Program-made: the position numbers and the translations under genes | Notes under the pieces: generated by a model | Databases searched by the model: none | Told to the model about the DNA's origin: nothing | What the model saw: the letters and a program-made list of their open reading frames with translations, nothing else | Origin: Phallusia mammillata | Taxonomy: Eukaryota | Length of the DNA: 64,000 bases | Direction of reading: 5' to 3' | Assembly: GCA_965637545.1 (NCBI GenBank) | Contig: OZ281494.1 | Coordinates: 18,848,001 to 18,912,000, forward strand | Part shown: positions 1-64,000 of the stretch, one piece after another | Position numbering within the stretch: position 1 is the stretch's first letter | Layout of the letters: every line of letters begins with the position of its first letter

Positions 1-3000
1 GTCATTCTTGAAGAAGTCTTGCGATCATCCGAAAAGTCCGGAAATGAAGTCAGGCTACTAAAATCGGAAAATCGAAAAGAATCTGTGCTCTCGTAGTCCA
101 TATAACAACGGGAGTCGGAAGGAGATGATATAGATGATCCATCATGCAAGGAATGGCTTGGCAAGTCGCCCATAGGCGCAGGATGAAGCTTCCATTCTGC
201 AATGGTTTTTATTTTGGGAGTTGGAGGACGAACCTTTTGTCTGATCACGGAGTTTTGGATATAGCCGTCCGGAGCAATTGGGTATTTACTTTCGAGAATT
301 CGTCTTGCAATTTTTTTATCAAACATACCCGCAAACTCAACTATCTTCAAATAGTGACTGCTTTCTTTCTTTGCAGCATTTATTTCATCATCAAAATCGT
401 TGTTAACTTGTGTATTTAGTTTTTCTGTGGATTGATGTTTTGCTATTGTAGAGACCTTTCCTGACTCCACTTCTTTCTCACTTATTATTTCATTTTTAAC
501 GTTAGTTGCCAATTTTCTGTTAAGTTTGATCACTTTGTTGATAACCAACTTCCATTTCTTTTGCCAGATTTTAGCAGTGTCCGTAGATGACGTACTTTCG
601 GCTTCTGTCACTTGTATTTTGATCATGTGGCCATCAACAGGCGCTGTCTGTATCATATGGAAATGCTTTATGACTTCGTAAACATTTTTGGATTAGGCTC
701 CGGTATAACTATACAGATATGATTACACCAATATGAAAAAAAAATATTCATTGACATTTTGGACTCAAAATAAAAAGTAAACTTTACCGAAATCTTGGCA
801 TCGGTTTCCGCAGTTGGTATCTCATGTCTAGGTTTAAGAATAGATTTCGGCTTTAAATCAGGTGAATGTTTTCGTTCAACAGCTTCCAGTGGAGCCTCAT
901 TAAGGTCGTATAGGTTGCTGGTAGTCCTTGGTTTAATAAAAGTATGTTTGTCAATTCACATTTCTCGCGGTTCGTTTGTTGAAGAGAGTTAAAAACTAAA
1001 TATTTTTAAAGAATAAACAGGTTTTAAGTTTATAACTTACTACCTGAGGTCGTCATCATAAGGCACGGCGCATTCGTTGACATCATCAAAAAAGTTTAAG
1101 TCGTATATTCGTCGATCCTTTATCATTTGACGCGTCATGAACTTGGACAATTCAACAAAACAAACTCGACCCTTTAGCGCCACCAGTAAATCGCGATCAT
1201 TCGGAAAACAAACCGCTGTTGGGTAATGAGGAGCAAAGCACAATTCTCTTATCAGTCTGCAAATATTGTTTTAATATTTTATTATTACAATTTGCGTAGT
1301 GTAAACATATAATATTTAATTATAGAACATTAAAGCAGAAAAGCGTAGCATTATTTTTACCTGTTGTCTTCATCCCAAATTTTGACACATCCATCGTCAC
1401 TTGCACTAACAAAACAATTCAAAGTAGTCGAACTTTCCATTGATGTCACTGATGACGCATGGTCGTCGTCATGTTGATGTATTTTCAGTGAGTCTGCTTC
1501 GTTAATGGGGGTTATTGACGATCGGTTTCCAAACATTGAAGTGCCGTATCGTATCTAACATAATCAAGGTTGAAGACTCATAAATAAAGAATGCACAATA
1601 TCGCATCTAACACAATTAAGTTGAAGACTAAATAATATAGAATGTACAAATACACTTACCCGGGATAGCTCCTTTACAGTTTGCGAGGTTTGCGTTAAGG
1701 CAGTTCTGCGCTTGATTGAGTTCTTGTAAATCGTACTTTTTAGTAAGAGCACAAAAATCCGGTTGTCGCTGTTACATACACACAACCTATCACGAAGGAC
1801 CGCGAGAAATGCAGAGTCAGCCATGCAAGGTGGAAGAGCGATCTTTAACTCTGGTTCCAGTCGTAATAAAATTGGCTCCTGGTGATTTCTAATGTAGCGG
1901 GTTGTGTCAGCAACAATTCTCCAGGTACGGATAGTTGATGATCCCACACTTATTAGATTCTTTTTGCATTTTACTACAATCTCCTCTGCACAAAACATTG
2001 ATGTTTACTGCTAGAATTTTGATTATATTTGAAAATAACATGTAAATATGTAACGGTACCTGGAGTCAAACTACTATCTGTACCTTTGTCGATTGGTCCA
2101 ATATACCGCACACCGCCTAAAAAACGGGGTTTTTTGTTACCTAACGCCTTTCAGTTTAATCATTAGTTTCTATAAAATTGCATAATGTGTGGTGTACTTC
2201 CAATGTTTTGTGGTGACCAATAACCATTCTAGGTCAAACCTGTATGTGCTTGCATAGTTGTAAACCGAAGACTATTCGGGTGAACCAACGCTATTTGACC
2301 GTCCCGCAGACCCGCAAATACTGCTGTAATGCCATCTCGTCGGCCTAAACTAAAAGTCACTGACGTCAAACTAAATACGTCTTGATCATATGGAAGCCCT
2401 GGAACGTAACGTCGGGTAGGAAGGCTGGGATTGGTCGAGCAGTTACACTGCATCACGTGACCATCGGTCAGTTTGATGTAAGCAAGATTGAAAAATGGGT
2501 CAAAGGTCATGTCGGTAAATGTCTGAGAAAAAATAGTATTGTGCGTAGTTAGTCGCTTTTTATTTGTCTCTGCATTTTCAAAGCTATCTGTGCTGTTACA
2601 ACAACCAAGCCAACAAGTTGGTTACCTGAAAGGTGGTCATTGGATAAATCATGGTTAACAGAAGTCCTGTAAGTGGTGATAAGACGGCAACTGATCCATC
2701 TTCCAAAGACGCGAGAATTTTCCCGGGAATTCCCGCTTCTGGGACTCCCTCGATTCTGGTCAGTTTTACGGCGGACGAATGAAGGACAGAATAGAGAGAG
2801 TAAACGTTTGTCAGACGATACAGACTCACCTAAAAACATGAAAATAATAAACATTTTATTCAGTTAAAACAATTCCGTGTTTAGTAAGTCGATTTAATGA
2901 ATTTTAAACAATCAATTAAAACGTTATTCAAAGTTCTAGTAAAATGGTAAAGATGCATTTTTTCAATCGGTAAGCTGGCAAAAACAAACCAAAAACCATC

Positions 3001-6000
3001 ATCATATATTTTTATAACTTACTAAGTGATAAATAGTAGAAAAGTACAGATGGTAAAATCTAAACAAGCGATTTTCGGTATTACCTGCTGCTTGCTTTGA
3101 AAATAAATCAAACTCGGATCAGAACCAAGAAACAAATTTTCAATCTTCTGTCCAGTGTCAATTCGTTGTGTCATCGTAAAAGTCTCTAAGCACCAAACTC
3201 GTATCGAGCCATCAGTAGAGGCGCTAATAAGCATGGGGTGAATCGGATGAGCGAGCAGTCCTGTGATTGAACTTAAGTGACCCCGAAGCACATGAACCAG
3301 ACCGAAGTTGACCTGTTACATGCAGTGTAAACTGAAATACCTTTGCATGTTTTCCATGTTACACAAATATACGACAGAACCAAGCATCTGTACAATAAAA
3401 GGTGTAACTCTAGATATGTATTTCGGCATCAATGGTTATCACATAGAAACACAGCCACGCTGCATTTGACGTTTTTAACATTTATCTTTTGCCTCTCACC
3501 ATGTGCATGATCCGAATCGTACCTTCTCCTCCCCCGGTGACAAAATATCCGAAACGCGCAAAGAAATCGCACCGTGTCAGGGACACGTGGCCGTGCACAT
3601 GATACGTCTTGCCCGTAGCATTCGACTTTGTTGATCTTGATCCTACTTACGGCGTAATTTAAGTTTTTGTTGATTGAAATCTGCATGATTGACAGAAAAG
3701 GCAAAATACGTTAAAAAGTCTCACCCTCATCTGGCAAATCAGTTTTGTGTAAGCTTTTGTCAAAACCATCCAATACTTTGACCTGTGGGTCATAAAGGCG
3801 CACCCCCCACAATTGACAACGTTTCATGTAATCAATGGCAAAAATCCCATCATGACACACGGCCACCAAAAGGCGCTGCTTGCCTCCCGAAATTGATGCT
3901 TTGTCCCGATAAACTCGCATATGAAACACCCAATCGTCGCTGTGAATGTTACATGAGAACGGTGGAAGAGCCTAAACATAATTTAGTACCGTTTTACATT
4001 TATAAATTGCTTTTTAACCCTTTAACTGCGGGGGGCGCATAAATGCGCCCCGAGACATGCCTCGTTGTAAACAGCGATAAAAATCATATCAGTGCGAATA
4101 TTTTTTCCAACTGGGGTGCGTTTGAAAGCTTATGCATATTGGATTCAATTTATTCGAAAAAAATGATATGTCAGTATTTGAAAAAAATTAATTGCACTAA
4201 GGAGAAAGTAAAAATTCGGAAAAAAACATGTTTTTTCCTAATTTTTGTTCTTGAGCCGTTTTTTGTTATTTTACGCTTGGTTGATTCACAGAAAGCTGTT
4301 TGGAGTTGATTTCAGGGCTTTGCGTGCGTGTTGCGGCGATCTTTGTTTACAATTTGATATGTGTGCAGCTGAATTGGGCTTGGAAGTGGGTAGTTGGGTG
4401 CAGTAAATTTGCCTTGGTTTGCTTGAATATAGTGCTGTATCAGTCAGTTTAGCTACTATTAGTGGTGACAGCAGTTATTTGTCACGAAAACAACTGTTGT
4501 AGAAGCCTTTTGACTCGGGAAGTTTATGGTTGCTGACCTATATTTTGATTGTATTTGGTCATCAACTGTATTTATATTTGTCAAATGATGGGAGGATTTG
4601 GCCTCATAAATGGACAACAAATACAGAAGAATCAGTGCAAAGTTCCTTTGGAATGCTTGGAAATTGGAATTGTGGTTTTTCTGCTAACTTCTGTGAACTG
4701 TGTTTCAAAATTTTACATGTTGTGGTGTAATGATACATAATAAACATCCCATGTACAAACACTTGTGAAAGCATTATGTGTACAGGTATTTGGTAAACAT
4801 TAGAATAAGTCAGTAAATTGGAAAGATTGCCAATAATTGTTATTAAAAACAAGTTTTATACCCTCAAAAACATTAATTTTGTCCTTTACTACAGTAAAAC
4901 AAGAAACTAAAATTGTTCATTATGACGTCATGGGCTAATTAATAACGTCATCGAAAAAACACACATCAATATTTTTTTAAGGAATTATTTGTAAAACAAC
5001 TTGGAACTAATAATTGTAACGAAAAACATAAATAAACTGCAATTTTATGAAAAGACAGAATTGAAATGACGTCATTTCGTAAGTGATGACGTCATTGAAA
5101 AAAAAATTTTTTTTAATTGTAGAACATTTTATACCCAACAACTTTCCCAGAGAAAGTTGTTGCCTATCTTCTATCGATTTTGCATTAAACCTTAAAGAGC
5201 AAGAGCATGTCTAAACCATAATTTTTGTCAAAAAGAATTCAGCAGTTAAAGGGTTAAATCTATTACAAAGAATAAAAAATTCTTTCACCTGAAGCATTTG
5301 TCTTCCTGGTCCATAACCCTCAGGATTTTTCTGTTGAGAAATTCCACCGTGAAGTTTCAGGCTTCCGCGGCGAACTCTGCCAGATGCGGCTGTTTCTAAA
5401 TAATTTTTCTTTTCCAAAACGAGCACTCTCTGTGCAACTAAGCAGAGTACCTCCTTGCAGCTATGTTTCAGACTGCACAACGACTTTATAATGAGATTTA
5501 ATTACGTTTAAATCATTTATAATGAGGTTTGACCGTACTCCCTTTACCACATTCAAACCCACTTAGTATTGTTTTCATATAAACGACGACTGCAAAGAAA
5601 GCTACGTGGTCTGAAGCGAAAATGCGGCCTACCAGTCAGGTGATAACACTGCTACCAAATCAAGTCCAAAGCATTTTAGTTACCATTCTAACAGCCACAA
5701 ACCGTCCGAATGCGACGACTTTAGGTTGGTGGAAAGCCGAATTTTCCACGGTTGAATGACCCCAATTCCACCTGTTACTACCTCATCGGTTTCATCCAGG
5801 TAAACCATTGAGAGAACAGGCATTGCGCACACTGTTGGTGCTGATACAACTTTACATCGGTGAATCGTGTCAGCAAAGACACGTAGGTTTTTGTCACTTC
5901 CAAAAGCTACGAAAAGCCTACGTTTCTTTGGTCAAAATCAATGTTTTAAATGCTAATAGTTAGGTTGTCCCTCTACCTGTAGTTAGGAACCCAGACAATG

Positions 6001-6608
6001 TGCTGTAGGGGAGGACCGTTGACAGGAAACCTCGTGTTGTACACCTCATTGGATTTTTCAGAAGCTTTAAAAAGAATTTATTTACGGCTGATCTAAAGTA
6101 GGGGTTAAGTTAGGTCACATAATTTTCATTTTGCCTAATTCTTATGCTAAACTTCGTTTTCGTCGCTTTCTTTTTGAAACATTGGCAGTTTTTGTTAATT
6201 TTTAAGCAACTAAACGTCAAACTGTGGTGGTAGGAAACATTACCTTTAGTAGCCAACACAGGAAAGTCTTGGTCAGCTTTGTGGTGTTTTCGCAGATGAA
6301 ATACGTTTCCAGGTCCAGTCCCATGGTTCACTAAAGACACAACAACCATGTTTTTCTTAACTATACTTATTTTTTACGACACCTTTCTTATTCTTACCTA
6401 AAAATTCTTCGCGAACTGAGTTGCTCCGATACGCAACACAGCGGATCGGATCACGAAACGAAAACGTCACTTGGTGGTGAAACCCATGTGTGAGACACAT
6501 TGAGTGGTCATTTCTATTGATGGCCCCACCTCCATTTTTGACCACACTTTGCAGTTCCTCTCTGACCACAGACCACTTTTTATACTTGGGATCGACAGCA
6601 TTTAGCAT
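1..6608 (-). pseudogene. WDR87: WDR87/WDR97-like WD40-repeat gene, 5' portion; several frameshifts (pseudogene or assembly errors); runs off the left edge
   Basis: Approximate exons: 6398-6608 (MLNAVDPKYKKWSVVREEL), 6244-6330, 5673-5952 (RLFVAFGSDKNLRVF), 5289-5471, 3725-3978, 3505-3681 (FVTGGGEGTIRIM), 3085-3313 (LRGHLSSITGLLAHPIHPMLISASTDGSIRVW), 2630-2831, 2240-2525, 1660-2010, 1361-1554 (FVSASDDGCVKIWD), 1044-1256 (AVCFPNDRDLLV), 788-995, 1-708 (YPIAPDGYIQNSVIR). WD40 motifs are seen directly. The CF.NDRxDLLV and PIAPDGYxxNSVIR motifs match WDR87 from memory; WDR97 is not excluded. Confidence 0.7.
4018..5253. mobile_element. Non-autonomous piggyBac-like element in a WDR87-like intron
   Basis: TTAA at 4014-4017 and 5254-5257; perfect 12-bp TIR CCCTTTAACTGC / GCAGTTAAAGGG. 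Removing it leaves a normal ~90-nt intron. No transposase ORF. Confidence 0.85.
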
Positions 6609-7121
6609 GTTATCAACTTTTCATCGCTTCATGGCAGCATTAAGGCCTTCCATATATGACCACAAACGTTAACCTAAGACTTACAATTCATTTTGTGACG
6701 TCATACACATGGCTTTGTATGACAAACGACACTTGTTGCAAAGATAATTATACTAGTGATGCCTCAAAACTAGTAACTACCTCCTACTGAAGGATGGATT
6801 TATGTCTTAAGCTAAAACTTAGGACAACGGGAAAGAGGTTAATTTCCTTGTCATAACAAACGACTTTCCGGAAATATTGTGTTTAGGCTACGGAATTCAT
6901 AACAGCCAATTTTTGACCAAACAAGAAAACTTACTCTCATCAACTGATAGTTACCGTGCTAATATGATAACAGTGTTTTTTCTTGGGTTGTAAGTTCGTT
7001 CTTATCTTGTGTATAAGTTACATACATTTAAGGTGAAATAAAATACAGAACGTTGATAAAGCTAAGGACAAAATGGGGCCATAAGCCATAAACATCACCA
7101 TTTTATAGAAATGGGTACAAC

Positions 7122-7619
7122 TAGTGGTGTACCGAATCGGCTAAATTTCGATTCGGCCGAAACCGAATATTCGGCGGTTTTGCCGAATAAATTCGGCCGA
7201 ATCAAACGAATCATTTATGACGTCACGCGAAGTCGTACGCTACGCGTTTGACGTGAAAAAATGTTTTTCTACCAGGCAACCAGCGCAAAATAGTTGTTTT
7301 TCGTCCTCATTTCAGTTCTGTGGGGTTCAAAATTGCCTTAAGCATGATTGGCAACCTGCCAATGAATTAGTAATTTTTTTGACTACCGTGGGAAAAACGA
7401 TAATGTGTTGAAAAAGATACTTTCGTTATGTTTGGGCTTTTGAAAGATTGCGTAGACCTTAATAAGCAGAAAAGACACGTTTAACGCTTCAAATTTGTGT
7501 TCGTAAAAGATTCGGTTTCGGCCGAATCGCAACAAATTATTCGGCCGAAACCGAATCTTTGCAAAAATGACCGATTCGGCCGAATAAATTCGGCAAACCG
7601 AATATTCGGTACATCTCTG
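7122..7619. mobile_element. hAT-type MITE (CCGAA/TTCGG-rich family)
   Basis: Imperfect TIR TAGTGGTGTACCGAA / TTCGGTACATCTCTG; 8-bp TSD GGTACAAC (7114-7121, 7620-7627); subterminal ccgaat/attcgg repeats. Confidence 0.8.
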
Positions 7620-8711
7620 GGTACAACCATATTTATTAAGACGTTGTCATTCAAAACTCGGACAAATATTAAAAATAGCGACGGTATGGCAACACTGCTC
7701 ATACTATATAAAGCGCAGACAGCTCTACGCATTTGGCAAAAAGGGGCTTTTCCTCATTAGTGCATCAGTTAGTTAAGCAAATATTTAATTGTAACTTAAA
7801 TGTAAAACAATTTTACATTAAAATCACCGGTTTCTTGAGGTAGGTCGACTTTTGAGCCAACCGAAATATCGTCTCATCACCAAACGAAACCCGGCAAGAA
7901 GGCACATTCCCCTGTTCCAGTTTATGACCGCCGTGCTGCGGACACCAGTGTGCGATCAGATACTGCAGCTGGAATTAATTTTCAATTAACTGCATTTTTG
8001 CGCGCCAAAATCCGGTTTTATGCAAATATTAAATAGTTGTTTGGCATCGAAGCACTTGAACAATCTCATGTGCATACAAACTAATGTGCATACATCATTT
8101 TTCATCAAAACAGCCACAATTTTCTCAAATGCCCGCGGGCGTAAATGCTTATTTGGCGATAGAAAACAAGACACTTCAGTTCGAAATCTACTAATCGCAC
8201 AAGTGAAAACATATTTGCATTCAGATTGCTAAGTTTTCTTCGTTTGCATCCAATTATGGTATAAATAGCAGTAATGCACCTATAATTCAACCGATTCAAG
8301 TTCAAGTTGTTTATCTAGTCGGAGTCGTTGAGTCAGTTATGTGGAAGTAATTTTTTTACCAATAGAATTTGCGTTTGTGTCCCACAATTAACTTACATTG
8401 GCTTGTTGGAAAGTAATTTTCACTCATGCGGATAACGCAATTTAACTGATTTGTTACTGAATCGTTACTTGTTTTATTGCGGTATAGGTAGTTTGAGAAG
8501 ACGCTCACGCTGAAACAATGGAGGAAATGTAAAATAATTTGTTTTACTGTTTATCTCTGAAAGTGGATCGCTTTCAGGCTTAAGTTTGAATAAAACCTGG
8601 GCTGGAATTACAAAAAAAATCAGTTTAAACAATGTTCAGGTCTTGAAGGCATAATCCCCGATTGGGCTTTTATACTTACTACATTTCATGCCACAGACGC
8701 TTAAAGCCAAC

Positions 8712-11700
8712 ATGTTGAATATAAACTTAGTGACATGTTTGCTAGTACTTGAGGTGCTCACCTTTTCAGCGGGTTTTCCAACCAAGTTGGACGTTCAAAA
8801 TTTGAAGGTAAAATGTGTTTGTTTGTTGTGCTGTGTTGATATTAAACCAAAATAGCGATTCAGGAAACTTATTTAAGAACTATCGTTATTTGCACAGTTT
8901 TACGAGTAAATGCTCTTGCAGGTGGGAGATGGAATCGTTGATTTCAGCCTACCAGCATTGGACAAAAATATACAGTACGATGTTTCCATAACATCTACGG
9001 AGGTAAAAAATACATGAAAAGTTGTGCTTGAGTAACAGTTATGTGCGTCTTATAACGACAATTTGATAAACCCATTGTGACAAATGACGAAAAAAAAGAA
9101 TGAGTTAAGTTATTAAAACCAATGTAAACACTTGTGCACACAAAAAATTAACTTATGTGAACGTTTGTTTGAAAATGCAATTGCAGTTTATTTTAACGAT
9201 GCTATATTTTGGTAGCTTACTTAGTAGTTTGCTGTAATGCTTTTACACTTTGTGTTGAAATATCAGAACGGTCCATCAACAAATGCTACTTACAGCGGAG
9301 ATGTTTCAGTGGTGCAGATGCGGTTTCTTATGATTCCTTACTCTTCGTATGTGTTAAATGTCAAAATCAACATCGGTGGACAAGAAATTATGGGCAACGC
9401 GAGTTTTCAAACAGGCTGTAAATATTTAAACTTTATAACGACCAATTTATTTGGTACGAAACCCCATTTGGTTATCTCGTGGCAAATTTAACAGTGTTTC
9501 CAACCAAAATATTTGCAGGCAGACTCTATAAGCTGTTTAATTTGACATATCAGAGCAAAATGTCAGTATGCTTTGAGCACGATATTTAGTTTTTTTTTTG
9601 TATATCAGTATAGTTAAAAATGAGATTATTTGGGAATATAGTCTTGAATGCTTGATTTAATTTTGTCTACAAACTACAAGTTTTATTATGTTTTAGCATG
9701 TGAGATATTTTCATGCCAACCACGAAATTACAAATACAATGGATTTGTTTGCATCTCACCTCTGGATATATGCGATGGGGAATTACAATGCTTATTCGGA
9801 GAAGACGAAAATTCTTGCAAGTAAGAAAAAAATCACAACCTGTGTACAATATAACATCAGATTCCGGAGGGTATAATAAATTGCGTTAAACGCTTGTTAC
9901 TTTTTCCCATTTAGCATCTATACCAAACCAAATTTCGTCTTTTTTTAACTAAAGTCATTCTTTGCAGCTCCGCAATATATCGAGAAGATTTTTGTGATAA
10001 ACAATTGCCTTCGTACCTCTGTAAGTATTTACTTGTTAATGTGTATAGTTTTATTTTTTGATATGTTTGGTATACTTTGTGTTTTTTAGTTAACGCCACA
10101 AAAGTTGATCTTCATGTCCAGGAGGTAAGTCGAATGACTAATAAACTTGGAAGTTTGCCACCCATTTCACCCATATTGCCGTTTTAAAGCTATTTTCTTG
10201 TATTAAGTTCAATGGCCGAATAATCAACAGTTTAAAAAATGTTTAAGTACACGATCTTATATTATAGGTTGGGGAAAGACATGTAAAATTCAATATGAGT
10301 AGAATCGAAGGTGTTGCGTCCTACAAACTGACCATACTTCCGTGCTACGAGGTATGCGTTTTCCTATTCATTACGTTTGCCATTCGACCTATGACATGAC
10401 ATCATGTATTAGACCGAAAACACAGCAACTGAGGCTATATTTTCCGCCACATCAGAATCTTTGCAAGTCATGATAATGAAAACAAACCTTGTACCACATG
10501 CTGTGCACAAAGCTGTTGTCGAAGCTAAAGGTTTGGACGGGACAACTTTTGGTGGCTCTACAAAGTTTTTTACACCAGGTCAGCTCACATAATTTACGTT
10601 TTTATACTGTAAGTTCTATAAAACGCAGGTGAAAATGCGCAATAGTTTTTCATGTTGTTAATGTGGAATTGTGCATAAAAATGACTAAAACATGTAATTG
10701 TAAGTTCGTTTATGGTACGCTACTATTTTTTTTTTGAAATGAAACACCTACTTCAAAATACTATACTCTTGAAGAATGTATCATTCCTCTATATTGCCTA
10801 TCACCTGGAAAAACTCTATCAACTTGCCTGACAGAGGAGATAATGTGCGATGGAGTAGAAGATTGCTGGGATGGAACGGACGAGCAACATTGCGAACTGT
10901 TTCAAAGGCACGTATTCTTCTGCTTGCGTCACACTGTTGTATTAAAAATAAAACCCACGAAATTTTGCTGCTACGCAATCAAATTGTGCATATATTTTTC
11001 GTAAATTTGCCTTAAATGTTGGTAACTTATGAACTAATTTGCTGCTCGCCACCTTTCACAGAGTCAACGAAACATCGAAAAACTTGACAACTCAAGGTAA
11101 TAAAATGTTTGGTATTTTGCATGAGTATTTTGGTAATTACCAGCTATATTTCATTAAACTCTACAAATACCCTTTTCCAAAATCTGTTTTGCATTTTTGC
11201 GCCCAAATCGGCAAAACATAGGAAAAGTAAACCTACTTAAAAGTATGTTTAAAAAAAATAATATTTTTTCGAAGTAATGATTTTTACTGATACTTTTCTT
11301 CAGAACCGGATGCACCGGCGTATCAGAATATTTATAACAGGTGCAGTGGCTCTGTTTTTATTTGTTCGGTTTCCACTCAAGCTTCAGTAAAAATGTATTT
11401 TTTCGTATTTAAAAAATTTGCAGTAAGCCTGTATGCAAAACTAGCTATTACCTTTATTGACGTTTTTACTTTATAGCTCAATCGAACTACCAACAAACCT
11501 AACAGTCAAAGTCATTTCGGTAAGATTTTAGATACGAATACATTGCAGGGTTATGCTTTTACGTAATGCATGATCAACGTATTTGCAAAGATAAATGTTT
11601 AAACGACTTAAATGTATTTCATCTTACGAGCTTCATCTTAAAACTGTTTTACAGGTTGGCGATGGTTTTGTGGAAATAAGTGTTAGCCCAATTTCATTGC

Positions 11701-13262
11701 AAGCTTTTTACGACATCATCGTCGTAAATACTTTCACGGATGAGGTACAAATATTTTTTTGGTGTTTTAGGTCCTAACCGAATTAAATTTTCGAAAGGTG
11801 TTACTAATTACTATGTAATACTACGTTTCTATTACTAAATAAGTAACTTACGTTTTATCAAATTACAGTTTGGCCGCTGGCTTCAAGGACCACCGGTAAC
11901 ATCAACAACACTTAGTGGTGATGAACTTGTGTCATCCGTCAAGATAATGTTTCCAATGATGGAAGTAAATAAATACATAGTGACGCTTAAAACTATTGTT
12001 GGAAGCCAAGAATTAGTCGGCCAAGCTGGTTTTATGACAAAATGTAAGAAAGTATCAAGTTTGTTGGATTTCTATTTTATTTCTAGTTTAGTTTTTAAAA
12101 TCCTCAAAATCAATTTGACACCGATTTCGGCCAAAAAAATATGCCAAGTTTTAGGAAACGAATTGGATAAAAATGCAACAGTACGTTTTGGCCTCACGAG
12201 TTCGGGCTATTGTTACATCACAAACATATGACTTAAATTAGACTGGTTATCGCTTATTTAAGTTTGATTCCAAAATTAAACGTTAATAAATCATATATTG
12301 GAGACTAAATGTTTGTAAATTTGAATGGAAGACTTTTTTTGAACTAAAACACCCGACCATGTAGAAAAATGAAGAAAATGTCATTTACAAGTATGTTCTG
12401 TAATTTAACGACGTCCACTTTTTATTTAGGTTGCACTTTAAACTGGTTCTTTGAAACGAAATGTTCGGTCTCGGACTCTCTCCTCTGTATATCTCCACAG
12501 TTCATATGTGACAACAAAACTTTGTGTTCAGAAGGACAAGATGAAGCCTTCTGCGAATACTTCCACTATCAGTACGTTTATACATATTTTGCTCAACCTT
12601 TTGTATGGTAAAATACGTGTTGTTTTGTTTGTTTCAAAAGAAAGAAACCTCTCGATCCAGAACACTGCTACTGGAATCATAACCTTGGTAAGACTTTATG
12701 TTTCTTTATCCTGTGTTTCAACTTACTCATGATACTGTGTTTTTAGATCTGGCCTACGGCATTATTGACAAGGTAATGATTTGTAGTTTTGTGAATCAAA
12801 TTTGTTGCTAAAAATCTATTTTGTTTATAGTTTGACAATGGAACTTATTACGTAAGGATGCAGAAAGTGGAACGTGCAACATCATACGTTGTTTATGTCG
12901 GATATTACGCTGTAAGATTTGTAGTAAAAACATGCTCATGCCTCCTGCTTATGCGCAAGGTTTAATTAGACTTCGTGGGAAGAAGTTTATAGTCATTTTT
13001 ATTTGTCATTTCGTGAGAAGGTTTAATCCTGAATCCTCACCTAATCCTTTTTAGATGTAACGTGCAAAAAAGCAAGAAAAGTTATGAAAAAGTTACAATT
13101 TTTTTTATTGTACAGTGGGACGATTTCCACTGGCTACAGCTAAGTCAATCTTTTCCTGCAACTAATGATGATGTGCAAGTGATGGTCTTGACCGATCTCG
13201 ACTTCGCTGCCTTTGGCATCAAAATTTCTGTTGAAGCTTACATCGGGGACCGTTACTTATAG
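8712..13262 (+). CDS. Secreted mosaic protein: signal peptide, FN3-like x2, LDLa, linker, FN3-like, LDLa, FN3-like (~17 exons, ~500 aa)
   Basis: ATG 8712 gives signal peptide MLNINLVTCLLVLEVLTFSAG. Exons splice in phase throughout (e.g. 8712-8807, 8922-9002, ~9268-9418, ~10775-10905, 11062-11096, 11304-11340, 12430 onward, 12641 onward, last exon ending TAG 13262). LDLa 1: CIIPLYCLSPGKTLSTCLTEEIMCDGVEDCWDGTDEQHC. LDLa 2: CTLNWFFETKCSVSDSLLCISPQFICDNKTLCSEGQDEAFC. Three homologous VG(D/E) exons mark repeated beta-sandwich modules; the FN3 call is inference. Confidence 0.75.
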
Positions 13263-13978
13263 GTTAATAAGTTTTAGCACTGACAGATTTCTTATTACAG
13301 AATAATATCGTTATTTCGGTTGTGCATAAATTGTGTATTGCTTTTAATGTCATTAATTAAAGTAAACACAATGTTATGTGAATTTTAACCTTTACTGACG
13401 TAAAATATTTTGGAACTATTGTGTGTGTCCGTTACAATTGATTACAATCGATTGCCCCCAAATAAGGTTTTGGTTGGTGGTCTTGTGTACATATACTTGT
13501 TGTAAGGGTTTTGCGTAAAGTTTTACAATTTGAGGTGAAATTAAAATCCATTTTACGCGGTGTCGTATTTTTTTATTATTATGTATGAATGAACAGTACT
13601 AACTACAGTTACAGTCAAATTTGTGTTTTTTTTATTTTGATTTTTCAAACCAGTTAGCCAAACTAAAGAAGATTGTTTCTAATTCAAAAAGACTGAGCTT
13701 TTAAAAGTTTAATTTTTTGGGTATGATTACCAAATGTTTCAGTCAGGTACACTCGATCGCTTTATGCTCAGGTCAAATATATGAAACTAACCAAGTAACT
13801 GAATATTCGACTGTCACTCAAATCAAACATAGACGGAAATTGACAAATGTAGCAATCGTTTGTTTTTATTGCAATCTGTCACTCAATTACATGATCCAGT
13901 TGCTTCCTTTTACACTTTCAGTCTGTAAAAAATATTGTTCATTAATCTACATTTTATTGTTATATTTTCCATTCGTTA

Positions 13979-14547
13979 CTATAAGCTGCCTACATTTATG
14001 CCACGACTCGAAATATAATTGTCAATATACACACGAAAAGGCGCATATTTTACTTATTTTGTTTCCTCTTTACCTTCTTCTTCTGAAAGATTTGCAAGAT
14101 CACTGATAACTAAGTTTTCCAAATCTTTGTCTTCTTCATGCATTGTGTTTGCCGTGTCTTCCTGTTTTTCTAGAAAACATAATATTTAAAAATTTTACTG
14201 GTTGTACATTTCTCGAGGAATAAAATGAGTAAATTACCAGCAATGTCATTGTCTCCACGTGCGAATTTTCTTAAACGTCTGCAAAAAATGTCTTACGTTT
14301 TTCTCCAATGTGGGCAACAACAATGGCAATTATGTTGACACATTCGGCATTTAGTGACTAAAAGCATACACATTCTAATTTTGTTTGTTTATTAAATATA
14401 CTACCTTATGCGAAGGCAGGAAAATCGTCTTCGGAATGAGCGAACCAAGCGCCGCGCCAAACGCCGTGGGTAGACCCGCTTGGCGTCGCCAAAGTCAACG
14501 AACAACAAGAAGAGAACGACCAAAACTAGACAAGTCTTCAGTTTCAT
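13979..14547 (-). CDS. Cationic peptide precursor 1 (AMP-like): signal peptide + KRVYPRRLARRLVRSFRRRFSCLRIRRLRKFARG + acidic tail
   Basis: Exons 14405-14547, 14238-14278, 14074-14169, 13979-13989 join in phase (2,1,1). ATG directly follows an acceptor (cag|ATG). Signal MKLKTCLVLVVLFLLFVDFGDA is paralogous to copies 2-4. Tail DNDIAEKQEDTANTMHEEDKDLENLVISDLANLSEEEGSL. The last mini-exon is least certain. Not in the ORF track. Confidence 0.75.
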
Positions 14548-15122
14548 CTGAAACATTGAAACAGTTTAGAATACAATAGATAATGAACACCGCTTTACCA
14601 AATTACAAAAACTTACCTCTGATTACTTGGTTCCACAAGATGAATGTAATTCAACGTATTACCATCACCGTTTTTATGGACATCTACATTCCGTACGTGG
14701 GACAAGAATAAGAAACAAATGAACTTATCTCAACACACAATTTGTGGGCAGTACCGTGGGTTATTGTAGCCTACGCACGATTTAATGTGCATATTTATTT
14801 TTGTTCGGATGTTTTCTGTTGTACATTTAACTCCCGATTTGCATGAGTGTATCTGAGTTTACAAAACATTCAAAAAATTTAAGACCAAAATTGCATGTGG
14901 GTATTTGTTTAAAGTATACAAAACATTATTACATTTTTTAAAACAATTGTCACATGTGGGTACATCTTATATAAGCTGTCGCATTAAACTGTTCTATAGT
15001 TTGTCCAACAAGAAACTCAAACTATTGCAATGTTTATTCATGAAAGCGCACGAACAAATTTGCCACTTGTTTTTAAAAAATGAAACGGAAAACAAAATAT
15101 CAAGTTATGTCATAATCTAAAC

Positions 15123-15592
15123 CAGTGGTTCTCAACCGGGGGTCCGCGGACCCCTGGTGGTCCGCCACGCGTTTTCAGGGGGTCCGCGACAACTTCTTAA
15201 TTAACACAAAACGAGATTATTAAATCGCAAATTGAAAAAAAAACGCTTTGGCATTTAAAAAATAGCATGAAACTTGTTTGAAAACATTCTTCGTAGGCAA
15301 CAAACTACAATGCATTATGACATCTAAACCCCATTGTGATGAAACAGACGTAAATTGTTAGTGGAAAAAACGTCATATTACACTGTAATGGCTCTTTCTT
15401 GTTGATTCCCGTTGTCGTAACCCAGAAAAAGGGATTAAAATTTTGGTCCTGGACCAAATGTGGTTGTAACTTTGCACCATGTTTGGTTGCTCGTAAATAA
15501 AAATGAAAAAAAAACCTAAAACTTCTAAGGGGTCCGCAATTAGATTACAGCACCGAAAAGGTCCGCAAAGTTAAAAAGATTGAGAACCACTG
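15123..15592. mobile_element. hAT MITE
   Basis: TIR CAGTGGTTCTCAA / TTGAGAACCACTG; 8-bp TSD ATCTAAAC. Confidence 0.9.
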
Positions 15593-17380
15593 ATCTAAAC
15601 TGAACTAAAAACTGCAGTTCAACGGGTGTTTGTTCGATTGGCTATTTGTATGAAGAACTTAAATGCTGCCAATCGTGTAAGCGTTATGCACTAAAAATTA
15701 AAAGACAGAAACACAGTCCGGCATCAAGTTTTATGTCAAGTGGAGTAGATATATGTTTGGAATATCTTTGGCTAAATATGTACTTCTCATTGTACATTTT
15801 TCCGGATTTTCCACGACAAAGGGAAAATCATTGATGGCAGAAGATAATTTTTCGGTCTGGGGTGCGTTATGCTGGTAGTACCTATACCTCCAGTGTTTTT
15901 TTAAGGTGTTAAATTTCTCCAGCGGTTTCCCAAAATTTGCCAGTAGCCTAATAAATATTTCGTTTAAGCAAATATGGCTATTTTTTTGGTATTTAAATGA
16001 AACACTTGCGGTCTCTTAAAACTACTTAGCGGTCACCCAAACCAAACCTTAAAAAAACCCTGGCCTACCTCAATATTTTGAAAACTGTCGGTCGACACCG
16101 ACTCCAGATGTTATTGCAACACAATTGTTTGTGTCGTTAAGCGAATGAAATTATAAGGCAAAAAAGCGATTCACATGTCTAGCACTAATTATTAGCATCG
16201 TTGCAACGAATATTTTGTTTAATTTCATTGATTACATTAGCCATGTGTGTCAGTTTTTCCTGTATAATGAAACACAATCAATACATGCCTAAAGACTTTG
16301 TTAAAAAGTGCTTAGTGGCAACAGACAGTATAACAAAGACCCACAAACGTTTTATTTCAATGTTCGAATAAAATTTAAGAGAAACACCTAAATAGAACTT
16401 TAAGTAATCACTGCAAGTATCTCTTACGTATCGGATATCGAATCGGATACTTTTTGTGCAAAATAGCGGGAATACTAGGTTTGAATTCAGAAAAAAAAAC
16501 TTAGCCGTAACGCTTACATTTTCGATTGGAAACCCAAACCCAACATCATGATCGCTTTTTTTAACTAAATTGCAAAATGTCGAAACGTATTTTTCAAAAA
16601 CAGACTCTTTCAATGTAGAAATAGCGTTCTGAATCCGGTTTTACACTGTGTTTTGACTGGAACAAACCGATTTTCACACGTTTTACATTAACCGAGTTCT
16701 GATCCCGAAAAACTTTTTTTGTTCTTTGATCCATCATCTGCTCCTAACTCTCTTTTATTTGGTGTGAGAGTTTTACTTAATTCTTATGTTGTTGTTTTTT
16801 ATTTTACTGCATTTTATAAGCAAATTAAAAAGATGGACCAAACAACAAAATCAAGTAAAACTAGTTTTGACGCAAGAGAGGAAGTGAGATAGTAACACTT
16901 CATCTGCAAACATGTTTTAGCATTGTATGATCGCAATAATATTGACTGTCGGTTTGTATGAAAATTTCAAGTTTGACAAATAAACCCCGAAACTTGTTTC
17001 TGGATAAAAGTAGATGAGTGAAATGAATCACTGCCGAAAAATGAACACATGACAAAAATGATAAGCATCGTGTTTTTATTTCAAACTGGTAAACTGTCAC
17101 CCATTGACATGATCCAGTTGATTCTTGGCGACACTTTCAGTCTGCACAAAACAGGTTTAATGTTATTTCCTTGTATTTTTTTGCTAGTCGTTGTATAAAA
17201 TCATAAATGTAACTTAGGTACACAAGACACGGACTTAAATAGTAGCTTTACTGGAAACAAACTGCCAGCGAAGTAGAATAAATAAATGTAACTTTTCTTT
17301 GCATCGAATCTATTTTTTAACTTTTTTATCGTGTCAAAAATTCCGAAATTTATTACATACACAAAAAAGCACCTTCTAAC

Positions 17381-17890
17381 TTAGTTTTCTTCCTCCATTT
17401 TTTCCAAAAAGTCCATTGGATCATCGGCAAAATCTGGATCTTCCTCAAAATTTATCTCTTCAACATCTTCTCCTTGCTCTAAGATATATTTTAATTGTTT
17501 TACTGTTGTTCACGTTACAAGCAAAACCCGTAAAATACCTGGCATTTTGTCCTGTTCATCTTTCCCGAAAAGCCTGGAAAAAAATTATTAATTATTATAC
17601 GTTTTGCTAAAATGCTTACAACCACAAGAGATAGAATACTGCAGAATTAGGATAAAAGTCGCAACTGGATTGTTTTTTAGTTCGATAAATCTATGCTACC
17701 TTCTGCGGCGGAAAAACAATCGTCGGCGCCGGTGAATCCAACCAATCGATCGACGCCGAAAACGCCAAATCGAGCGACGCCGATGACGCCAAATTCGGCG
17801 ACGCCAAAAACGCCTTCGAATTAGCGAGTTCCCGAAATCAATCACCAACAAGAAGAGTAGTAGCAAGCATAGACATGTCTTCACCTTCAT
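17381..17890 (-). CDS. Cationic peptide precursor 2 (AMP-like, Arg/Trp-rich)
   Basis: Exons 17700-17890, 17539-17573, 17381-17478 in phase (2,1). MKVKTCLCLLLLFLLVIDFGNS | LIRRRFWRRRIWRHRRRSIWRFRRRSIGWIHRRRRLFFRRRRLFG | KDEQDKMPEQGEDVEEINFEEDPDFADDPMDFLEKMEEEN*. Probable non-coding first exon near 17955-17990, with a TATA-like TATATAAA (minus strand) near 18011-18018. Confidence 0.85.
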
Positions 17891-18445
17891 CTGAAACGGT
17901 ATTGTACAGTTAGATAACCAAAAATGACCATCACTTTAGCATTTTTTAAACTTACGTTTGACTTGTTGGTTTCACAAGTCGACTACAATCCAATGTGTTG
18001 CCACCGTCGTTTATATACATATTTATACTTCCACACGAAAACACCAATGCAACCTATTACAACAAACATTTGGTGGGTTGTTCCGTCAAGTTTTGTTGTT
18101 TTACCAATAGATGTTATAAAGTTTGTAACAATAACCATGTTTTTCAAGTCAAAACTTAATGTGGGCACTTGTTTTTTCCTGTTGTAACGAAGTTTGCCTA
18201 GAAATACTTATATTAGTTCATGAAAAAGAAACAAATGAATGAAGGGATGCCCCTCAAAAATACCATGGTAAGACCCTAAAAAGCCTAAAAAATGTGGACA
18301 ATATATTTCTTAGCTGTTCATTCAGTTTGACACGTGATGTGAAAACATCCGTCGATCTGATTTCGGGCCTTAGATTTACATTCAAACTGTATTCAAATTT
18401 ACCGACAATTGGAAGTGTGATAATTGCCATTATTATAGTTCCTTT

Positions 18446-19618
18446 TAGTGGTGCACCGAAGTTTCGGTTGGCCGAAACATTTCGGCCGAATACGCTGTTT
18501 TCCGATGTTTCGGTTTCGGCCCGAACTTTTTTTGAAAATTCGGCCGAAACCGAACTTTTTGATTGCATGGAATTAATGCCTAAACCAAGGTTCTTCAACG
18601 GGGGCGATTTCGTCTACCGAGGGGGCGATGGTGGCAATTTTGGAAGTTAGGGGGCGATTTGACTTCAAAAGGGGGCGATTTCAACATTACTGATAGTATA
18701 AATATGCACCATATCTGTGAGACTCACCTAACTTTGACTTACAAGCAGATATAATTCGTCTTGCAAACAAACACCAGGGACAATGGACACGTCAGATTAA
18801 ACATGCTGCTATTTGAATACATTGTGATCTCGAAACCAATGTTAGGCATTTAATTAGCCACAGGGAACACTTTATTGTGGCTATGTATGGTGACAGGCCA
18901 TACTTTAAATACAACGGTAACGAACTTTACCTCGAACTGTTTTCGCTTTTACACTACCTATAGGCCTACAAGCGCTTCCCAAACCGCGAAGTATTTGAAT
19001 CATTTAGGATTCACCTCTACCGAGTAATGCCCTATTGTTGTCAACAAAAGAAAGCGATTGTTTGCGCATAATCGTAATATTGTTTTGTCTATGATGTTAC
19101 AAATTGTTTTCAGATGCGTTTTAATTGCGTGAAATGGACCTTGCGTGTTGTAGTTGCAATGAAATTAGGTTTTAACTGTTAACTGAATCTTTCGTGTTGC
19201 TGGAGAATCTAACTGCCTACATCTGCTCAAAAGGCAGAACTTTTATACAAATAACAATCTCATAGGGGGGCGATTTTGAGCCAGTGCCTTGGAAAGGGGG
19301 CGATTGAGCTAAAAATGTTGAAGACCCCTGGCCTAAACTATCATTTTCGCCTATGCGAAACGTAATAAATTAACTAATTGCTGCGTTTATAAAATACGAG
19401 CCTCAAATATTACAAGTTTAGTAAAACTTTCGCATTGTGAAAGTGATTTTGATTTAACATAATGCACTTCACTCGCATCAACGACGCAAGGTTCAGTTGG
19501 AAACATCCATATAAACGGGGATTTTAGGTTCGGCCTGATTCGGCCGAAATTATTCGGCCTCGTGGCCGAATATTCGGTTTCGGCCCGAACCTTTTCAGGC
19601 GGGTTCGGTGCATCACTA
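18446..19618. mobile_element. hAT MITE (same family as 7122-7619) carrying a nested MITE
   Basis: TIR TAGTGGTGCACCGAA / TTCGGTGCATCACTA; TSD GTTCCTTT (18438-18445, 19619-19626). Confidence 0.85.
18586..19330. mobile_element. Nested hAT MITE
   Basis: Ends CAAGGTTCTTCAAC / GTTGAAGACCCCTG; TSD GCCTAAAC; subterminal GGGGGCGAT repeats. Confidence 0.85.
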
Positions 19619-20029
19619 GTTCCTTTAACAAATGGTTTAATTTGTAAACACTACTGTCGTGACAAACACGTGAGATTAGCATACGCCACTGGAGTTTGAA
19701 AATACTAAGTTTGATGCCATATGCGATTAATTTTATCAAAAGTTAACAGGCCAATACAAGAATTCAAGGTTTAACACTTAGTGTGCCAAGTTCAAAATCC
19801 TTATTTTGTTTAATATGCAGAGCATTGATGGTATTTAAATTTATTGTCAGTCGGTTCTATCACCAAAGTTTTATTTTTCAGTCGGTTCTGTTACAAAAAG
19901 TCCACTGACAGTAACCAATTGTTTAACACAGTGGCACGCTTTTTAGGGCACGTTAAGTAAGACAGAATATTGTATTCAAGTAATCTGTAATTTGAACCCT
20001 TAAAATGCAGCCAACAAGACACTGTATTA

Positions 20030-20146
20030 CTTTTTTTTAACGGGGTTCAAACCCAGGACACTCGTGGGGACGAATCCCGATCAAGGGTTTGTTTCATGTC
20101 TGTTACATAAGTCAGGCGCGCCAGACCATTCGTCCAAGTTCCTGCC
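20030..20146 (-). mobile_element. Short tRNA-derived SINE with poly(A) tail
   Basis: Minus strand GGGCAGGAACTTGGACGAATGG...GGGTTTGAACCCC + A-tail, with A-box and B-box-like motifs. 15-bp TSD CAAGACACTGTATTA (20015-20029, 20147-20161). Homologous to 34527-34765. Confidence 0.8.
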
Positions 20147-21860
20147 CAAGACACTGTATTATATACCAAGAAGGGAAAATCTACTACAACAACATACCTC
20201 ACGGCAGCCCCACATTCCGCTAAATTGTGATATGTGGCGCTAAAGCGACAGTAACCTATATAAAACAGTGTATCTCTAAAAATACTTGGTTGTATCATTA
20301 AAAGTTCAATAAAAACAACTTTAAGACTTAGTTCTTCATGGAAAATTTTCAAATACTTACTTCCCAGCCCTATTTTTTCTAGCAGCTAAATCAGTAATTC
20401 CGCTCTTGGCGTTTTAACTAACTTTCGAGTAGTAGCGGAAAGAGCTGAATTGTTTATTTCGCAGCCAAGGTAGGTTAGAAAGTATTTTTTGTTAAAATTT
20501 TGTGCATAGAAACTTAGTGTTAAAGTTAGTTTTATTGTATTTTAAATAATAATAATACCTGACCCCACTCCAAAAAGCATAGCTATAGTCAGCATGTTTA
20601 GAGATATGTCGTTTTAAATGCGTCTTAGTGCTCTTTGCTCCATCGGAATTTAGCGTAATGTGGGACTGTCGAGGTTTGGTGCTAGTAGATTTTTCGATAA
20701 GTTACCACTTATTTCTAAATTAGAATCCAACGGAAACGAAGCTTATTGGAAACATGTCTGTGTTTTGCCCAAACAAATATTTTGCAACAGTAGGATATGT
20801 TGCTTTATCCTTTTCTTAGATTTTAAAACTTATTTTGTTTTTTGCTAATGTTTATATGACGTGACTTATAAGATTACGCCGCTACAATTTTGTTTTTTTT
20901 GTTCACTTTACAAATTTCCATCAAGGTATTTACTTTTCCTTCTCTGTAGTAACTAGACAACACCAGATTCTAGTATTACATTTTGGAGAGATTGAATTAT
21001 TTGGGGTTTTTGTTTGGGTTTGGGGCATCAGGTACACCAAGTGCACTTAAAGACGTTTTTCTGCATGTTTGGGTAGTTTTGATAATTCCTGGCAATTGTT
21101 TGTCTTTTTGCGCATGGGTTTATGCGTTTATTCGTTTCCCCAATGGACACCCAACACTGAAAACGAAGATAATGTAAAAAAATCCTTTATGTAACGCACA
21201 AGCCCAACAACTCATTTTGTTTTGAAATAGTTACAACTGTAAATATATTTGTACTTTACATAATTACGAGCGGGTATTTTTTGTTCAGTTATCGGGTTTG
21301 CGCGGTATATGGGGAGTAGGTTTGTTTTTCCAGGTTAAAAAAATATTTGTGCGTAAGGTGTAGGTTGCTATTTTAACACTCTGTTATTTTGGTAGGGATA
21401 CAGGTTTGTTCTGACGTTGTTATTTTGCGAGACGGTTTATTTTGATTCGGTACAGATTTATTACGCCACGCTTGTTTGTATTTGAAATTGACTGCAATGT
21501 GTTCTAACGGTTTAGCCACTTGAAATTCGTTTGAGAAATGTCATATAGCTGCCTTTAACCTGTGTTCAACAATAAAAAGAAGTTGCTGCCCCATCGTGTA
21601 TTTATTTTGATCATAATTTTATCACAATATTTTGGAGATCGTCTTCCCTGTCAGAAGTCATTTTCTGTAAAAACATAAACAATTAATCAACAGCTAAATA
21701 AGCATATTATAGCACGCTCAATCACCAACAACAGGAAGCCAACATTTTAACACGTTTGCTTCTAACACAAGTAGAATTAGATTTTATACGTCTTTACTGA
21801 GCTACGGTTTTTATTAAGCTATCGTACAGCTAAACGTACCTTTAAATTTTTCTCTTAAAT

Positions 21861-22425
21861 TTATTCGGTAAGTTTATTCTCTTCTACTTCAAGCAGATCA
21901 TTAATATCATCTGAATCATCAGGAAGACTCTCGAACTCTTTGTCTTCTTCAAGTTTTACGTCTTCGTTGTCATCTTCGTTTTCTATTTGTTACATTAAAA
22001 AGAACAGACCCGCTACGCTTAAAAGTGGCCTAATACGCAAAAATGGAAATACTAAATGAGCTTGGCACACATTTTACGAGAGAGTGATCAATAACTTAAA
22101 TTGATCACTTTGTAGCAAGATTACCTAAATATTGACGGGTGTAGACCATATCAGATTTACCTGAGATAAAGTTGTCTTTTCCAGTCCTGTGTAAGCAAAA
22201 CATAATTTGTAGCAATGGTATTAGTAGCACATAGTTTCAGATAAAAACTTTAAAGACTTGCCTGCTGCGGCGGCGGTAGTAACAGCGTCGACGGTAGTAC
22301 GGTGTTCGACGTCTGTAGATTACAATACGTCTTCGACTTCTTCGTCGCCAAAAAAGCAATGAGTCACTCAGATCAACTACCAAAAGAAAAAGCACAAGGA
22401 GGGAGACGCACGTCTTGATTTTCAT
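21861..22425 (-). CDS. Cationic peptide precursor 3 (AMP-like, Arg/Tyr-rich)
   Basis: Exons 22262-22425 (GC donor AG|GCAAGT), 22161-22186, 21861-21982. MKIKTCVSLLVLFLLVVDLSDS | LLFWRRRSRRRIVIYRRRTPYYRRRCYYRRRSRTG | KDNFISENEDDNEDVKLEEDKEFESLPDDSDDINDLLEVEENKLTE*. Confidence 0.85.
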
Positions 22426-22574
22426 CTGTAAACGCAAACAAATAGTATATTACACTTTAACGTTTATAAACTACAAGCAAATTTCACTTAAAAATACATG
22501 TTTTGTTATTAAACCTACCTTGTTTGATCAACCTTCGCTGTACCAAACTGTGCAAAGTTTACATTGACAGCTAC

Positions 22575-22585
22575 TTATATAGCAT
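22575..22585 (-). promoter_or_regulatory. TATA-like box of precursor 3 (equivalent site ~27177-27185 for precursor 4)
   Basis: GCTATATAAG on the minus strand, ~25-60 nt upstream of a probable non-coding exon ending in CAAG|gtaggt near 22519. Confidence 0.45.
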
Positions 22586-23440
22586 TCAAATCAAACCGAA
22601 ATATCCAATCAGCCGTTGAGAAGTAAAATCCAAACGTGTTGGCGTTTCCCTCTCTTCCGTGCCCAAATAGGCAGCCTGCCTTAAAATCGCAAACAAATCC
22701 GGTTTTGGGTGTTTATCCGCACAACCCACTGCAATTTTTAGCGTGAAGATAGTTTTACCGGATAAGCGATGTATTTATATTCCGTAGGCAAGAACAGTGG
22801 GTGCGTCCTTTGTGAACCCGCACCATCCTTAGTTGATTTCAAATCATCCACCTACTGTAGAAATCCTTCTTGTGACAGCTGTTGTTGTAACAAGCTTTTG
22901 CGAGTGAGCAATATCGAGATAAAATATTGCAATCAAGTATTTTGATTAATTAAACCTTTAAGTCTTCTTGGGGGTTATTGCGGGCTGCAGCGGGCCGATT
23001 GACATTAAAAATACACGCGAGGGCCACATAGCATGCAAGCCCGAACGCAGCGCTGTTCCAAAGCTGTGCTTCGCGTAGATCTTTTGTGGAATCTAAAGAA
23101 GCTCAATGGCTTACTACAATCTTATTTAGAGTCATATAGTGCTACTGTCAAAACGTAAAATTCTGTGCCATATTCAAGAGTCTCCTCTATTGGCAATATT
23201 TATTTATTTTCATCGCAATTAACCAAACAAAACATTGGTTCGTACAATAGCGAAGGCATTAATATATTTAGTCCTGCTGTGATGTAACAAACTGTCTTTC
23301 GAACGTTTTTCTTCGTTCTGTAAAACAAGGGGAAATTAATCCTATAGGTATACATATTGTTGCGGGAACACTTACATTAGAAATAGTTAACGCAAGATTA
23401 TTTTTTTTGAGATTTATGGCAAGATAAAAGGCCTTCGCGG

Positions 23441-24029
23441 CAGAGTTGCAAGTCGGGCCGGGCTTTTCGGGCCGGGTTCGGGCCGGGTTCAGGCCGGGTT
23501 CGGGCCGGGTTCGGGCCGGGTTCGGGCCGGGTTCGGGCCGGGTTCGGGCCGGGTTCGGGCCGGGTTCGGGTTCGGGCCGGGTTCGGGCCGGGTTCGGGCC
23601 GGGTTCGGGTTCGGGCCGGGTTCGGGCCGGGTTCGGGCCGGGTTCGGGCCGGGTTCGGGCCGGGTTCGGGCTTAGGTATTTGTGAGAAAACGGGCTTAAA
23701 ACGGGCCTGACTTTAGGTTCCGTGCCCGCCATTGTTTTTTAAATAAAATCATTCAACTAAGTAACGATTCTCTGGCTTTGACCTAATGCCCACCCTCCTC
23801 TAAAACGTATTGTTTACCCCATTGTCTACTATTGTTCATTGTGTTTGTTGCCTTTCTCTTTTTTTTTCTCATCCTTTGTTGCAAGGCTTTCTTGGATAGG
23901 CCCGTCAATCAAAATTTCGGGCCTAAACGGGCTTTGCAAAAACGTTTCGGGTTCGGGTCGGGCTTCGGGCTTATACTTTCGGGTTCGGGCCGGGTTCGGG
24001 CTCAGATTTCGGGCCCGCTTGCAACTCTG
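23441..24029. mobile_element. hAT MITE containing a GGGCCGGGTTC tandem array
   Basis: TIR CAGAGTTGCAAG / CTTGCAACTCTG; TSD CTTCGCGG. Absent from duplicate unit B, which has a single CTTCGCGG at ~28033-28040. Confidence 0.9.
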
Positions 24030-26466
24030 CTTCGCGGGCCGGATAAGATGACGTCGCGTGCTGGATCTGGCCCACGCGCCGCGGGTCGTAGTTTGGGGCA
24101 CCTGGCTACAGAGTGTATAGGAAAAACCGAAATGTTACTTCCAGAAAAATTGAAGTGCAAATGAGGCGGCTTAAAACAACTTGCTGGGGAACAAAATTGT
24201 CATTGACTTGATGACAATAGTTTTGTCAAATCGTTTAAACTTTACAGTTGAATACTATTTTTGCGACATCCAAAGACGATTCTGTTCGTGGTTAAGAATG
24301 TTTTAGGTTTCTGAAAGTACTACAAGTCCCCTAAATATAATGCAAAACATGCAGAAACATCAAAACATCTGGATACTTTTGCTGCAAATATTGTGCGATT
24401 GCACCCACCAAAGGCTTGTAGATTACATATAATGGGCAAAAAATATGTCAAGACATGGATATACGAAAGCTGTGTTGGAAACAGCATAGGCCCAGCCCAT
24501 TTCAATTGAGAGAAGGGACACAAAACTTGATAAATATTTAACATGGCATTAATTTAAGTCCACGACTTTTCTTACGATCTTATGAACCAAGCCTGCTTAC
24601 TTAATTTGCAACCGGTCCAGAATCCTGCAATCACGGCTCACCACTAAAGCCAATTATACTCCCTCACACTGGTTTAGCCTATGGGCGCGACTTATATTTA
24701 AAACAATGTAAAAGCAAAGTTACACCGAGCACGTGGCAACCCACCACCAATACCAACAACAACACCACTACGTTTCACGGCGCCCAGAGAAAAGCCCTAT
24801 CAACGACTAGCGACGCGCTATTTTAGGCATGTGGAACAAGAAGGCACATTCCGGCGCAATCAACGCCTTGCAAACCAATCACCCCTAAGGGGAAGCAGCG
24901 AGGGTGCCACAACACAAAAACGTAATTAAGGTGCCACAACGAAAAAGAACGAAAACAAAAAGTGACGGTGACAAAAAATCAACAAGCAAATAAAATTTCG
25001 CTACAGTAGCCCAAAGAGCTGAATTGTTTATTTCGCAGCCGAGGTAGGTTAGAGTTAGAAAGTAATTTTTTAAAAAAATTGTGTATAGAAACTTAGTGTT
25101 AAAGTCAGTTTTATTGTATTTTAAATAATAATAATACCTGACCCCATTCCAAAAAGCATAGCTATATAGTCAGCATGTTTAGAGATATGTCGTTTTAAAT
25201 GCGTCTTAGTGCTCTTTGCTCTACCTATCGGAATTTAGCATAATGTGGGACTGTCGAGGTTTGGTGCTAGTAGCTTTTTCGATAAGTTACCACTTATTTC
25301 TAAATTAGAATCCAGCGGAAACGAAGCATATTGGAAACATGTCTGTGTTTAGCCCAAACAAATATTTTGCAACAGTAGGATATGTTGCTTTATCCTTTTT
25401 GTGCTAAACACCTTACTTAGATTTTAAACTTATTTTGCGTTTGTTTTTTGCTGATGTTTATATGACGTGACTTATAACATTACGCCGTTACATTTTTGTT
25501 TTTTTGTTCACTTTACAAACTTCCGTCAAGGTATTTATTTTTCTTTCTCTGTAGTAACTAGACAACACCAGATTCTAGTATTACATTTTGGAGAGATTGA
25601 ATTATTTGGGGTTTTGTTTGGGTTTGGGGCATCAGGTACACCAAGTGCACGTAAAGACGTTTTTCTGCATGTTTGGGGCAGTTTTGATAATTCCTGGCAA
25701 TTGCTTGTCTTGTTGCGCATGGGTTTATGCGTTTATTTGTCGCCGCGATGGACATCCAAAACTGAAAACGAAGATAACGAAAAATTCCTTTATGTAAAGC
25801 ACAAGTCCAACAAATCATTTTGTTTTGAAATAGTTACAACTGTAAATATATTTGTACTTTACATAATTACGAGCGGGTATTTTTTGTTCAGTTATCGGGT
25901 TTGCGGGGTATATGGGAAATAGGTTTGTTTTTCCAGGTTAAAAAAAATATTTGTGCGTAAGGTGTATGTTGCTAAACTTTATCACTCTGTTATTTTGGTA
26001 GGGATACAGGTTTGTTCTGACGTTGTTATTTTGCAAGACGGTTTATTTTGATTCGGTACAGATTTATTACGCCACGCTTGTTTGTATTGGAAATTGACTG
26101 CAATGTGTTCTAAAGGTTTAGCCACTTGAAATTCGTTTGAGAAATGTCATATAGCTGCCTTTAACCCGTGTTCAACAATAAAAAGAAGCTGCTGCCCCGT
26201 CATGTATTTATTTTGATCATAATTTTATCACAATATTTAGGAGATCGTCTTCCCTGTCAGAAGTCCTTTTCTGTAAAAACATAAACAATTAATCAACAGC
26301 TAAATAAGCATATTATAGCACGCTCAATCATCAGCAACAGGAAATCAACATTTTAACACGTTTGCTTCTAACACAAGTAAAATTAGATTTTATACGTCTT
26401 TACTGAGCTACGGTTTTAATTAAGCTATCGTACAGCTAAACGTACCTTTAAATTTTTCTCCTAAAT

Positions 26467-27028
26467 TTATTCGGTAAGTTTGTTCTCTTCTACTTCAAGC
26501 AGATCATTAATATCATCTGAATCATCTGGAAGACTCTCGAACTCTTTGTCTTCTTCAAGTTTTACGTCTTCGTTGTCATCTTCGTTTTCTATTTGTTACA
26601 TTAAAAAGAATAGACCCGCTACGCTTAAAAGTGGCCTAATACGCAAAAATGGAAATACTAAACGAGCTTGGCACACATTTTACGAGAGAGTGATCAATAA
26701 TTTAAATTGATCACTTTGTAGCAAGATTGCCTAAATATTGACAGGTGTAGACCATATCAGATTTACCTGAGATAAAGTTGTCTTTTCCAGTCCTGTGTAA
26801 GCAAAACATAATTTGTAGCAATGGTATTAGTAGCACATAGTTTCAGATAAAAACTTTAAAGACTTGCCTGCTGCGGCGGCGGTAGTAACAGCGTCGACGG
26901 TAGTACGGTGTTCGACGTCTGTAGATTACAATACGTCTTCGTCTTCTTCGTCGCCAAAAAAGCGAGTCACTCAGATCAACTACCAAAAGAAAAAGCACAA
27001 GAAGGGAGACGCACGTCTTGATTTTCAT
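26467..27028 (-). CDS. Cationic peptide precursor 4 (paralog of 3)
   Basis: Exons 26868-27028 (GC donor), 26767-26792, 26467-26588. Mature LFWRRRRRRRIVIYRRRTPYYRRRCYYRRRSRTG; signal peptide and tail identical in protein to copy 3. Confidence 0.85.
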
Positions 27029-29417
27029 CTGTAAACGCAAACAAATAGTATATTACACTTTAACGTTTATAAACTACAAGCAAATTTTACTTAAAAATAC
27101 ATGTTTTGTTATTAAACCTACCTTGTTTGATCAACCTTCGCTGTACCAAACTGTGCAAAGTTTACAATAGCAGCTACTTATATAGCATTCAAACTAAACC
27201 GAAATATCCAATCAGCCGTTGAGAAGTAAAATCCAAACGTGTTGGCGTTTCCCTATCTTCCGTGCCCAAATAGGCAGCCTGCCTTAAAATCGCAAACAAA
27301 TCCGGTTTTGGGTGTTTATCCGCACAACCCACTGCAATTTTTAGCGTGAAGATAATTTTACCGGATGAGCGATGTATTTATATTCCGTAGGCAAGAACAG
27401 TGGGTGCATCCTTTGTGAACCCGCACCATCCTTAGTTGATTCCAAATCATCCACCTACTGTAGAAATCCTTCTTGTGACAGCTGTTGTTGTGACAACCTT
27501 TTGCGAGTGAGCAATATCGAGATAAAATATTGCAATCAAGTATTTTGGTTATGAACCTTGAGCCTTCTTGGAGGTTATTTCAGGCAACTGCGGGCCGGTT
27601 GGCATTAAAATTTACACGCGAGAGCCATATAGCATACAAGCCCGAACGCAGCGCTGTTCCAAAGCCGTGCTTCGCGTAGATCTTTTTTGGAATCAGAAGA
27701 AACTCAATGGCTTACTACAATCTTATTTAGAGTCATATGGTGCTACTGTCAAAACGTAAAATTTTGTGCCATATTCAAGAGTCTCCTCTATTGGCAATAT
27801 TTATTTATTTTCATCGCAATTAACAAAACAAAGACATTGGTTCGTACAATAGCGAAGGCATTAATATATTTAGTCCTGCTGTGATGTAACAAACTGTCTT
27901 TCGAACGTTTTTCTTCGTTCTGTAAAACAAGGGAAAATTAATCCTATAGGTATACATATTGTTGCGGGAACACTTACATTAGAAATAGTTTGGCAAGATT
28001 TATTTTTTATGAGATATATGGCAAGATAAAAGGCCTTCGCGGGCCGGATAAGATGACGTCGCGTGCTGGATCTGGCCCACGCGCCGCGGGTCGTAGTTTG
28101 GGGCACCTGGCTAGAGAGTGTATAGGAAAAAACGAAATGTTACTTCCAGAAAAATTGAAGTGCAAATGAGGCGGCTTAAAACAACTTGCTGGGGAACAAA
28201 ATTGTCATTGACTTGATAACAATAGTTTTGTCAAATCGTTTAAACTTTACAGTTGAATACTATTTTTGCGACATCCAAAGACGATTCTGTTCGTGGTTAA
28301 GAATGTTTTAGGTTTCTGAAAGTACTACAAGTCCCCTAAATATAATGCAAAAATATGCAGAAACATCAAAACATCTGGATACTTTTGCTGCAAATATTGT
28401 GCGATTGCACCCACCAAAGGCTTGTAGATTACATATAATGGGCAAAAAATATGTCAAGACATGGATATACGAAAGCTGTGTTGGAAACAGCATAGGCCCA
28501 GCCCATTTCAATTGAGAGAAGGGACACAAAACTTGATAAATATTTAACGTGGCATTAATTTAAGTCCACGACTTTTCAGTCTTAATCATCTTGCACTTTT
28601 ATAATCATGGAAAGCAGTATTTCTAAAACTGCTTGAATTAAGGTCGAACGGACAGAGCTTCAAACGAAGAACCATGACTATAGTCATTGCGTAACTTGAA
28701 ACCTACCTCGTCAGCGATGCTTACCAAAAACGCAAACTGCATACCAGCAGACAGCATTTCAAGAAAAATTACATCACTGTAGGCCTACATACGATCTGGC
28801 TTGTGAAATGCATAGTCAGTCTGACCACACCGACAGGAAGCATAGGCGTCATCTAATTTTTCCGATTATGTATGTTCGGTAAAACACAATTCATTTAAAT
28901 TTGGAAACAAGGCAAAGTATCAACTTATGACCATTAACAAAAACGATGTAGACGTCATATTTGCCACACGTAACGCCATGTATTATAAAGCATTTTGTTG
29001 TATGTGCTGCAGTGTGTTTTCGAAAAAATGCCGCAAAATGATATGCCCCAAACCGTAGCACTTTGTAGTCCTGCAAATCCATTGTCATTTTAATGCCGAC
29101 GGTTAACTGTTTTTGCCTTCTTCTTCCTGTTTATGCTGTGCTTTTGTGGAACGCGAAGCATTTGCATACCGTACAGTGCCATATACTATCTATATAAGTT
29201 TAGTTTTCTTCCAACTGGTGTAATGTCCACAAATTACCCGTTTATAGTAAACTCATTAATTGTTGACGGTATCACGTTACCAACCTAATGTCCCTCACTT
29301 AATTAACGTCATGATGACAAGTAAGCTGGCATGAATGCTGGACTTAACATCCATTACTGAGGGATTATGTTTGCCTTATGCTGGTCAGCAGCGCCGAAAA
29401 GTTTGCCGACCCGTGTG

Positions 29418-29639
29418 NNNNNNNNNNNNNNNNNNNNNNNNNNNNNNNNNNNNNNNNNNNNNNNNNNNNNNNNNNNNNNNNNNNNNNNNNNNNNNNNNNN
29501 NNNNNNNNNNNNNNNNNNNNNNNNNNNNNNNNNNNNNNNNNNNNNNNNNNNNNNNNNNNNNNNNNNNNNNNNNNNNNNNNNNNNNNNNNNNNNNNNNNNN
29601 NNNNNNNNNNNNNNNNNNNNNNNNNNNNNNNNNNNNNNN
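29418..29639. other. Assembly gap (222 N)
   Basis: Run of N. Confidence 1.
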
Positions 29640-30092
29640 TTCATAACTGGGATCAGCCCTGAAGCGTCTATGCAGACCAGCGATTACGGCACACTCATCT
29701 ATAAATCACAGTACGCCAGGCCCATTGAAGGCGCCATACCGAATCAGCCGGTCACCAAGCATTCACCACCATATGGCAAGGCGTAGGCTAGAAAAATCTA
29801 GCCTGCGGTGGGATTCGAACCCACGACAGGAGTCTTTCCGGGACTCGCGCTCTACCAACTGAGCTACACAGGCTCAGTGGAGAATCCGCCGAAAGTCGAA
29901 TCACAAGCACCGTTGCCTGCCTCGTATGCTGCACATGTCAGCTTCGTAGTAGGGGATCGCCAGATTGACCAGTATCAGTTAAGATGAACATAAATTCATA
30001 ACTGGGATCAGCCCTGAAGCGTCTATGCAGACCAGCGATTACGGCACACTCATCTATAAATCACAGTACGCCAGGCCCATTGAAGGCGCCAT
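29640..30092. repeat. 355-bp-period unit: 98-bp exact direct repeat (29640-29737 = 29995-30092) enclosing a tRNA-like sequence
   Basis: Seen directly. A 22-nt inverted copy of 29946-29967 lies at 30096-30117, at the junction with the LINE. Confidence 0.9.
29800..29873 (-). ncRNA. tRNA-like Pol III unit (non-canonical; probably SINE/repeat-derived)
   Basis: GCCTGTG-TA-GCTC AGTTGGTA GAGC-GC-GAGTC CCGGAAA GACTC-CTGTC-GTGGG TTCGAAT CCCAC-CGCAGGC-T folds into a complete cloverleaf and is followed by TTTTT. C33 replaces U33, there is an extra base before the anticodon stem, and the GGA anticodon lacks a Ser-type long arm. Confidence 0.6.
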
Positions 30093-30117
30093 CGCCAATC
30101 TGGCGATCCCCTACTAC

Positions 30118-33100
30118 TATGGTAAATGACATATCTGGCACATAACAACATACAGTTCACCAATTTATCGCCGGATCCACCATTGTGGACACCAAAAAGT
30201 AAGTTCACGGGAGGTAACGTCAGTGGGACTCGGGTTCTAGCACTAATCCATGCACAAACGTTTTCCCAATACAGTCTAGTTACATGACAAGAATAAAAAA
30301 CATGGTAAACGTTTTCTGTAGCATTTTTACAGAATGTGCACAAGTCGGAGTCAATTTTCCCAAAGGAGTGCAATATTTGGTTGCACACGATGGCATTCAG
30401 ATTTACTTTAATTTGAAAACTTCTCAACCTATTTTCAATAGTGGAATTAAAGTTGTTAATATATACTTCTCGCCACGGTATGACAAAATTTATGAAAAGC
30501 TTGTTTTTCCAAAAGTCTTGGGACTTAACTGGCACGCGAGCCACGCTGTCTTGTAGCTTTGTGTAAATTGTTTTGACGCTGTTTGTGTCTTTAATAAGAT
30601 TCAATATATGTTCTGACTGAGTTATTTGTGGGTCGATATAGTTTTCTGAGTCCCATTGCTCAGGCAGACTTGAAACAAGTTTTATAAATTGAATGAACTC
30701 TGCGTTATTAGCCTGAAAATTAAATTTTAACGCCAAGTTGTCGTAAGTTTCATACTCTCCTTCATTAGTCAATAGGTGTTCATGTAACATTACGCCAGAG
30801 TCGATCAGGGGTTTCATAAAGAAAGTTTTAGATTGGTACTTAATTTTTTTGTTCAGCCAAAGTGTCCTTTCTGTCGATTTTGGTTTTAGCAGATTTAAAG
30901 TGTGTATGCAACTGACAAGGGTGTGGCGCAAGGTTCTCAAGGGTAAAACACGTTTAACCTCGGCTCGATTAAGCGATATAGTTGCATTTAGAAAAGCGTT
31001 AACTCTTTGTCCCCTTAAGTATGGTGCCTCGATTTGTTTCCAATCCGCAACTACGCTTTCATCAAAAAGTTTTTGAAACCATTTAAGGTTTAGTGCCAGA
31101 ATATAATTTTCTACATTAATTTTCTACATTAAGGCTTTTAATTATTGTTACTTTCCCCAGTAAGGAAAGACTCCTTGTCGACCATAGGTTTGCAATAACT
31201 TTGATCTTTTGCAGTATAGGCAAAAAATTGTATTCCAGCAATTTTTCATCGCTGCACGTCGTGGTCGGAATTACAACCCCCAAATACCTAGTTTTTTGAG
31301 AAGGCCTCAAGAGCCCGGCTTGTTGCATCGGTTTGTGGCAACAGGAGCGTTTGGAACCAACAAAAAATGCGTTTGATTTGTTCATATTTATTTTGCATCC
31401 CGACATATCGCCAAACTCTGTGATTATACTTAATGCTTCGCGAAAATCATTATCGCTGCCGGAGAGAAACAAAACGGTGTCATCCGCAAACATGGAAACT
31501 TTAAATTCTTTGTCATGTACTTTTATACCTAAAAAGTTCCCCTGTCTTAACATTATTCCTAGACATTCAATACTTAGAACAAAAAGCGTGGGAGACAGAG
31601 GATCACCTTGCCTCACTCCTCTTTCGACTTTAAATGGCGCAGATACAAAACTGTTATTAATTATTGCCGATGTCGGGTTTTGGTAAAAACATTTGACATG
31701 TCTAATAATTGTTGGGCCAAAACCAAAAGCTTCTAATGCAGAAAACATAAAATCCCAACTTAACGTATCAAAAGCTTTGAATATGTCCAATGACAAAATT
31801 GCCCCTGGAATATTTTGGTGGTCGGCACTGTCTATAATATCAAATAGAAGTCGAATATTATAGTACCAATGTATCGATTTGCTATGAAACCATTTTGGTC
31901 AGGAGAGATTACATGGTTCAAAACCGACCGTAATCTGTTGTTAACTGCTTTAGAGGCAATTTTATAATCAGCATTTAGTAGCGTAATTGCCCTATAACTA
32001 CCTGGGTGAAGCGGGTCCTTATCCATTTTGGGAAGAAGAGTTATAACAGCTCTGGACTGCGAAGGGGTCAAATTTCCAATTTTTATCGAAAAACTCCACG
32101 CCGCTGTGAAAAGACCTTTTAGGTTTTCCCAAAATGTTAGGTAGAACTCGGCGGGGAAGCCATCGAGTCCCGGTGACTTATTTTTGCCCATGTCTTTTAG
32201 TGCGTTTAAAAACTCGGTCTCCAGAATTTCAGTTTCTATTTTTTCCATGGCTTCTAGCGGAATTTGGGGAAGTCCCAACGATGCTAGTTTAGATGCATTG
32301 ATGTTGGACTTTGTCATCCCTTCTATACAATTGTTCATAAAATTTCGCTAAGCTTTTCAGAATTTTTTCTTGATCTGTAAGGATTTCCGATCCAGAAATT
32401 AGGCGATTTATACTTTTCTTTTCGCCCTGTCGTTTTTCCAGGTTTAAAAAGTATTTCGTATTTTTTTCTCCGTCTTCAGCCCAGCGAGTCCGACTACGGG
32501 TAATGGCGCTGATTGTTTGGCGCTTTAGAAGTTTATCTAGTTCATTTTGAAGGGCGAATAGTTTGTCGTGTAGTTGATCACGTTCCTCACCCGTCGTGTT
32601 ACAAACAGCATTTTGAATTGTGACGATATCCTTTTCTATTTTCGTTAGTTTGGCGCTGTTATTCCGTTTTTTTTTTCGGATGCATACCGGATTGTTTCCC
32701 CTCGGATCACAGCTTTTAAAGCGTCCCATATGACATGCGGATTGATAGCGGAATCTTGATTATCCGTTTTATGCATGTCAATGAGGGATTTAATCTTTTC
32801 TATATATTTCAAATCGGTCAGGAAACTCGCGTTTAGTTTCCAGTAACCCTTTCCACGTGGTAAGGGATTAACGGCGACCTCTAGGGCGAGCATATAGTGG
32901 TCGGACATGGGCCCAGGAACAATGTCGACGTGTTTTACATTTTGTATTAGATCATTACCAAGTAAATAAAAATCAATTCGAGATGCCGCTGGGGGATTTT
33001 TCTGAACCCTTGAGAACTTTTTCAGCATTGGGTTTTTGTGGCGGAAGATATTTGTGAGGTTGAAATGATTAATGTAACGTTGTAGGGTAGCTTTTGCTTT

Positions 33101-33580
33101 TTGGTTACTGTGGATTGATTTTCCGGTTTTATCTAGGTCTGTATTAATTACAAGATTAAAGTCTCCTCCCATTATAATTGACGCGGTTGAAAATCCGTTA
33201 AGCGTGGCAAATAATTTTTCGAAAAAGTCTGGATCATCTTTGTTTGGTGCATAAACGTTTACAAACAATAGTGGCTGAGAATTGATGGTCGCTTCTATCA
33301 TTATAAATCTACCTTCGACGTCTCGGTATATATTCGTTAAAGAATAGGAAAGATGCTTGGCAAAGAGAATTGCGACCCCGCGACTATTGGTGCTTCCGTG
33401 TGCCCAAAACGCTTCACCACCCCACTCCATTCCCCACAATTTGTCATGCTTCTCACAGCCATGTGTTTCTTGTAAGAATGCTACATGACAATTTTTACGG
33501 TGCAAATATTTAATTATAGTTTTCCATTTTAGGGCTAGGTTTAAACCTCGGACATTGTGAGAATTAATTTTAAGAGCCAT
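30118..33580 (-). pseudogene. LINE ORF2 (endonuclease + reverse transcriptase + zf-RVT), broken by 4 frameshifts
   Basis: EN: SHNVRGL, FLQETH, GGDFN, SDH. RT: PGLDGFPAEFY, YRAITLLNADYK, DIFKAFD, GVRQGDPLSP, FADD. Zinc finger: CTFC...HVFYSC. Lesions include an A-run shift (~32670), a 2-nt insertion (~31860) and a 13-nt tandem duplication AATGTAGAAAATT (~31105-31130). Confidence 0.92.
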
Positions 33581-33640
33581 AAAACCTAAATAAGAGTATT
33601 ATTTCATTTATGCACTTGTATTCCTATATTAATGTCCCAT

Positions 33641-34494
33641 TCATATTCTATACCACATTCGCACAAAAACGGTTGGCTGGGACTGATAAGAGCACATTGT
33701 AACTTTCGGCAATAAATTAACGGTTTTACACAAACACGTTAATGAAAACTTTTGGCACACAACACATTCAAATAAATTACCTTCCACTTGGAATTCCGGT
33801 TGGAAGTCTCTGCAACAAGGCATCCATCTCATTCGATTGTTGCAGCCCGGGCATTGACACGTTTTCGTGTTTTCCTGGACCAGGAAGAGCTCGTCAGTGC
33901 AGCATTTAATTGCTACCAAAAACTTTTTTGAACAGCTCCAACATGTAAACGTCTTTGATTCTTCAGTTAGATGCGCTTCTGCTTGGCACCCTGGACAGAT
34001 TAGTGAAATAGTTTTCACACAAAAGCTTTTGCTTTGTGGAAACTCCTCAGGGCTTCGTTCCAGTCTTTTCCTGCTGGCTGTTTTTGAAGGTGCCTTGTTG
34101 TCATGTGGGGTGCTTGTCATCACGTTTTCTGTTACAGGTAGGTTGCCCAAATCCTCGCGATTTTCCTGCTGGTCACCAACAATTAGGTCAGACCCGTTTG
34201 TTGTGATTATTTGATTGCATTCGGCCACCTCAGGGCGAGTCGGGGAAGTGTTATCAGCGTTGGTACGCTGTCCAGTTTCCAACCGTTTCCCTGCTACAGT
34301 TCCAGTTAACACTGGAAAATCGCTTTTCCTTTGTGAACATTCAGCTTGTTTGTGACCTTCCTTACCACAGTATTTACAAGTGAAAACTTGACCGTTGTAG
34401 GTAACATAAAATTCGCAGTTTTCAATCCTTATATAGCTTGGGATAGGTTTTTTCTCCACATCTTCAGCATTCATAGTTGCGATGCGCATTCCAT
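33641..34494 (-). CDS. LINE ORF1 remnant (gag-like, CCHC zinc knuckle), interrupted by SINEs
   Basis: PIPSYIRIENCEFYVTYNGQVFTCKYCGKEGHKQAEC, typical of Tx1-type ORF1. Confidence 0.85.
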
Positions 34495-34765
34495 ACTGGA
34501 AAATTATTATTATTATTTTTTTTTTCACGGGGTTCGAACCCAGGACTCTCCCGGGGACGAATCCCGATCAGGGTTTTTTATGTCTGTATATGGGTCAGGC
34601 GCGCCAGACCGTTCGGCCAAGTTCCTGCCCTACTGGAAAATTATTATTATTATTTTTTCACGGGTTTCGAACCCAGGACACTCCCGGGACGAATCCCGAT
34701 CAAGTTTTTTTTTTAGGTCTGTATGTGGGTCAGGCGCGCCAGACCATTCGGCCAAGTTCCTGCCC
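34495..34765 (-). mobile_element. Two head-to-tail copies of the short tRNA-derived SINE, inserted in LINE ORF1
   Basis: Two ~105-nt heads GGGCAGGAACTTGGCCGAA(C/T)GG...GGTTCGAA(A)CCC with A/TAA tails. The 3' copy is flanked by a duplicated TAATAATAATAATTTTCCAGTA. Confidence 0.8.
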
Positions 34766-35204
34766 GTGCCTTAACGACCCTTTGGGTTACAGTGCCACCA
34801 GGCGGATAAACATCAGCAAAATCCAATAAAAAAACTAGTTTTATTTTAAGGCTAAAACAGCTTAAGCTAAGAATAAAATAAATAAATTCTCATGATGTTC
34901 AAGTATTAAAACCAACGATGTTAAAATATTTTGATAAAACTATATTGAAGTAAGTTTAACAGCACTTCCAATAAATAATTGTGTGGCATTTAATAAGAAT
35001 CTTCTCATCTCGTAAATAACCTAAAAACGAAACAATAAGGTGACCTTGTAAATAAACATTTAACACTACTTACTTGCGCTAACAAAATAACATAGACAAA
35101 GTCAACATACACGAACATTTTGTGTTTGTTTCATGATAAGCTTCTGAATCGTGCTCCTTCACTGCTTTGCATCATAGTGCGACAACATTTTGACAAATTT
35201 CGGG

Positions 35205-35298
35205 AAGGCTAGAAAAATCAACCTGCGGTCGGATTTGAACCTACTACAGAAGCCTAATCGGGGGCCAGCGCTCCAACACCAAATTACACCGGCTGGGT
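35205..35298 (-). repeat. Diverged copy of the tRNA-like unit at 29800-29873
   Basis: GCCGGTGTAATTTGG...GTAGGTTCAAATCCGACCGCAGGTT followed by the same GATTTTTCTAGCCT tail. Confidence 0.65.
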
Positions 35299-36024
35299 GG
35301 CCGGCATCGTACATTATTACCAGTTCAGTGGAGCAATTACAATCTGGGCGTAATTTGCATTCGTAACACCTTTAACCTGTTTTTTAACTTTGCTTTCATG
35401 CTCTTTTATAACTGACATGTATACAGTAAATGTGATTTTCTGCACTGCAGATATGCAATCAAATTCACAAAACTTTTTGGCGGTTCAAACGTGACAATAA
35501 GAAAATACGAGTGTGTGTATATATGTGCTCTTATCGGGCTATAGTGCAAACAATATCAACAGATGATATTAATAAAAGGTTATCGCCATTTTTTTGTTTG
35601 TTTTACAGTAAAAAGTCTCGCATTTCATTTCATTTTTTTAGTTATTAGCGTGACAGCACTACAGACTGCGTGTTTTTTCCTCTAGGAAATGTGTCAAAGC
35701 AACTTGATTCCGGCTCCGACGAAACGAGCGTAGAATCGTGTCCAGTAAATGCCAAGGGTTTCCATCACGATGTCCTTTTCAGGATACCAATTAAGTAAAA
35801 TATTTCAACAGGAATTTAAAATTATTTTGTAACTTCATGCCTATACATTTTCGGTTACTCTCTCTGATATCGTCTCTTAATATAGTTTAGCTATTTAGAC
35901 TTTCAAATCTCTATGACGCGTTCGAATTTTTGCATGTTTAGTGCCATATAACCCAATAAAGTGGTTGTTACAAAAGATAGTTTAGTCATACACACAAATG
36001 TCAATTTTCATCCAACTTAGTTTT

Positions 36025-37215
36025 TCACCCTACTTTAGCTAATAAAAGAAACACATCAAACAAGGCTCGAAATTTGACGTTATCGTCTATGGCTTGAGGG
36101 ACTTCCAGCAATTCTTTTACTCGTTTGCTAAACACTTCAGCAGAATCTAAATCCAAGGGTGTGTGAGGTGGGAATTGGTTCTGGCATAAATCAAAAATAT
36201 GTTGCATATGTAGCTGATAAGAATCCATCGATCGCATAAAACCCTTTGCTGTTGCCAAGTTCCAGTCCCCGTACGCCACCTTATTAATTAAGAAAAAAAA
36301 TACCAAGATTATTAAGAAAAATATAATCATTCTTAATAATATTGTTTTAGTACGTTGCTCCTTACGAGCTAGGGACAGTTAAATAAGTGAAAGTAAGGTA
36401 ATTCAAAAAATTTTTATTTATTTAATTTTTATTTATTTACGGTACATTAAAGCTCTCTGGTGGCGGCGTAAAAGCCTTTGACAAGTCTGATTTTATATGA
36501 TAAAAACGTGGCAAACCTATATATCAGTGTTTGCCTTTTAATATCGTAAATTAACATTCATTAACATCTCTGTTAGACGTTTACTAACCTGTACATTCTG
36601 CTTTTCTTTCTTATTCCATGGAATTGCTTCATATACGTTTGGGAACTGGGTTTTGACCTGAGCGTAGCGAATCATGTCATGACGCTTTCCATGAACAAGA
36701 AAGTGTTCCAGCAAATCACTAACTTTGAATTTGAGATCATCCTTCCCATCCATAAGCGGAACAAGCTTCGGAAACCAATATCCTCCTATTGCGAGGCATC
36801 CATCAGGCTTAAGTACTCTTGCCGTTTCGTCAAAAAATCTGGGAAGGTCAAACCAGTGAGCACACTCCATGGCAAGCACTAGATCAACGGAACCGGCGTC
36901 AACTAACGATAAGTTTTCAGCGCTACCAATTTCGTAAGACACGTTGGGAAATTGGTTTTGCCTCTTGGCTAATTCTATTTGCTGACGACTTACGTCCGAA
37001 GCTAAGATTTGTTTAAAATATGGAGCAAAGTGGTTTGTAGCTTGACCACTGCCACATCCAACTTCAACCATCAAATCATGTCGACTCGATCTGTTCCAAT
37101 CTGGTTTATAGTATTTCATCACTGCTTTAAGAACGTCACTGGAATACTTTGGTCGAAATTTGAAATATTCTGTAGCAATTTTAACGCTTTCGTATCTTCT
37201 CAGAACATTTGTCAT
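36025..37215 (-). CDS. Class I SAM-dependent methyltransferase (Methyltransf_11; Tmt1/Crg1/DDB_G0268948-like), 2 exons, 293 aa
   Basis: Exons 36589-37215 and 36025-36279 (phase 0). Motif I VEVGCGSGQ, SDVS, VDLV, ECAHWF, RVLKPDGCL; N-terminal Y..FRPKY. Confidence 0.88.
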
Positions 37216-37409
37216 TGTATTTATTGCTAAAAGCTATTCCACTACATTTACAGGCGCAGCAAAATTTTTGTCCCAAAAAGAAATAAAAATCCGGTCAACA
37301 TTTAGATCTTTACTTATAAGGTACTTAAGGCAGTAAAGCCAATAAGGTTCTGACATATATGTCAACTGTAGTTGAAAAAACTTGTCATCTATTGTTGCGT
37401 TTTGGACAG

Positions 37410-40400
37410 GCAGCCCCAGCAACCGTAACGACACGGCCAATTAACCTTGAAGTGTTACAATGACCAACACTTTACTGTCGTAACAATCTAGTCACTTGAA
37501 AAAACTGACCCGAGATAGGTTTCATGTCTGCCACAAGTTAACTTGTTCAGTACATTGCAACCTAGACATCTTATGACGTAACAATGCATCTGATAGGTTC
37601 TATCATCACGCCATGTCACGCCTTGTGTTTGAACTAGAGTAACCTGTGTTTTGGGGGCTGTGGTGCGTTTTTAATAACGAGTGCATTCTATTGTGGAGAG
37701 AATACAGTAAACATCTCGAAAGTTCTCGGTGTGCCAAAGACAGCGTCAACACAAATAGCAACAGTAGGGATATCTGACCCGATTAGTTTGCGACAATGTC
37801 ATGTCCGAGCACATAAATGTTGAAATTAAAAAAAATATATTTTGGCCTCTAAGCAAATCTTTTTGCCGATTTTAGACTTTGATATGTCGCAAATCTTGCT
37901 TTACAGTACACGAATGTGCGCATAACATTCATGCACGCCAGTAAATCACACAACTTTGCATCCAATAGTTTTTTATCTCATTGTTCAGTGATTGTTTTTT
38001 CACAGAAAACCTTGAGCCACATGATTGACGTGATTAACGCATTTGTCGTGGTTAAAACGTAAATATTACGTACGTTCAAATAAACTTCACGTGTTTCCAT
38101 AAATTGGACTTCTAGTGTGATGTCATATGTTAAAACAGTCGCGCGAATTTCTGACTGTACATCAGTTGTGAGTCGTAACAATTAGTTCGTGTCATTTTAC
38201 TAGTTCACTCTGGCAAGATTTGGAAAACACATTATAACACCGCCAAGTCTAGAACGACATTACCATGAGTTTTAAAGAACAAGCAAGTGGAAAACATGAT
38301 TGGTTATGAAAAAATCTACACAAACAGTATACCACACGTCATAGGTGCAGAATTGATTATGTGTAAAAGTGTGTTAAAACAAGCCATGCAATTTGACACA
38401 TTTCAGTCCCAGCATAATGATCGGCACATTTCGCAGCTAATTTTTAATTTTCGGATCAATTTCTTTTTTCCGTTGCGATTTCATCTTCTACTTCGTCGTC
38501 TTGCTATTCTTCGTTTCCTCGTTTTAATTCTTTAACGTGACTTCTTTGTATTCTCTACAAGATAATATAAGACGTCCTTTTTTAAAACCTTTGTATTGCT
38601 AAGATGGCAGAATATCAGGAAACCAGTCTGATTTTAAAGGGGTGATGGCCACTGGCGTCGCCGTGAAGGGGATAAGCGCAATGACTTCAATCCTGAAGGC
38701 TTGAAAATGCAGATTTTGTCCCCATAACTTGAATTTTTGCTGATGTCGCTACTGATTGTTTTAACAATTACGATTCTGCATTTGGATTTTTTAATTTGCA
38801 AACCAAGAAACTAGAGCCGACACTTTCAGTAATAAGTTACTAAATAATTGTGCTTAAATATGCCACGTGGCTGTGAAATACATGTGCTTGCGTTGCGAAC
38901 TCATAGTACGAAAAAACACTTGTTAATTCCACTTACCTTGGTCATCGAAACTGGGTTTGGATCGCAAGCTTGTGTGACACCTGTCCACCATTAACTGACA
39001 TTTAACTTTCAGCACAATGCCACATCTCTCCTTAAAAGTCTTTGCCAGTTGCTTGCTGGAATGGCAATAAATAGAAGTTTGCAATACAAAATCACACGGC
39101 TATGGACCTACAAGTTCCTACAAATGGACGCTTTATCACAAATTCTACGTTTTTTGACAAAGACATCTTCTTTTTAATACGAGTTATTTCGTAATAGTTA
39201 TTTCTTGAGTTCCTGCCCACTGATGTCGCTTGGATTTGATTTCCACACAGTGCTGTCTTTTATAGGACCACATGTTTGCTTACTGAGTGGTTATGACCTT
39301 GTAGCTCCTTAAACATTTTTTATCAAGCACTAATTGATCGGTCTAGCAGAGTAGCAGTGATGTCATTGAAAAATATATTTTGTCGAAAGCGTCAAATAAT
39401 TCAGGCAACCATTGCAGTTATTGACAGGAAAGTGAAAATAGGGAAAAAGTCGTAGGCATAGTTTGCCAAATTAATTGATATTTAAAGAAAAGTCTGACTA
39501 CCAAATTTCGTGTGGACGGCAACTTGAAAACAATAATTGCCTGACTTCAAAATAGAAATTTTTTGAATGATGATAACACAGGGCAACAAAAAAATATTTT
39601 TTTACTGGTGTCAGTAATGTTTTAATTGATTTTGACTAATTTGAGTGCCCTGATTTCAAAAATGCAATCGGTTTATCTGTATCACGTCTAGTTTAAATGT
39701 TATGGTACATCCACGTTTGAAAAACAATCTATATGTATACACTATAGTGAAACTGGTTTTGAGTATTTTAAGTGGAATTACCGTTATTGCAAGAACAAAG
39801 TTTCGATTTAATTTTAAATGTAACAGGTAGACACTCCTAACAAACAAAATTCCACACAAAAAACAAAAAAAAAGGTTTCAAATTTGTAAGTTGTCAGGTA
39901 TATCGGATATAGGCCTACCCTACACATGTACTTCTGTAACTTTTGGAAATGACTGGCAGCAATATCGTCCCGTTTAATTTACCAACAGTAATTAGCCAGG
40001 ACCACATTATTCCCTCTTCCCTGGCACGTTTCGTTTTACTGATATCCTGTTGGAACCTTTCAGCTTAATTCTCATCATTTATATCCCCTACGTTTTAAGG
40101 GAAGTGTAGCTTTATACTCATTTTCGTTCCGAATTTATCAGACCGCTTAATAACTTAGTTTTGTACTATGTCTAGTAATGTTAGTATATTTCTACTGTTT
40201 TTGTCCATTACTGTAATATTCCAATCAACATTAGGTAAGTGGAGCCCATTGCTTGTCCTAAACCCCCAAAGTCACATCTAAGTGTGCAAGATATGCACAT
40301 TTGATACAGATCTTTTTTTTCTTTTTAGTTGTGTTCAATGGGTATTCACCAGTAATCTAGAATAAAACATCTTGGTAATTCATGCAACACCTTATAGATG

Positions 40401-41000
40401 ACCTAGCCACTATTAATTTTAGTTTTACCACCTTGCTTTACTAGTCTGAAATCACTCCATAAAACACGTATAGTTTAAAGTTACCACTAGCCTACACCAA
40501 CCATTTTTAGACAGAGCATAAGCATAGAACACATGTTTATGCTATAAAACCGACTGCACTGTAGAAAATTGATGTGTTTAATGTAACAAAACTTTAACAA
40601 ACATATAAAAGCGTGATTTTAAAGTCATTGAACCAATATGGTCATAAATTTTGGTTTTGTAAATAACTTAAAAAGTTGACCTGATTGAAGAAAACCGTAA
40701 TGATTTTTGAAATCAGTACCCCAAAATTAGTCAATATCAGTTTTAACATTAAAGACACCAAAAATTGTGTTGGCCAGTGTAATTTGTGAAGAGTTCAAAT
40801 CTGAAACAAAAAAGTTTCATCGCCCACCTCGGCAATAGATTTGACAACTAGGCTACATTGTTGATATTCCACGGTTCAGTTTGTGTTAAAAAATCATGAT
40901 GTTTTTCTTATTATTCGATGCTTTGTTTATGGCGTTATAATATAAACTTGAATATGTACTGTGGCAACGGGTTAACCACTAAACCCAGGGGTTTGCCTTT
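37410..41000. repeat. Older segmental duplication, copy A (copy B ~47465-49680)
   Basis: Colinear blocks, e.g. CGGCCAATTAACCTT..AGTGTT, GAAAACATGATTGGTTATGAAA and CTCGGCAATAGATTTGACAACTA, in both copies. Confidence 0.85.
38403..39166 (-). pseudogene. Pseudogene copy of the 6-Cys cationic secreted protein (48024-49024)
   Basis: ATGTCTTTGTCAAAAAACG at 39166 is followed by a deletion of the rest of exon 1. The middle exon is intact (KQLAKTFKERCGIVLKVKCQLMVDRC). The last exon has in-frame TAA (KKSR*) and TGA. Confidence 0.85.
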
Positions 41001-41631
41001 TAAGGCAGTGGTTCTCAACCAGGGCCCATACCCTCCCTAAAGCGTTCATGAAACCCCGGATCAGGACACACTCCCAGGGGTGTCAAACTCAGTGGCCGTG
41101 ACAACAGTCAATAAAAGTAAACTCATCCGAATTTAAAAAAATCAAGCGAAGACAAAAAAAAACTGACGAGAAAGAAAATACTTTCCTTTTAAAAAGAATA
41201 ATCTGGACCACAATTGGTCTGTCGAATTGTGAGGCGCTTGCACCTCTTGAGTCACCTCTCAAAGACAGGCCGATTGAAGTTTTAGTTGAAATTTTGTCCG
41301 AAGTGTAATAAACAATTACTCCTTTTAACGACGTTTTACAATAAACGGTTGTGACGTCACAATACGACGAAAACCTCTTTTGTTCAGATAATCACTGAGT
41401 GGCGCAAATACCTGGGAGGGCAAAGTGAAGAGGAGTTTGCAAGGTCGAGAGAAGAGATGGACCCAATATCGTCACAGTTGGCGGATTGAATCTACCTAAG
41501 TTGTCAGGAATTCTTTGTTTGTTTCGCGACAACATCACCGATTTTTTTCTAGTACAATTATTAAATTATTTTTTCTGTAATTTGTACCTTCATTGATTTT
41601 TATATTGTTTGCAAGAAACACTGGTCTACAC

Positions 41632-42087
41632 CAGGGGTCCGCAAATAGTTGGTCGCGACCCAAATTTGGGTCGCGAGACCTTCCAGTCTGGGTCGCGAAA
41701 TATTTGAAATTTCCCATCAATATAAGCATCGCATCTATAGTATTAATAAAATACAATTTTTTTCATCCTCCTAATTATTGTAGCATTGTTACACAAGACT
41801 ACGTAATGTTACATACAACAATGTAACAAGTTATAAGCGCACCTGTACAAGCAGTCATGCGCTTTCTGCACTATTTTATATTAAAACCAAATACAGATCA
41901 AAGTAGAGGAAGATCTTCGGCTTGCCGTCTCATAAATAACAACTGACAATAGCATTATAGCAGTCGTAATATTGATATTTATTTTCTTAGTATTTTCCAC
42001 AAACTTACATGCTAACAAAATGCTTGGGTCGCGAGAATTTAGAGCAAATTTGTTAGGGTCGCACCAAAAAGTATTTGCGGACCCCTG
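41632..42087. mobile_element. hAT MITE
   Basis: TIR CAGGGGTCCGCAAA / TTTGCGGACCCCTG; TSD GTCTACAC. Confidence 0.9.
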
Positions 42088-42304
42088 GTCTACACAATCA
42101 CTTTAATCCTACCGCACAAGTAATATCTCTGCAAAGTAAAAGCTTAATTGGATAGTTATGAGAGTGAGAAGAAATTATTAAATTGTAAAGATAAAATAAG
42201 AAGTGCAAAAACATGATTTAGAGACAGATTTTGTTTGTTTTTAAACCCGTGTTTGATATGTTTAAAACACAAAACAAATGTTTTCCAGGTAACGCAGACA
42301 GCCA

Positions 42305-43150
42305 ACACATGGAGCGTTTAAGCGTATTCGATACGCTTATTCGATACGCATTTCTCTCGTTTTCGAAAAAGAAAAACGGCAAAGCGTATTAGACTTCTCC
42401 GATTCTCGATGCGCTCGGCACAGGTGGTTTGAATAAGTAGGTCAACTTGAAACCATATGTAATTTTTTTAATTTGGTGCCGAAAATAACGGGGAAATTTG
42501 AGGTTAATGCTGAACAAACGTTCCATACACCAAGTTGCATAATTAATTAAGTTTTTCGTCCAACTGGTGCAAAGTTATACAAATTAGTCGTTTTTTATGA
42601 AACAAATTTAATAGATTTGTACAGTCATATAAAGGAATTTTTCAATGTGCTACATGGCCTGGAAATGTAATACAGTACAACTTATGAAGTTAGAGTGATC
42701 TATACACTTTGAATGTTTCTTCCAACTATTCCTGAGGGTTTAACTGTTCACAATAAACAAATTCATACCTTGGTATGTCTAAACTCGACGCAAACAGCTG
42801 CTGCTAACAAATTACCTTAGATTTTTTGGAAGAATAGACTAACAGTCTAAAAATACTTTAAAATTAACAGTTAACCGGCCTTGTGTTTGTATATCACTTT
42901 ACAATAACCACCATATCGTTTTTGCGCAAAACTGAAAACCTTGAATGTGATTCGGTTCGGCAGCCATGTAATTTTACGCTTTAGCGAATCGAAATCGTGA
43001 CGTCACATAATGCGCATCAACGATACGATTCGATTCGTTATCGCATCTAACATATGACGACACATGGAGCGTTTAAGCGTATTCGATACGCTTATTCGAT
43101 ACGCATTTCTCTCGTTTTCAAAAAAGGAAAAAGGCAAAGCGTATTAGACT
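42305..43150. repeat. 91-bp direct repeat (42305-42395 and 43060-43150)
   Basis: ACACATGGAGCGTTTAAGCGTATTCGATACGCTTATTCGATACGC...GCGTATTAGACT occurs twice, 755 bp apart. Confidence 0.9.
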
Positions 43151-44270
43151 GAAGTAACTGCACATTAAGCAAAAGACTAGTTAAATAATTGCGTATACGC
43201 ATGGAGACATGAACTACAGCGATCTGTATATATACTGAAGAGTGTGAAGACGAGTCAGCAATTTTTGAAAAAAAAACAGAGAGACATTTACTCGAAAGAA
43301 GAAGTGGCCAGTTACCCCCGACTTGGCACCGATAATGGCGTTTAACTTGCAGTTCTAGCCATGGGCGCCGCCACGTAAGGGTAAGAGGGGGCACTTGACC
43401 TTCCATTTTCTCGAAAAACGTGATGACTGAAAAACGATCATGCTCTAAGAAGGGAAGTTGAGATAATCAAAGCAAATGTCTAAACAGGCGACTTTAAAAA
43501 TGTCTGCATTGTTTACGCATCTGTTGTTTTCATAGCCTCCGCCGTTTCAAAATGGTTCATAGTTGCGTGGCTGTACGGGGATTTTTCATCGTTGACGCAA
43601 ATCTACTGCATATATTTTATGTCCTGTGTACATAATTACTTGATATAGTACTCTATGCCTGCAAGTATGTTTTTGTCAAAATGCTAGACCCAATCCCGGG
43701 GCTTTTAAAACAATTCGGTAACAAAAAGATTCAGCTTGATTTTTTTATTTTTAAATCCCGTTTTAACCTTTTTGGGTAAACCTATCAAATATTTTAGAAA
43801 AGGGTATTGTAGCAAATACACCTGGTAAATAACAAACAAAAAAACGTATTGAAACAAATTTGTTACTTCCACTTTATAGTCATAAACTTCGCTAGAGAAC
43901 TTATAATTATAGAATCATTGTAAACTCTTGGCAATACACTGAAAATATATGTCTTGTTTGCTTGTGGCTGCTGTGCTCGATTAATGAAATGCTTGCCAAC
44001 AATTTTGCTTCCATTAAAAACCATTTATTTTGCCCTCAATAAATAAAAACTTGCAAAGCACTCTTCTGTGTCTGACAGTCCGACTCCTGTGTTCACTTAG
44101 TTTGGTATACGCTTATCTAATATTTAACTATTGCGCTTGCTTTTCACAAATAACTTTATTTACCAATAATATATTAGTTGTTTTGTCTCATAATGTTTGT
44201 TTGTTTTGTTTATCTATATTTATTTTTACGTTATTCCTTTTACCGCTTTTGTTTTCTCGTGTTTCATTTT

Positions 44271-44473
44271 AGGAGAAACGACGTCACATGTCTCTAGGAA
44301 TGTGACCAATCACAACGCGGCACGGGAAATCACTAAAGCGGGATCCCTTTTTCACTTTAACATATTTTTTGTACTTAACACCGGTAAAATTCGAACGCAT
44401 CCCCGCTTCAGTGATTTCCCGTGGCGCGTTGTGATTGGTCACATTCCTAGAGGCGTGTGACGTCGTTACTCCT
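44271..44473. repeat. Foldback: ~74-bp inverted arms with a 54-bp spacer
   Basis: Arms 44271-44344 and 44399-44473 differ by 5 substitutions and 1 indel. Each arm contains GACGTCA and CCAAT. Confidence 0.9.
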
Positions 44474-45966
44474 TGTGTTTGGCGAGGCAGTTCTCTCCTG
44501 GCCCCGGTGAAGTGTGCGCGATTTTTTGGTGCTGTTGTGCTGCTGTTGTGTTTTGCTATAACGCAACGTGATTATTGCTGTAACGTAACGTGATCGAACA
44601 GTACCTTTCAAAGGTTTTATTAATTATAATATATATTATTTTTGGCCAGTAGCGGAGTCACCGTTGTAACAATTGGTTTTAGCGATAAACCCTTAGTGCA
44701 GGGTCTTGGACCGTTTTACGAATTAGGGAGGTAGCCTCGAATACTAGAATACTATCGGGATAGTTGGGAAGGTTTAGCGTTAAAGATCTCGCACCCAAAC
44801 CACTTTCTCTAAATTTCGAGGTTACCAAATTAATTCCGTAACAGATATACATATATTACTTTGACGTATTTTTAACCGCTAGGTTTTTTCAGCCGTTTCC
44901 TGGCCCGGTGGCTGTAGTGTAGTGTTTTTGTACTATTATGTATCGTTTTTATGTCCAGTTTCAAAATTCATACAATGCAACACAAAATACAATACAATGT
45001 TACTTGTCATAGCAATTTGGCTTGTTTCTGCACCGTCTTTTGAATTCATGTTAGTGATTATGAGTTCAGCAGCAATTTTTAGGGCCTTGAATTTTTGCTT
45101 CGTTGCATGCTTTGGTATATTCTTGATGGGAAAGACCTCATTTTAGAACTTTCAAGTCTTTTACCACAAATATACCATTAGTCGACAAATTAAAATGTGA
45201 TACTTGGGATTTGGGTAAAACTGCGCAAAAAAACGAAACCATGTGACATAAGCGGCTACGGCTCGTTGACGCGTAAAACTAACTAAACAATTCCATTCTG
45301 TGGTTCGCTTGCTCTCAAAGCGCTCAATACAAGAATCCGACAACTCAATACAAAAAATTCGTAGGACTGCAAGAGCCCAAGGTTCTAAAATCTTACTTGT
45401 GTTGCAAAAGAACAATTGTTTGCGCATAATCGCATATATTAAACTCGTCAGTGACGTCAAGCTGCTCTTAGATTAATATTTGTAAACAAGCAAGTTTCTA
45501 GGTTAAATAAATCCTGAATGTTATAGTGAAGGTGGAAATGTAGAAAAGAATTATATTTAGCTTGGACCGTAAGTCCTACAACTCTACGAGGGATTAGCAA
45601 AACGACCATTCTGTAATTTAAAAAATTTAAAAACCACTGTCCTTGGCCTGGGAAATAGCCTATGCGGCCTAAACGAGTGTCGATAAACCGTTTAGCGGCC
45701 TTACCAACAAAAAGGTTCCCCACCCCTGCCCTAGTACATAGTTAGCAGTCGCTTTAAAAAATTGCACACAGGTCGTACATCCCTGCTATCAAATTTCGAT
45801 GCCATATAGTTCCCAACGCTATCACTTGTTACTGATTTGTATGTCATAGAATTAAATGATGTTTGTGCAAAATGTTACAACTATCCCATTTCATTGCGCC
45901 AATTGAACAAATTTCCTACAATGTACCAATTGGTCCTTAAGACCCATAACTAATATAGATCTACCT

Positions 45967-47342
45967 CAGGGGTGGCCAACCCGCGGCTCTTTGCCTGGCT
46001 TTATGCGGCTCTCACGTTGTTGTCGAAGTTTGGGGGCACTGTGAATATTTGGTTAGTTTGTGGCTTTGAAACTGCAACCTCATGTGGCAAACGGCTTGAT
46101 TATGTTGACAAATATTCAATTGTTGTACAATGCGAATGAGACACAAAGCAACAACAACGTGTCCCAAAATTTACAAAGTTTTCCATCTGTTGTTTTTCGG
46201 GTTATGACGATCATGATATTTTATGGGCAGTTTGTCTTTTGGTCATGGGTTTGAATTGAGCGATTGTTGGTGTTGAATGCATTAGTGGCGTCGCAGTGAA
46301 TTTAGTATCGCCACCTTGCCATTTTGTAAAACTCGAGGCGCATGCGCGTTAGATGAAAATACCTCTTTCTCAGCAGAGAAAATCTTTTGTTTCTCAGCAG
46401 AGAAAATCTTTTGTTTCTCAGCAGGGAAAATCTTTTAAGTACATATTTTTTGTCAAGTTAGCCTTCAAAATGACAGAGAAAAAAGATTTTAGTACCTCCC
46501 CAGACATGCATCTCACCGCATGTTACTGATAGAAAGAGAAAAAAGGACATTTTAGTTGTTTGTGGGATTCGTTGAAATGAGAGTTTGTGTGTGTTAGACA
46601 GTGCAAACTATTCATGGTTGAAAATGACTGGCGCGTGGTCTGTACGAGTCAAATTGTGTCATTGTTATGTTTGTGTGCAACATTTAGAATCAGGGAGTCG
46701 AACCGCTTGTCATATGGGTTCAGGTTCGGTTCGGATTCACTTGGTTTTGTTTTCAAGGGTTCGGGTTCGGTTCAGGTTTTTAAAAATGTATATTTTGGGG
46801 TTCGGGTTTTGTTCCGGCAAATTATCCGGTCCGAACCGGTTTGCGGTTTTTAAACCGGTTCAAATTTTTATTCGTTTTAATTTAATTCTACCCATCATCT
46901 ACCTGGCCTTACCAAACTTCAAAAGAATTTTGCCCTTGCACTGTTATTTTTGACACGCCCTATAAGTGTTATCTCGCGTATTCTTCAGTGCGCTGTTTTG
47001 ATAAAAATCACAAAATATAAAACTGCATTTTTTACTGGTTTGGTTCCGGTTCGGGTCCAACGCCAGACAAAATGTGGGGTTCAACTCCGGTTCGGGTTTT
47101 TTAGAAAATCGTAATTAGCGGTTCGGGTTCAATGAAACTAACCGCTCAAACCGGTTCGCGGGTTCGGGTTCAGTTCCGGTTCGACTCCCTGTTTAGAATA
47201 CATCTGACTAAGCACACGTCTCTCTGTGTGAGGAATGGACGAAAGCAATAAACGTGTACGTGTGCCCCATGTATAATGTGGCTCTTTGTGGTTACACAAT
47301 AACAAACGTGGCTCTTAGGCTTTGACCGGTTGGCCACCCCTG
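45967..47342. mobile_element. hAT MITE with a nested MITE and a 24-bp tandem repeat
   Basis: TIR CAGGGGTGGCCAAC / GTTGGCCACCCCTG; TSD ATCTACCT/ATCTACCA (7 of 8 match). About 3 copies of TTTCTCAGCAGAGAAAATCTTTTG at 46366-46436. Confidence 0.8.
46691..47191. mobile_element. Nested hAT MITE (GGTTC-rich)
   Basis: TIR CAGGGAGTCGAACCG / CGGTTCGACTCCCTG; TSD TTTAGAAT. Confidence 0.9.
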
Positions 47343-48023
47343 ATCTACCAAATCAAAAGCTTTTCATTGCTTTAAATTTTACTGTTTTAATTTTGTACTC
47401 ATCGCAGCAATTTTAAAAACGCTATGCCATAGTTGAAAAAACGTGATCTATTATTACGTTGGGTCAGTCAGCTCCAGCAACCGGCCAATTAACCTTAAAG
47501 TGTTAGCATGGATGACAATTAACTATTGCAACACTCTGGTCACTTGAAAAAAAGTGACCTGAAATAGGTTTCATGTCATTTTAAAATGTACAAACAATTG
47601 TAGCACATAAAAGTTTATTTATTTTACGTTGAAATTAAAGAATACATTTAGGTCACAAGACAAAACAGAGTGCCGATTTTAGGCTTTGGTATTATGAACT
47701 ATTCATACTGTATACTGTACAGGCTACATTACATTTATGTCGTAATGTTTTTACACGAATGTGCGCACAACAATCATGTTACCATACTTTTTCACATACA
47801 TTAATTAGATTAGTTTTTAAAATCGTTTGATTCTGGCTAGGTTTGAACTTATATACCTCGCCTATAATTTTATATATTTTGCATATAACCTTGCCCATAA
47901 TTTTAAAATGATAATACCATAAAAAAGAATCAGCAAGCGGAAAACATGATTGGTTATGAAAGGAAACCACAAGTCATAAGTGCAGATTCGATTTTGTGTA
48001 AAAGCTTGTTGAAACAAAACATT

Positions 48024-49024
48024 TCAGTCCCAGCATAATGATCGGCACATTTCGCAGCTAATTTTTAATTTTCGGATCAGTTTCTTTCTTCCGTTGCGAT
48101 TTCGTCTTCTACTTCGTCGTCTTGCTATTCTTTGTTTTCTCGTTTTAAATCTTCTACGTGACTTCTTTGTATTCTCTACAAGATAATTTTGAGCGTCAAT
48201 ACATAAAACTTTGTGTTGTAAAGAGGGCAGAATATCAGGAAACCGATCTGATTTTGAAGGGGTGATGGCCACTGGCGTCCTAATGTTTTGAAAATGCATA
48301 ACTTATAATTATTTGCTGGTTACGCTACTGATTGTGTTAACAATAACAATCTTCCATCTGCATGGCGTTTGTAATTTGCGGAGCAGTTAGGTGAGTAGAG
48401 CCGATACATAATTTAGGAAAACTGTATGTTTGTCGTATCATAGATCTCTAAACTTATGCATCTCACTTATACAATAATTGTACTTTTAAGTACATGTAAT
48501 TGTGTTAAAAACTCATAGTACAATAAAATAATCCACTTACCTTGGTCATCGATACTGCGTTTGGATAGCAAGCTTGTGTGACACCTGTCCACGATTAATT
48601 GACATTTAACTTTCAGCACTATGCCACAACCCTCCTTAAAAGTCTTTGCAAGTTGCTTGCTAAAATGCCAAAAAATAGGAGTTTACAACATACCAAATTA
48701 TACGGCTATCGACCTACAGGTTAAATGTGTGCACTTTATCACAAATTATACTGCATTAGGGACAGAATGATTATATTTTTATACAGCCTAAAAATTTACT
48801 ATTATATAAAGCAAGGATTACACCTTTTGCACTTGGCGTTTACTATGTAGAAACACATTTCCATTTTCCTCTTACCGTGTAAAAACCATTTTGTCAAGTT
48901 GATCGCTGTTTCTTTTCAGCTGCTTTGCCAGTTTGTTACCACGACGACGTCCTGCTACGCCTGACGCCACGCAAACCACAAGCATTATCACAAAAGTTAA
49001 CATTGCGTTTTTTGACAAAGACAT
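48024..49024 (-). CDS. Secreted, highly cationic 6-Cys protein (~140 aa), unknown family
   Basis: Exons 48876-49024, 48541-48659, 48024-48175 in phase (2,1). MSLSKNAMLTFVIMLVVCVASGVAG | RRRGNKLAKQLKRNSDQLDKMVFTRKQLAKTFKEGCGIVLKVKCQLIVDRCHTSLLSKRSIDDQENTKKSRRRFKTRKQRIARRRSRRRNRNGRKKLIRKLKISCEMCRSLCWD*. Synonymous changes against the pseudogene copy (CTT/CTG, ATA/ATT, CAA/CAG) support the frame. Confidence 0.8.
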
Positions 49025-50441
49025 CTTCTTTATATAATACGAGTTATTTCGTAATAGTTATTTCTTAAGTTCCTGCCCACTGATTTGATTTCCACACAGT
49101 GGTGCCTTTTATAGGACCACATGTTGGCTTACTGAGTGGTTATGACCTCGAAGCTCCTTAAACATGTTTATCAAGCACTAATTAATCAGTTTATCAGTGA
49201 TGTCACTGTGAAAACATATTTTGTTGAAAGCGTGAAGTAATTCAGGCAACCATTGCAGTTATTGCCAGGAAAGTGAAAACAGAAAAAGTCCGAAAATAGG
49301 CTATCCATAATTTGCTAAATTATTTTTGAAACAACCTGGCTACTAAAATTCGATCGGCAACTGGAAAACAACATTGCCTGCGAAAATCACTTCAAAATAG
49401 AGATTTTTTTAATGAAAAGTAGAAAAGTAGAAGTTGGTAAACTTTTCAAAACGACAAAATTTCATTGGCACTGCGGTTGCCCTCGGCAATAGATTTGACA
49501 ACTAAATTATTGATATTCCACAGGTAAGATAATACAAAAATTCAGTAGGCCTACATGATGAAAAAAAGTTTCGGGTTGGATAAAATGCTTGGATATTATG
49601 CGATGTTTTGTTTTCAACGTTATAATATAAGCAATATTTACTGCGGCAACGGTTTTACCGATAAAACCAGGGCTTATCTTAAAAGGTCTTAAATTTTACT
49701 TCACCCCGAAGTTGTTTGTTTTGATCTTAAAGGCGGTCGCACCGATCTTAAAAAACATTGGAATTTGCTATTACAGTTCTACACAGTTCCCTCATCAGAA
49801 ACCTAAACAAACATTTACTTTCGCTGTGAAATTAGACGTGTAACCCCACCAATGAACACAGGTTATTTACGCTATTGACCTGGTTTTGTTTGATAAGGTT
49901 GCGTTGGCAGATGTGATCCGCTTTCTATTTGTATCAGTGGTTCTCAACCTTTTTTAGTGTCGGGGCCAACAGTAATTGTGTAAAGTGTATAAGGAGATGA
50001 CAGTTTTTTTTAGAATCAGTGGCAAATGGGTATTTCCTTGCTACTCGTACTTGCTAAATTTAAAACTTTAATTTCTTGGAAACAATCATAAGCTAAAATT
50101 CAAAGCATTTTGTAGTGCCTCAAAACTTAACTTTTTGAGCGCGCAAATAAATTTTATTTCATCATGTTTAGAAGACAAATACCACATGTTTTAATGTGAC
50201 TACTAGGAATACACGCAGCTAGCCGAAAAATTCCAAGCAGATGCTTCTATCATCAAAGTAAAAAACTCCATAAAAATCCAATGGCCTCAAACAGCGGAAT
50301 ACTGAAAGGAAAGAAGCAAGGACAATCATTATTCCTTGCAGTTTTATTTTCGACTTCTAACTTTCAGACATGTACTGCTCTGTGTTAGGGTATTTAGTTG
50401 CGAAACATAAAAAGCAAACATTTTACGAAAGCGGCAAGATT

Positions 50442-52284
50442 TTAGCATCGGGATCTTACAAACCAACCGGTCCTCCAGAAACTCCACTGATTTTTTACTT
50501 TGCTAACACATGAAGCGAAAGTTCGGTCACACCGGCAAGTTTTCAAACCGATTGGTGTCGTTGAAACTGAAAAAATGACATTTTGTAAACATTCATCGCA
50601 AGACAGTAAAATCAGACAACCATGTTTCAAAAAAGCATGCAATTCCTCCCAGCAAAGTTAAACAACTGCTAACACCACCACACCTTACGTCAGCGGAAAA
50701 TCTACCAACACCATAACTCACGTCAGCCGCACATTTAGTTAATTTTCGATAGGTGGTGCAAAGAGGACAAATCCATAACATGGTTTATCTCATGTATGCT
50801 GACGGTTAAATCTATTAGGGTTGGGGTTAGGTATTAAGATTAAAAACTCAATGAAACTAACTCTAAAATTCAGTTCCTAACTTAATGTAAAATTTTCAAA
50901 AACTTACTTCCCAATCCAGAGTGGATTCTTTAGACGCTAAATAAGCTTATATAATTCAGCTCCTGCGCCACCTGTCAAAAATTAGCTAAGTGTGCGGCTG
51001 ACGCGAGTTATGGTGTTAGTAGCCAGACACACGTCGGTCGCACATTTGACTAATATTCGATAGATGGAGCAAAGAGCACAAACACCTATTTAAAACGGTA
51101 TATCTCCAAAAATGCTTTAAATTTGGGCTATTTGGTTTGAGGTATGGCATTTTCATAAAAGTTCCTAATGTAATATTTTAAATAAAAACTTACTTCCCAA
51201 CCCTACCCTTCTTTAGTTGCTAAATTAATAATTTAGTTTATTGCACCACTTACCGATATTTGGGTAAATGTTGGGCCGGCGTGAGTTATGGTGTTAGTAG
51301 CTCTATAGAATTTACCAGAGGGTTATAAATGATATATTGTTATCAAAAATGGTCCTGGCGAAATCTTCACTAAACCAGATAAACATGCAGTAAAAACAAA
51401 TGTGATAACAGAAAGTTACTTACAACATGAGATCTTGTGATTAACACATGTTGCGGTGTACGTAGCAGTAAAGGTAAGAAATTTGACAAAACTTTTGTAG
51501 CCTTGAGAAATCGCGGCAGCATGCAAACATGTATCATGAGTTTTGCAGCACCTGAAAATATTATCTAAGAGGATATTGTCCTGAAATACTTATGTCAACA
51601 AATTGTTCTTACTATGTTACTAAATTTTTGATATTTTAGGTGCAAAACTTGTAGTACATATGTTTTTACATTAAGACGAGCCACATAAAGATCGATCTTG
51701 TAGTTTCATTATATTTTACCATGCACTTACCTATCAATTGCATCAACGGGTTCTCCTGACCCGCCGAAACCACACCAGCAACCGTAATTGACGTATTTCC
51801 CAAACAGTCGAAACATGGATTTCCAATCAAGGTTCTGCTGCTGGTAACAGGCCAGAGTAAATGGCATATTGTAAAGTACAACATTTCTTGACGATTTTAC
51901 AAGGGTTTCGGCCTCAGTGGTCTGATTTGTAGGAGATTGGGGATTGTGTTCTTTGACGATCTGTGCCTAATACATAGATCAACATATCTTGCTACACTGT
52001 TCTTGATTTTATTACAAACATGCTTATATTTAATTTTTATCTTTCGACTCGAGATGGTAACAATTTTTTCATGAAAATGTGGAAATATAAAAATGCAACA
52101 AGCGGTTCGCTTTTATCAGCGAGCGACAAACTATATATCTGTTATGCGTTTTACACATCTTGTGTTCATTTTATGCTACAAACGTTTCTACGAATACCTG
52201 AACAGGAATGTAGGTCCGATCGTCGCTTGCCAACACATTAATCGCGTATCCTGTCATCAGCATACAAATTAACTGAGCAAGCAT
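50442..52284 (-). CDS. Secreted phospholipase A2 B (group I/II/V/X fold), 4 coding exons
   Basis: Signal exon 52198-52284 ([19 protein letters not shown]); Ca-loop exon ~51731-51924 ([18 protein letters not shown]); active-site exon ~51425-51551 ([10 protein letters not shown]); last exon 50442-~50565 (CRCDR...[14 protein letters not shown]). Phases 0,2,1. Confidence 0.88.
50600..51310. repeat. Degenerate ~300-bp tandem repeat family in a PLA2 intron; related sequence at ~20230-20720 and ~25010-25300
   Basis: Recurring TCGATAG(G/A)TGG(T/A)GCAAAGAG(G/C)ACAAA, ACTTACTTCCCA and GAGTTATGGTGTT(A/G)GTAG motifs; reverse-complement matches at 20630-20640 and 25208-25235. Confidence 0.6.
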
Positions 52285-52974
52285 TTTTTATCGTGCCCTT
52301 TGTTCGATAAATATCCGATCGAAGATTTCTACTTAAATGTGAGTTATATTCTTTCGTTTAATCGCTTGATACTGGACTTTCTAAAATACTCGACTTATGA
52401 ATCATTTACCACCCGAAATCCTGATCTTCTTAATCGTAGTGGTAGAACATTACTTTCGACCTTTACTTTATGTACGAGTTTGAAAGAAGCATTAGCGAAA
52501 ATTGCATTTGTGAAACTCCCTTTTGACACACTTGCTTACGTCACTGTGCGATTAAGTTTCACTTAACATCCTGTCGGCTGTCAATCATTTGTACTTTATC
52601 GTGGTCAGATTACCTTGTACTTGTTCAAAGTTTCCTGTGACATGCAATCCAGTCGAACCTTGCGAAGGGATTTGAGTCAAAAACGTTTTTGCTTTTACCA
52701 ATAAAAAAAATTGCGCCAGCAGTGTCAAGAAAAATGCTTTATATTAACCGCAATAGTTTCATCGTTACTATTAAAATAAAAATGTAAGGCGTAATAATTA
52801 GGCTTGGAATAAACGAAAAATTTGCATGACTACCCCTTCTAGAGTGTAACAACAAAAGACGCATCACAAATTGCGTTAACTTTATATACACACACCATTT
52901 CCTTTCTGTTATTTTAAATTTGTATGGAAACACAGCCTCCAAATGAAGGTAAATAAGCGAAGCAAGTGCTACGG

Positions 52975-53996
52975 TTAACATGACCCTCGAAAGAAGGGCC
53001 AAGTATTCCAGAACGTCCAATCATCGTCGTATTTCACAACACAGGCCGATAATTTTTGATCACACTCACAATATTCTCGATTTCCTCCATGATCATCTGG
53101 TAAATAAGCATCAAGTATATACCTTAAAATCGTGTGTATATTTGCTTTTAATATCGATATACTCACATTACATAACGGGCGTATAACTGGTATCGTGATC
53201 AGCGCCTTTTGTTATGTCTTTGTTTGAGTATTAGTATTATTGTTAAAGTATTATTATGATCGAATCCAGCTATTTCCGTCATTAAAACTTTGTTCCACTC
53301 AGTAAAAAATGACGTAAAAATGTATGCTTAGTAGTCACAGTATTTATTTTAAGGCAATTACAAAGAAATCACTTACAGCATGTTGTTCTCATATTTTTAC
53401 AGCTCGTCTTGTATTTGGTGAACAGTCCGAGCGGGTCTAACCATCTAGGTTTGCCTGACTTCTTAAGTGCAAGTTGATAACACAGATCGTGTTGTTTGCA
53501 GCAACTACAGCAAAGACTCAAGAAATAAATTGGAACAATAATTATAACTTTTACTTGCTTGAATGCCCTATCTCTTTAGCATGTTTGTGTCTAAAAGCAA
53601 TAAGATTACTTACGCATCAATTGAATCCACAGGTGTTCCATGGCCTCCGATACCACACCAACAACCGTAGTTCCCATACCACAAAGCAATTTTTGACTTT
53701 GTTAACGAGTTATAACTTAATCCATGGTAGCAGGCGATTTGAAAACGCATGTTGTGATGGATAGAGGCATAAGAGCCAGTAAATGACCGAACGCTTGGCA
53801 AAGAATTCTAATGAAAACATGCAACCGGTTTTTTGTCAATCAAGTTTGATACAACGTAACTCATTATTCATACTTTTGGTGGATTTTGTTTGTTACCCGA
53901 ATCTTTGCTTTTCTTCACTACCATATTGAAGTCAACATCACCAACCACGCATACCACTACAGAGCAACAGGTCAACAACTGAAGTAGAAGCATCAT
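52975..53996 (-). CDS. Secreted phospholipase A2 A (group I/II/V/X fold), 4 coding exons
   Basis: Signal/pro exon ~53874-53996 (MMLLLQLLTCCSVVVCVVG); YGNYGCWCGIGGHGTPVDSIDA; CCKQHDLCY; CECDQKLSAC...WTFWNTWPFFRGSC*. His48, Asp49, Tyr52 and Asp99 equivalents intact. Same intron phases as PLA2 B. Confidence 0.92.
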
Positions 53997-55067
53997 CCAG
54001 CAGAATTTGACTGTTTGGAGACTAACTATAAGCACCTGCTAGACCAATAAACTATTTGAAATCAACTTAATCCAAAGAATAAAGGACGTTAATGAGTAAT
54101 GAATATCACCTTTGGTGCTCGTTGTATTCGTGATCGTGAGATTTAACGGAAGTGCGTTTCCTTCGAACAAAGGTTAGTACTTGGTTTAATCAGCAATTTC
54201 GATTTTCGAATGCTCTTTGTGACTTAGTATTTTACTAAACTGAACCTAGTGGTTTTCCCATGTATCAAAGATAAGTGTTTGTTATGTTTTTTTTCTAATG
54301 TAAAAACGCGTTTGCAATGTCCGTTCAAACTTTGCCCGAGAAAACATAGTTGTGTAGCTATATATTTGAGACCAGTTATAACTGGCACTATGCATAAAAT
54401 TACCCACGCGTTTGATTCAAATTCTTCTTGTGACGTAGTTCCCGCTCATCATATAATATTTCTATCGAACGTTGCTCTAAAGCTAACCGCAAACTAAAGT
54501 CGTCCCAGCATAAACTTAGAGGAAAATTTTTATCCGATTTGAGAGAAAAAAATTTATCGACGCACACAGAAGTCATTTAAAAAACCTTTAACTTAAATTT
54601 TTAATCAAAGTATTTCTAATTGCATCATAAAAGTTACAAGTTATATACTTATTATGGTTGTGGGTAAATGTTACTGGCGTATAAAATGGGATTACACCGG
54701 TATTATAACAGTTCGATTCAACATTAATGCGGACCTCCAGTTAAATTGCTGATTCAACAAAACATATTTTGGTAAGGAATTCGAATTTAAGTTTTGGAAA
54801 TGCTTTTGTGGAATTGATTATTGCTACAGATTCAGAAAAAATAAAATGTGCATTCAACAGACACCACAAAAGTTCTGAAACACGTGCAACGAGACCTATC
54901 AAGCTCAAGAAAAAGGCAATAAAAAAGGGAAAAAATATCTAGTGCTCGCGCAATACCTACGCCTAATCTGCTAAAACTTCTAAATGAAACGTTTTCTTTT
55001 AAAAAAAAAACGTTTTCTGCTAAAAGAAACGGTTTTATTTCTGGTTGGTTAAAGTCTTCTTTTAAAC

Positions 55068-55303
55068 CAGGTGTCGGCAACCTTTTTTACACTGCGGACC
55101 GGTTTTGAACCTGAAATTTTATCGCGGACCGGCCTTCGAAAAACTGCAAAATATTTAGCAACAAAAACGCTCAAATTAGTTTATCATCCCCAGGATGCAT
55201 GGGGAAAGTGTTTCAAAGCGTTTAACCTGAAAAAGTATACGGCCCGGTAACGAACTCCTCGCGGACCGGTACCGGGCCGCGGCCCGGCGGTTGCCGACCA
55301 CTG
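55068..55303. mobile_element. hAT MITE
   Basis: TIR CAGGTGTCGGCAACC / GGTTGCCGACCACTG; TSD TTTTAAAC. Confidence 0.88.
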
Positions 55304-55884
55304 TTTTAAACAACAATGCTTGCGTAATAAACGGGGCTCGGTTGAGTATTTATTATTTTTCTCTTGAGTGAAATTCATCTGTCTGCGGTCAGCTAATTTG
55401 GTGTCTACATTAATGAATGAATTCATAAATTCATATGAATTCATACAATATTACAATTTACTAGGGTGTGCCAAAAAGTTTGACAAAAAAACCTAAAAAA
55501 ATGAGTTTTGTGATTCGGTTTTGCACATATCTATTACCAATGAAAGGATAGTAAGTTATAATATATTTTTGGACACTTCGACGCGCATAGTGATGACCAA
55601 ATATGTACAAAGCACCTTTGTATGCATATTTCAACACTATAAACTGCAGCTGCCTCCTACACCTCAAAACATCCGATGGGACCTTGCCTATATTGGGACA
55701 TACATATCCGTTAAGTGATCAACAACAGTATGTAACAAATTGCCTGTAAAGATCATCGTCAAGACAGGACTTCGCACTGCAACACTATAAACGTAAGTTC
55801 ATTAAAATAATATTTAAATAAAATAGATAAATTCGGTGTTACTTTATACTGTGATCTGCAACTTTTGTAAACAATACCTTCCAG

Positions 55885-56388
55885 ATGAAAGCAGCCATAC
55901 TTCTTGCCATTTTGTGCACAGCCCTTCTGCTTTTGGAACAGAGCGTAGCCTGGAAGATACGAAGAATTCGTACATGGAGAAAACATAGAAAGTATGAGTG
56001 CTATCATCCCACAATTATTTTTTTTCTTTAACAATACACCCGTGTGGTGGCAAGTACCACGTTTTAAAACCTCTTTTGTATATTATAGATATATTTTTTG
56101 AACTATCAATATGGTTTATAGCTGGTTTCATCGTCGTCGCCGCCGCCGCCGTTGTTTCTTCGGCAAAGATGGAGCTTCACCACAAGAGACTAAATGGGGT
56201 AAGAAAAAGTTAAATGATATTCAGGTCGATTTTGGTTTGCATAGTGTATGCCATTTTGCTTAAAGCAACAGTAAAATACTGCTTTCTGTAACCTTCAATG
56301 TATTTTAGACATACATGTTGAAAACGAGTTTCCCGATCTGGGTGGGTTGTCAAAAGACATCACTGATGACAACAAAAACAGTTCCTAA
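55885..56388 (+). CDS. Cationic peptide precursor 5 (AMP-like, Arg/Trp-rich)
   Basis: Exons 55885-55991, 56122-56198, 56309-56388 in phase (2,1), with cag|ATG start. MKAAILLAILCTALLLLEQSVA | WKIRRIRTWRKHRNWFHRRRRRRRCFFG | KDGASPQETKWDIHVENEFPDLGGLSKDITDDNKNSS*. Not in the ORF track. Confidence 0.82.
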
Positions 56389-56609
56389 GTTGTAACCATT
56401 GAATTTATACATGCAACAGGAACGTCTGTGTTTTACTGAATAAATTCAAATAAATTGAAATAAGTTATGCTCTCTTTTTTATCGCATTGTACAATTTAGA
56501 TTACACCAGGATCACCATTTTTTACAGCCACATGCTCACAAGCACTAACACAAAGCCGTTTCAAAACTATGGCCCGCGATGCGCTATTGCGGAGCCACCA
56601 AGAGCTTAA

Positions 56610-58757
56610 AGGGCCCCGGCAGCGGCGATGTGACTTTTTCTACATTTTAGATATTTAGAATTGCCAAAAATCAGGGATTTCGAATCACTGATTTTTTTTT
56701 GTCCTATGATTTGTCGTTTTCGAGATATTCAATCCAACAACGAGCTCTCGAGCGACACCTTGGTTTGATATGTAGCAGCGATTGTTACGTCACCTCGTAC
56801 CAACTTCTAACAATGGCGTTGGTCAGCTGTTGTTTTTATTGCTTGTTTTAGCTTTGATGCGTACATTTTTCTATTGTTTACAACTGATAAAATTAACGTA
56901 GATACTTAGTTGACAGTTAAGCAATAAATAACAACTGTTTGCTTAAAAAGGTAGGTGTTTTGTTGTTGACAAAAGGTATTTTCCACGTAACAGAATTATT
57001 GTAGGTGTTTATGTACCAACTATGTGATAATGGAGGAGAGAAAATTATGCGTTTGCTGCCATGAAATTAGTAAGTGCAACAGCAGTTAGCCAAGTTCAAC
57101 GAATATTCTGAGTCGAATCTGCTTTGTATAAAAACATATCCTGGATTTGAATCTATATGTCTCAACGTGTATTAGAAGCAGCATGTTATCGATTTAAACG
57201 TCAATTGGGAAATCATGATGAGGGTAATTAACACCCGTCACGAGTAAGTTTTACTGTACTAACTACTAACATGCAACTAGCAACCTCTATGCGTTACAGG
57301 TATACTGCCTACTAAAATTTGTTGAATGGTGCTGGGGAAGACTTCAGAGTTACATTGCCGGACTGACAGCCACTTGTCAACTATAAGTTGTGAATTCCCT
57401 TGAAATGTTGCTGCACAACAATACATGTGGTTGCATATGCTTTTCACCCAAGGTCCCAACTCTTTGCAATAGGCTTTGTTAGAAAGTGCTGTCAGTTTCT
57501 TTTGGATTTCTGAATTGAAAACCATAAACACAAATATACTGGTGTATGCTCATCTTTTATTTCTATCATACTTGTAGCTACATGCCAAACATAATGTTTT
57601 GTTTCTGACGATTCTTCACTAATGTATTTAATGATTTGTGGATGCCTGTCAGTCACAAAGGCTTTAATAAACAATCCTTTGCTTGTGATGTTTTCAATGC
57701 ATCCCAAGAATCCTTCTTTTTCCATATCATTGCTGTTTACCACTTCATTGCTCTAGAAAATATTATGAAATTACCATCTGAATACATTAACAAGGTTAAT
57801 AGCAACAATTTTATTGTTGCAAAGATCCATCATTCATCATTGTGTATGTACCAAATTTAGCTGAGTGTCCAGGGAAATCTGCAGTTAATTTACTTCTGGT
57901 ACACCATTTAAGAGGTAAAGAAGTTTTCCTTTACACACAATGTATTTTGGTTCATAGCTTAGATTGGGTGGTTCCCAAATGAAAATATATTGATATTATC
58001 ACACCTTTTTTCATAACCACACTTTTTTGTTATTACCAAGTAAATGGCATGACAATAAACTAAATTAGTATGACATAATGGTAATATTAAAGACTATCAT
58101 GTTAAATGAGATTATGTCAGAAAACAATTAATTAAACCATACCATATGCTACTTTTCTTACAACTGCTCTCAATGCCATTTCTTGCTGAAGAAGACTGTT
58201 CTAATGAATACATGGAATGGCATTTGGCTTTAACACCAGAATTTTTGCCATACTCCTGTCTGCTGCATTTTATTTGTGAAACATTCATCTGTGAAATGTA
58301 GGCTACAAAGAACACTGTATTTCGTTGGTCCCTTTTTTTCACGTTAACAAATTTAATCCAAGCTGACCGCAATCGCTTTATATTTGGAAAGCGAAAAAGT
58401 GTCAAATTGCTGGCCTTTTGATTTCCTCTTGAATTGCAACCATACAAAGAACACACTGCAGGCATTTTTGCACACTTGAGTATAAAAATGAAAACATTTA
58501 AACACCAAAATACCTAAACTGACTAACGTAATTGGCGTCGCAGAACCTTAACAAGCTCCAAACCAAGTTGGTACGAGGTGACGTCACATGGCGTTTGAGC
58601 TCAGTGACAAAATATCCGCAAGGTGTCAGTGTTTTTAGATTTAAAACGTAAATATTTGACTAGTAACTTCGATTTTTGTGGTTTTAAATCTGAAATCGTG
58701 TTTATAAAAATACGACAAACAACATATTAAAAAATAATTTTCCGGTGCCGGGGCTCT
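56610..58757 (-). mobile_element. Decayed Kolobok-type DNA transposon (THAP + DDE transposase remnants)
   Basis: TTAA flanks (56606-56609, 58758-58761); TIR AGGGCCCCGGCAGCGG / CCGGTGCCGGGGCTCT. THAP remnant MPAVCSLYGCNS...LFRFP...W, then frameshifted CSLHF (58112-58465). Transposase remnants MEKEG, VTDRHPQI, VWHVA, LGPWVKSICNHMY (57277-57743). Confidence 0.8.
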
Positions 58758-58837
58758 TTAAGGGCTTACAACAATCTCATTTAGAGTCAGACAGTGCTAC
58801 TGTTTAATAGTAAAATTATTTGGAATATTTTAGACTG

Positions 58838-59237
58838 CAGCGGTTTTCAAACTGTCCGCGATCCTTTTGGGGTCCGTGAGGCAATTTTAGGGGGGCCGCG
58901 GAAGGTTGAAGTACTTCTATAATCTTATTTGGCGTCAGTTTGTGCCATTGATGCAGTTTAAATCAAAGTAGAATTGAGTCTCCATTGCTAAGCAATAGCC
59001 TTTATTCCATAACAATTAACTAAAACTCAAATTGTTCAATTTGTTTTTTGTCTTGTCTGTGGTGTCACGAACAGTCATGGATCATTGCTACACGCAATTT
59101 TGCATAAGTAGCTAAAATCGTGAAATCAACTTTCGTTTTTCTGAAATACACATTCGGGCCTATAAGGACCGCGAGCCCTCGAAATAATGGCAAAGGGACC
59201 GTTTTGAAAAAATAATGAAAAAGTTTGAGAACCACTG
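58838..59237. mobile_element. hAT MITE
   Basis: Ends CAGCGGTTTTCAAACT / AGTTTGAGAACCACTG; TSD degenerate. Confidence 0.65.
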
Positions 59238-59244
59238 TGTAGAC

Positions 59245-59687
59245 CAGTGGTTCTCAAAGTATGGGTCGCGACCCAAACATGGGTCGCGCATGGTCAAAAA
59301 ATGGGTCGCGCTATGGTGATTCAATTTTGCACAAATGAACTATTACTGCAATAAGTAAACACAAACGAATTTACTTAAGGCAAAAATAAAGTCACATCAC
59401 TCGACCACGTTGTACAGTAAAATGAACCAATCATTACAACATACAGACAATAGCCTTCCAATTTTACTGTTACGCACATGGCGATTGCAACGTCCTAGCA
59501 CGGGAAATAATAGGAAGTTAATCTTGCATCCCGGTAACTTAACGGGAGATGTAACAATTAGCGTTTAAGGGTGGCCTCGAAATTGTAGTCCGTCTCGTTA
59601 ATACATTTTTGATGTTTGAGGCTTGGGTCGTGAGATGTTCATACGGCCCAGATTTGGGTCGCGGTCAAAAAAGTTTGAGAACCACTG
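59245..59687. mobile_element. hAT MITE inserted at the edge of the previous one
   Basis: TIR CAGTGGTTCTCAAA / TTTGAGAACCACTG; TSD GTGTAGAC. Confidence 0.9.
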
Positions 59688-62600
59688 GTGTAGACTGTAG
59701 AGTATTATCTTCTGGCAATACTCATTTATTCCTTCAGAACTAACAAATGAGACATTTGTTTGCGCACAATAAAAATAAGCGCATTGATATAGTTTTGTAT
59801 GTAATATAACGAACTGCCAAAAAAACATTTTTATGCGTCCTGCGAAACTAGGTGAAATTAATGCTACATGCTTTTGCGGGAATACTTCCGCAAAATAACT
59901 TTCAGCGGTCAACTCAAGCTTTATGTATTTAAGATATATATAAGAACCTGTAAATATCTTTCGGGTCGGATGAAATAACGTCGCGGGACAGATAGTTTGG
60001 TGATCCCTGGATTAGACAGATTACATTTTTGGATTGCAATATTAAAAGTAAAACTTTCCGAAGCAACATGAAATATGCTTCCATATCTAAGACTAATTTA
60101 ATACTACAGATAATTATAAAATCAAGTGATAATCATTGGTTCGTAAGGCAAAAATTGGTGTGAAATCAAAATACAGTTTTCAGTTACTAATTGTGAAATT
60201 AAATAGAGTTTTCATATTCAACCCCTGCGACCTGTGGTGGCGTTAACCTATTACACAGCAACAGTAAGTTTAAAAACAGGACACAGATAGTAAACAACGA
60301 AATTTTTAGACATTTCTCGTCTCTTTGTTAGCATGGGACCAGTAGGGAGAAGTGCCAAACCTGGCATATATGTCGTATACGCCTACCATAAATCACAAAT
60401 GGTGGGGATCAATTTTCCCTTTTCCCGTTCGCTTGCGAGATGTAATTACAACCAACATCCGCTCAGTTTCATACAAGCGAGGAAACACACTGTTGTGTGC
60501 GACGCAAGGCAATCGATGCAAAATCGTTCAAGCAGAGCGGCAATGCAGAAATAGCGAATAAGTTTTGTGAGAACTTAGTTTGAACTACTGCAACAATCTT
60601 TACACACTTGTGTAACTACACAGTATCAGAACATTAACCTCTAACATACATACTGGATAAACAATTTTCAAATCTGATTAAAATAATTAAATAAGTGATT
60701 TTGTTGTATTTTGTTGTAATATAAAGGATTAAAATACTTATTTGTACACTATGGGACAAACTTATGATTTAACTTGTACACGTATCGTTTTCCTCTTTTG
60801 TTTGTTCTGTCACATCAATTATTACTTTGGGCCCGAACCCTGCAATAACGACTTAATTTTGGGCGGCGCAACTTTATTAAAACTATATTTAAACAGCAAT
60901 AGAAGTGCGTTAAAACACAAATCCACGTGCCGTCCTTCAGCCAACACGGCAAAGCAAGGGAATGGTAAAGACGTGCCACAAACCAAATACACAGAAATGC
61001 CCGTGATGGTGCCAAATCAGGAAAACCAAGTGTACAAAACGACGAAATTGTGCATGGCCAAAATATTTTGTCACATTATAGTTGCTTTTGTGTTATCGTC
61101 AATTGGCATTTCCTCTCTTTGGTAGCAGGTCTACAAAATGACATTAAACATACGTTTCTCACAACTTGGCTTTTTAAAGTTCTTGCGGAAACAAGTGTTA
61201 GCAGTTAGTACATGCCTATATTTCATGTATAGTTTTCAACGCACAAATACACAGTTACGGAGAGACACATTCTTTATTGTGCTAAACCAGGGCTGGGGAA
61301 CCTGCGGCCTAAAGACATGCGGCCTTTTTAGATTTAGAGCACTATGTGCGGCCTTCGATGTCAAAATACATTTTTAAGATGTTGATATTACAGACTGCAC
61401 CAAGCGCCGAAAAATAGACATAAACGTATTTTTTTACCTTTATTTAACATTACTATTTGATTAGTAGGGCCGCGGTTTTTAAACTAGAGCCAATGGTTCC
61501 ATATTGGTACACAAAGCGAATTCTGTGGCACTACCAAGAGCCCGAAGTTCTATCATCTTACTTGTGTTGCAAAAAACAATTGTAAGTTGATGTAATTTGT
61601 CTAAATTTATAATAGTTTCCACCACCTGTTCCTTTCTTTTAGGTTTTTTCAAAAACAAGATCACTAAATGTAACTGATTGTTAACAATTTGATAATTATA
61701 AAATTATAAATCATAAATGACAATCTGTACGTTATTAACGTCAGTATGCCGACCGGCTATAATTGTAACGCTGATAAACTATAATTTACGTCGCTCATAT
61801 ACCTCAAATGCTAAAATATTTTGGCGAATTTAAATAACTCGTGAATACATTAAAGATTTGTGTACGTTTTTTTATGTTTTGAAAGTTTATTTCCGGGTAC
61901 AAGCTTTGCATTTTAACTCAAACCAATACAGATCACATAAATAAAGCCGCACCAGCTGCACACAACACGGACGAGAAAATAAGTAAGGGATATGTTGGAG
62001 ATCTGCCTGCAGCAGAAGACAATACTTTCTCTGGAACTTCCCAGCCATGATCCCCATCATGATGTCCTTCTGCAAAAAAAGAGATTTGTGCAAGCGTTAA
62101 AGGCGGGGCCCGAACACATATTGCAAAGTTCAAAGTCAAAGGTTCATTTGATTAGACCACGATATGCGGACAACTTTAATTTTCGCTTTTAGTTACTTAC
62201 CCGGTTTTGATTCGCTGAGATCAATCACGAGAAGTAAAAGCAGTAATATGGCGAAACTTGCTTTAGCCATTATCTGCGATATTTAAAAATACAGAAATTC
62301 AAAGCCTTTTTAAACAGACTACTAACAGCTGGTTAGTTGAAAGTTTAACCGAATTTGGCAACAAAACAAAATATTATCAAATATTGATGATAATATAATT
62401 AACACGTAAATTTACAATAACTTGTGCTATACCTTCAACTTGTTCGTTTCTTCCTTGGGAGTCTGAATGAGAGTAATGCAAGATAGAAGAGGCTACAGTT
62501 ATATACTAATTTTACGTGTGTTCCTGCAGAAAAAAAGAGGAAATCATGGTAGTTATGCGGTGCAGATCAAATTCCTTGCGTCGGTGAGAATCGTTTGCAA

Positions 62601-64000
62601 CTTGATCTACAAGGCTATTTGATACAACACTTCCATGCCTCTGGTAAAAGGTTTAAGCACACCGTTACAGTCACACAGAGATTATGCTACTGCATCAGCA
62701 CTATAACTTCTGCGCCATAGGTTTAGGGTGCTGTCCAACGGCCAGCCGGTAAAATTAATAAATTTATTCATTTTAATAAACTGCACGCTACCCTACATGC
62801 TTGCGCTAACGCAGAGATAAATAAACAATCTAGCTTTCGTACTTGTAATAAAATCGGTTTAAAAAATACGCACAGTTTTAGACAACAAAATTGGGCAAAA
62901 GTTGCACTTAATAACACCATAAAAACGAGACCAATCGGTACTACAAGTTTGCACAGGAAAAGAGCACGTTATTCAAACGCCGACCAAACAAGTCCGCCCA
63001 ATCGCAGTTGCGCCGCCTTTACGATAGGGAGCCATAAAACACCAGTTACTCCAAAGGTTAATTGACAAATGTCCCGAAGGTGTCTATAATTAGGGCAACG
63101 CGCTGGAATGCCAAGTCAGCGCGGCGGGTTGCGTTCGAAGTGCAAAAACGGAAAACAATAAAATAAAAAAACTGTTATAGTAAACGAATAAACGCAAAGT
63201 AGGTTGGGAAACCTAAGTTAAACAATAACAAAGGAGATGAATAACATACAATGACAAAGTAACAAACAAAAGTAATGCCGGCATAGTGAATTAATACATA
63301 AAGGTAATATCATTCGTAACAAATCGGAGATAAACAGCGGTGACAAAGCAACAAACAAAAGCAGTAACCAAACTGGGCAATAAACCGATTAATATTTTTA
63401 GGAAAACGAACAACATATATGACAAAACAACAAACAAAACGAGTGACAAAACAGTCCTAAAAAGAAATAAGTAATATTATCCGTAACACTACTGTAAAAT
63501 AACATGGATCCTAGTCAACAACTAACATTAGACTCAAATACTGTCATTGAATTAAAGACACTGGAATACGTTCGACCTTAAAAGTAGCGTAAAATTTGTT
63601 AAGTGATTTTTACAGAGTAAAAATTAGAAAATGATTTTGGAGCAAAAGGATGGAAAAACGAATGTTCTAAAATCCAAGAGGTTGGCTAAACAATCTGCAG
63701 TTTGTATGCACCTCTAGACTTCAGAGACTGTCCCACGCTTTGTTTAACATATACCTTGTACTTTTGAGTACCGACTCAACTTAAAAAACAGATACAACCA
63801 CGTCAGAAACAAGTTTCCTAAATTTCACGTTCTGCCAACGTGAAAAACATATAAAATTTAAATGCAGATATAAAGAAAATTTGATTTAAATACTGGTTAA
63901 TACACTGCCATTGTACATGTACATATTTTTGTGTTTTCTCTTTTTCCCGGTAGCTTTAAGTCAGGGGTCTCCAACAAGCGACCCGCCGGCCAGATGTGGC

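What the first reader, a model, noticed from the sequence alone, without database searches (positions are those of the whole stretch)
8712..56388. Secreted host-defence island: cationic peptides, 6-Cys cationic protein, sPLA2 pair, FN3/LDLa protein and a methyltransferase
Seen: of the 10 intact host genes I could model in 8.7-56.4 kb, 9 have signal peptides. Two segmental duplications, one pseudogene and dense MITE insertion are present. Established: cationic group IIA sPLA2 is bactericidal and works better with membrane-permeabilising peptides. Inference: this is a co-regulated antimicrobial or tunic-secretion cluster of unrelated families evolving by birth and death.
Basis: inference. Interest (0 to 1): 0.75.

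Follow-up and report, generated by a model that had tools for sequence, protein, structure and literature searches.

The report
Sea-squirt cationic peptide gene neighbourhood
This stretch of a sea-squirt chromosome really does hold ten genes, nine of them for secreted proteins. It is best read as an array of arginine-rich peptide-precursor genes with a few unrelated neighbours, and nothing yet shows that they are switched on together as one defence unit.

Summary
The gap (29418-29639) lies in repeat-rich intergenic DNA, and no gene model crosses it.

Main new result: the "cationic peptides" are one multi-exon family. Each gene encodes a signal peptide, a poly-Arg/aromatic core (net +14 to +22), a G(K)D junction and an acidic tail (net -5 to -16). 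Five copies lie in the window, one lies 10.6 kb beyond it, and four lie on another chromosome. The only relatives in 1.84 billion proteins are two uncharacterised Ciona savignyi proteins with the same layout. That layout matches published Ciona antimicrobial-peptide precursors. The scan had already noted a similar cluster 14 Mb away in this genome.

Corrections:
- The PLA2 pair is not group IIA; it is closest to group I.
- FN3 is not confirmed.
- The methyltransferase is a cytosolic Tmt1-like enzyme.
- The 6-Cys protein belongs to a family whose main array is 10 Mb away.

Co-regulation is unsupported. In four RNA assemblies from two studies only PLA2-A appears as a spliced transcript, and its neighbours do not. 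The splice models of the peptide genes are predictions without RNA support.

The parts
8712..13262 (+). Secreted LDLa-repeat gene. The signal exon starts at 8712. The LDLa modules lie in the ORFs 9648-9821, 10738-11001 and 12348-12608.
   Evidence: Pfam PF00057 E 1.1e-4, 4e-5 and 3.5e-3. No Pfam hit for the 'FN3' exons. Splice chain is incomplete between 9820 and 10795.
14054..14547 (-). P14, an Arg-rich precursor of 99 aa in the predicted model. Exons 14547-14405, 14278-14238 and 14169-14054.
   Evidence: Paralog search; models with GT-AG introns, core +16, tail -12.
17381..17890 (-). P17, an Arg/Trp-rich precursor of 107 aa in the predicted model. Exons 17890-17700, 17573-17539 and 17478-17381. 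The core contains a 24-nt x3 internal repeat.
   Evidence: Core +22, tail -16. AATAAA lies 26 nt after the stop.
21861..22425 (-). P22, a precursor of 79 aa in the predicted model, with a GC-AG first coding intron. It lies inside segmental duplication copy 1.
26467..27028 (-). P26, the recent duplicate of P22 (78 aa in the predicted model). It lies inside segmental duplication copy 2.
20487..28577 (.). Segmental duplication 1: 20487-24571 and 25066-28577. An 11-nt microsatellite at 23466-23671 is present only in copy 1.
29418..29639 (.). Assembly gap in intergenic, repeat-rich DNA. A tRNA-Ser-like SINE lies at 29799-29874.
   Evidence: No model crosses the gap.
30053..34567 (-). Degenerate LINE with zinc-knuckle ORF1 and endonuclease, reverse transcriptase and zf-RVT in four broken ORFs.
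   Evidence: Pfam hits.
36028..37215 (-). Class I SAM methyltransferase, Tmt1-like, with no signal peptide.
   Evidence: PF08241 E 5e-21. Yeast trans-aconitate methyltransferase 3g5t E 1.7e-18. N-terminal hydropathy 0.28.
38398..39320 (-). Pseudogene of the 6-Cys cationic gene.
   Evidence: Deleted signal exon and two in-frame stops.
48024..49024 (-). 6-Cys poly-Arg/Lys secreted protein, 139 aa in the predicted model. Exons 49024-48876, 48659-48541 and 48175-48024.
   Evidence: Model: mature net +31, pI 11.6, 6 Cys. Paralog array of about 9 copies at C1:29.20-29.23 Mb. Not seen in 4 RNA assemblies.
50341..52478 (-). PLA2-A, a basic secreted phospholipase A2 of 191 aa. RNA-supported exons are 52478-52197, 51965-51729, 51549-51424 and 50566-50341, with the ATG at 52284. 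A 42-residue stretch separates the signal peptide from the enzyme domain.
   Evidence: Spliced contigs in 4 runs from 2 studies. ORF. Pfam and PDB matches. Charge.
50702..51022 (.). MITE in PLA2-A intron 3.
   Evidence: 59-nt inverted ends. 730 first-look candidates in the genome, with the 40 scored copies spread over all eight large contigs.
52975..53996 (-). PLA2-B, the paralog of PLA2-A, modelled by homology (about 189 aa). Its catalytic motifs are intact.
   Evidence: Domain net +4, pI 8.4. No RNA contig.
55885..56388 (+). G10, the fifth Arg-rich precursor, 87 aa in the predicted model. Exons 55885-55991, 56122-56198 and 56309-56388.
   Evidence: Core +14, tail -5, GT-AG introns, AATAAA after the stop.

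Best explanation
The window holds part of a tandem, birth-and-death array of an ascidian-specific gene family. Each gene has a non-coding first exon, an intron that ends right at the ATG, a conserved signal peptide and a hypervariable poly-Arg/aromatic core. A short exon carries a G(K)D junction, and a last exon encodes an acidic tail.

Inferred mechanism: the acidic tail neutralises the core during export or storage. Cleavage at the junction, with the Gly possibly serving for C-terminal amidation, then releases a strongly cationic peptide that attacks microbial membranes or other polyanions.

Several unrelated genes lie between members of this array:
- a tandem pair of group-I-like secreted PLA2 genes, one of them basic and transcribed;
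- a copy and a dead copy of a second cationic Cys-containing family;
- an LDLa-repeat secreted protein;
- a cytosolic methyltransferase;
- transposons.

The co-location is real. It is most simply explained by local duplication in a gene-dense region, not by a jointly regulated unit.
For: - Four paralogs share the signal peptide and an open Arg-rich exon.
- A TATA-like box, a GTAAGT-type donor and a CAG acceptor directly before the ATG are conserved.
- In every copy the apparent stop overlaps a donor site. Splicing there gives a G(K)D mini-exon and an acidic tail, with canonical sites in P14, P17 and G10, a GC donor in P22/P26, and 126-nt introns in both P14 and P17.
- More members lie at C1:18922772 and in a four-copy array on C6.
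- A profile search of 1.84 billion proteins gave two family hits, both from Ciona savignyi, with the same layout. Their acidic tail was not part of the profile. hhalign probability is 97%.
- The published layout of Ciona AMP precursors is signal, cationic, anionic (PMC7387483).
- PLA2-A is spliced in RNA contigs.
Against: - There is no RNA, peptide or activity evidence for any Arg-rich gene.
- Exact-product look-ups found nothing, and the joined models could not be searched.
- The cores are not obviously amphipathic helices like the validated Ciona peptides.
- A G(K)D junction is not a classical dibasic processing site.
- Absence of the neighbours from contig assemblies of unknown tissue or stage is weak evidence against co-expression.
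Confidence: 0.6

Rival explanations
1. One reading: a co-regulated host-defence (or tunic-secretion) island. Cationic peptides, the cationic Cys protein and a bactericidal basic PLA2 are expressed together and act in synergy.
For: Three unrelated cationic secreted families sit within 45 kb. PLA2-A is basic. The genes from P14 to PLA2-B all lie on the minus strand.
Against: PLA2-A RNA is present without PLA2-B, the 6-Cys gene or G10 in the same assemblies. A cytosolic methyltransferase and a LINE interrupt the block. Other arrays of each family are not linked to one another. The PLA2s are not group IIA.
Confidence: 0.15
2. The Arg-rich precursors are real but not antimicrobial. They could yield amidated signalling peptides ending in Arg-Phe-like residues. 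Alternatively they could act as polyanion binders, for sulfated tunic glycans, blood-cell vacuole contents or nucleic acids, or as cell-penetrating peptides.
For: Several cores end in F or FF directly before Gly, which looks like an amidation signal. The charge density is extreme and hydrophobic content is low.
Against: Each precursor holds one long core rather than repeated short peptides flanked by dibasic sites. A hypervariable core under a conserved signal peptide is typical of defence peptides, not of hormones.
Confidence: 0.2
3. The small Arg-rich ORFs are chance ORFs in AT-rich DNA, not genes.
For: About 10% of random ATG-ORFs in this window start with a hydrophobic stretch. There is no RNA evidence and there are no annotated products.
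Against: The same four-part architecture, with matching splice sites, occurs in at least ten loci and in two Ciona savignyi proteins.
Confidence: 0.03

Closest known systems
Ciona linear cationic antimicrobial-peptide precursors (Ci-MAM, Ci-PAP and related; PMC7387483)
   Same: The order is signal peptide, cationic region, anionic C-terminal region. The signal peptide is conserved within a family. They are multigene, ascidian-specific families.
   Different: Here the core is poly-Arg with Trp/Tyr/Phe rather than an amphipathic helix. There is no detectable sequence similarity to those families. Activity and blood-cell expression are untested.
Ciona savignyi uncharacterised proteins H2ZHV0 and H2ZHU7
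   Same: 82-residue proteins with a homologous signal peptide, an Arg-rich/aromatic core, a Gly-Asp junction and an acidic tail.
   Different: They are from a different genus and only profile-level similarity is detectable. A single-sequence search back into this genome found nothing. Their genomic neighbours could not be inspected.
Group I secreted phospholipase A2 (pancreatic and elapid enzymes)
   Same: The Ca-binding loop, the CCxxHD catalytic motif and a C-terminal Cys are shared. The best solved matches are krait, cobra and pancreatic enzymes. A pro-segment may be present.
   Different: These proteins have 12 rather than 14 Cys. The N-terminal-helix Cys is displaced from position 11. PLA2-A has a 42-residue stretch between the signal peptide and the domain.
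Group IIA bactericidal sPLA2
   Same: PLA2-A has a basic enzyme domain and is secreted.
   Different: There is no Cys50, so the IIA-defining disulfide to the C-terminal Cys cannot form. Both an N-terminal Cys and a Cys near position 77 are present.
The ~24-locus Arg-rich precursor cluster noted by this scan 14 Mb upstream on the same chromosome (s1-375376)
   Same: The described layout is the same: shared signal peptide, hypervariable cationic core, acidic tail.
   Different: My profile did not hit that region, so it is a different subfamily or signal peptide. I did not examine it.

Membership tests
Secreted phospholipase A2 (Pfam PF00068) | Ca-binding loop Y-G-C-x-C-G-x-G-G | tested here: met
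   Present in both genes. Exon-level Pfam E 4.6e-7 and 1.3e-7. PDB alignment.
Secreted phospholipase A2 (Pfam PF00068) | Catalytic His48-Asp49 in a CCxxHD motif, and Asp99 after C-x-C | tested here: met
   Read directly in the RNA-supported ORF of PLA2-A and in the PLA2-B exons.
Secreted phospholipase A2 (Pfam PF00068) | Whole-domain score above the curated cut-off (32.1 bits) | tested here: inconclusive
   Only single exons could be scanned: 32.6 bits (PLA2-B) and 30.8 bits (PLA2-A) for one exon each. The joined protein was not searched.
Group IIA sPLA2 | Cys50 disulfide-bonded to a C-terminal Cys; 14 Cys; no Cys11-Cys77 pair | tested here: not met
   Residue 50 is Thr (A) or Leu (B). Each domain has 12 Cys. 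An N-terminal-helix Cys and a Cys near position 77 are present.
Group I sPLA2 | Cys11-Cys77 disulfide | tested here: inconclusive
   A Cys near 77 exists. The N-terminal Cys aligns near position 2-4, not 11 (alignment offsets). Pairing cannot be shown from sequence.
Ascidian AMP precursor layout (PMC7387483) | Signal peptide, then cationic region, then anionic C-terminal region | tested here: met
   Predicted models of P14, P17, P22, P26 and G10. The splice junctions lack RNA support.
Ascidian AMP precursor layout (PMC7387483) | Antimicrobial activity of the released peptide, and blood-cell or epithelial expression | not testable with these tools
   No assay was possible. The single read-laying run was used on 48-54 kb.
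LDL-receptor class A module (PF00057) | About 40-residue six-Cys module with an acidic D-x-x-D-E cluster | tested here: met
   Three exons match: 24.2 bits (cut-off 24.1), 22.8 bits and 18 bits. Only the first clears the cut-off.
Fibronectin type III | Match to an FN3 profile | tested here: inconclusive
   No Pfam family at E up to 0.1 for the exons 9228-9488 and 11839-12228. The domain would span two exons, which could not be joined for a search.
Class I SAM-dependent methyltransferase | Rossmann-type Methyltransf_11 domain with a G-x-G-x-G SAM loop | tested here: met
   PF08241 E 5.4e-21, 75.5 bits. Closest structure is 3g5t, E 1.7e-18.
Co-regulated gene cluster | Neighbouring genes transcribed in the same samples | tested here: inconclusive
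   PLA2-A is present while PLA2-B and the 6-Cys gene are absent in 4 contig assemblies. Contigs show presence, not absence, and the tissues are unknown.

The most novel reading that the evidence does not exclude
Three unrelated cationic secreted families (poly-Arg precursors, the 6-Cys poly-Arg/Lys protein and a basic PLA2) are co-expressed from this neighbourhood in one blood-cell or tunic cell type and act together on microbes. That would make it a true innate-immune gene cluster in an invertebrate chordate.
Probability: 0.12. Interest if true: 0.75.

Novelty: new variant of a known kind. Interest (0 to 1): 0.45.

Why it matters
Ascidians are the closest invertebrate relatives of vertebrates and rely on innate defence. 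The Arg-rich precursor family described here is almost absent from protein databases: two uncharacterised Ciona savignyi entries among 1.84 billion representative proteins. If the peptides are made, they are among the most arginine-dense natural secreted peptides known. They would be candidates for new antimicrobial or cell-penetrating chemistry. The window also shows how such families grow, through tandem copies, a 4-kb duplication that is still 93-99% identical, and a dead copy. The broader claim of a jointly regulated defence island would be interesting, but it currently rests on proximity alone.

Tried and rejected
- Exact-product look-ups of the single-exon ORFs of P14, P17, P22, P26 and G10, and of the Ciona protein, found nothing on record. 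For the window's genes, the real products are probably the longer spliced forms.
- A word search with the P22 exon gave no hit. With the Ciona protein it found only the two Ciona entries.
- Pfam scans of all peptide and 6-Cys exons gave nothing meaningful.
- A single-sequence search of the Ciona protein against this genome found nothing.
- I first treated the peptides as single-exon genes. I dropped that once the donor overlapping the stop and the downstream G(K)D and acidic exons were seen in every copy.
- I considered whether the gap hides a third duplication copy. Its left flank is unique in the window, so there is no sign of that.
- A full splice chain for the LDLa gene failed at one junction.
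I redid it with coordinates only.
- Joined (spliced) protein models were built only inside scripts to read length, charge and Cys count. They were not sent to any search, fold or look-up tool, so every database result here is at exon level.
Full report
**Nature of the sequence.** The window is AT-rich eukaryotic DNA (GC 33-44%). It lies at C1:18,848,001-18,912,000 of a 240-Mb assembly. Earlier notes of this scan name the organism as the sea squirt Phallusia mammillata. I did not verify the name, but the only outside relatives I found are from Ciona.

**The gap.** The run of N at 29418-29639 was checked first.
- The left flank is unique in the window.
- The right flank begins a 117-nt unit that recurs 355 nt further on, around a tRNA-Ser-like SINE and next to a LINE.
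- No ORF other than runs of X spans it, and no gene model comes within 2 kb of it.
- Continuity across the gap therefore does not bear on any claim here. I made no attempt to fill it.

**Inventory.**
- Nine have a hydrophobic N-terminal region with small residues at -3/-1. The methyltransferase does not.
- This is only a heuristic. About one in ten random ATG-ORFs in this window also starts hydrophobic.
- Both segmental duplications, the pseudogene, a genome-wide MITE and a broken LINE are confirmed.

**The peptide genes.** This is where the picture changes.
- The four minus-strand ORFs at 14.5, 17.9, 22.4 and 27.0 kb share a signal peptide and an open Arg-rich exon.
- DNA alignment shows a TATA-like box, a short upstream exon with a GTAAGT-type donor, and a CAG acceptor directly before the ATG in all copies. 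The same is seen at a paralog on contig C6 and at the plus-strand gene at 55885.
- In each copy the apparent stop overlaps a splice donor. Using that donor gives a mini-exon carrying G(K)D and then an exon encoding an acidic tail.
- The introns are canonical. They are 126 nt long in both P14 and P17, and P22/P26 use a GC donor.
- The resulting models are 78-107 residues long, with cores of net +14 to +22 and tails of net -5 to -16.
- A sixth member lies 10.6 kb past the window, and four more form an array on C6.

**Relatives of the peptide family.**
- A profile of the signal-plus-core exon, searched against 1.84 billion representative proteins, gave three hits. Two are 82-residue uncharacterised Ciona savignyi proteins with the same four-part layout. 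Their acidic tail was not in the profile. hhalign probability is 97%.
- The third hit is a repetitive 186-residue protein with repeated hydrophobic segments. I take it to be spurious.
- The layout of signal, cationic region and anionic region is the one published for Ciona antimicrobial-peptide precursors (PMC7387483).
- No paper in the library mentions the two Ciona accessions.

**The PLA2 pair.**
- Contigs from four RNA runs in two studies splice PLA2-A with GT-AG introns on the minus strand. They give a 191-residue precursor.
- Both genes keep the calcium loop and the His-Asp catalytic motif.
- Residue 50 is not Cys, each domain has 12 Cys, and the best solved relatives are krait, cobra and pancreatic enzymes. 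They are therefore group-I-like, not group IIA.
- The PLA2-A domain is basic (net +10, pI 9.2). PLA2-B is only mildly basic (net +4).
- The genome has at least eight PLA2 loci.

**Other genes.**
- The 6-Cys gene models cleanly as three exons: 139 residues, mature net +31. It is not an orphan, because about nine paralogs form an array at C1:29.2 Mb.
- The methyltransferase is closest to yeast trans-aconitate methyltransferase and has no export signal.
- The LDLa gene has three LDLa modules. Its 'FN3' units get no Pfam support, and its ORF could not be closed across one junction.

**Is it an island?**
- After collapsing duplicates, four of five families are secreted. That is suggestive but weak, given how many windows this scan inspects.
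- The RNA runs that hold PLA2-A show no contig for PLA2-B or the 6-Cys gene. Their 6-7% word share of 48-56.4 kb is accounted for by PLA2-A plus MITE pieces, so G10 is not there either. Seven other RNA-like runs hold none of these words. The tissues are unknown and contigs cannot prove absence, so this does not refute co-expression, but it gives no support.
- The other arrays of the three families are not linked to one another.
- Synteny in other ascidians could not be tested.

**Limits.** All database searches were done exon by exon, by reference. Joined protein models were used only inside scripts to read length, charge and Cys count. The peptide splice models, the signal-peptide calls and every functional statement are inferences.

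Noticed in passing
window 62200-62270 (-), possible next exon from 62069: An exon encodes a signal peptide much like that of the Arg-rich family. It ends in a canonical GTAAGT donor, but the likely next exon is His/Asp/Glu-rich rather than cationic. It may be a family member with a non-cationic core.
   Followed up: partly
C1:18922644-18922772 (-), 10.6 kb beyond the window end (locus L010): A further Arg-rich precursor, with the G-K-D junction inside the same exon and an acidic downstream ORF. The family array therefore extends past the finding on the right.
   Followed up: partly
G000 C6:9630382-9639063 (-), loci L005/L008: A tandem array of four related precursor exons on another chromosome. 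The one modelled is 63 residues long, with an Arg/Trp core, a Gly-Asp junction and an acidic tail.
   Followed up: partly
G000 C1:29199925-29228880 (-): About nine tandem paralogs of the Cys-containing exon of the 6-Cys cationic gene, at 64-76% identity. This is the main array of that family.
   Followed up: no
window 52197-51966 region; PLA2-A residues 20-61: PLA2-A carries a 42-residue, slightly acidic stretch between the signal peptide and the enzyme domain, and an Arg lies shortly before the domain. It may be an activation pro-segment, as in pancreatic PLA2, but much longer.
   Followed up: no
window 57495-58513 (-): A THAP zinc-finger ORF (Pfam E 1e-6), with a further ORF downstream. It looks like a domesticated or decaying transposase just outside the finding.
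   Followed up: no
window 23466-23671: An 11-nt microsatellite of about 20 copies, present in duplication copy 1 only. It explains why copy spacing drops from 4.6 to 4.0 kb.
   Followed up: yes
window 44271-44473: Two inverted copies of a repeat of about 130 nt that occurs at dozens of places in the genome, forming a 203-nt foldback.
   Followed up: yes

What the first reader, a model, noticed from the sequence alone, without database searches (positions are those of the whole stretch)
13979..56388. Hidden five-gene family of Arg/aromatic-rich secreted peptide precursors with acidic tails (candidate new AMP family)
Seen: five genes (13979-14547, 17381-17890, 21861-22425, 26467-27028 minus; 55885-56388 plus) share one design. 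The ATG sits directly after a splice acceptor, followed by a 22-aa signal peptide, a 28-45 aa peptide with 12-22 Arg plus W/F/Y, then Gly (Gly-Lys-Asp in four), then an Asp/Glu-rich tail, with intron phases 2 then 1. Signal peptides 1-4 are clearly paralogous while the mature peptides are mostly unalignable. Established: tunicate AMP precursors (clavanins, styelins) use signal + cationic peptide + Gly amidation donor + anionic extension. Inference: this is a rapidly diversifying amidated AMP family. The mature sequences match no peptide I recall, and two of the five genes are absent from the ORF track.
Basis: partly seen in the sequence, partly recalled or inferred. Interest (0 to 1): 0.9.

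Follow-up and report, generated by a model that had tools for sequence, protein, structure and literature searches.

The report
Sea-squirt arginine-rich secreted peptide genes
Five small spliced genes here encode secreted, extremely arginine-rich peptides followed by acidic tails; they are real, at least one is transcribed, and they belong to an unnamed family also present in the sea squirt Ciona that most likely makes antimicrobial peptides.

Summary
All five three-exon models translate cleanly: a 22-aa signal, a 27-44 aa core with 12-22 Arg plus W/F/Y, then G-K-D (G-D in gene 1) and an acidic tail. Intron phases are 2 then 1, and the ATG follows a splice acceptor. The N gap (29418-29639) lies outside every model.

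Transcript-like contigs from four studies join gene 2's exons exactly as modelled.

An exhaustive profile search of 1.84 billion proteins returned only Ciona proteins. All are "uncharacterized" and share the signal motif, the Arg/aromatic blocks, the G-D junction and the acidic tail. One Ciona gene has the same exon plan, with a 143-nt first coding exon, phase 2, then phase 1.

So the family is real and conserved among ascidians, but not wholly new. A 2020 Ciona screen (PMC7387483) synthesised a very similar peptide, KH.C7.94, and found it antimicrobial.

AMP function, amidation and "rapid diversification" remain inferred. The cores are not amphipathic helices. Gene 5 is only a distant member.

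Earlier notes of this scan report similar clusters elsewhere in this genome; I could not compare them with this one.

The parts
14054..14547 (-). g1 coding region. Exons 14405-14547, 14238-14278 and 14054-14169; 99 aa. Signal MKLKTCLVLVVLFLLFVDFGDA, 33-aa core (14 R, +16), G-D junction, acidic tail (-12).
   Evidence: GT-AG introns, phases 2 and 1
13845..14617 (-). g1 full transcript model (ends approximate). The 5' non-coding exon ends at 14617. A 3'UTR intron spans 14053-13923. The last exon starts at 13922 (ACTGAAAGTGT...), with AATAAA at 13870.
   Evidence: The 3'UTR exon start is conserved with g2, where RNA contigs confirm it.
17381..17890 (-). g2 coding region. Exons 17700-17890, 17539-17573 and 17381-17478; 107 aa. 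44-aa core (22 R, 9 W/F/Y, +22), LFGKD junction, tail -16.
   Evidence: Both coding introns are joined exactly, with 0 mismatches, in contigs of 4 runs from 4 studies.
16787..17141 (-). g2 last (3'UTR) exon, reached by splicing out 17142-17372. The donor lies 8 nt after the stop codon.
   Evidence: The loose end at 17373 maps to 17112-17141. Sequence; AATAAA at 16803.
17956..17990 (-). g2 5' non-coding exon (5' end not determined), with its GT donor at 17955. Only its last 6-9 nt (17961/17964-17956) appear in the mRNA contigs. An AG at 17963-17962 could be a trans-splice acceptor.
   Evidence: inference for trans-splicing
17744..17814 (-). A 24-nt tandem repeat, 3 copies, 83% matches, inside the g2 core. 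It encodes an 8-aa unit (RRRSIWRF-like).
21861..22425 (-). g3 coding region. Exons 22262-22425, 22161-22186 and 21861-21982; 103 aa. 34-aa core (16 R), TGKD junction, tail -17. The first coding intron has a GC donor.
   Evidence: No contig coverage in the 4 runs laid.
26467..27028 (-). g4 coding region. Exons 26868-27028, 26767-26792 and 26467-26588; 102 aa. A near-identical duplicate of g3: one Leu codon fewer, one S>R change and 3 synonymous changes.
20487..28577 (.). Two copies of a tandem segmental duplication, each about 4.6 kb, carrying g3 and g4 (20487-24571 and 25066-28577; 88-99% identical blocks).
55885..56388 (+). g5 coding region. Exons 55885-55991, 56122-56198 and 56309-56388; 87 aa. 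27-aa core (12 R), FFGKD junction, weakly acidic tail (-5). A distant member.

Best explanation
These are five members (four clear, one distant; two are a recent duplicate) of an ascidian gene family that encodes small secreted prepropeptides.

Proposed mechanism:
1. A 22-aa signal peptide takes the product into the secretory pathway.
2. The acidic C-terminal tail, of roughly equal and opposite charge, neutralises the very basic core during synthesis and storage.
3. Cleavage at the conserved Gly-(Lys)-Asp junction releases a 27-44 aa peptide built of Arg3-4 blocks alternating with 2-4 hydrophobic or aromatic residues. The Gly probably serves as amide donor.
4. The released polycation most likely acts as a host-defence (antimicrobial) peptide. 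It would bind anionic microbial surfaces and possibly enter cells, in the manner of Arg/Trp-rich peptides rather than as an amphipathic helix.

Shown here: the gene models, splicing and transcription of g2, paralogy, and homology with Ciona genes that share the exon plan.

Inferred: secretion, the cleavage site, amidation and antimicrobial action.
For: - Models and composition.
- g2 introns joined exactly in contigs of four studies.
- A profile of the first coding exons, searched against 1.84 billion proteins, returned only four hits. All are Ciona (E 2.6e-4 to 7.9e-4) and all have the same layout. Further searches added six more Ciona proteins.
- Profile-profile comparison gave 98.7% probability.
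- The Ciona gene at L002:14737 has its ATG after cag, a 143-nt first coding exon ending in phase 2 inside an Arg codon, a 47-nt exon holding RCFYGD plus acidic residues and ending in phase 1, and an acidic last exon. That is the plan of g1-g4. LOC100177571 also has phases 2 then 1.
- Ciona members sit in tandem arrays, as g3 and g4 do here.
- Signals are conserved (64% identity, z about 10), cores are not (z 0.3-3.0), and tails are intermediate.
- Literature, PMC7387483. Ciona AMP precursors run signal / cationic / anionic. Ascidian precursors are cut N-terminal to Asp. The synthetic KH.C7.94 core (SRRRFDFSRRRIYVARRRSLAFAHRRR, followed by FGDTA and an acidic tail) has MIC 6.25 uM on E. coli, S. 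aureus and yeast, and its mRNA was assayed by RT-PCR in haemocytes, where LPS left it unchanged.
Against: - No activity, peptide or tissue data exist for these genes.
- g3 was absent from the four transcript-like runs laid.
- g2 was present in all 16 such runs of four studies. That looks constitutive rather than induced, and the tissues are unknown to me.
- In the same Ciona paper, two other Arg-rich peptides (KH.L63.9, KH.S1007.2) had little or no activity on E. coli.
- The cores show no helical amphipathicity, unlike clavanins, styelins, Ci-MAM and Ci-PAP.
- Lys-Asp is not a classical convertase site.
Confidence: 0.6

Rival explanations
1. The proteins are not processed into free peptides. 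The polycationic Arg/aromatic block and the polyanionic tail act together, or with sulfated glycans, as a charge-driven condensing or coacervating material. Possible roles are packing granule contents, tunic or adhesive secretion.
For: - Core and tail charges nearly cancel in g1-g4.
- Arg plus Tyr/Trp/Phe favours cation-pi condensation (general knowledge).
- Two Ciona members lie among sulfotransferase genes.
- g2 mRNA is present in every transcript-like run found.
Against: - A conserved Gly-Asp or Gly-Lys-Asp junction sits exactly between the two blocks in this genome and in Ciona. This fits a processing site better than a plain linker.
- The hypervariable core with a conserved signal is the pattern of defence peptides.
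- The related KH.C7.94 core kills microbes.
Confidence: 0.15
2. They are precursors of amidated signalling peptides (neuropeptide or hormone-like), with Gly-Lys as the amidation and cleavage signal.
For: - The Gly-Lys motif after the core in four genes.
- Small secreted precursors with an intron plan conserved between ascidian genera.
Against: - Core sequences are unalignable even between neighbouring paralogues, and their length varies from 27 to 44 aa. That does not suit receptor ligands.
- 42-52% Arg is unlike known neuropeptides.
- Ciona relatives have Gly-Asp with no basic residue.
Confidence: 0.05
3. Only part of the cluster is functional. g2 is an expressed gene, while g3, g4 and perhaps g1 and g5 are silent copies on their way to decay.
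For: - No contigs over g3 in four runs that all hold g2.
- g3 and g4 depend on a GC donor.
- The tail of g5 is only weakly acidic.
Against: - All five reading frames and all splice sites are intact.
- g3 and g4 kept intact frames across 3% divergence, with 3 synonymous changes, 1 non-synonymous change and one in-frame codon indel.
- The runs laid may simply lack the tissue or stimulus.
- Contigs show presence, not absence.
Confidence: 0.2

Closest known systems
Ciona uncharacterized proteins: F6XW60 and LOC100177571 / A0A1W2WAY3, LOC144747755 and the C-terminus of LOC104266517 (C. intestinalis); H2ZHU7, H2ZHV0, H2YTP8, H2YTK0, H2YTK1 (C. savignyi)
   Same: - Signal ending L-V-[VI]-D-x-[SG]-[DE]-[SGA].
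- Arg3-5 blocks spaced 4-9 aa with F/Y/W/I between them, usually one Cys.
- Gly-Asp junction and an acidic tail.
- ATG directly after an acceptor.
- A phase-2 intron in an Arg codon, then a phase-1 intron.
- Tandem arrays.

   Different: - The junction here is mostly Gly-Lys-Asp rather than Gly-Asp.
- Signals start MK[LVI]KTC.
- Cores here are longer in g2.
- The position of the phase-2 intron shifts between members.
- No function is known for any of them.
Ciona LCAMP candidate KH.C7.94 (Ohtsuka & Inagaki 2020, PMC7387483)
   Same: - Core of RRR blocks separated by hydrophobic or aromatic residues, ending RRRFGD(TA), followed by an acidic tail.
- The same G-D-T-A junction as LOC100177571.
- Tested antimicrobial; mRNA assayed by RT-PCR in haemocytes.

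   Different: Its signal starts MKRNAV, judged from the published primer.
- That screen excluded Cys-containing peptides, which removes most members seen here.
- The paper treats it as a helical LCAMP and does not define this family.
Clavanins and styelins (Styela clava); Ci-MAM and Ci-PAP (Ciona)
   Same: - Order: signal, cationic peptide, anionic C-terminal extension.
- Cleavage N-terminal to Asp (PMC7387483).
- In clavanins a Gly before the acidic part gives a C-terminal amide (from memory).
   Different: - Those are amphipathic alpha-helical peptides with far less Arg. The cores here show no helical moment.
- Their published signal consensus sequences differ: MDRKIVFAL... for Ci-MAM and MNKSALL... 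for the second Ciona family.
- No sequence match was tested, because full sequences were not at hand.
Myticalins of mussels (Leoni et al. 2017, PMC5577615)
   Same: - Conserved signal, hypervariable Arg-rich linear core of 23-42 aa, frequent Gly amide donor, anionic tail.
- A 5'UTR intron right before the ATG, and a phase-1 intron in the tail.
   Different: - Molluscan, with a different signal (MKGxxLLLLTI...).
- A Lys-Arg dibasic site, and a Pro/Tyr-rich core.
- Only one coding intron.
- Taken as convergent, not homologous.

Membership tests
Ciona Arg/aromatic block-repeat secreted proteins (F6XW60 / H2ZHU7 / LOC100177571 group; unnamed) | Detectable sequence similarity over the signal plus core | tested here: met
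   The profile of window exons found only these Ciona proteins among 1.84 billion (E 2.6e-4 to 7.9e-4). hhalign gave 98.7%, though Arg-rich composition may inflate that figure.
Ciona Arg/aromatic block-repeat secreted proteins (F6XW60 / H2ZHU7 / LOC100177571 group; unnamed) | Layout: signal, Arg3-5 / hydrophobic-aromatic blocks, Gly-Asp junction, acidic tail | tested here: met
   Here the junction is G-D in g1 and G-K-D in g2-g5.
Ciona Arg/aromatic block-repeat secreted proteins (F6XW60 / H2ZHU7 / LOC100177571 group; unnamed) | Exon plan: ATG at an acceptor, a phase-2 intron in an Arg codon, a short junction exon, a phase-1 intron | tested here: met
   Window. Ciona L002:14737: (first coding exon 143 nt, as in g1). 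LOC100177571. LOC144747755 departs from the plan, having only phase-1 introns.
Ascidian linear cationic AMP precursors (clavanin / styelin / Ci-MAM / Ci-PAP type) | Signal peptide, then cationic peptide, then anionic C-terminal extension | tested here: met
   The signal was judged by the h-region and the -3/-1 rule only; SignalP was not available.
Ascidian linear cationic AMP precursors (clavanin / styelin / Ci-MAM / Ci-PAP type) | Mature peptide is an amphipathic alpha-helix | tested here: not met
   The hydrophobic moment at 100 degrees is not above shuffles in any core, and lies in the lowest 2-5% for g3 and g4. The AlphaFold2 helix on F6XW60 is low-confidence.
Ascidian linear cationic AMP precursors (clavanin / styelin / Ci-MAM / Ci-PAP type) | Antimicrobial activity of the released peptide | not testable with these tools
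   Only indirect evidence: KH.C7.94 activity in PMC7387483.
Ascidian linear cationic AMP precursors (clavanin / styelin / Ci-MAM / Ci-PAP type) | Sequence homology to Ci-MAM or Ci-PAP signals | tested here: inconclusive
   Only the published consensus strings were at hand. The window signals do not resemble them. Ciona LOC100177571 starts MDRK like Ci-MAM, and H2YTP8 starts MNK like the second Ciona family.
Myticalins | Conserved myticalin signal, Lys-Arg dibasic site, a single phase-1 coding intron | tested here: not met
   Compared with the description in PMC5577615: different signal, no dibasic site, two coding introns.

The most novel reading that the evidence does not exclude
The genes define a distinct, old ascidian family, shared by Ciona and this genome. 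Its products would be non-helical defence peptides built of Arg-block / aromatic repeats, released at a conserved Gly-Asp junction and often dimerised through their single Cys. They would act by a cell-penetrating or nucleic-acid-binding mode different from all named tunicate AMPs, and diversify by slippage of short coding repeats on either side of a fixed phase-2 intron.
Probability: 0.3. Interest if true: 0.6.

Novelty: new member of a known kind. Interest (0 to 1): 0.45.

Why it matters
Tunicate antimicrobial peptides are few and were found one at a time. This work links unannotated genes in one ascidian with "uncharacterized" Ciona proteins through a shared signal, junction and intron plan. 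That gives a family-level handle: a signal-exon profile plus the exon plan.

With it, members can be found in other tunicate genomes, including the Cys-containing ones that a published Ciona screen discarded. It also supplies concrete peptides for synthesis and for salt-tolerant activity tests.

The result is useful rather than surprising. The precursor design is known, and a near relative has already been shown to kill microbes.

Tried and rejected
- A word-index protein search with g2's first coding exon found nothing.
- A full-text search for eight core or signal strings, two UniProt accessions and one LOC gene identifier found no paper. Searches for Phallusia AMPs and for ascidian arginine-rich AMPs gave only general reviews.
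- A 13-nt match to g2's last coding bases at 29200-29212, next to the N gap, is chance. No reading frame or family exon lies there.
- tblastn of the five proteins against the window found no further member or wreck. Weak hits led only to the 62270 gene and the 48-kb gene.
- Per-segment DNA identity with free end gaps was too noisy to use. I replaced it with protein scores against shuffles.
- g3 versus g4 for selection: too few changes to say anything.
- AlphaFold2 on F6XW60 with a 3-sequence alignment gave mean pLDDT 59.6, which is uninformative.
- NF-kB-like sites: 4 in the window against 2 expected. One lies about 290 nt upstream of g2's 5' exon; this is not evidence.
- Synteny: no ORF of the three Ciona loci matches the window.
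- The supplement of PMC7387483 gives only primers for KH.C7.94, not its sequence.
- The spliced full-length proteins were not submitted as typed letters, so several tools saw only first-exon translations.


Full report
**1. The observation**

Reading the five places and splicing them by script gives five intact three-exon reading frames of 87-107 codons. In every case:
- the ATG follows directly on a pyrimidine-rich tract and AG;
- the first coding intron is in phase 2 and the second in phase 1.

All introns are GT-AG except the first coding intron of g3 and g4, which starts AG|GCAAGT, the usual form of a GC donor. The only nearby GT there leads to a short product with no acidic tail. The GC donor gives the G-K-D junction and a 47-aa acidic tail like the paralogues.

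Each product has four parts:
- a 22-aa hydrophobic leader with small residues at -3 and -1;
- a core of 27-44 aa with 12-22 Arg (42-52%) and 4-9 W/F/Y, net charge +14 to +22;
- Gly-Lys-Asp (Gly-Asp in g1);
- a tail of 38-47 aa with net charge -5 to -17.

A scan of both strands for signal-like starts directly after an acceptor found only these five and one unrelated small gene at 62270. tblastn found no further copies or wrecks.

**2. The assembly gap**

The N run 29418-29639 lies more than 2 kb upstream of g4 and 26 kb from g5. No model or frame crosses it. On the side next to it that I examined lies a 355-nt repeat unit with a tRNA-Ser-like element. I did not try to fill it.

**3. Relations among the five**

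g3 and g4 lie in a tandem duplication with copies of about 4.6 kb. They differ by about 3% everywhere. Within the coding sequence there are three synonymous changes, one Ser>Arg change and one Leu-codon indel at the signal/core border. That is too little to speak of selection.

Among g1, g2 and g3 (scores against shuffles):

| Region | Identity | z |
|---|---|---|
| Signal | 64% | about 10 |
| Core | 32-41% | 0.3-3.0 (no better than composition-matched shuffles, except weakly g2-g3) |
| Tail | 25-40% | 1.6-4.7 |

g5 is a distant member: signal z is about 2.5, the FFGKD junction resembles g2's LFGKD, and the phases are the same. Its phase-2 intron sits mid-core.

g1 and g2 also share a 3'UTR intron and a conserved last exon beginning ACTGAAAGTGT. 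All five have a short non-coding exon with a GT donor 65-93 nt upstream of the ATG.

The g2 core contains a 24-nt tandem repeat of three copies, an 8-aa unit. This is a plausible source of length change.

**4. Expression**

Sixteen small, transcriptome-sized runs from four studies hold 41% of the sampled words of the g2 region. Two large runs hold 100%.

I laid four runs, one from each of those four studies, on 17250-22700. Each has one contig that joins 17478 to 17539 and 17572/3 to 17699/700. These are exactly the two modelled coding introns, with no mismatches. The contig then:
- leaves the genome 8 nt after the stop at a GT;
- continues in sequence that maps to 17141 and downstream. This is a spliced 3'UTR.

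So g2 is transcribed and spliced as predicted. g3 had no contig in these runs. Tissue and stage are unknown to me because run labels are coded.

The 5' end is unexplained. The contigs carry 38 nt before the ATG, of which only the last 6-9 nt match the local 5' exon. The rest is nowhere in the window. Its 3' part resembles the 16-nt Ciona spliced leader, but the contigs extend further 5' than a 16-nt leader would.

**5. Relatives elsewhere**

A profile of the five first-exon translations (A1) was scored against 1.84 billion representative proteins. It gave only four hits below E = 1e-3, all from Ciona:
- H2ZHU7 and H2ZHV0 (C. savignyi);
- F6XW60 (C. intestinalis);
- the C-terminus of XP_078486381.1, a receptor model that has swallowed a family exon.

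Searches seeded with these added H2YTP8, H2YTK0, H2YTK1, LOC100177571 / A0A1W2WAY3 and LOC144747755. All are called "uncharacterized".

They share:
- the end of the signal (L-V-[VI]-D-x-[SG]-[DE]-[SGA]);
- Arg3-5 blocks spaced 4-9 residues apart with F/Y/W/I between them;
- usually a single Cys;
- a Gly-Asp junction and an acidic tail.

Profile-profile comparison gives 98.7%. Composition may inflate that figure.

Gene structure supports the match:
- In Ciona locus L002, the F6XW60-like gene has its ATG after cag. Its first coding exon is 143 nt, the same length as g1's, and ends in phase 2 inside an Arg codon. A 47-nt exon encodes RCFYGDQEATEEQQQ and ends in phase 1. The last exon is acidic.
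- LOC100177571 has phase 2 right after the signal and phase 1 in the tail.
- The three Ciona loci fetched hold 3, 2 and 2 members in tandem.

The phase-2 intron keeps its phase and nearly always splits an Arg codon, but its place in the core shifts. That fits growth of the repeat region on either side of it.

These hits, and the leader's likeness to the Ciona spliced leader, place the window in an ascidian.

**6. What is published**

No paper in the library holds any of the core strings or accessions.

The closest work is Ohtsuka & Inagaki 2020 (PMC7387483). It reports that:
- most Ciona linear cationic AMP precursors run signal / cationic region / anionic pro-region;
- ascidian precursors are cut N-terminal to Asp (styelins, clavanins) rather than at dibasic sites.

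Its candidate list includes KH.C7.94, FSRRRFDFSRRRIYVARRRSLAFAHRRRFGDTA plus an acidic tail. That is the same block design and the same G-D-T-A junction as LOC100177571. The synthetic core had MIC 6.25 uM on E. coli, S. aureus and S. cerevisiae. Its mRNA was among those assayed by RT-PCR in haemocytes and was not induced by LPS.

Two other Arg-rich peptides were weak or inactive. The screen discarded every Cys-containing sequence, which would remove most members seen here.

I could not obtain the full KH.C7.94 sequence, so its membership is likely but untested.

Myticalins of mussels (PMC5577615) have a strikingly similar design. Their signal, cleavage site and intron number differ, so I take them as convergent.

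**7. Mechanism**

Best reading (0.6): secreted prepropeptides whose acidic tail masks the polycationic core until cleavage at Gly-(Lys)-Asp. The Gly probably becomes a C-terminal amide. The freed core acts as a host-defence peptide.

The cores are not amphipathic helices. The helical moment is no higher than in shuffles, and lies in the lowest 2-5% for g3 and g4. The AlphaFold2 model is low-confidence. The mode of action is therefore more likely that of Arg/aromatic-rich peptides than that of clavanin-like helices.

The single Cys in most members would allow disulfide dimers, as in halocidin and dicynthaurin (from memory). This is inference only.

Rivals:
- an unprocessed, charge-balanced condensing or adhesive protein (0.15);
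- a signalling-peptide precursor (0.05);
- partial silence of the cluster, which is compatible with the main reading (0.2).

**8. Verdict**

The family is real and conserved, its layout is that of known ascidian AMP precursors, and a near relative is antimicrobial. It is not a wholly new family, and function, amidation and fast evolution are still inferred.

Earlier notes of this scan (s1-375376, s1-408601, s1-388443) report similar clusters elsewhere in the same genome. I could not compare them with this one.

Noticed in passing
window 61945-62270 (-): A small two-exon gene starting cag-ATA-ATG. Its signal MAKASFAILLLLLLVIDLSES has the same L-V-I-D-L-S-E-S ending as this family. A phase-1 intron follows 3 residues later. 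The rest is a His/Asp/Gly-rich stretch (EGHHDGDHGW...) and a hydrophobic C-terminus that looks like a GPI or membrane anchor. It may be a family signal exon on a different body.
   Followed up: partly
window 48075-49024 (-) and 38454-38573 (-): Another secreted-protein gene starts MSLSKNAMLTFVIMLVVCVASGVAG at 49024, with an Arg/Lys-rich, Cys-bearing exon at 48075-48209. A copy of that exon at 38454-38573 carries stop codons and is probably a pseudogene fragment.
   Followed up: partly
window 17891-17990 (-), g2 5' end: The g2 mRNA contigs carry a 38-nt leader. Only the last 6-9 nt are local; the rest is absent from the window. The absent part ends like the ascidian spliced leader (ATTCTGTTAATAAG against Ciona ATTCTATTTGAATAAG), but the contigs run longer than a 16-nt leader.
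   Followed up: partly
window 30050-34528 (-): A decayed LINE. ORF pieces match zinc knuckle, endonuclease (Exo_endo_phos), reverse transcriptase and zf-RVT, split by frame breaks.
   Followed up: partly
window 36538-37215 (-): An intronless 225-aa ORF with a clear class-I SAM methyltransferase domain (Methyltransf_11, E 5e-21). It is the only long conserved ORF in the window; its origin and expression were not examined.
   Followed up: no
window 29640-30111 and 29799-29874 (-): Next to the N gap lies a 355-nt-spaced direct repeat (94% identical). It contains a tRNA-Ser(GGA)-like element (Rfam 55 bits; ARAGORN), so this is probably a tRNA-derived repeat array. That may be why the assembly broke here.
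   Followed up: partly
window 23440-23714: A GC-rich minisatellite with an 11-nt period (CGGGTTCGGGC-like, about 17-25 copies) lies inside the first copy of the g3/g4 duplication. Repeat spacing drops from about 4605 to about 4005 nt across it, so the second copy seems to lack about 600 nt here.
   Followed up: no
L002 10001-14895 (Ciona intestinalis AP043573.1): RefSeq model XP_078486381.1 (463 aa, 7tm_1 receptor) ends in a complete family signal plus Arg-rich exon (residues 412-463). This is almost certainly a gene-model fusion with the neighbouring peptide gene. An identical second copy lies 7.3 kb downstream.
   Followed up: partly
L003 (Ciona intestinalis AP043577.1): Two family members (10321 and 20103) are interleaved with three cytosolic-type sulfotransferase genes. 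This could be coincidence or functional linkage.
   Followed up: no
L004 9805-10011 and L005 718-924 (metagenome contigs, JGI 3300027611 and ENA ERZ27241786): A look-alike exon sits on eukaryote-like contigs: cag|ATG, signal ...FFLLVESEG, an Arg-block core, then NFG|gtaagc in phase 1. The match is weak (E 0.49). It may be the same family in another marine animal.
   Followed up: partly

Follow-up and report, generated by a model that had tools for sequence, protein, structure and literature searches.

Phallusia mammillata carries a poly-arginine member of an ascidian family of secreted six-cysteine proteins, candidate precursors of two-chain cationic peptides

What is a secreted protein that combines six cysteines with a long run of arginine and lysine, what is it related to, and what might be made from it? 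These questions are raised by a locus at 48024-49024 on the minus strand of the window, by which we mean the whole stretch of 64,000 nucleotides from Phallusia mammillata that was analysed and to which coordinates refer unless another contig is named. The original prediction, made from the sequence alone, had listed a signal peptide, a basic region, a C-x7-C-x6-C motif, a KR|S dibasic site, an Arg/Lys run of ~35 residues and a terminal C-x2-C-x3-C-WD, and had proposed for them a disulfide-stapled helical hairpin with a cleavable cationic loop, reminiscent of the ascidian turgencins and possibly a two-chain product.

Read from the sequence, the gene has three exons on the minus strand, and the joined frame of 420 nt encodes 139 residues. 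Exon 1 (48876-49057) holds a 5'UTR of at least 49057-49025 and codons 1-49 plus 2 nt; its coding part (49024-48876) starts with the ATG at 49024 and specifies the predicted signal peptide (49024-48950), followed by the basic N-terminal region. Intron 1 (48660-48875, 216 nt, GT..AG, seen as CT..AC on the plus strand) is in phase 2, and the paralogues on contig C4 (see below) have a phase-2 intron at the corresponding position. Exon 2 (48541-48659) encodes the first cysteine core, C-x7-C-x6-C-H-x3-L-S-K-R-S, with Cys61 to Arg84 at 48628-48557, and the short acidic start of a linker. Intron 2 (48176-48540, 365 nt, GT..AG, phase 1) falls between the acidic and the basic parts of that linker, and exon 3 (47986-48175) supplies the poly-Arg/Lys segment (residues 93-127, at 48167-48063), a G-R-K-K motif, the terminal C-x2-C-x3-C-W-D (48056-48027), the stop codon (48026-48024) and a 3'UTR that runs to at least 47986.

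Transcript evidence came from contigs of three small public runs (X1, X2 and X3) of one 2020 study, whose type was guessed to be RNA. Only exon words of the gene are present in these runs, and the introns are present in a DNA run of the same organism. The contig joints 48175>48541 (X1 and X2) and 48659>48876 (X3) coincide exactly with the predicted splice sites. One X1 contig spans 48905-49057, an X3 contig links 48876 to 48659 and thereby skips intron 1, and together the RNA-type contigs cover 47986-49057, with 0 mismatches in the contig that joins exons 2 and 3. The RNA test of the three-exon model had been set beforehand, and these contigs bear the model out by joining the exons across both introns exactly; the window gene is real, transcribed and spliced as modelled. 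A candidate TATA box (TATAAAAG, 49106-49113, minus strand) is located upstream of the RNA-type contigs, about 50 nt from where they start (49057), and the promoter block that includes it is also kept in a nearby pseudogene copy. A DNA contig from a further run (X4) shows 8 differences over exon 3; we considered an allele as its source and rejected it, and this contig is more likely the pseudogene, 90% identical to the gene and placed at a 90% threshold.

Each of the elements listed in the original prediction could be located in the 139-residue protein. The predicted signal peptide occupies approximately residues 1-25, with hydrophobic residues at 8-21 and then a cleavage region of small residues, and is followed by a basic stretch at residues 26-50. 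The first core, which we call core 1, reads Cys61-x7-Cys69-x6-Cys76 and leads to K83-R84|S85 after the third cysteine, in an S-I-D-D context. Residues 93-127 include 22 Lys or Arg among 35, and core 2 (region 118-139) ends in Cys130-x2-Cys133-x3-Cys137-W-D and the stop, with no C-terminal Gly. A secreted six-cysteine protein, as had been proposed, is thus what the predicted signal peptide and the six cysteines indicate. The linker between the cores is 45 residues long and is made of an acidic piece of 6 residues (charge -3) and a basic piece of 39 residues (+22); the basic piece has 16 dibasic positions, one R-x-R-R site, which is the only strict furin motif present, and G-R-K-K just before the last segment. 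The mature part as a whole has a net charge of about +31.

Searches for a named family gave no match. Pfam, queried with the three exon pieces and seven relatives, returned sub-threshold noise only. The family profile found no match among PDB sequences, and Foldseek with a model of a paralogue found none in PDB. A wide search with VIA-align gave a best Z of 2.5, to generic helical hairpins, and a search of the ESM Atlas by features gave no usable match. In word-index searches of a set of 5.8 billion proteins neither the exon 3 frame nor the exon 2 frame of a paralogue was matched, and the window protein is therefore absent from that set within the length limits of the search. No description of the family was found in the literature on the Ciona locus name, on two-chain Ciona peptides or on Ciona neuropeptide precursors, nor was the family found in the literature on Phallusia antimicrobial peptides. 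The family thus has no Pfam entry and no description in the literature searched.

Relatives were nevertheless found with a profile (A2) built from group A, the window gene and its closest paralogues (see below), of which the exon 2 cores and the exon 3 ends, trimmed, were used, and from the one-exon paralogues. Run exhaustively against 1.84 billion representative proteins, A2 matched 14 proteins of 114-185 residues, with E-values from 1.6e-17 to 7e-4. For 11 of the 14 the match reaches the C-terminus or ends no more than 3 residues from it, and for the other three (P0007, P0012 and P0013) only the first half is matched, the match ending 20-56 residues before the end of the protein. The full-length family alignment, used as a query, retrieved four proteins only, all of them already found by A2. 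Every relative that carries a source name is ascidian (Styela, Clavelina, Ciona savignyi or Phallusia), and each named species contributes one to four representative sequences. Those from Styela clava are XP_039255985, XP_077967855, XP_077972931 and XP_039261726, and those from Clavelina lepadiformis are XP_076808244 and XP_076808003. The Phallusia mammillata protein, CAB3263071.1, is 99% identical in exon 2 to a locus on contig C4 and 100% identical in exon 1 to the neighbouring inverted copy. Ciona savignyi is represented by H2ZPD3, annotated as 'ribosomal protein L34' and evidently misnamed because of its basic linker. One further relative comes from a JGI sample, in which the contig's coding sequence for the protein is uninterrupted. 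Named relatives are uncharacterised or misnamed in the databases, so that the word 'unrecognised' in the original prediction holds in the sense that we found no named family and no paper, and in Pfam, PDB sequences and fold searches no confident match to a known family, but not in the sense of an orphan.

What these proteins have in common is more than a cysteine count. The six cysteines are invariant and their spacing is fixed, with C-x7-C-x6-C in 14/14 aligned relatives. The first core follows the pattern C-x7-C-x6-C-[H/Y]-x3-L-x-K-R-S, usually with His after the third cysteine, and residues 61-85 of the window protein fit it exactly; K-R-S and the Leu four residues before K-R are invariant or at least 90% conserved (alignment A3). 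Acidic residues follow K-R-S in most relatives, and a second K-R or dibasic site occurs in the linker of most. In all complete relatives the second core consists of a basic segment and then C-x2-C-x3-C-W, placed 0-3 residues from the C-terminus; the typical ending is C-W or C-W plus one residue, and one relative has Y instead of W after the last cysteine. In all full-length relatives the N-terminus is a signal peptide, and a variable pro-region comes next. We conclude, from these shared motifs, that the window gene belongs to an ascidian-wide family of secreted six-cysteine proteins spread over the three ascidian orders. The genes of Clavelina (L032) and Styela (L033) have three exons each, and their second intron separates the two cysteine cores. 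As a separate observation, a gene with a weak 7tm_1 (GPCR-type) match lies about 8 kb upstream of the Clavelina lepadiformis family member (L032, 1-307, minus strand).

The linker sets the window protein apart from most of its relatives. In 17/17 sequences examined the linker is bipartite, with an acidic part (-1 to -8) and then a basic part (+5 to +25), and its length across the family is 33-50 residues. The window protein shares with the named ascidian relatives the signal peptide, both cysteine cores and this acidic-then-basic order, but its acidic piece is shorter (6 residues), its basic piece is much longer (39 residues), and it ends in W-D where they end in W. In basic charge only the Ciona savignyi protein (+25) is comparable. 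The poly-Arg run is therefore no new insertion: every member carries a basic segment ahead of the last three cysteines, and this lineage has enlarged it, to the quantitative extreme of a trait of the family. The 'cleavable cationic loop' of the original prediction needs to be amended in the same direction: the cationic run is there, as the expanded basic segment before the last three cysteines, whereas the ancestral loop would have been acidic. Every intact group A copy has G-[KR]-[KR] just before the last segment, as do several proteins from Styela and Clavelina.

To place the gene among its paralogues, the assembly that contains the window was searched exon by exon, which gave 17 related loci in three groups, A, B and C. 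To group A, with three exons and a poly-basic linker, belong the window gene, a pseudogene at a distance of 10 kb, and ten copies arrayed in tandem at C1:29.20-29.23 Mb, 10 Mb from the window gene. Array copies have the same three-exon structure as the window gene, and at least two of them are broken, one by a TAG in exon 2 and one by a truncated exon 2. The pseudogene (38398-39451, minus strand) keeps the promoter and the first 19 coding bases; the remainder of exon 1 and the greater part of intron 1 are lost in a deletion of 254 bp, TAA and TGA stops stand in frame in exon 3, and KR-S has become KP-S. Groups B and C consist of five loci on contig C4, which is another chromosome; in these the six cysteines are encoded in one exon, intron 2 having been lost, and exon 2 of the window gene matches a C4 paralogue with E = 1.2e-7 (tblastn). 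Since Styela and Clavelina genes have the same three exons, the three-exon layout is ancestral and was kept by group A. The region C4:17149594-17182627 holds three paralogues of group C (L026, L028 and L029), of which two are arranged head to head. CAB3263071.1 combines the exon 1 that lies beside one copy with exon 2 of the other; in L029 the second cysteine is replaced by Ser, and this copy may be decaying.

Substitution patterns among the seven intact group A genes differ by region. Mean pN/pS is 0.20 in core 1 and 0.29 in core 2, compared with 0.47 in the pro-region, 0.56 in the linker and 0.69 in the signal peptide; the cysteine cores are thus under purifying selection and the linker is looser. 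Between the window gene and the array copies omega is ~0.2 and dS is saturated, which makes the window gene an old duplicate, and the pseudogenes and tandem copies suggest birth-and-death evolution. With the exact splice joints, the purifying selection among paralogues and the relatives in other ascidians, the elements of this gene are far beyond chance.

We modelled the one-exon paralogue L016 with AlphaFold2 as a stand-in for the spliced window protein. Alone, L016 gave three helices at a pLDDT of 66; with a 28-row family alignment the pLDDT was 60, and both models are of low confidence. In the alignment model a helix covers core 1 (residues 16-36, pLDDT 73-80), the linker is disordered (pLDDT <50), and the C-terminal segment is a coil and then a short helix (72-78); K-R lies within or at the end of the long helix. 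Cysteines at i, i+8 and i+15 on a helix would lie on one face and span ~22 Å, and those at j, j+3 and j+7 would span ~10 Å if helical or ~23 Å if extended. A regular, turgencin-like ladder between two helices is therefore unlikely on geometric grounds, given spacings of 8/7 in the first half and 3/4 in the second; a C-terminal segment in extended form, running antiparallel to the helix and stapled to it with pairing 1-6, 2-5 and 3-4, would fit. For the disulfide-stapled helical hairpin of the original prediction these spacings are awkward, and the L016 model shows one long and one short helix at a pLDDT of 60.

Which known system does this family resemble, if any? The insulin/relaxin superfamily, with C-x11-C in the B chain and CC-x3-C-x8-C in the A chain, offers the closest general plan: a signal, a helical first chain with cysteines, a connecting peptide between basic sites, a C-terminal chain that is short and also bears cysteines, and six cysteines in all. 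In most members of the window family Cys-Gly starts the first helix, as in an insulin/relaxin-type architecture. At the same time, the cysteines are divided 3+3 and not 2+4 as in insulin, and C-x7-C-x6-C and C-x2-C-x3-C are different spacings; membership is ruled out by this cysteine pattern, and neither the exon pieces nor the seven relatives matched an insulin family in Pfam. Saposin-like proteins such as NK-lysin and amoebapore also have six cysteines, starting with C-x2-C and ending with C-x5-C in a helical bundle of ~80 residues. Here, too, the pattern differs, there was no Pfam SapB match and no structural match above Z 2.5, and we rejected membership; the misfit to both the insulin and the saposin patterns had been foreseen correctly. 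Centrocins of sea urchins and halocidin of an ascidian are two-chain antimicrobial peptides cut from one precursor and held by a single interchain disulfide. Their likeness to the window family, as secreted cationic disulfide heterodimers after removal of a linker, is by analogy only, as they have just that one interchain disulfide and no motif in common with the family. The St-CRP peptides of Synoicum, of 18-19 residues and with different connectivity, are unrelated.

Kinship with the turgencins deserves a closer look, as it was part of the original prediction. Turgencins A and B of Synoicum turgens are single chains of 35-36 residues with C-x3-C-x4-C, an 8-residue loop, C-x2-C-x3-C and an amidated C-terminus. 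The window family shares with them the C-x2-C-x3-C ending and a hydrophobic residue before the middle cysteine, and both are cationic and from ascidians. The likeness ends there: in the first half C-x7-C-x6-C stands against the C-x3-C-x4-C of turgencin A, a linker of 33-50 residues (45 in the window protein) against the 8-residue loop of a single 36-residue chain, and a C-W-D end of the unamidated type, with no C-terminal Gly, against an amidated one, and no sequence search connects the two. The window gene as a divergent turgencin relative is thus a very improbable reading, and the kinship is not supported.

The reading that we prefer, to which we give a probability of about 0.55, is that the window gene encodes a secreted precursor of a six-cysteine family that would be cut to a two-chain cationic peptide and, in the Phallusia subfamily, would serve as a defence-type effector. 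In the secretory pathway the three N-terminal cysteines would bond with the three C-terminal ones; as each side has three cysteines, intramolecular pairing of all six would require one or more disulfides between the halves. Convertases would act at two places, the KR|S that hardly varies in the family and the basic part of the linker; the acidic piece and perhaps Arg-rich pieces would be set free, and the product would be a disulfide-linked cationic peptide with a helical chain of ~32 or more residues and a C-terminal chain of ~18-45 residues. If G-[KR]-[KR] acts as a classical cleavage/amidation signal, an Arg-rich piece would be freed and a C-terminal chain of ~18 residues left. A two-chain product, already raised in the original prediction, is plausible because KR-S after the third cysteine hardly varies and because the linker of most relatives offers a second dibasic site; judged from these sites and the six cysteines, we would put such processing slightly ahead of an even chance.

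Defence and signalling are almost equally likely roles for such a product, and defence is slightly favoured for group A, owing to its hyper-cationic charge, its tandem expansion with pseudogenes and the signal-plus-Arg-rich ORFs nearby, of which there are at least five others in the same 64-kb window. A secreted polycationic effector of the host-defence type would suit this hyper-cationic, tandemly expanded subfamily best, and its less basic relatives would look more like hormone precursors. Compared with what is expected of an antimicrobial peptide, the protein is cationic (+31); the hydrophobic moment is 0.47 in the N-terminal basic part, 0.35 in the C-terminal segment and 0.02-0.16 in the core helix, which is not amphipathic. 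This speaks against a defence role, as does the barely cationic core 1 of some relatives (-1 in Styela P0004 and in Ciona savignyi P0006) and the fact that the cores are old and conserved, unlike those of most antimicrobial peptides.

The same observations can be read as those of a peptide hormone or other signalling precursor, in which two chains with 3+3 cysteines would be made by the logic of B chain, connecting peptide and A chain and would act on a receptor, the Arg-rich stretch being a spacer that convertases and carboxypeptidase destroy. We regard this main rival as possible, if somewhat doubtful. The nearly invariant KR-S, the common second dibasic site and the acidic connecting piece would suit it, as would cores under purifying selection, conservation over three ascidian orders with one to four representatives per named species, a non-amphipathic core helix, the mild charge of some relatives and the G-[KR]-[KR] before the last segment. 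Tandem expansion would not speak against it, as hormone families can expand in tandem too (bombyxins and nematode insulin-like peptides). What fits it less well is the stretch itself: a +22 segment that is basic in all copies, in ten near-identical tandem copies plus pseudogenes, would be unusual for a mere spacer, and the neighbourhood is rich in other genes for Arg-rich secreted peptides. A broader version, which we hold tentatively, would be a tunicate-wide two-chain signalling or effector system, made in an insulin-like way, with a first chain, an excised connecting peptide, a second chain and three disulfides, but unrelated in sequence and with 3+3 cysteines, of which the Phallusia gene would be a poly-arginine offshoot; the poly-arginine connecting module might then be released as separate Arg-rich, perhaps amidated, peptides. 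It is also conceivable that the protein stays uncleaved, as a single-chain polycation in which the cysteine cores form a folded knob, KR-S is structural and the poly-Arg loop binds polyanions, for which sulfated glycans of the tunic or matrix, nucleic acids and microbial surfaces would be putative targets. Basic character kept in all paralogues despite sequence drift would agree with this, as would the single strict furin motif and the place of K-R in the L016 model, within the long helix or at its end, where it would not be an ideal convertase substrate. We nevertheless consider the uncleaved form improbable, since K-R-S, followed by acidic residues in most relatives, is conserved family-wide with a strictness typical of processing sites, and since a linker with so many dibasic pairs and a predicted lack of order would hardly be shielded from convertases. 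A protamine-like nuclear role, finally, was ruled out by the signal peptide.

Tunicates are the closest living relatives of vertebrates, and their secreted peptides are poorly catalogued. The present finding is a well-defined lead and no discovery of a mechanism: the members of the family were already known, as uncharacterised database entries, and what is new is its definition by motifs, gene structure and species range, for a family that is expressed and covers three ascidian orders. A precursor layout suited to multi-site processing into two chains makes it a target for peptidomics, expression mapping and antimicrobial or receptor tests, and a single scaffold whose linkers range from mildly basic to poly-arginine (+5 to +25) could serve the study of how hyper-cationic modules evolve.

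Several other features of the window were seen along the way. Four ORFs on the minus strand (14404-14556, 17699-17890, 22240-22425 and 26846-27028) have in common a signal of the form M-K-x-K-T-C...L-L-F-L-L-V-x-D, followed by extremely Arg-rich peptides that contain Trp and Tyr, and appear to form a second, unrelated family of genes for secreted polycationic peptides. A short ORF on the plus strand (55885-56028), with a signal-like start and then a basic Trp/Arg-rich stretch, could represent exon 1 of one more gene for a cationic peptide. Between 30050 and 34528 on the minus strand there is a run of long open frames of 146-311 aa, all on one strand and retroelement-like, and a tRNA gene (29800-29873, minus strand; Rfam, 55 bits) adjoins the only N gap of the window, at 29418-29639.
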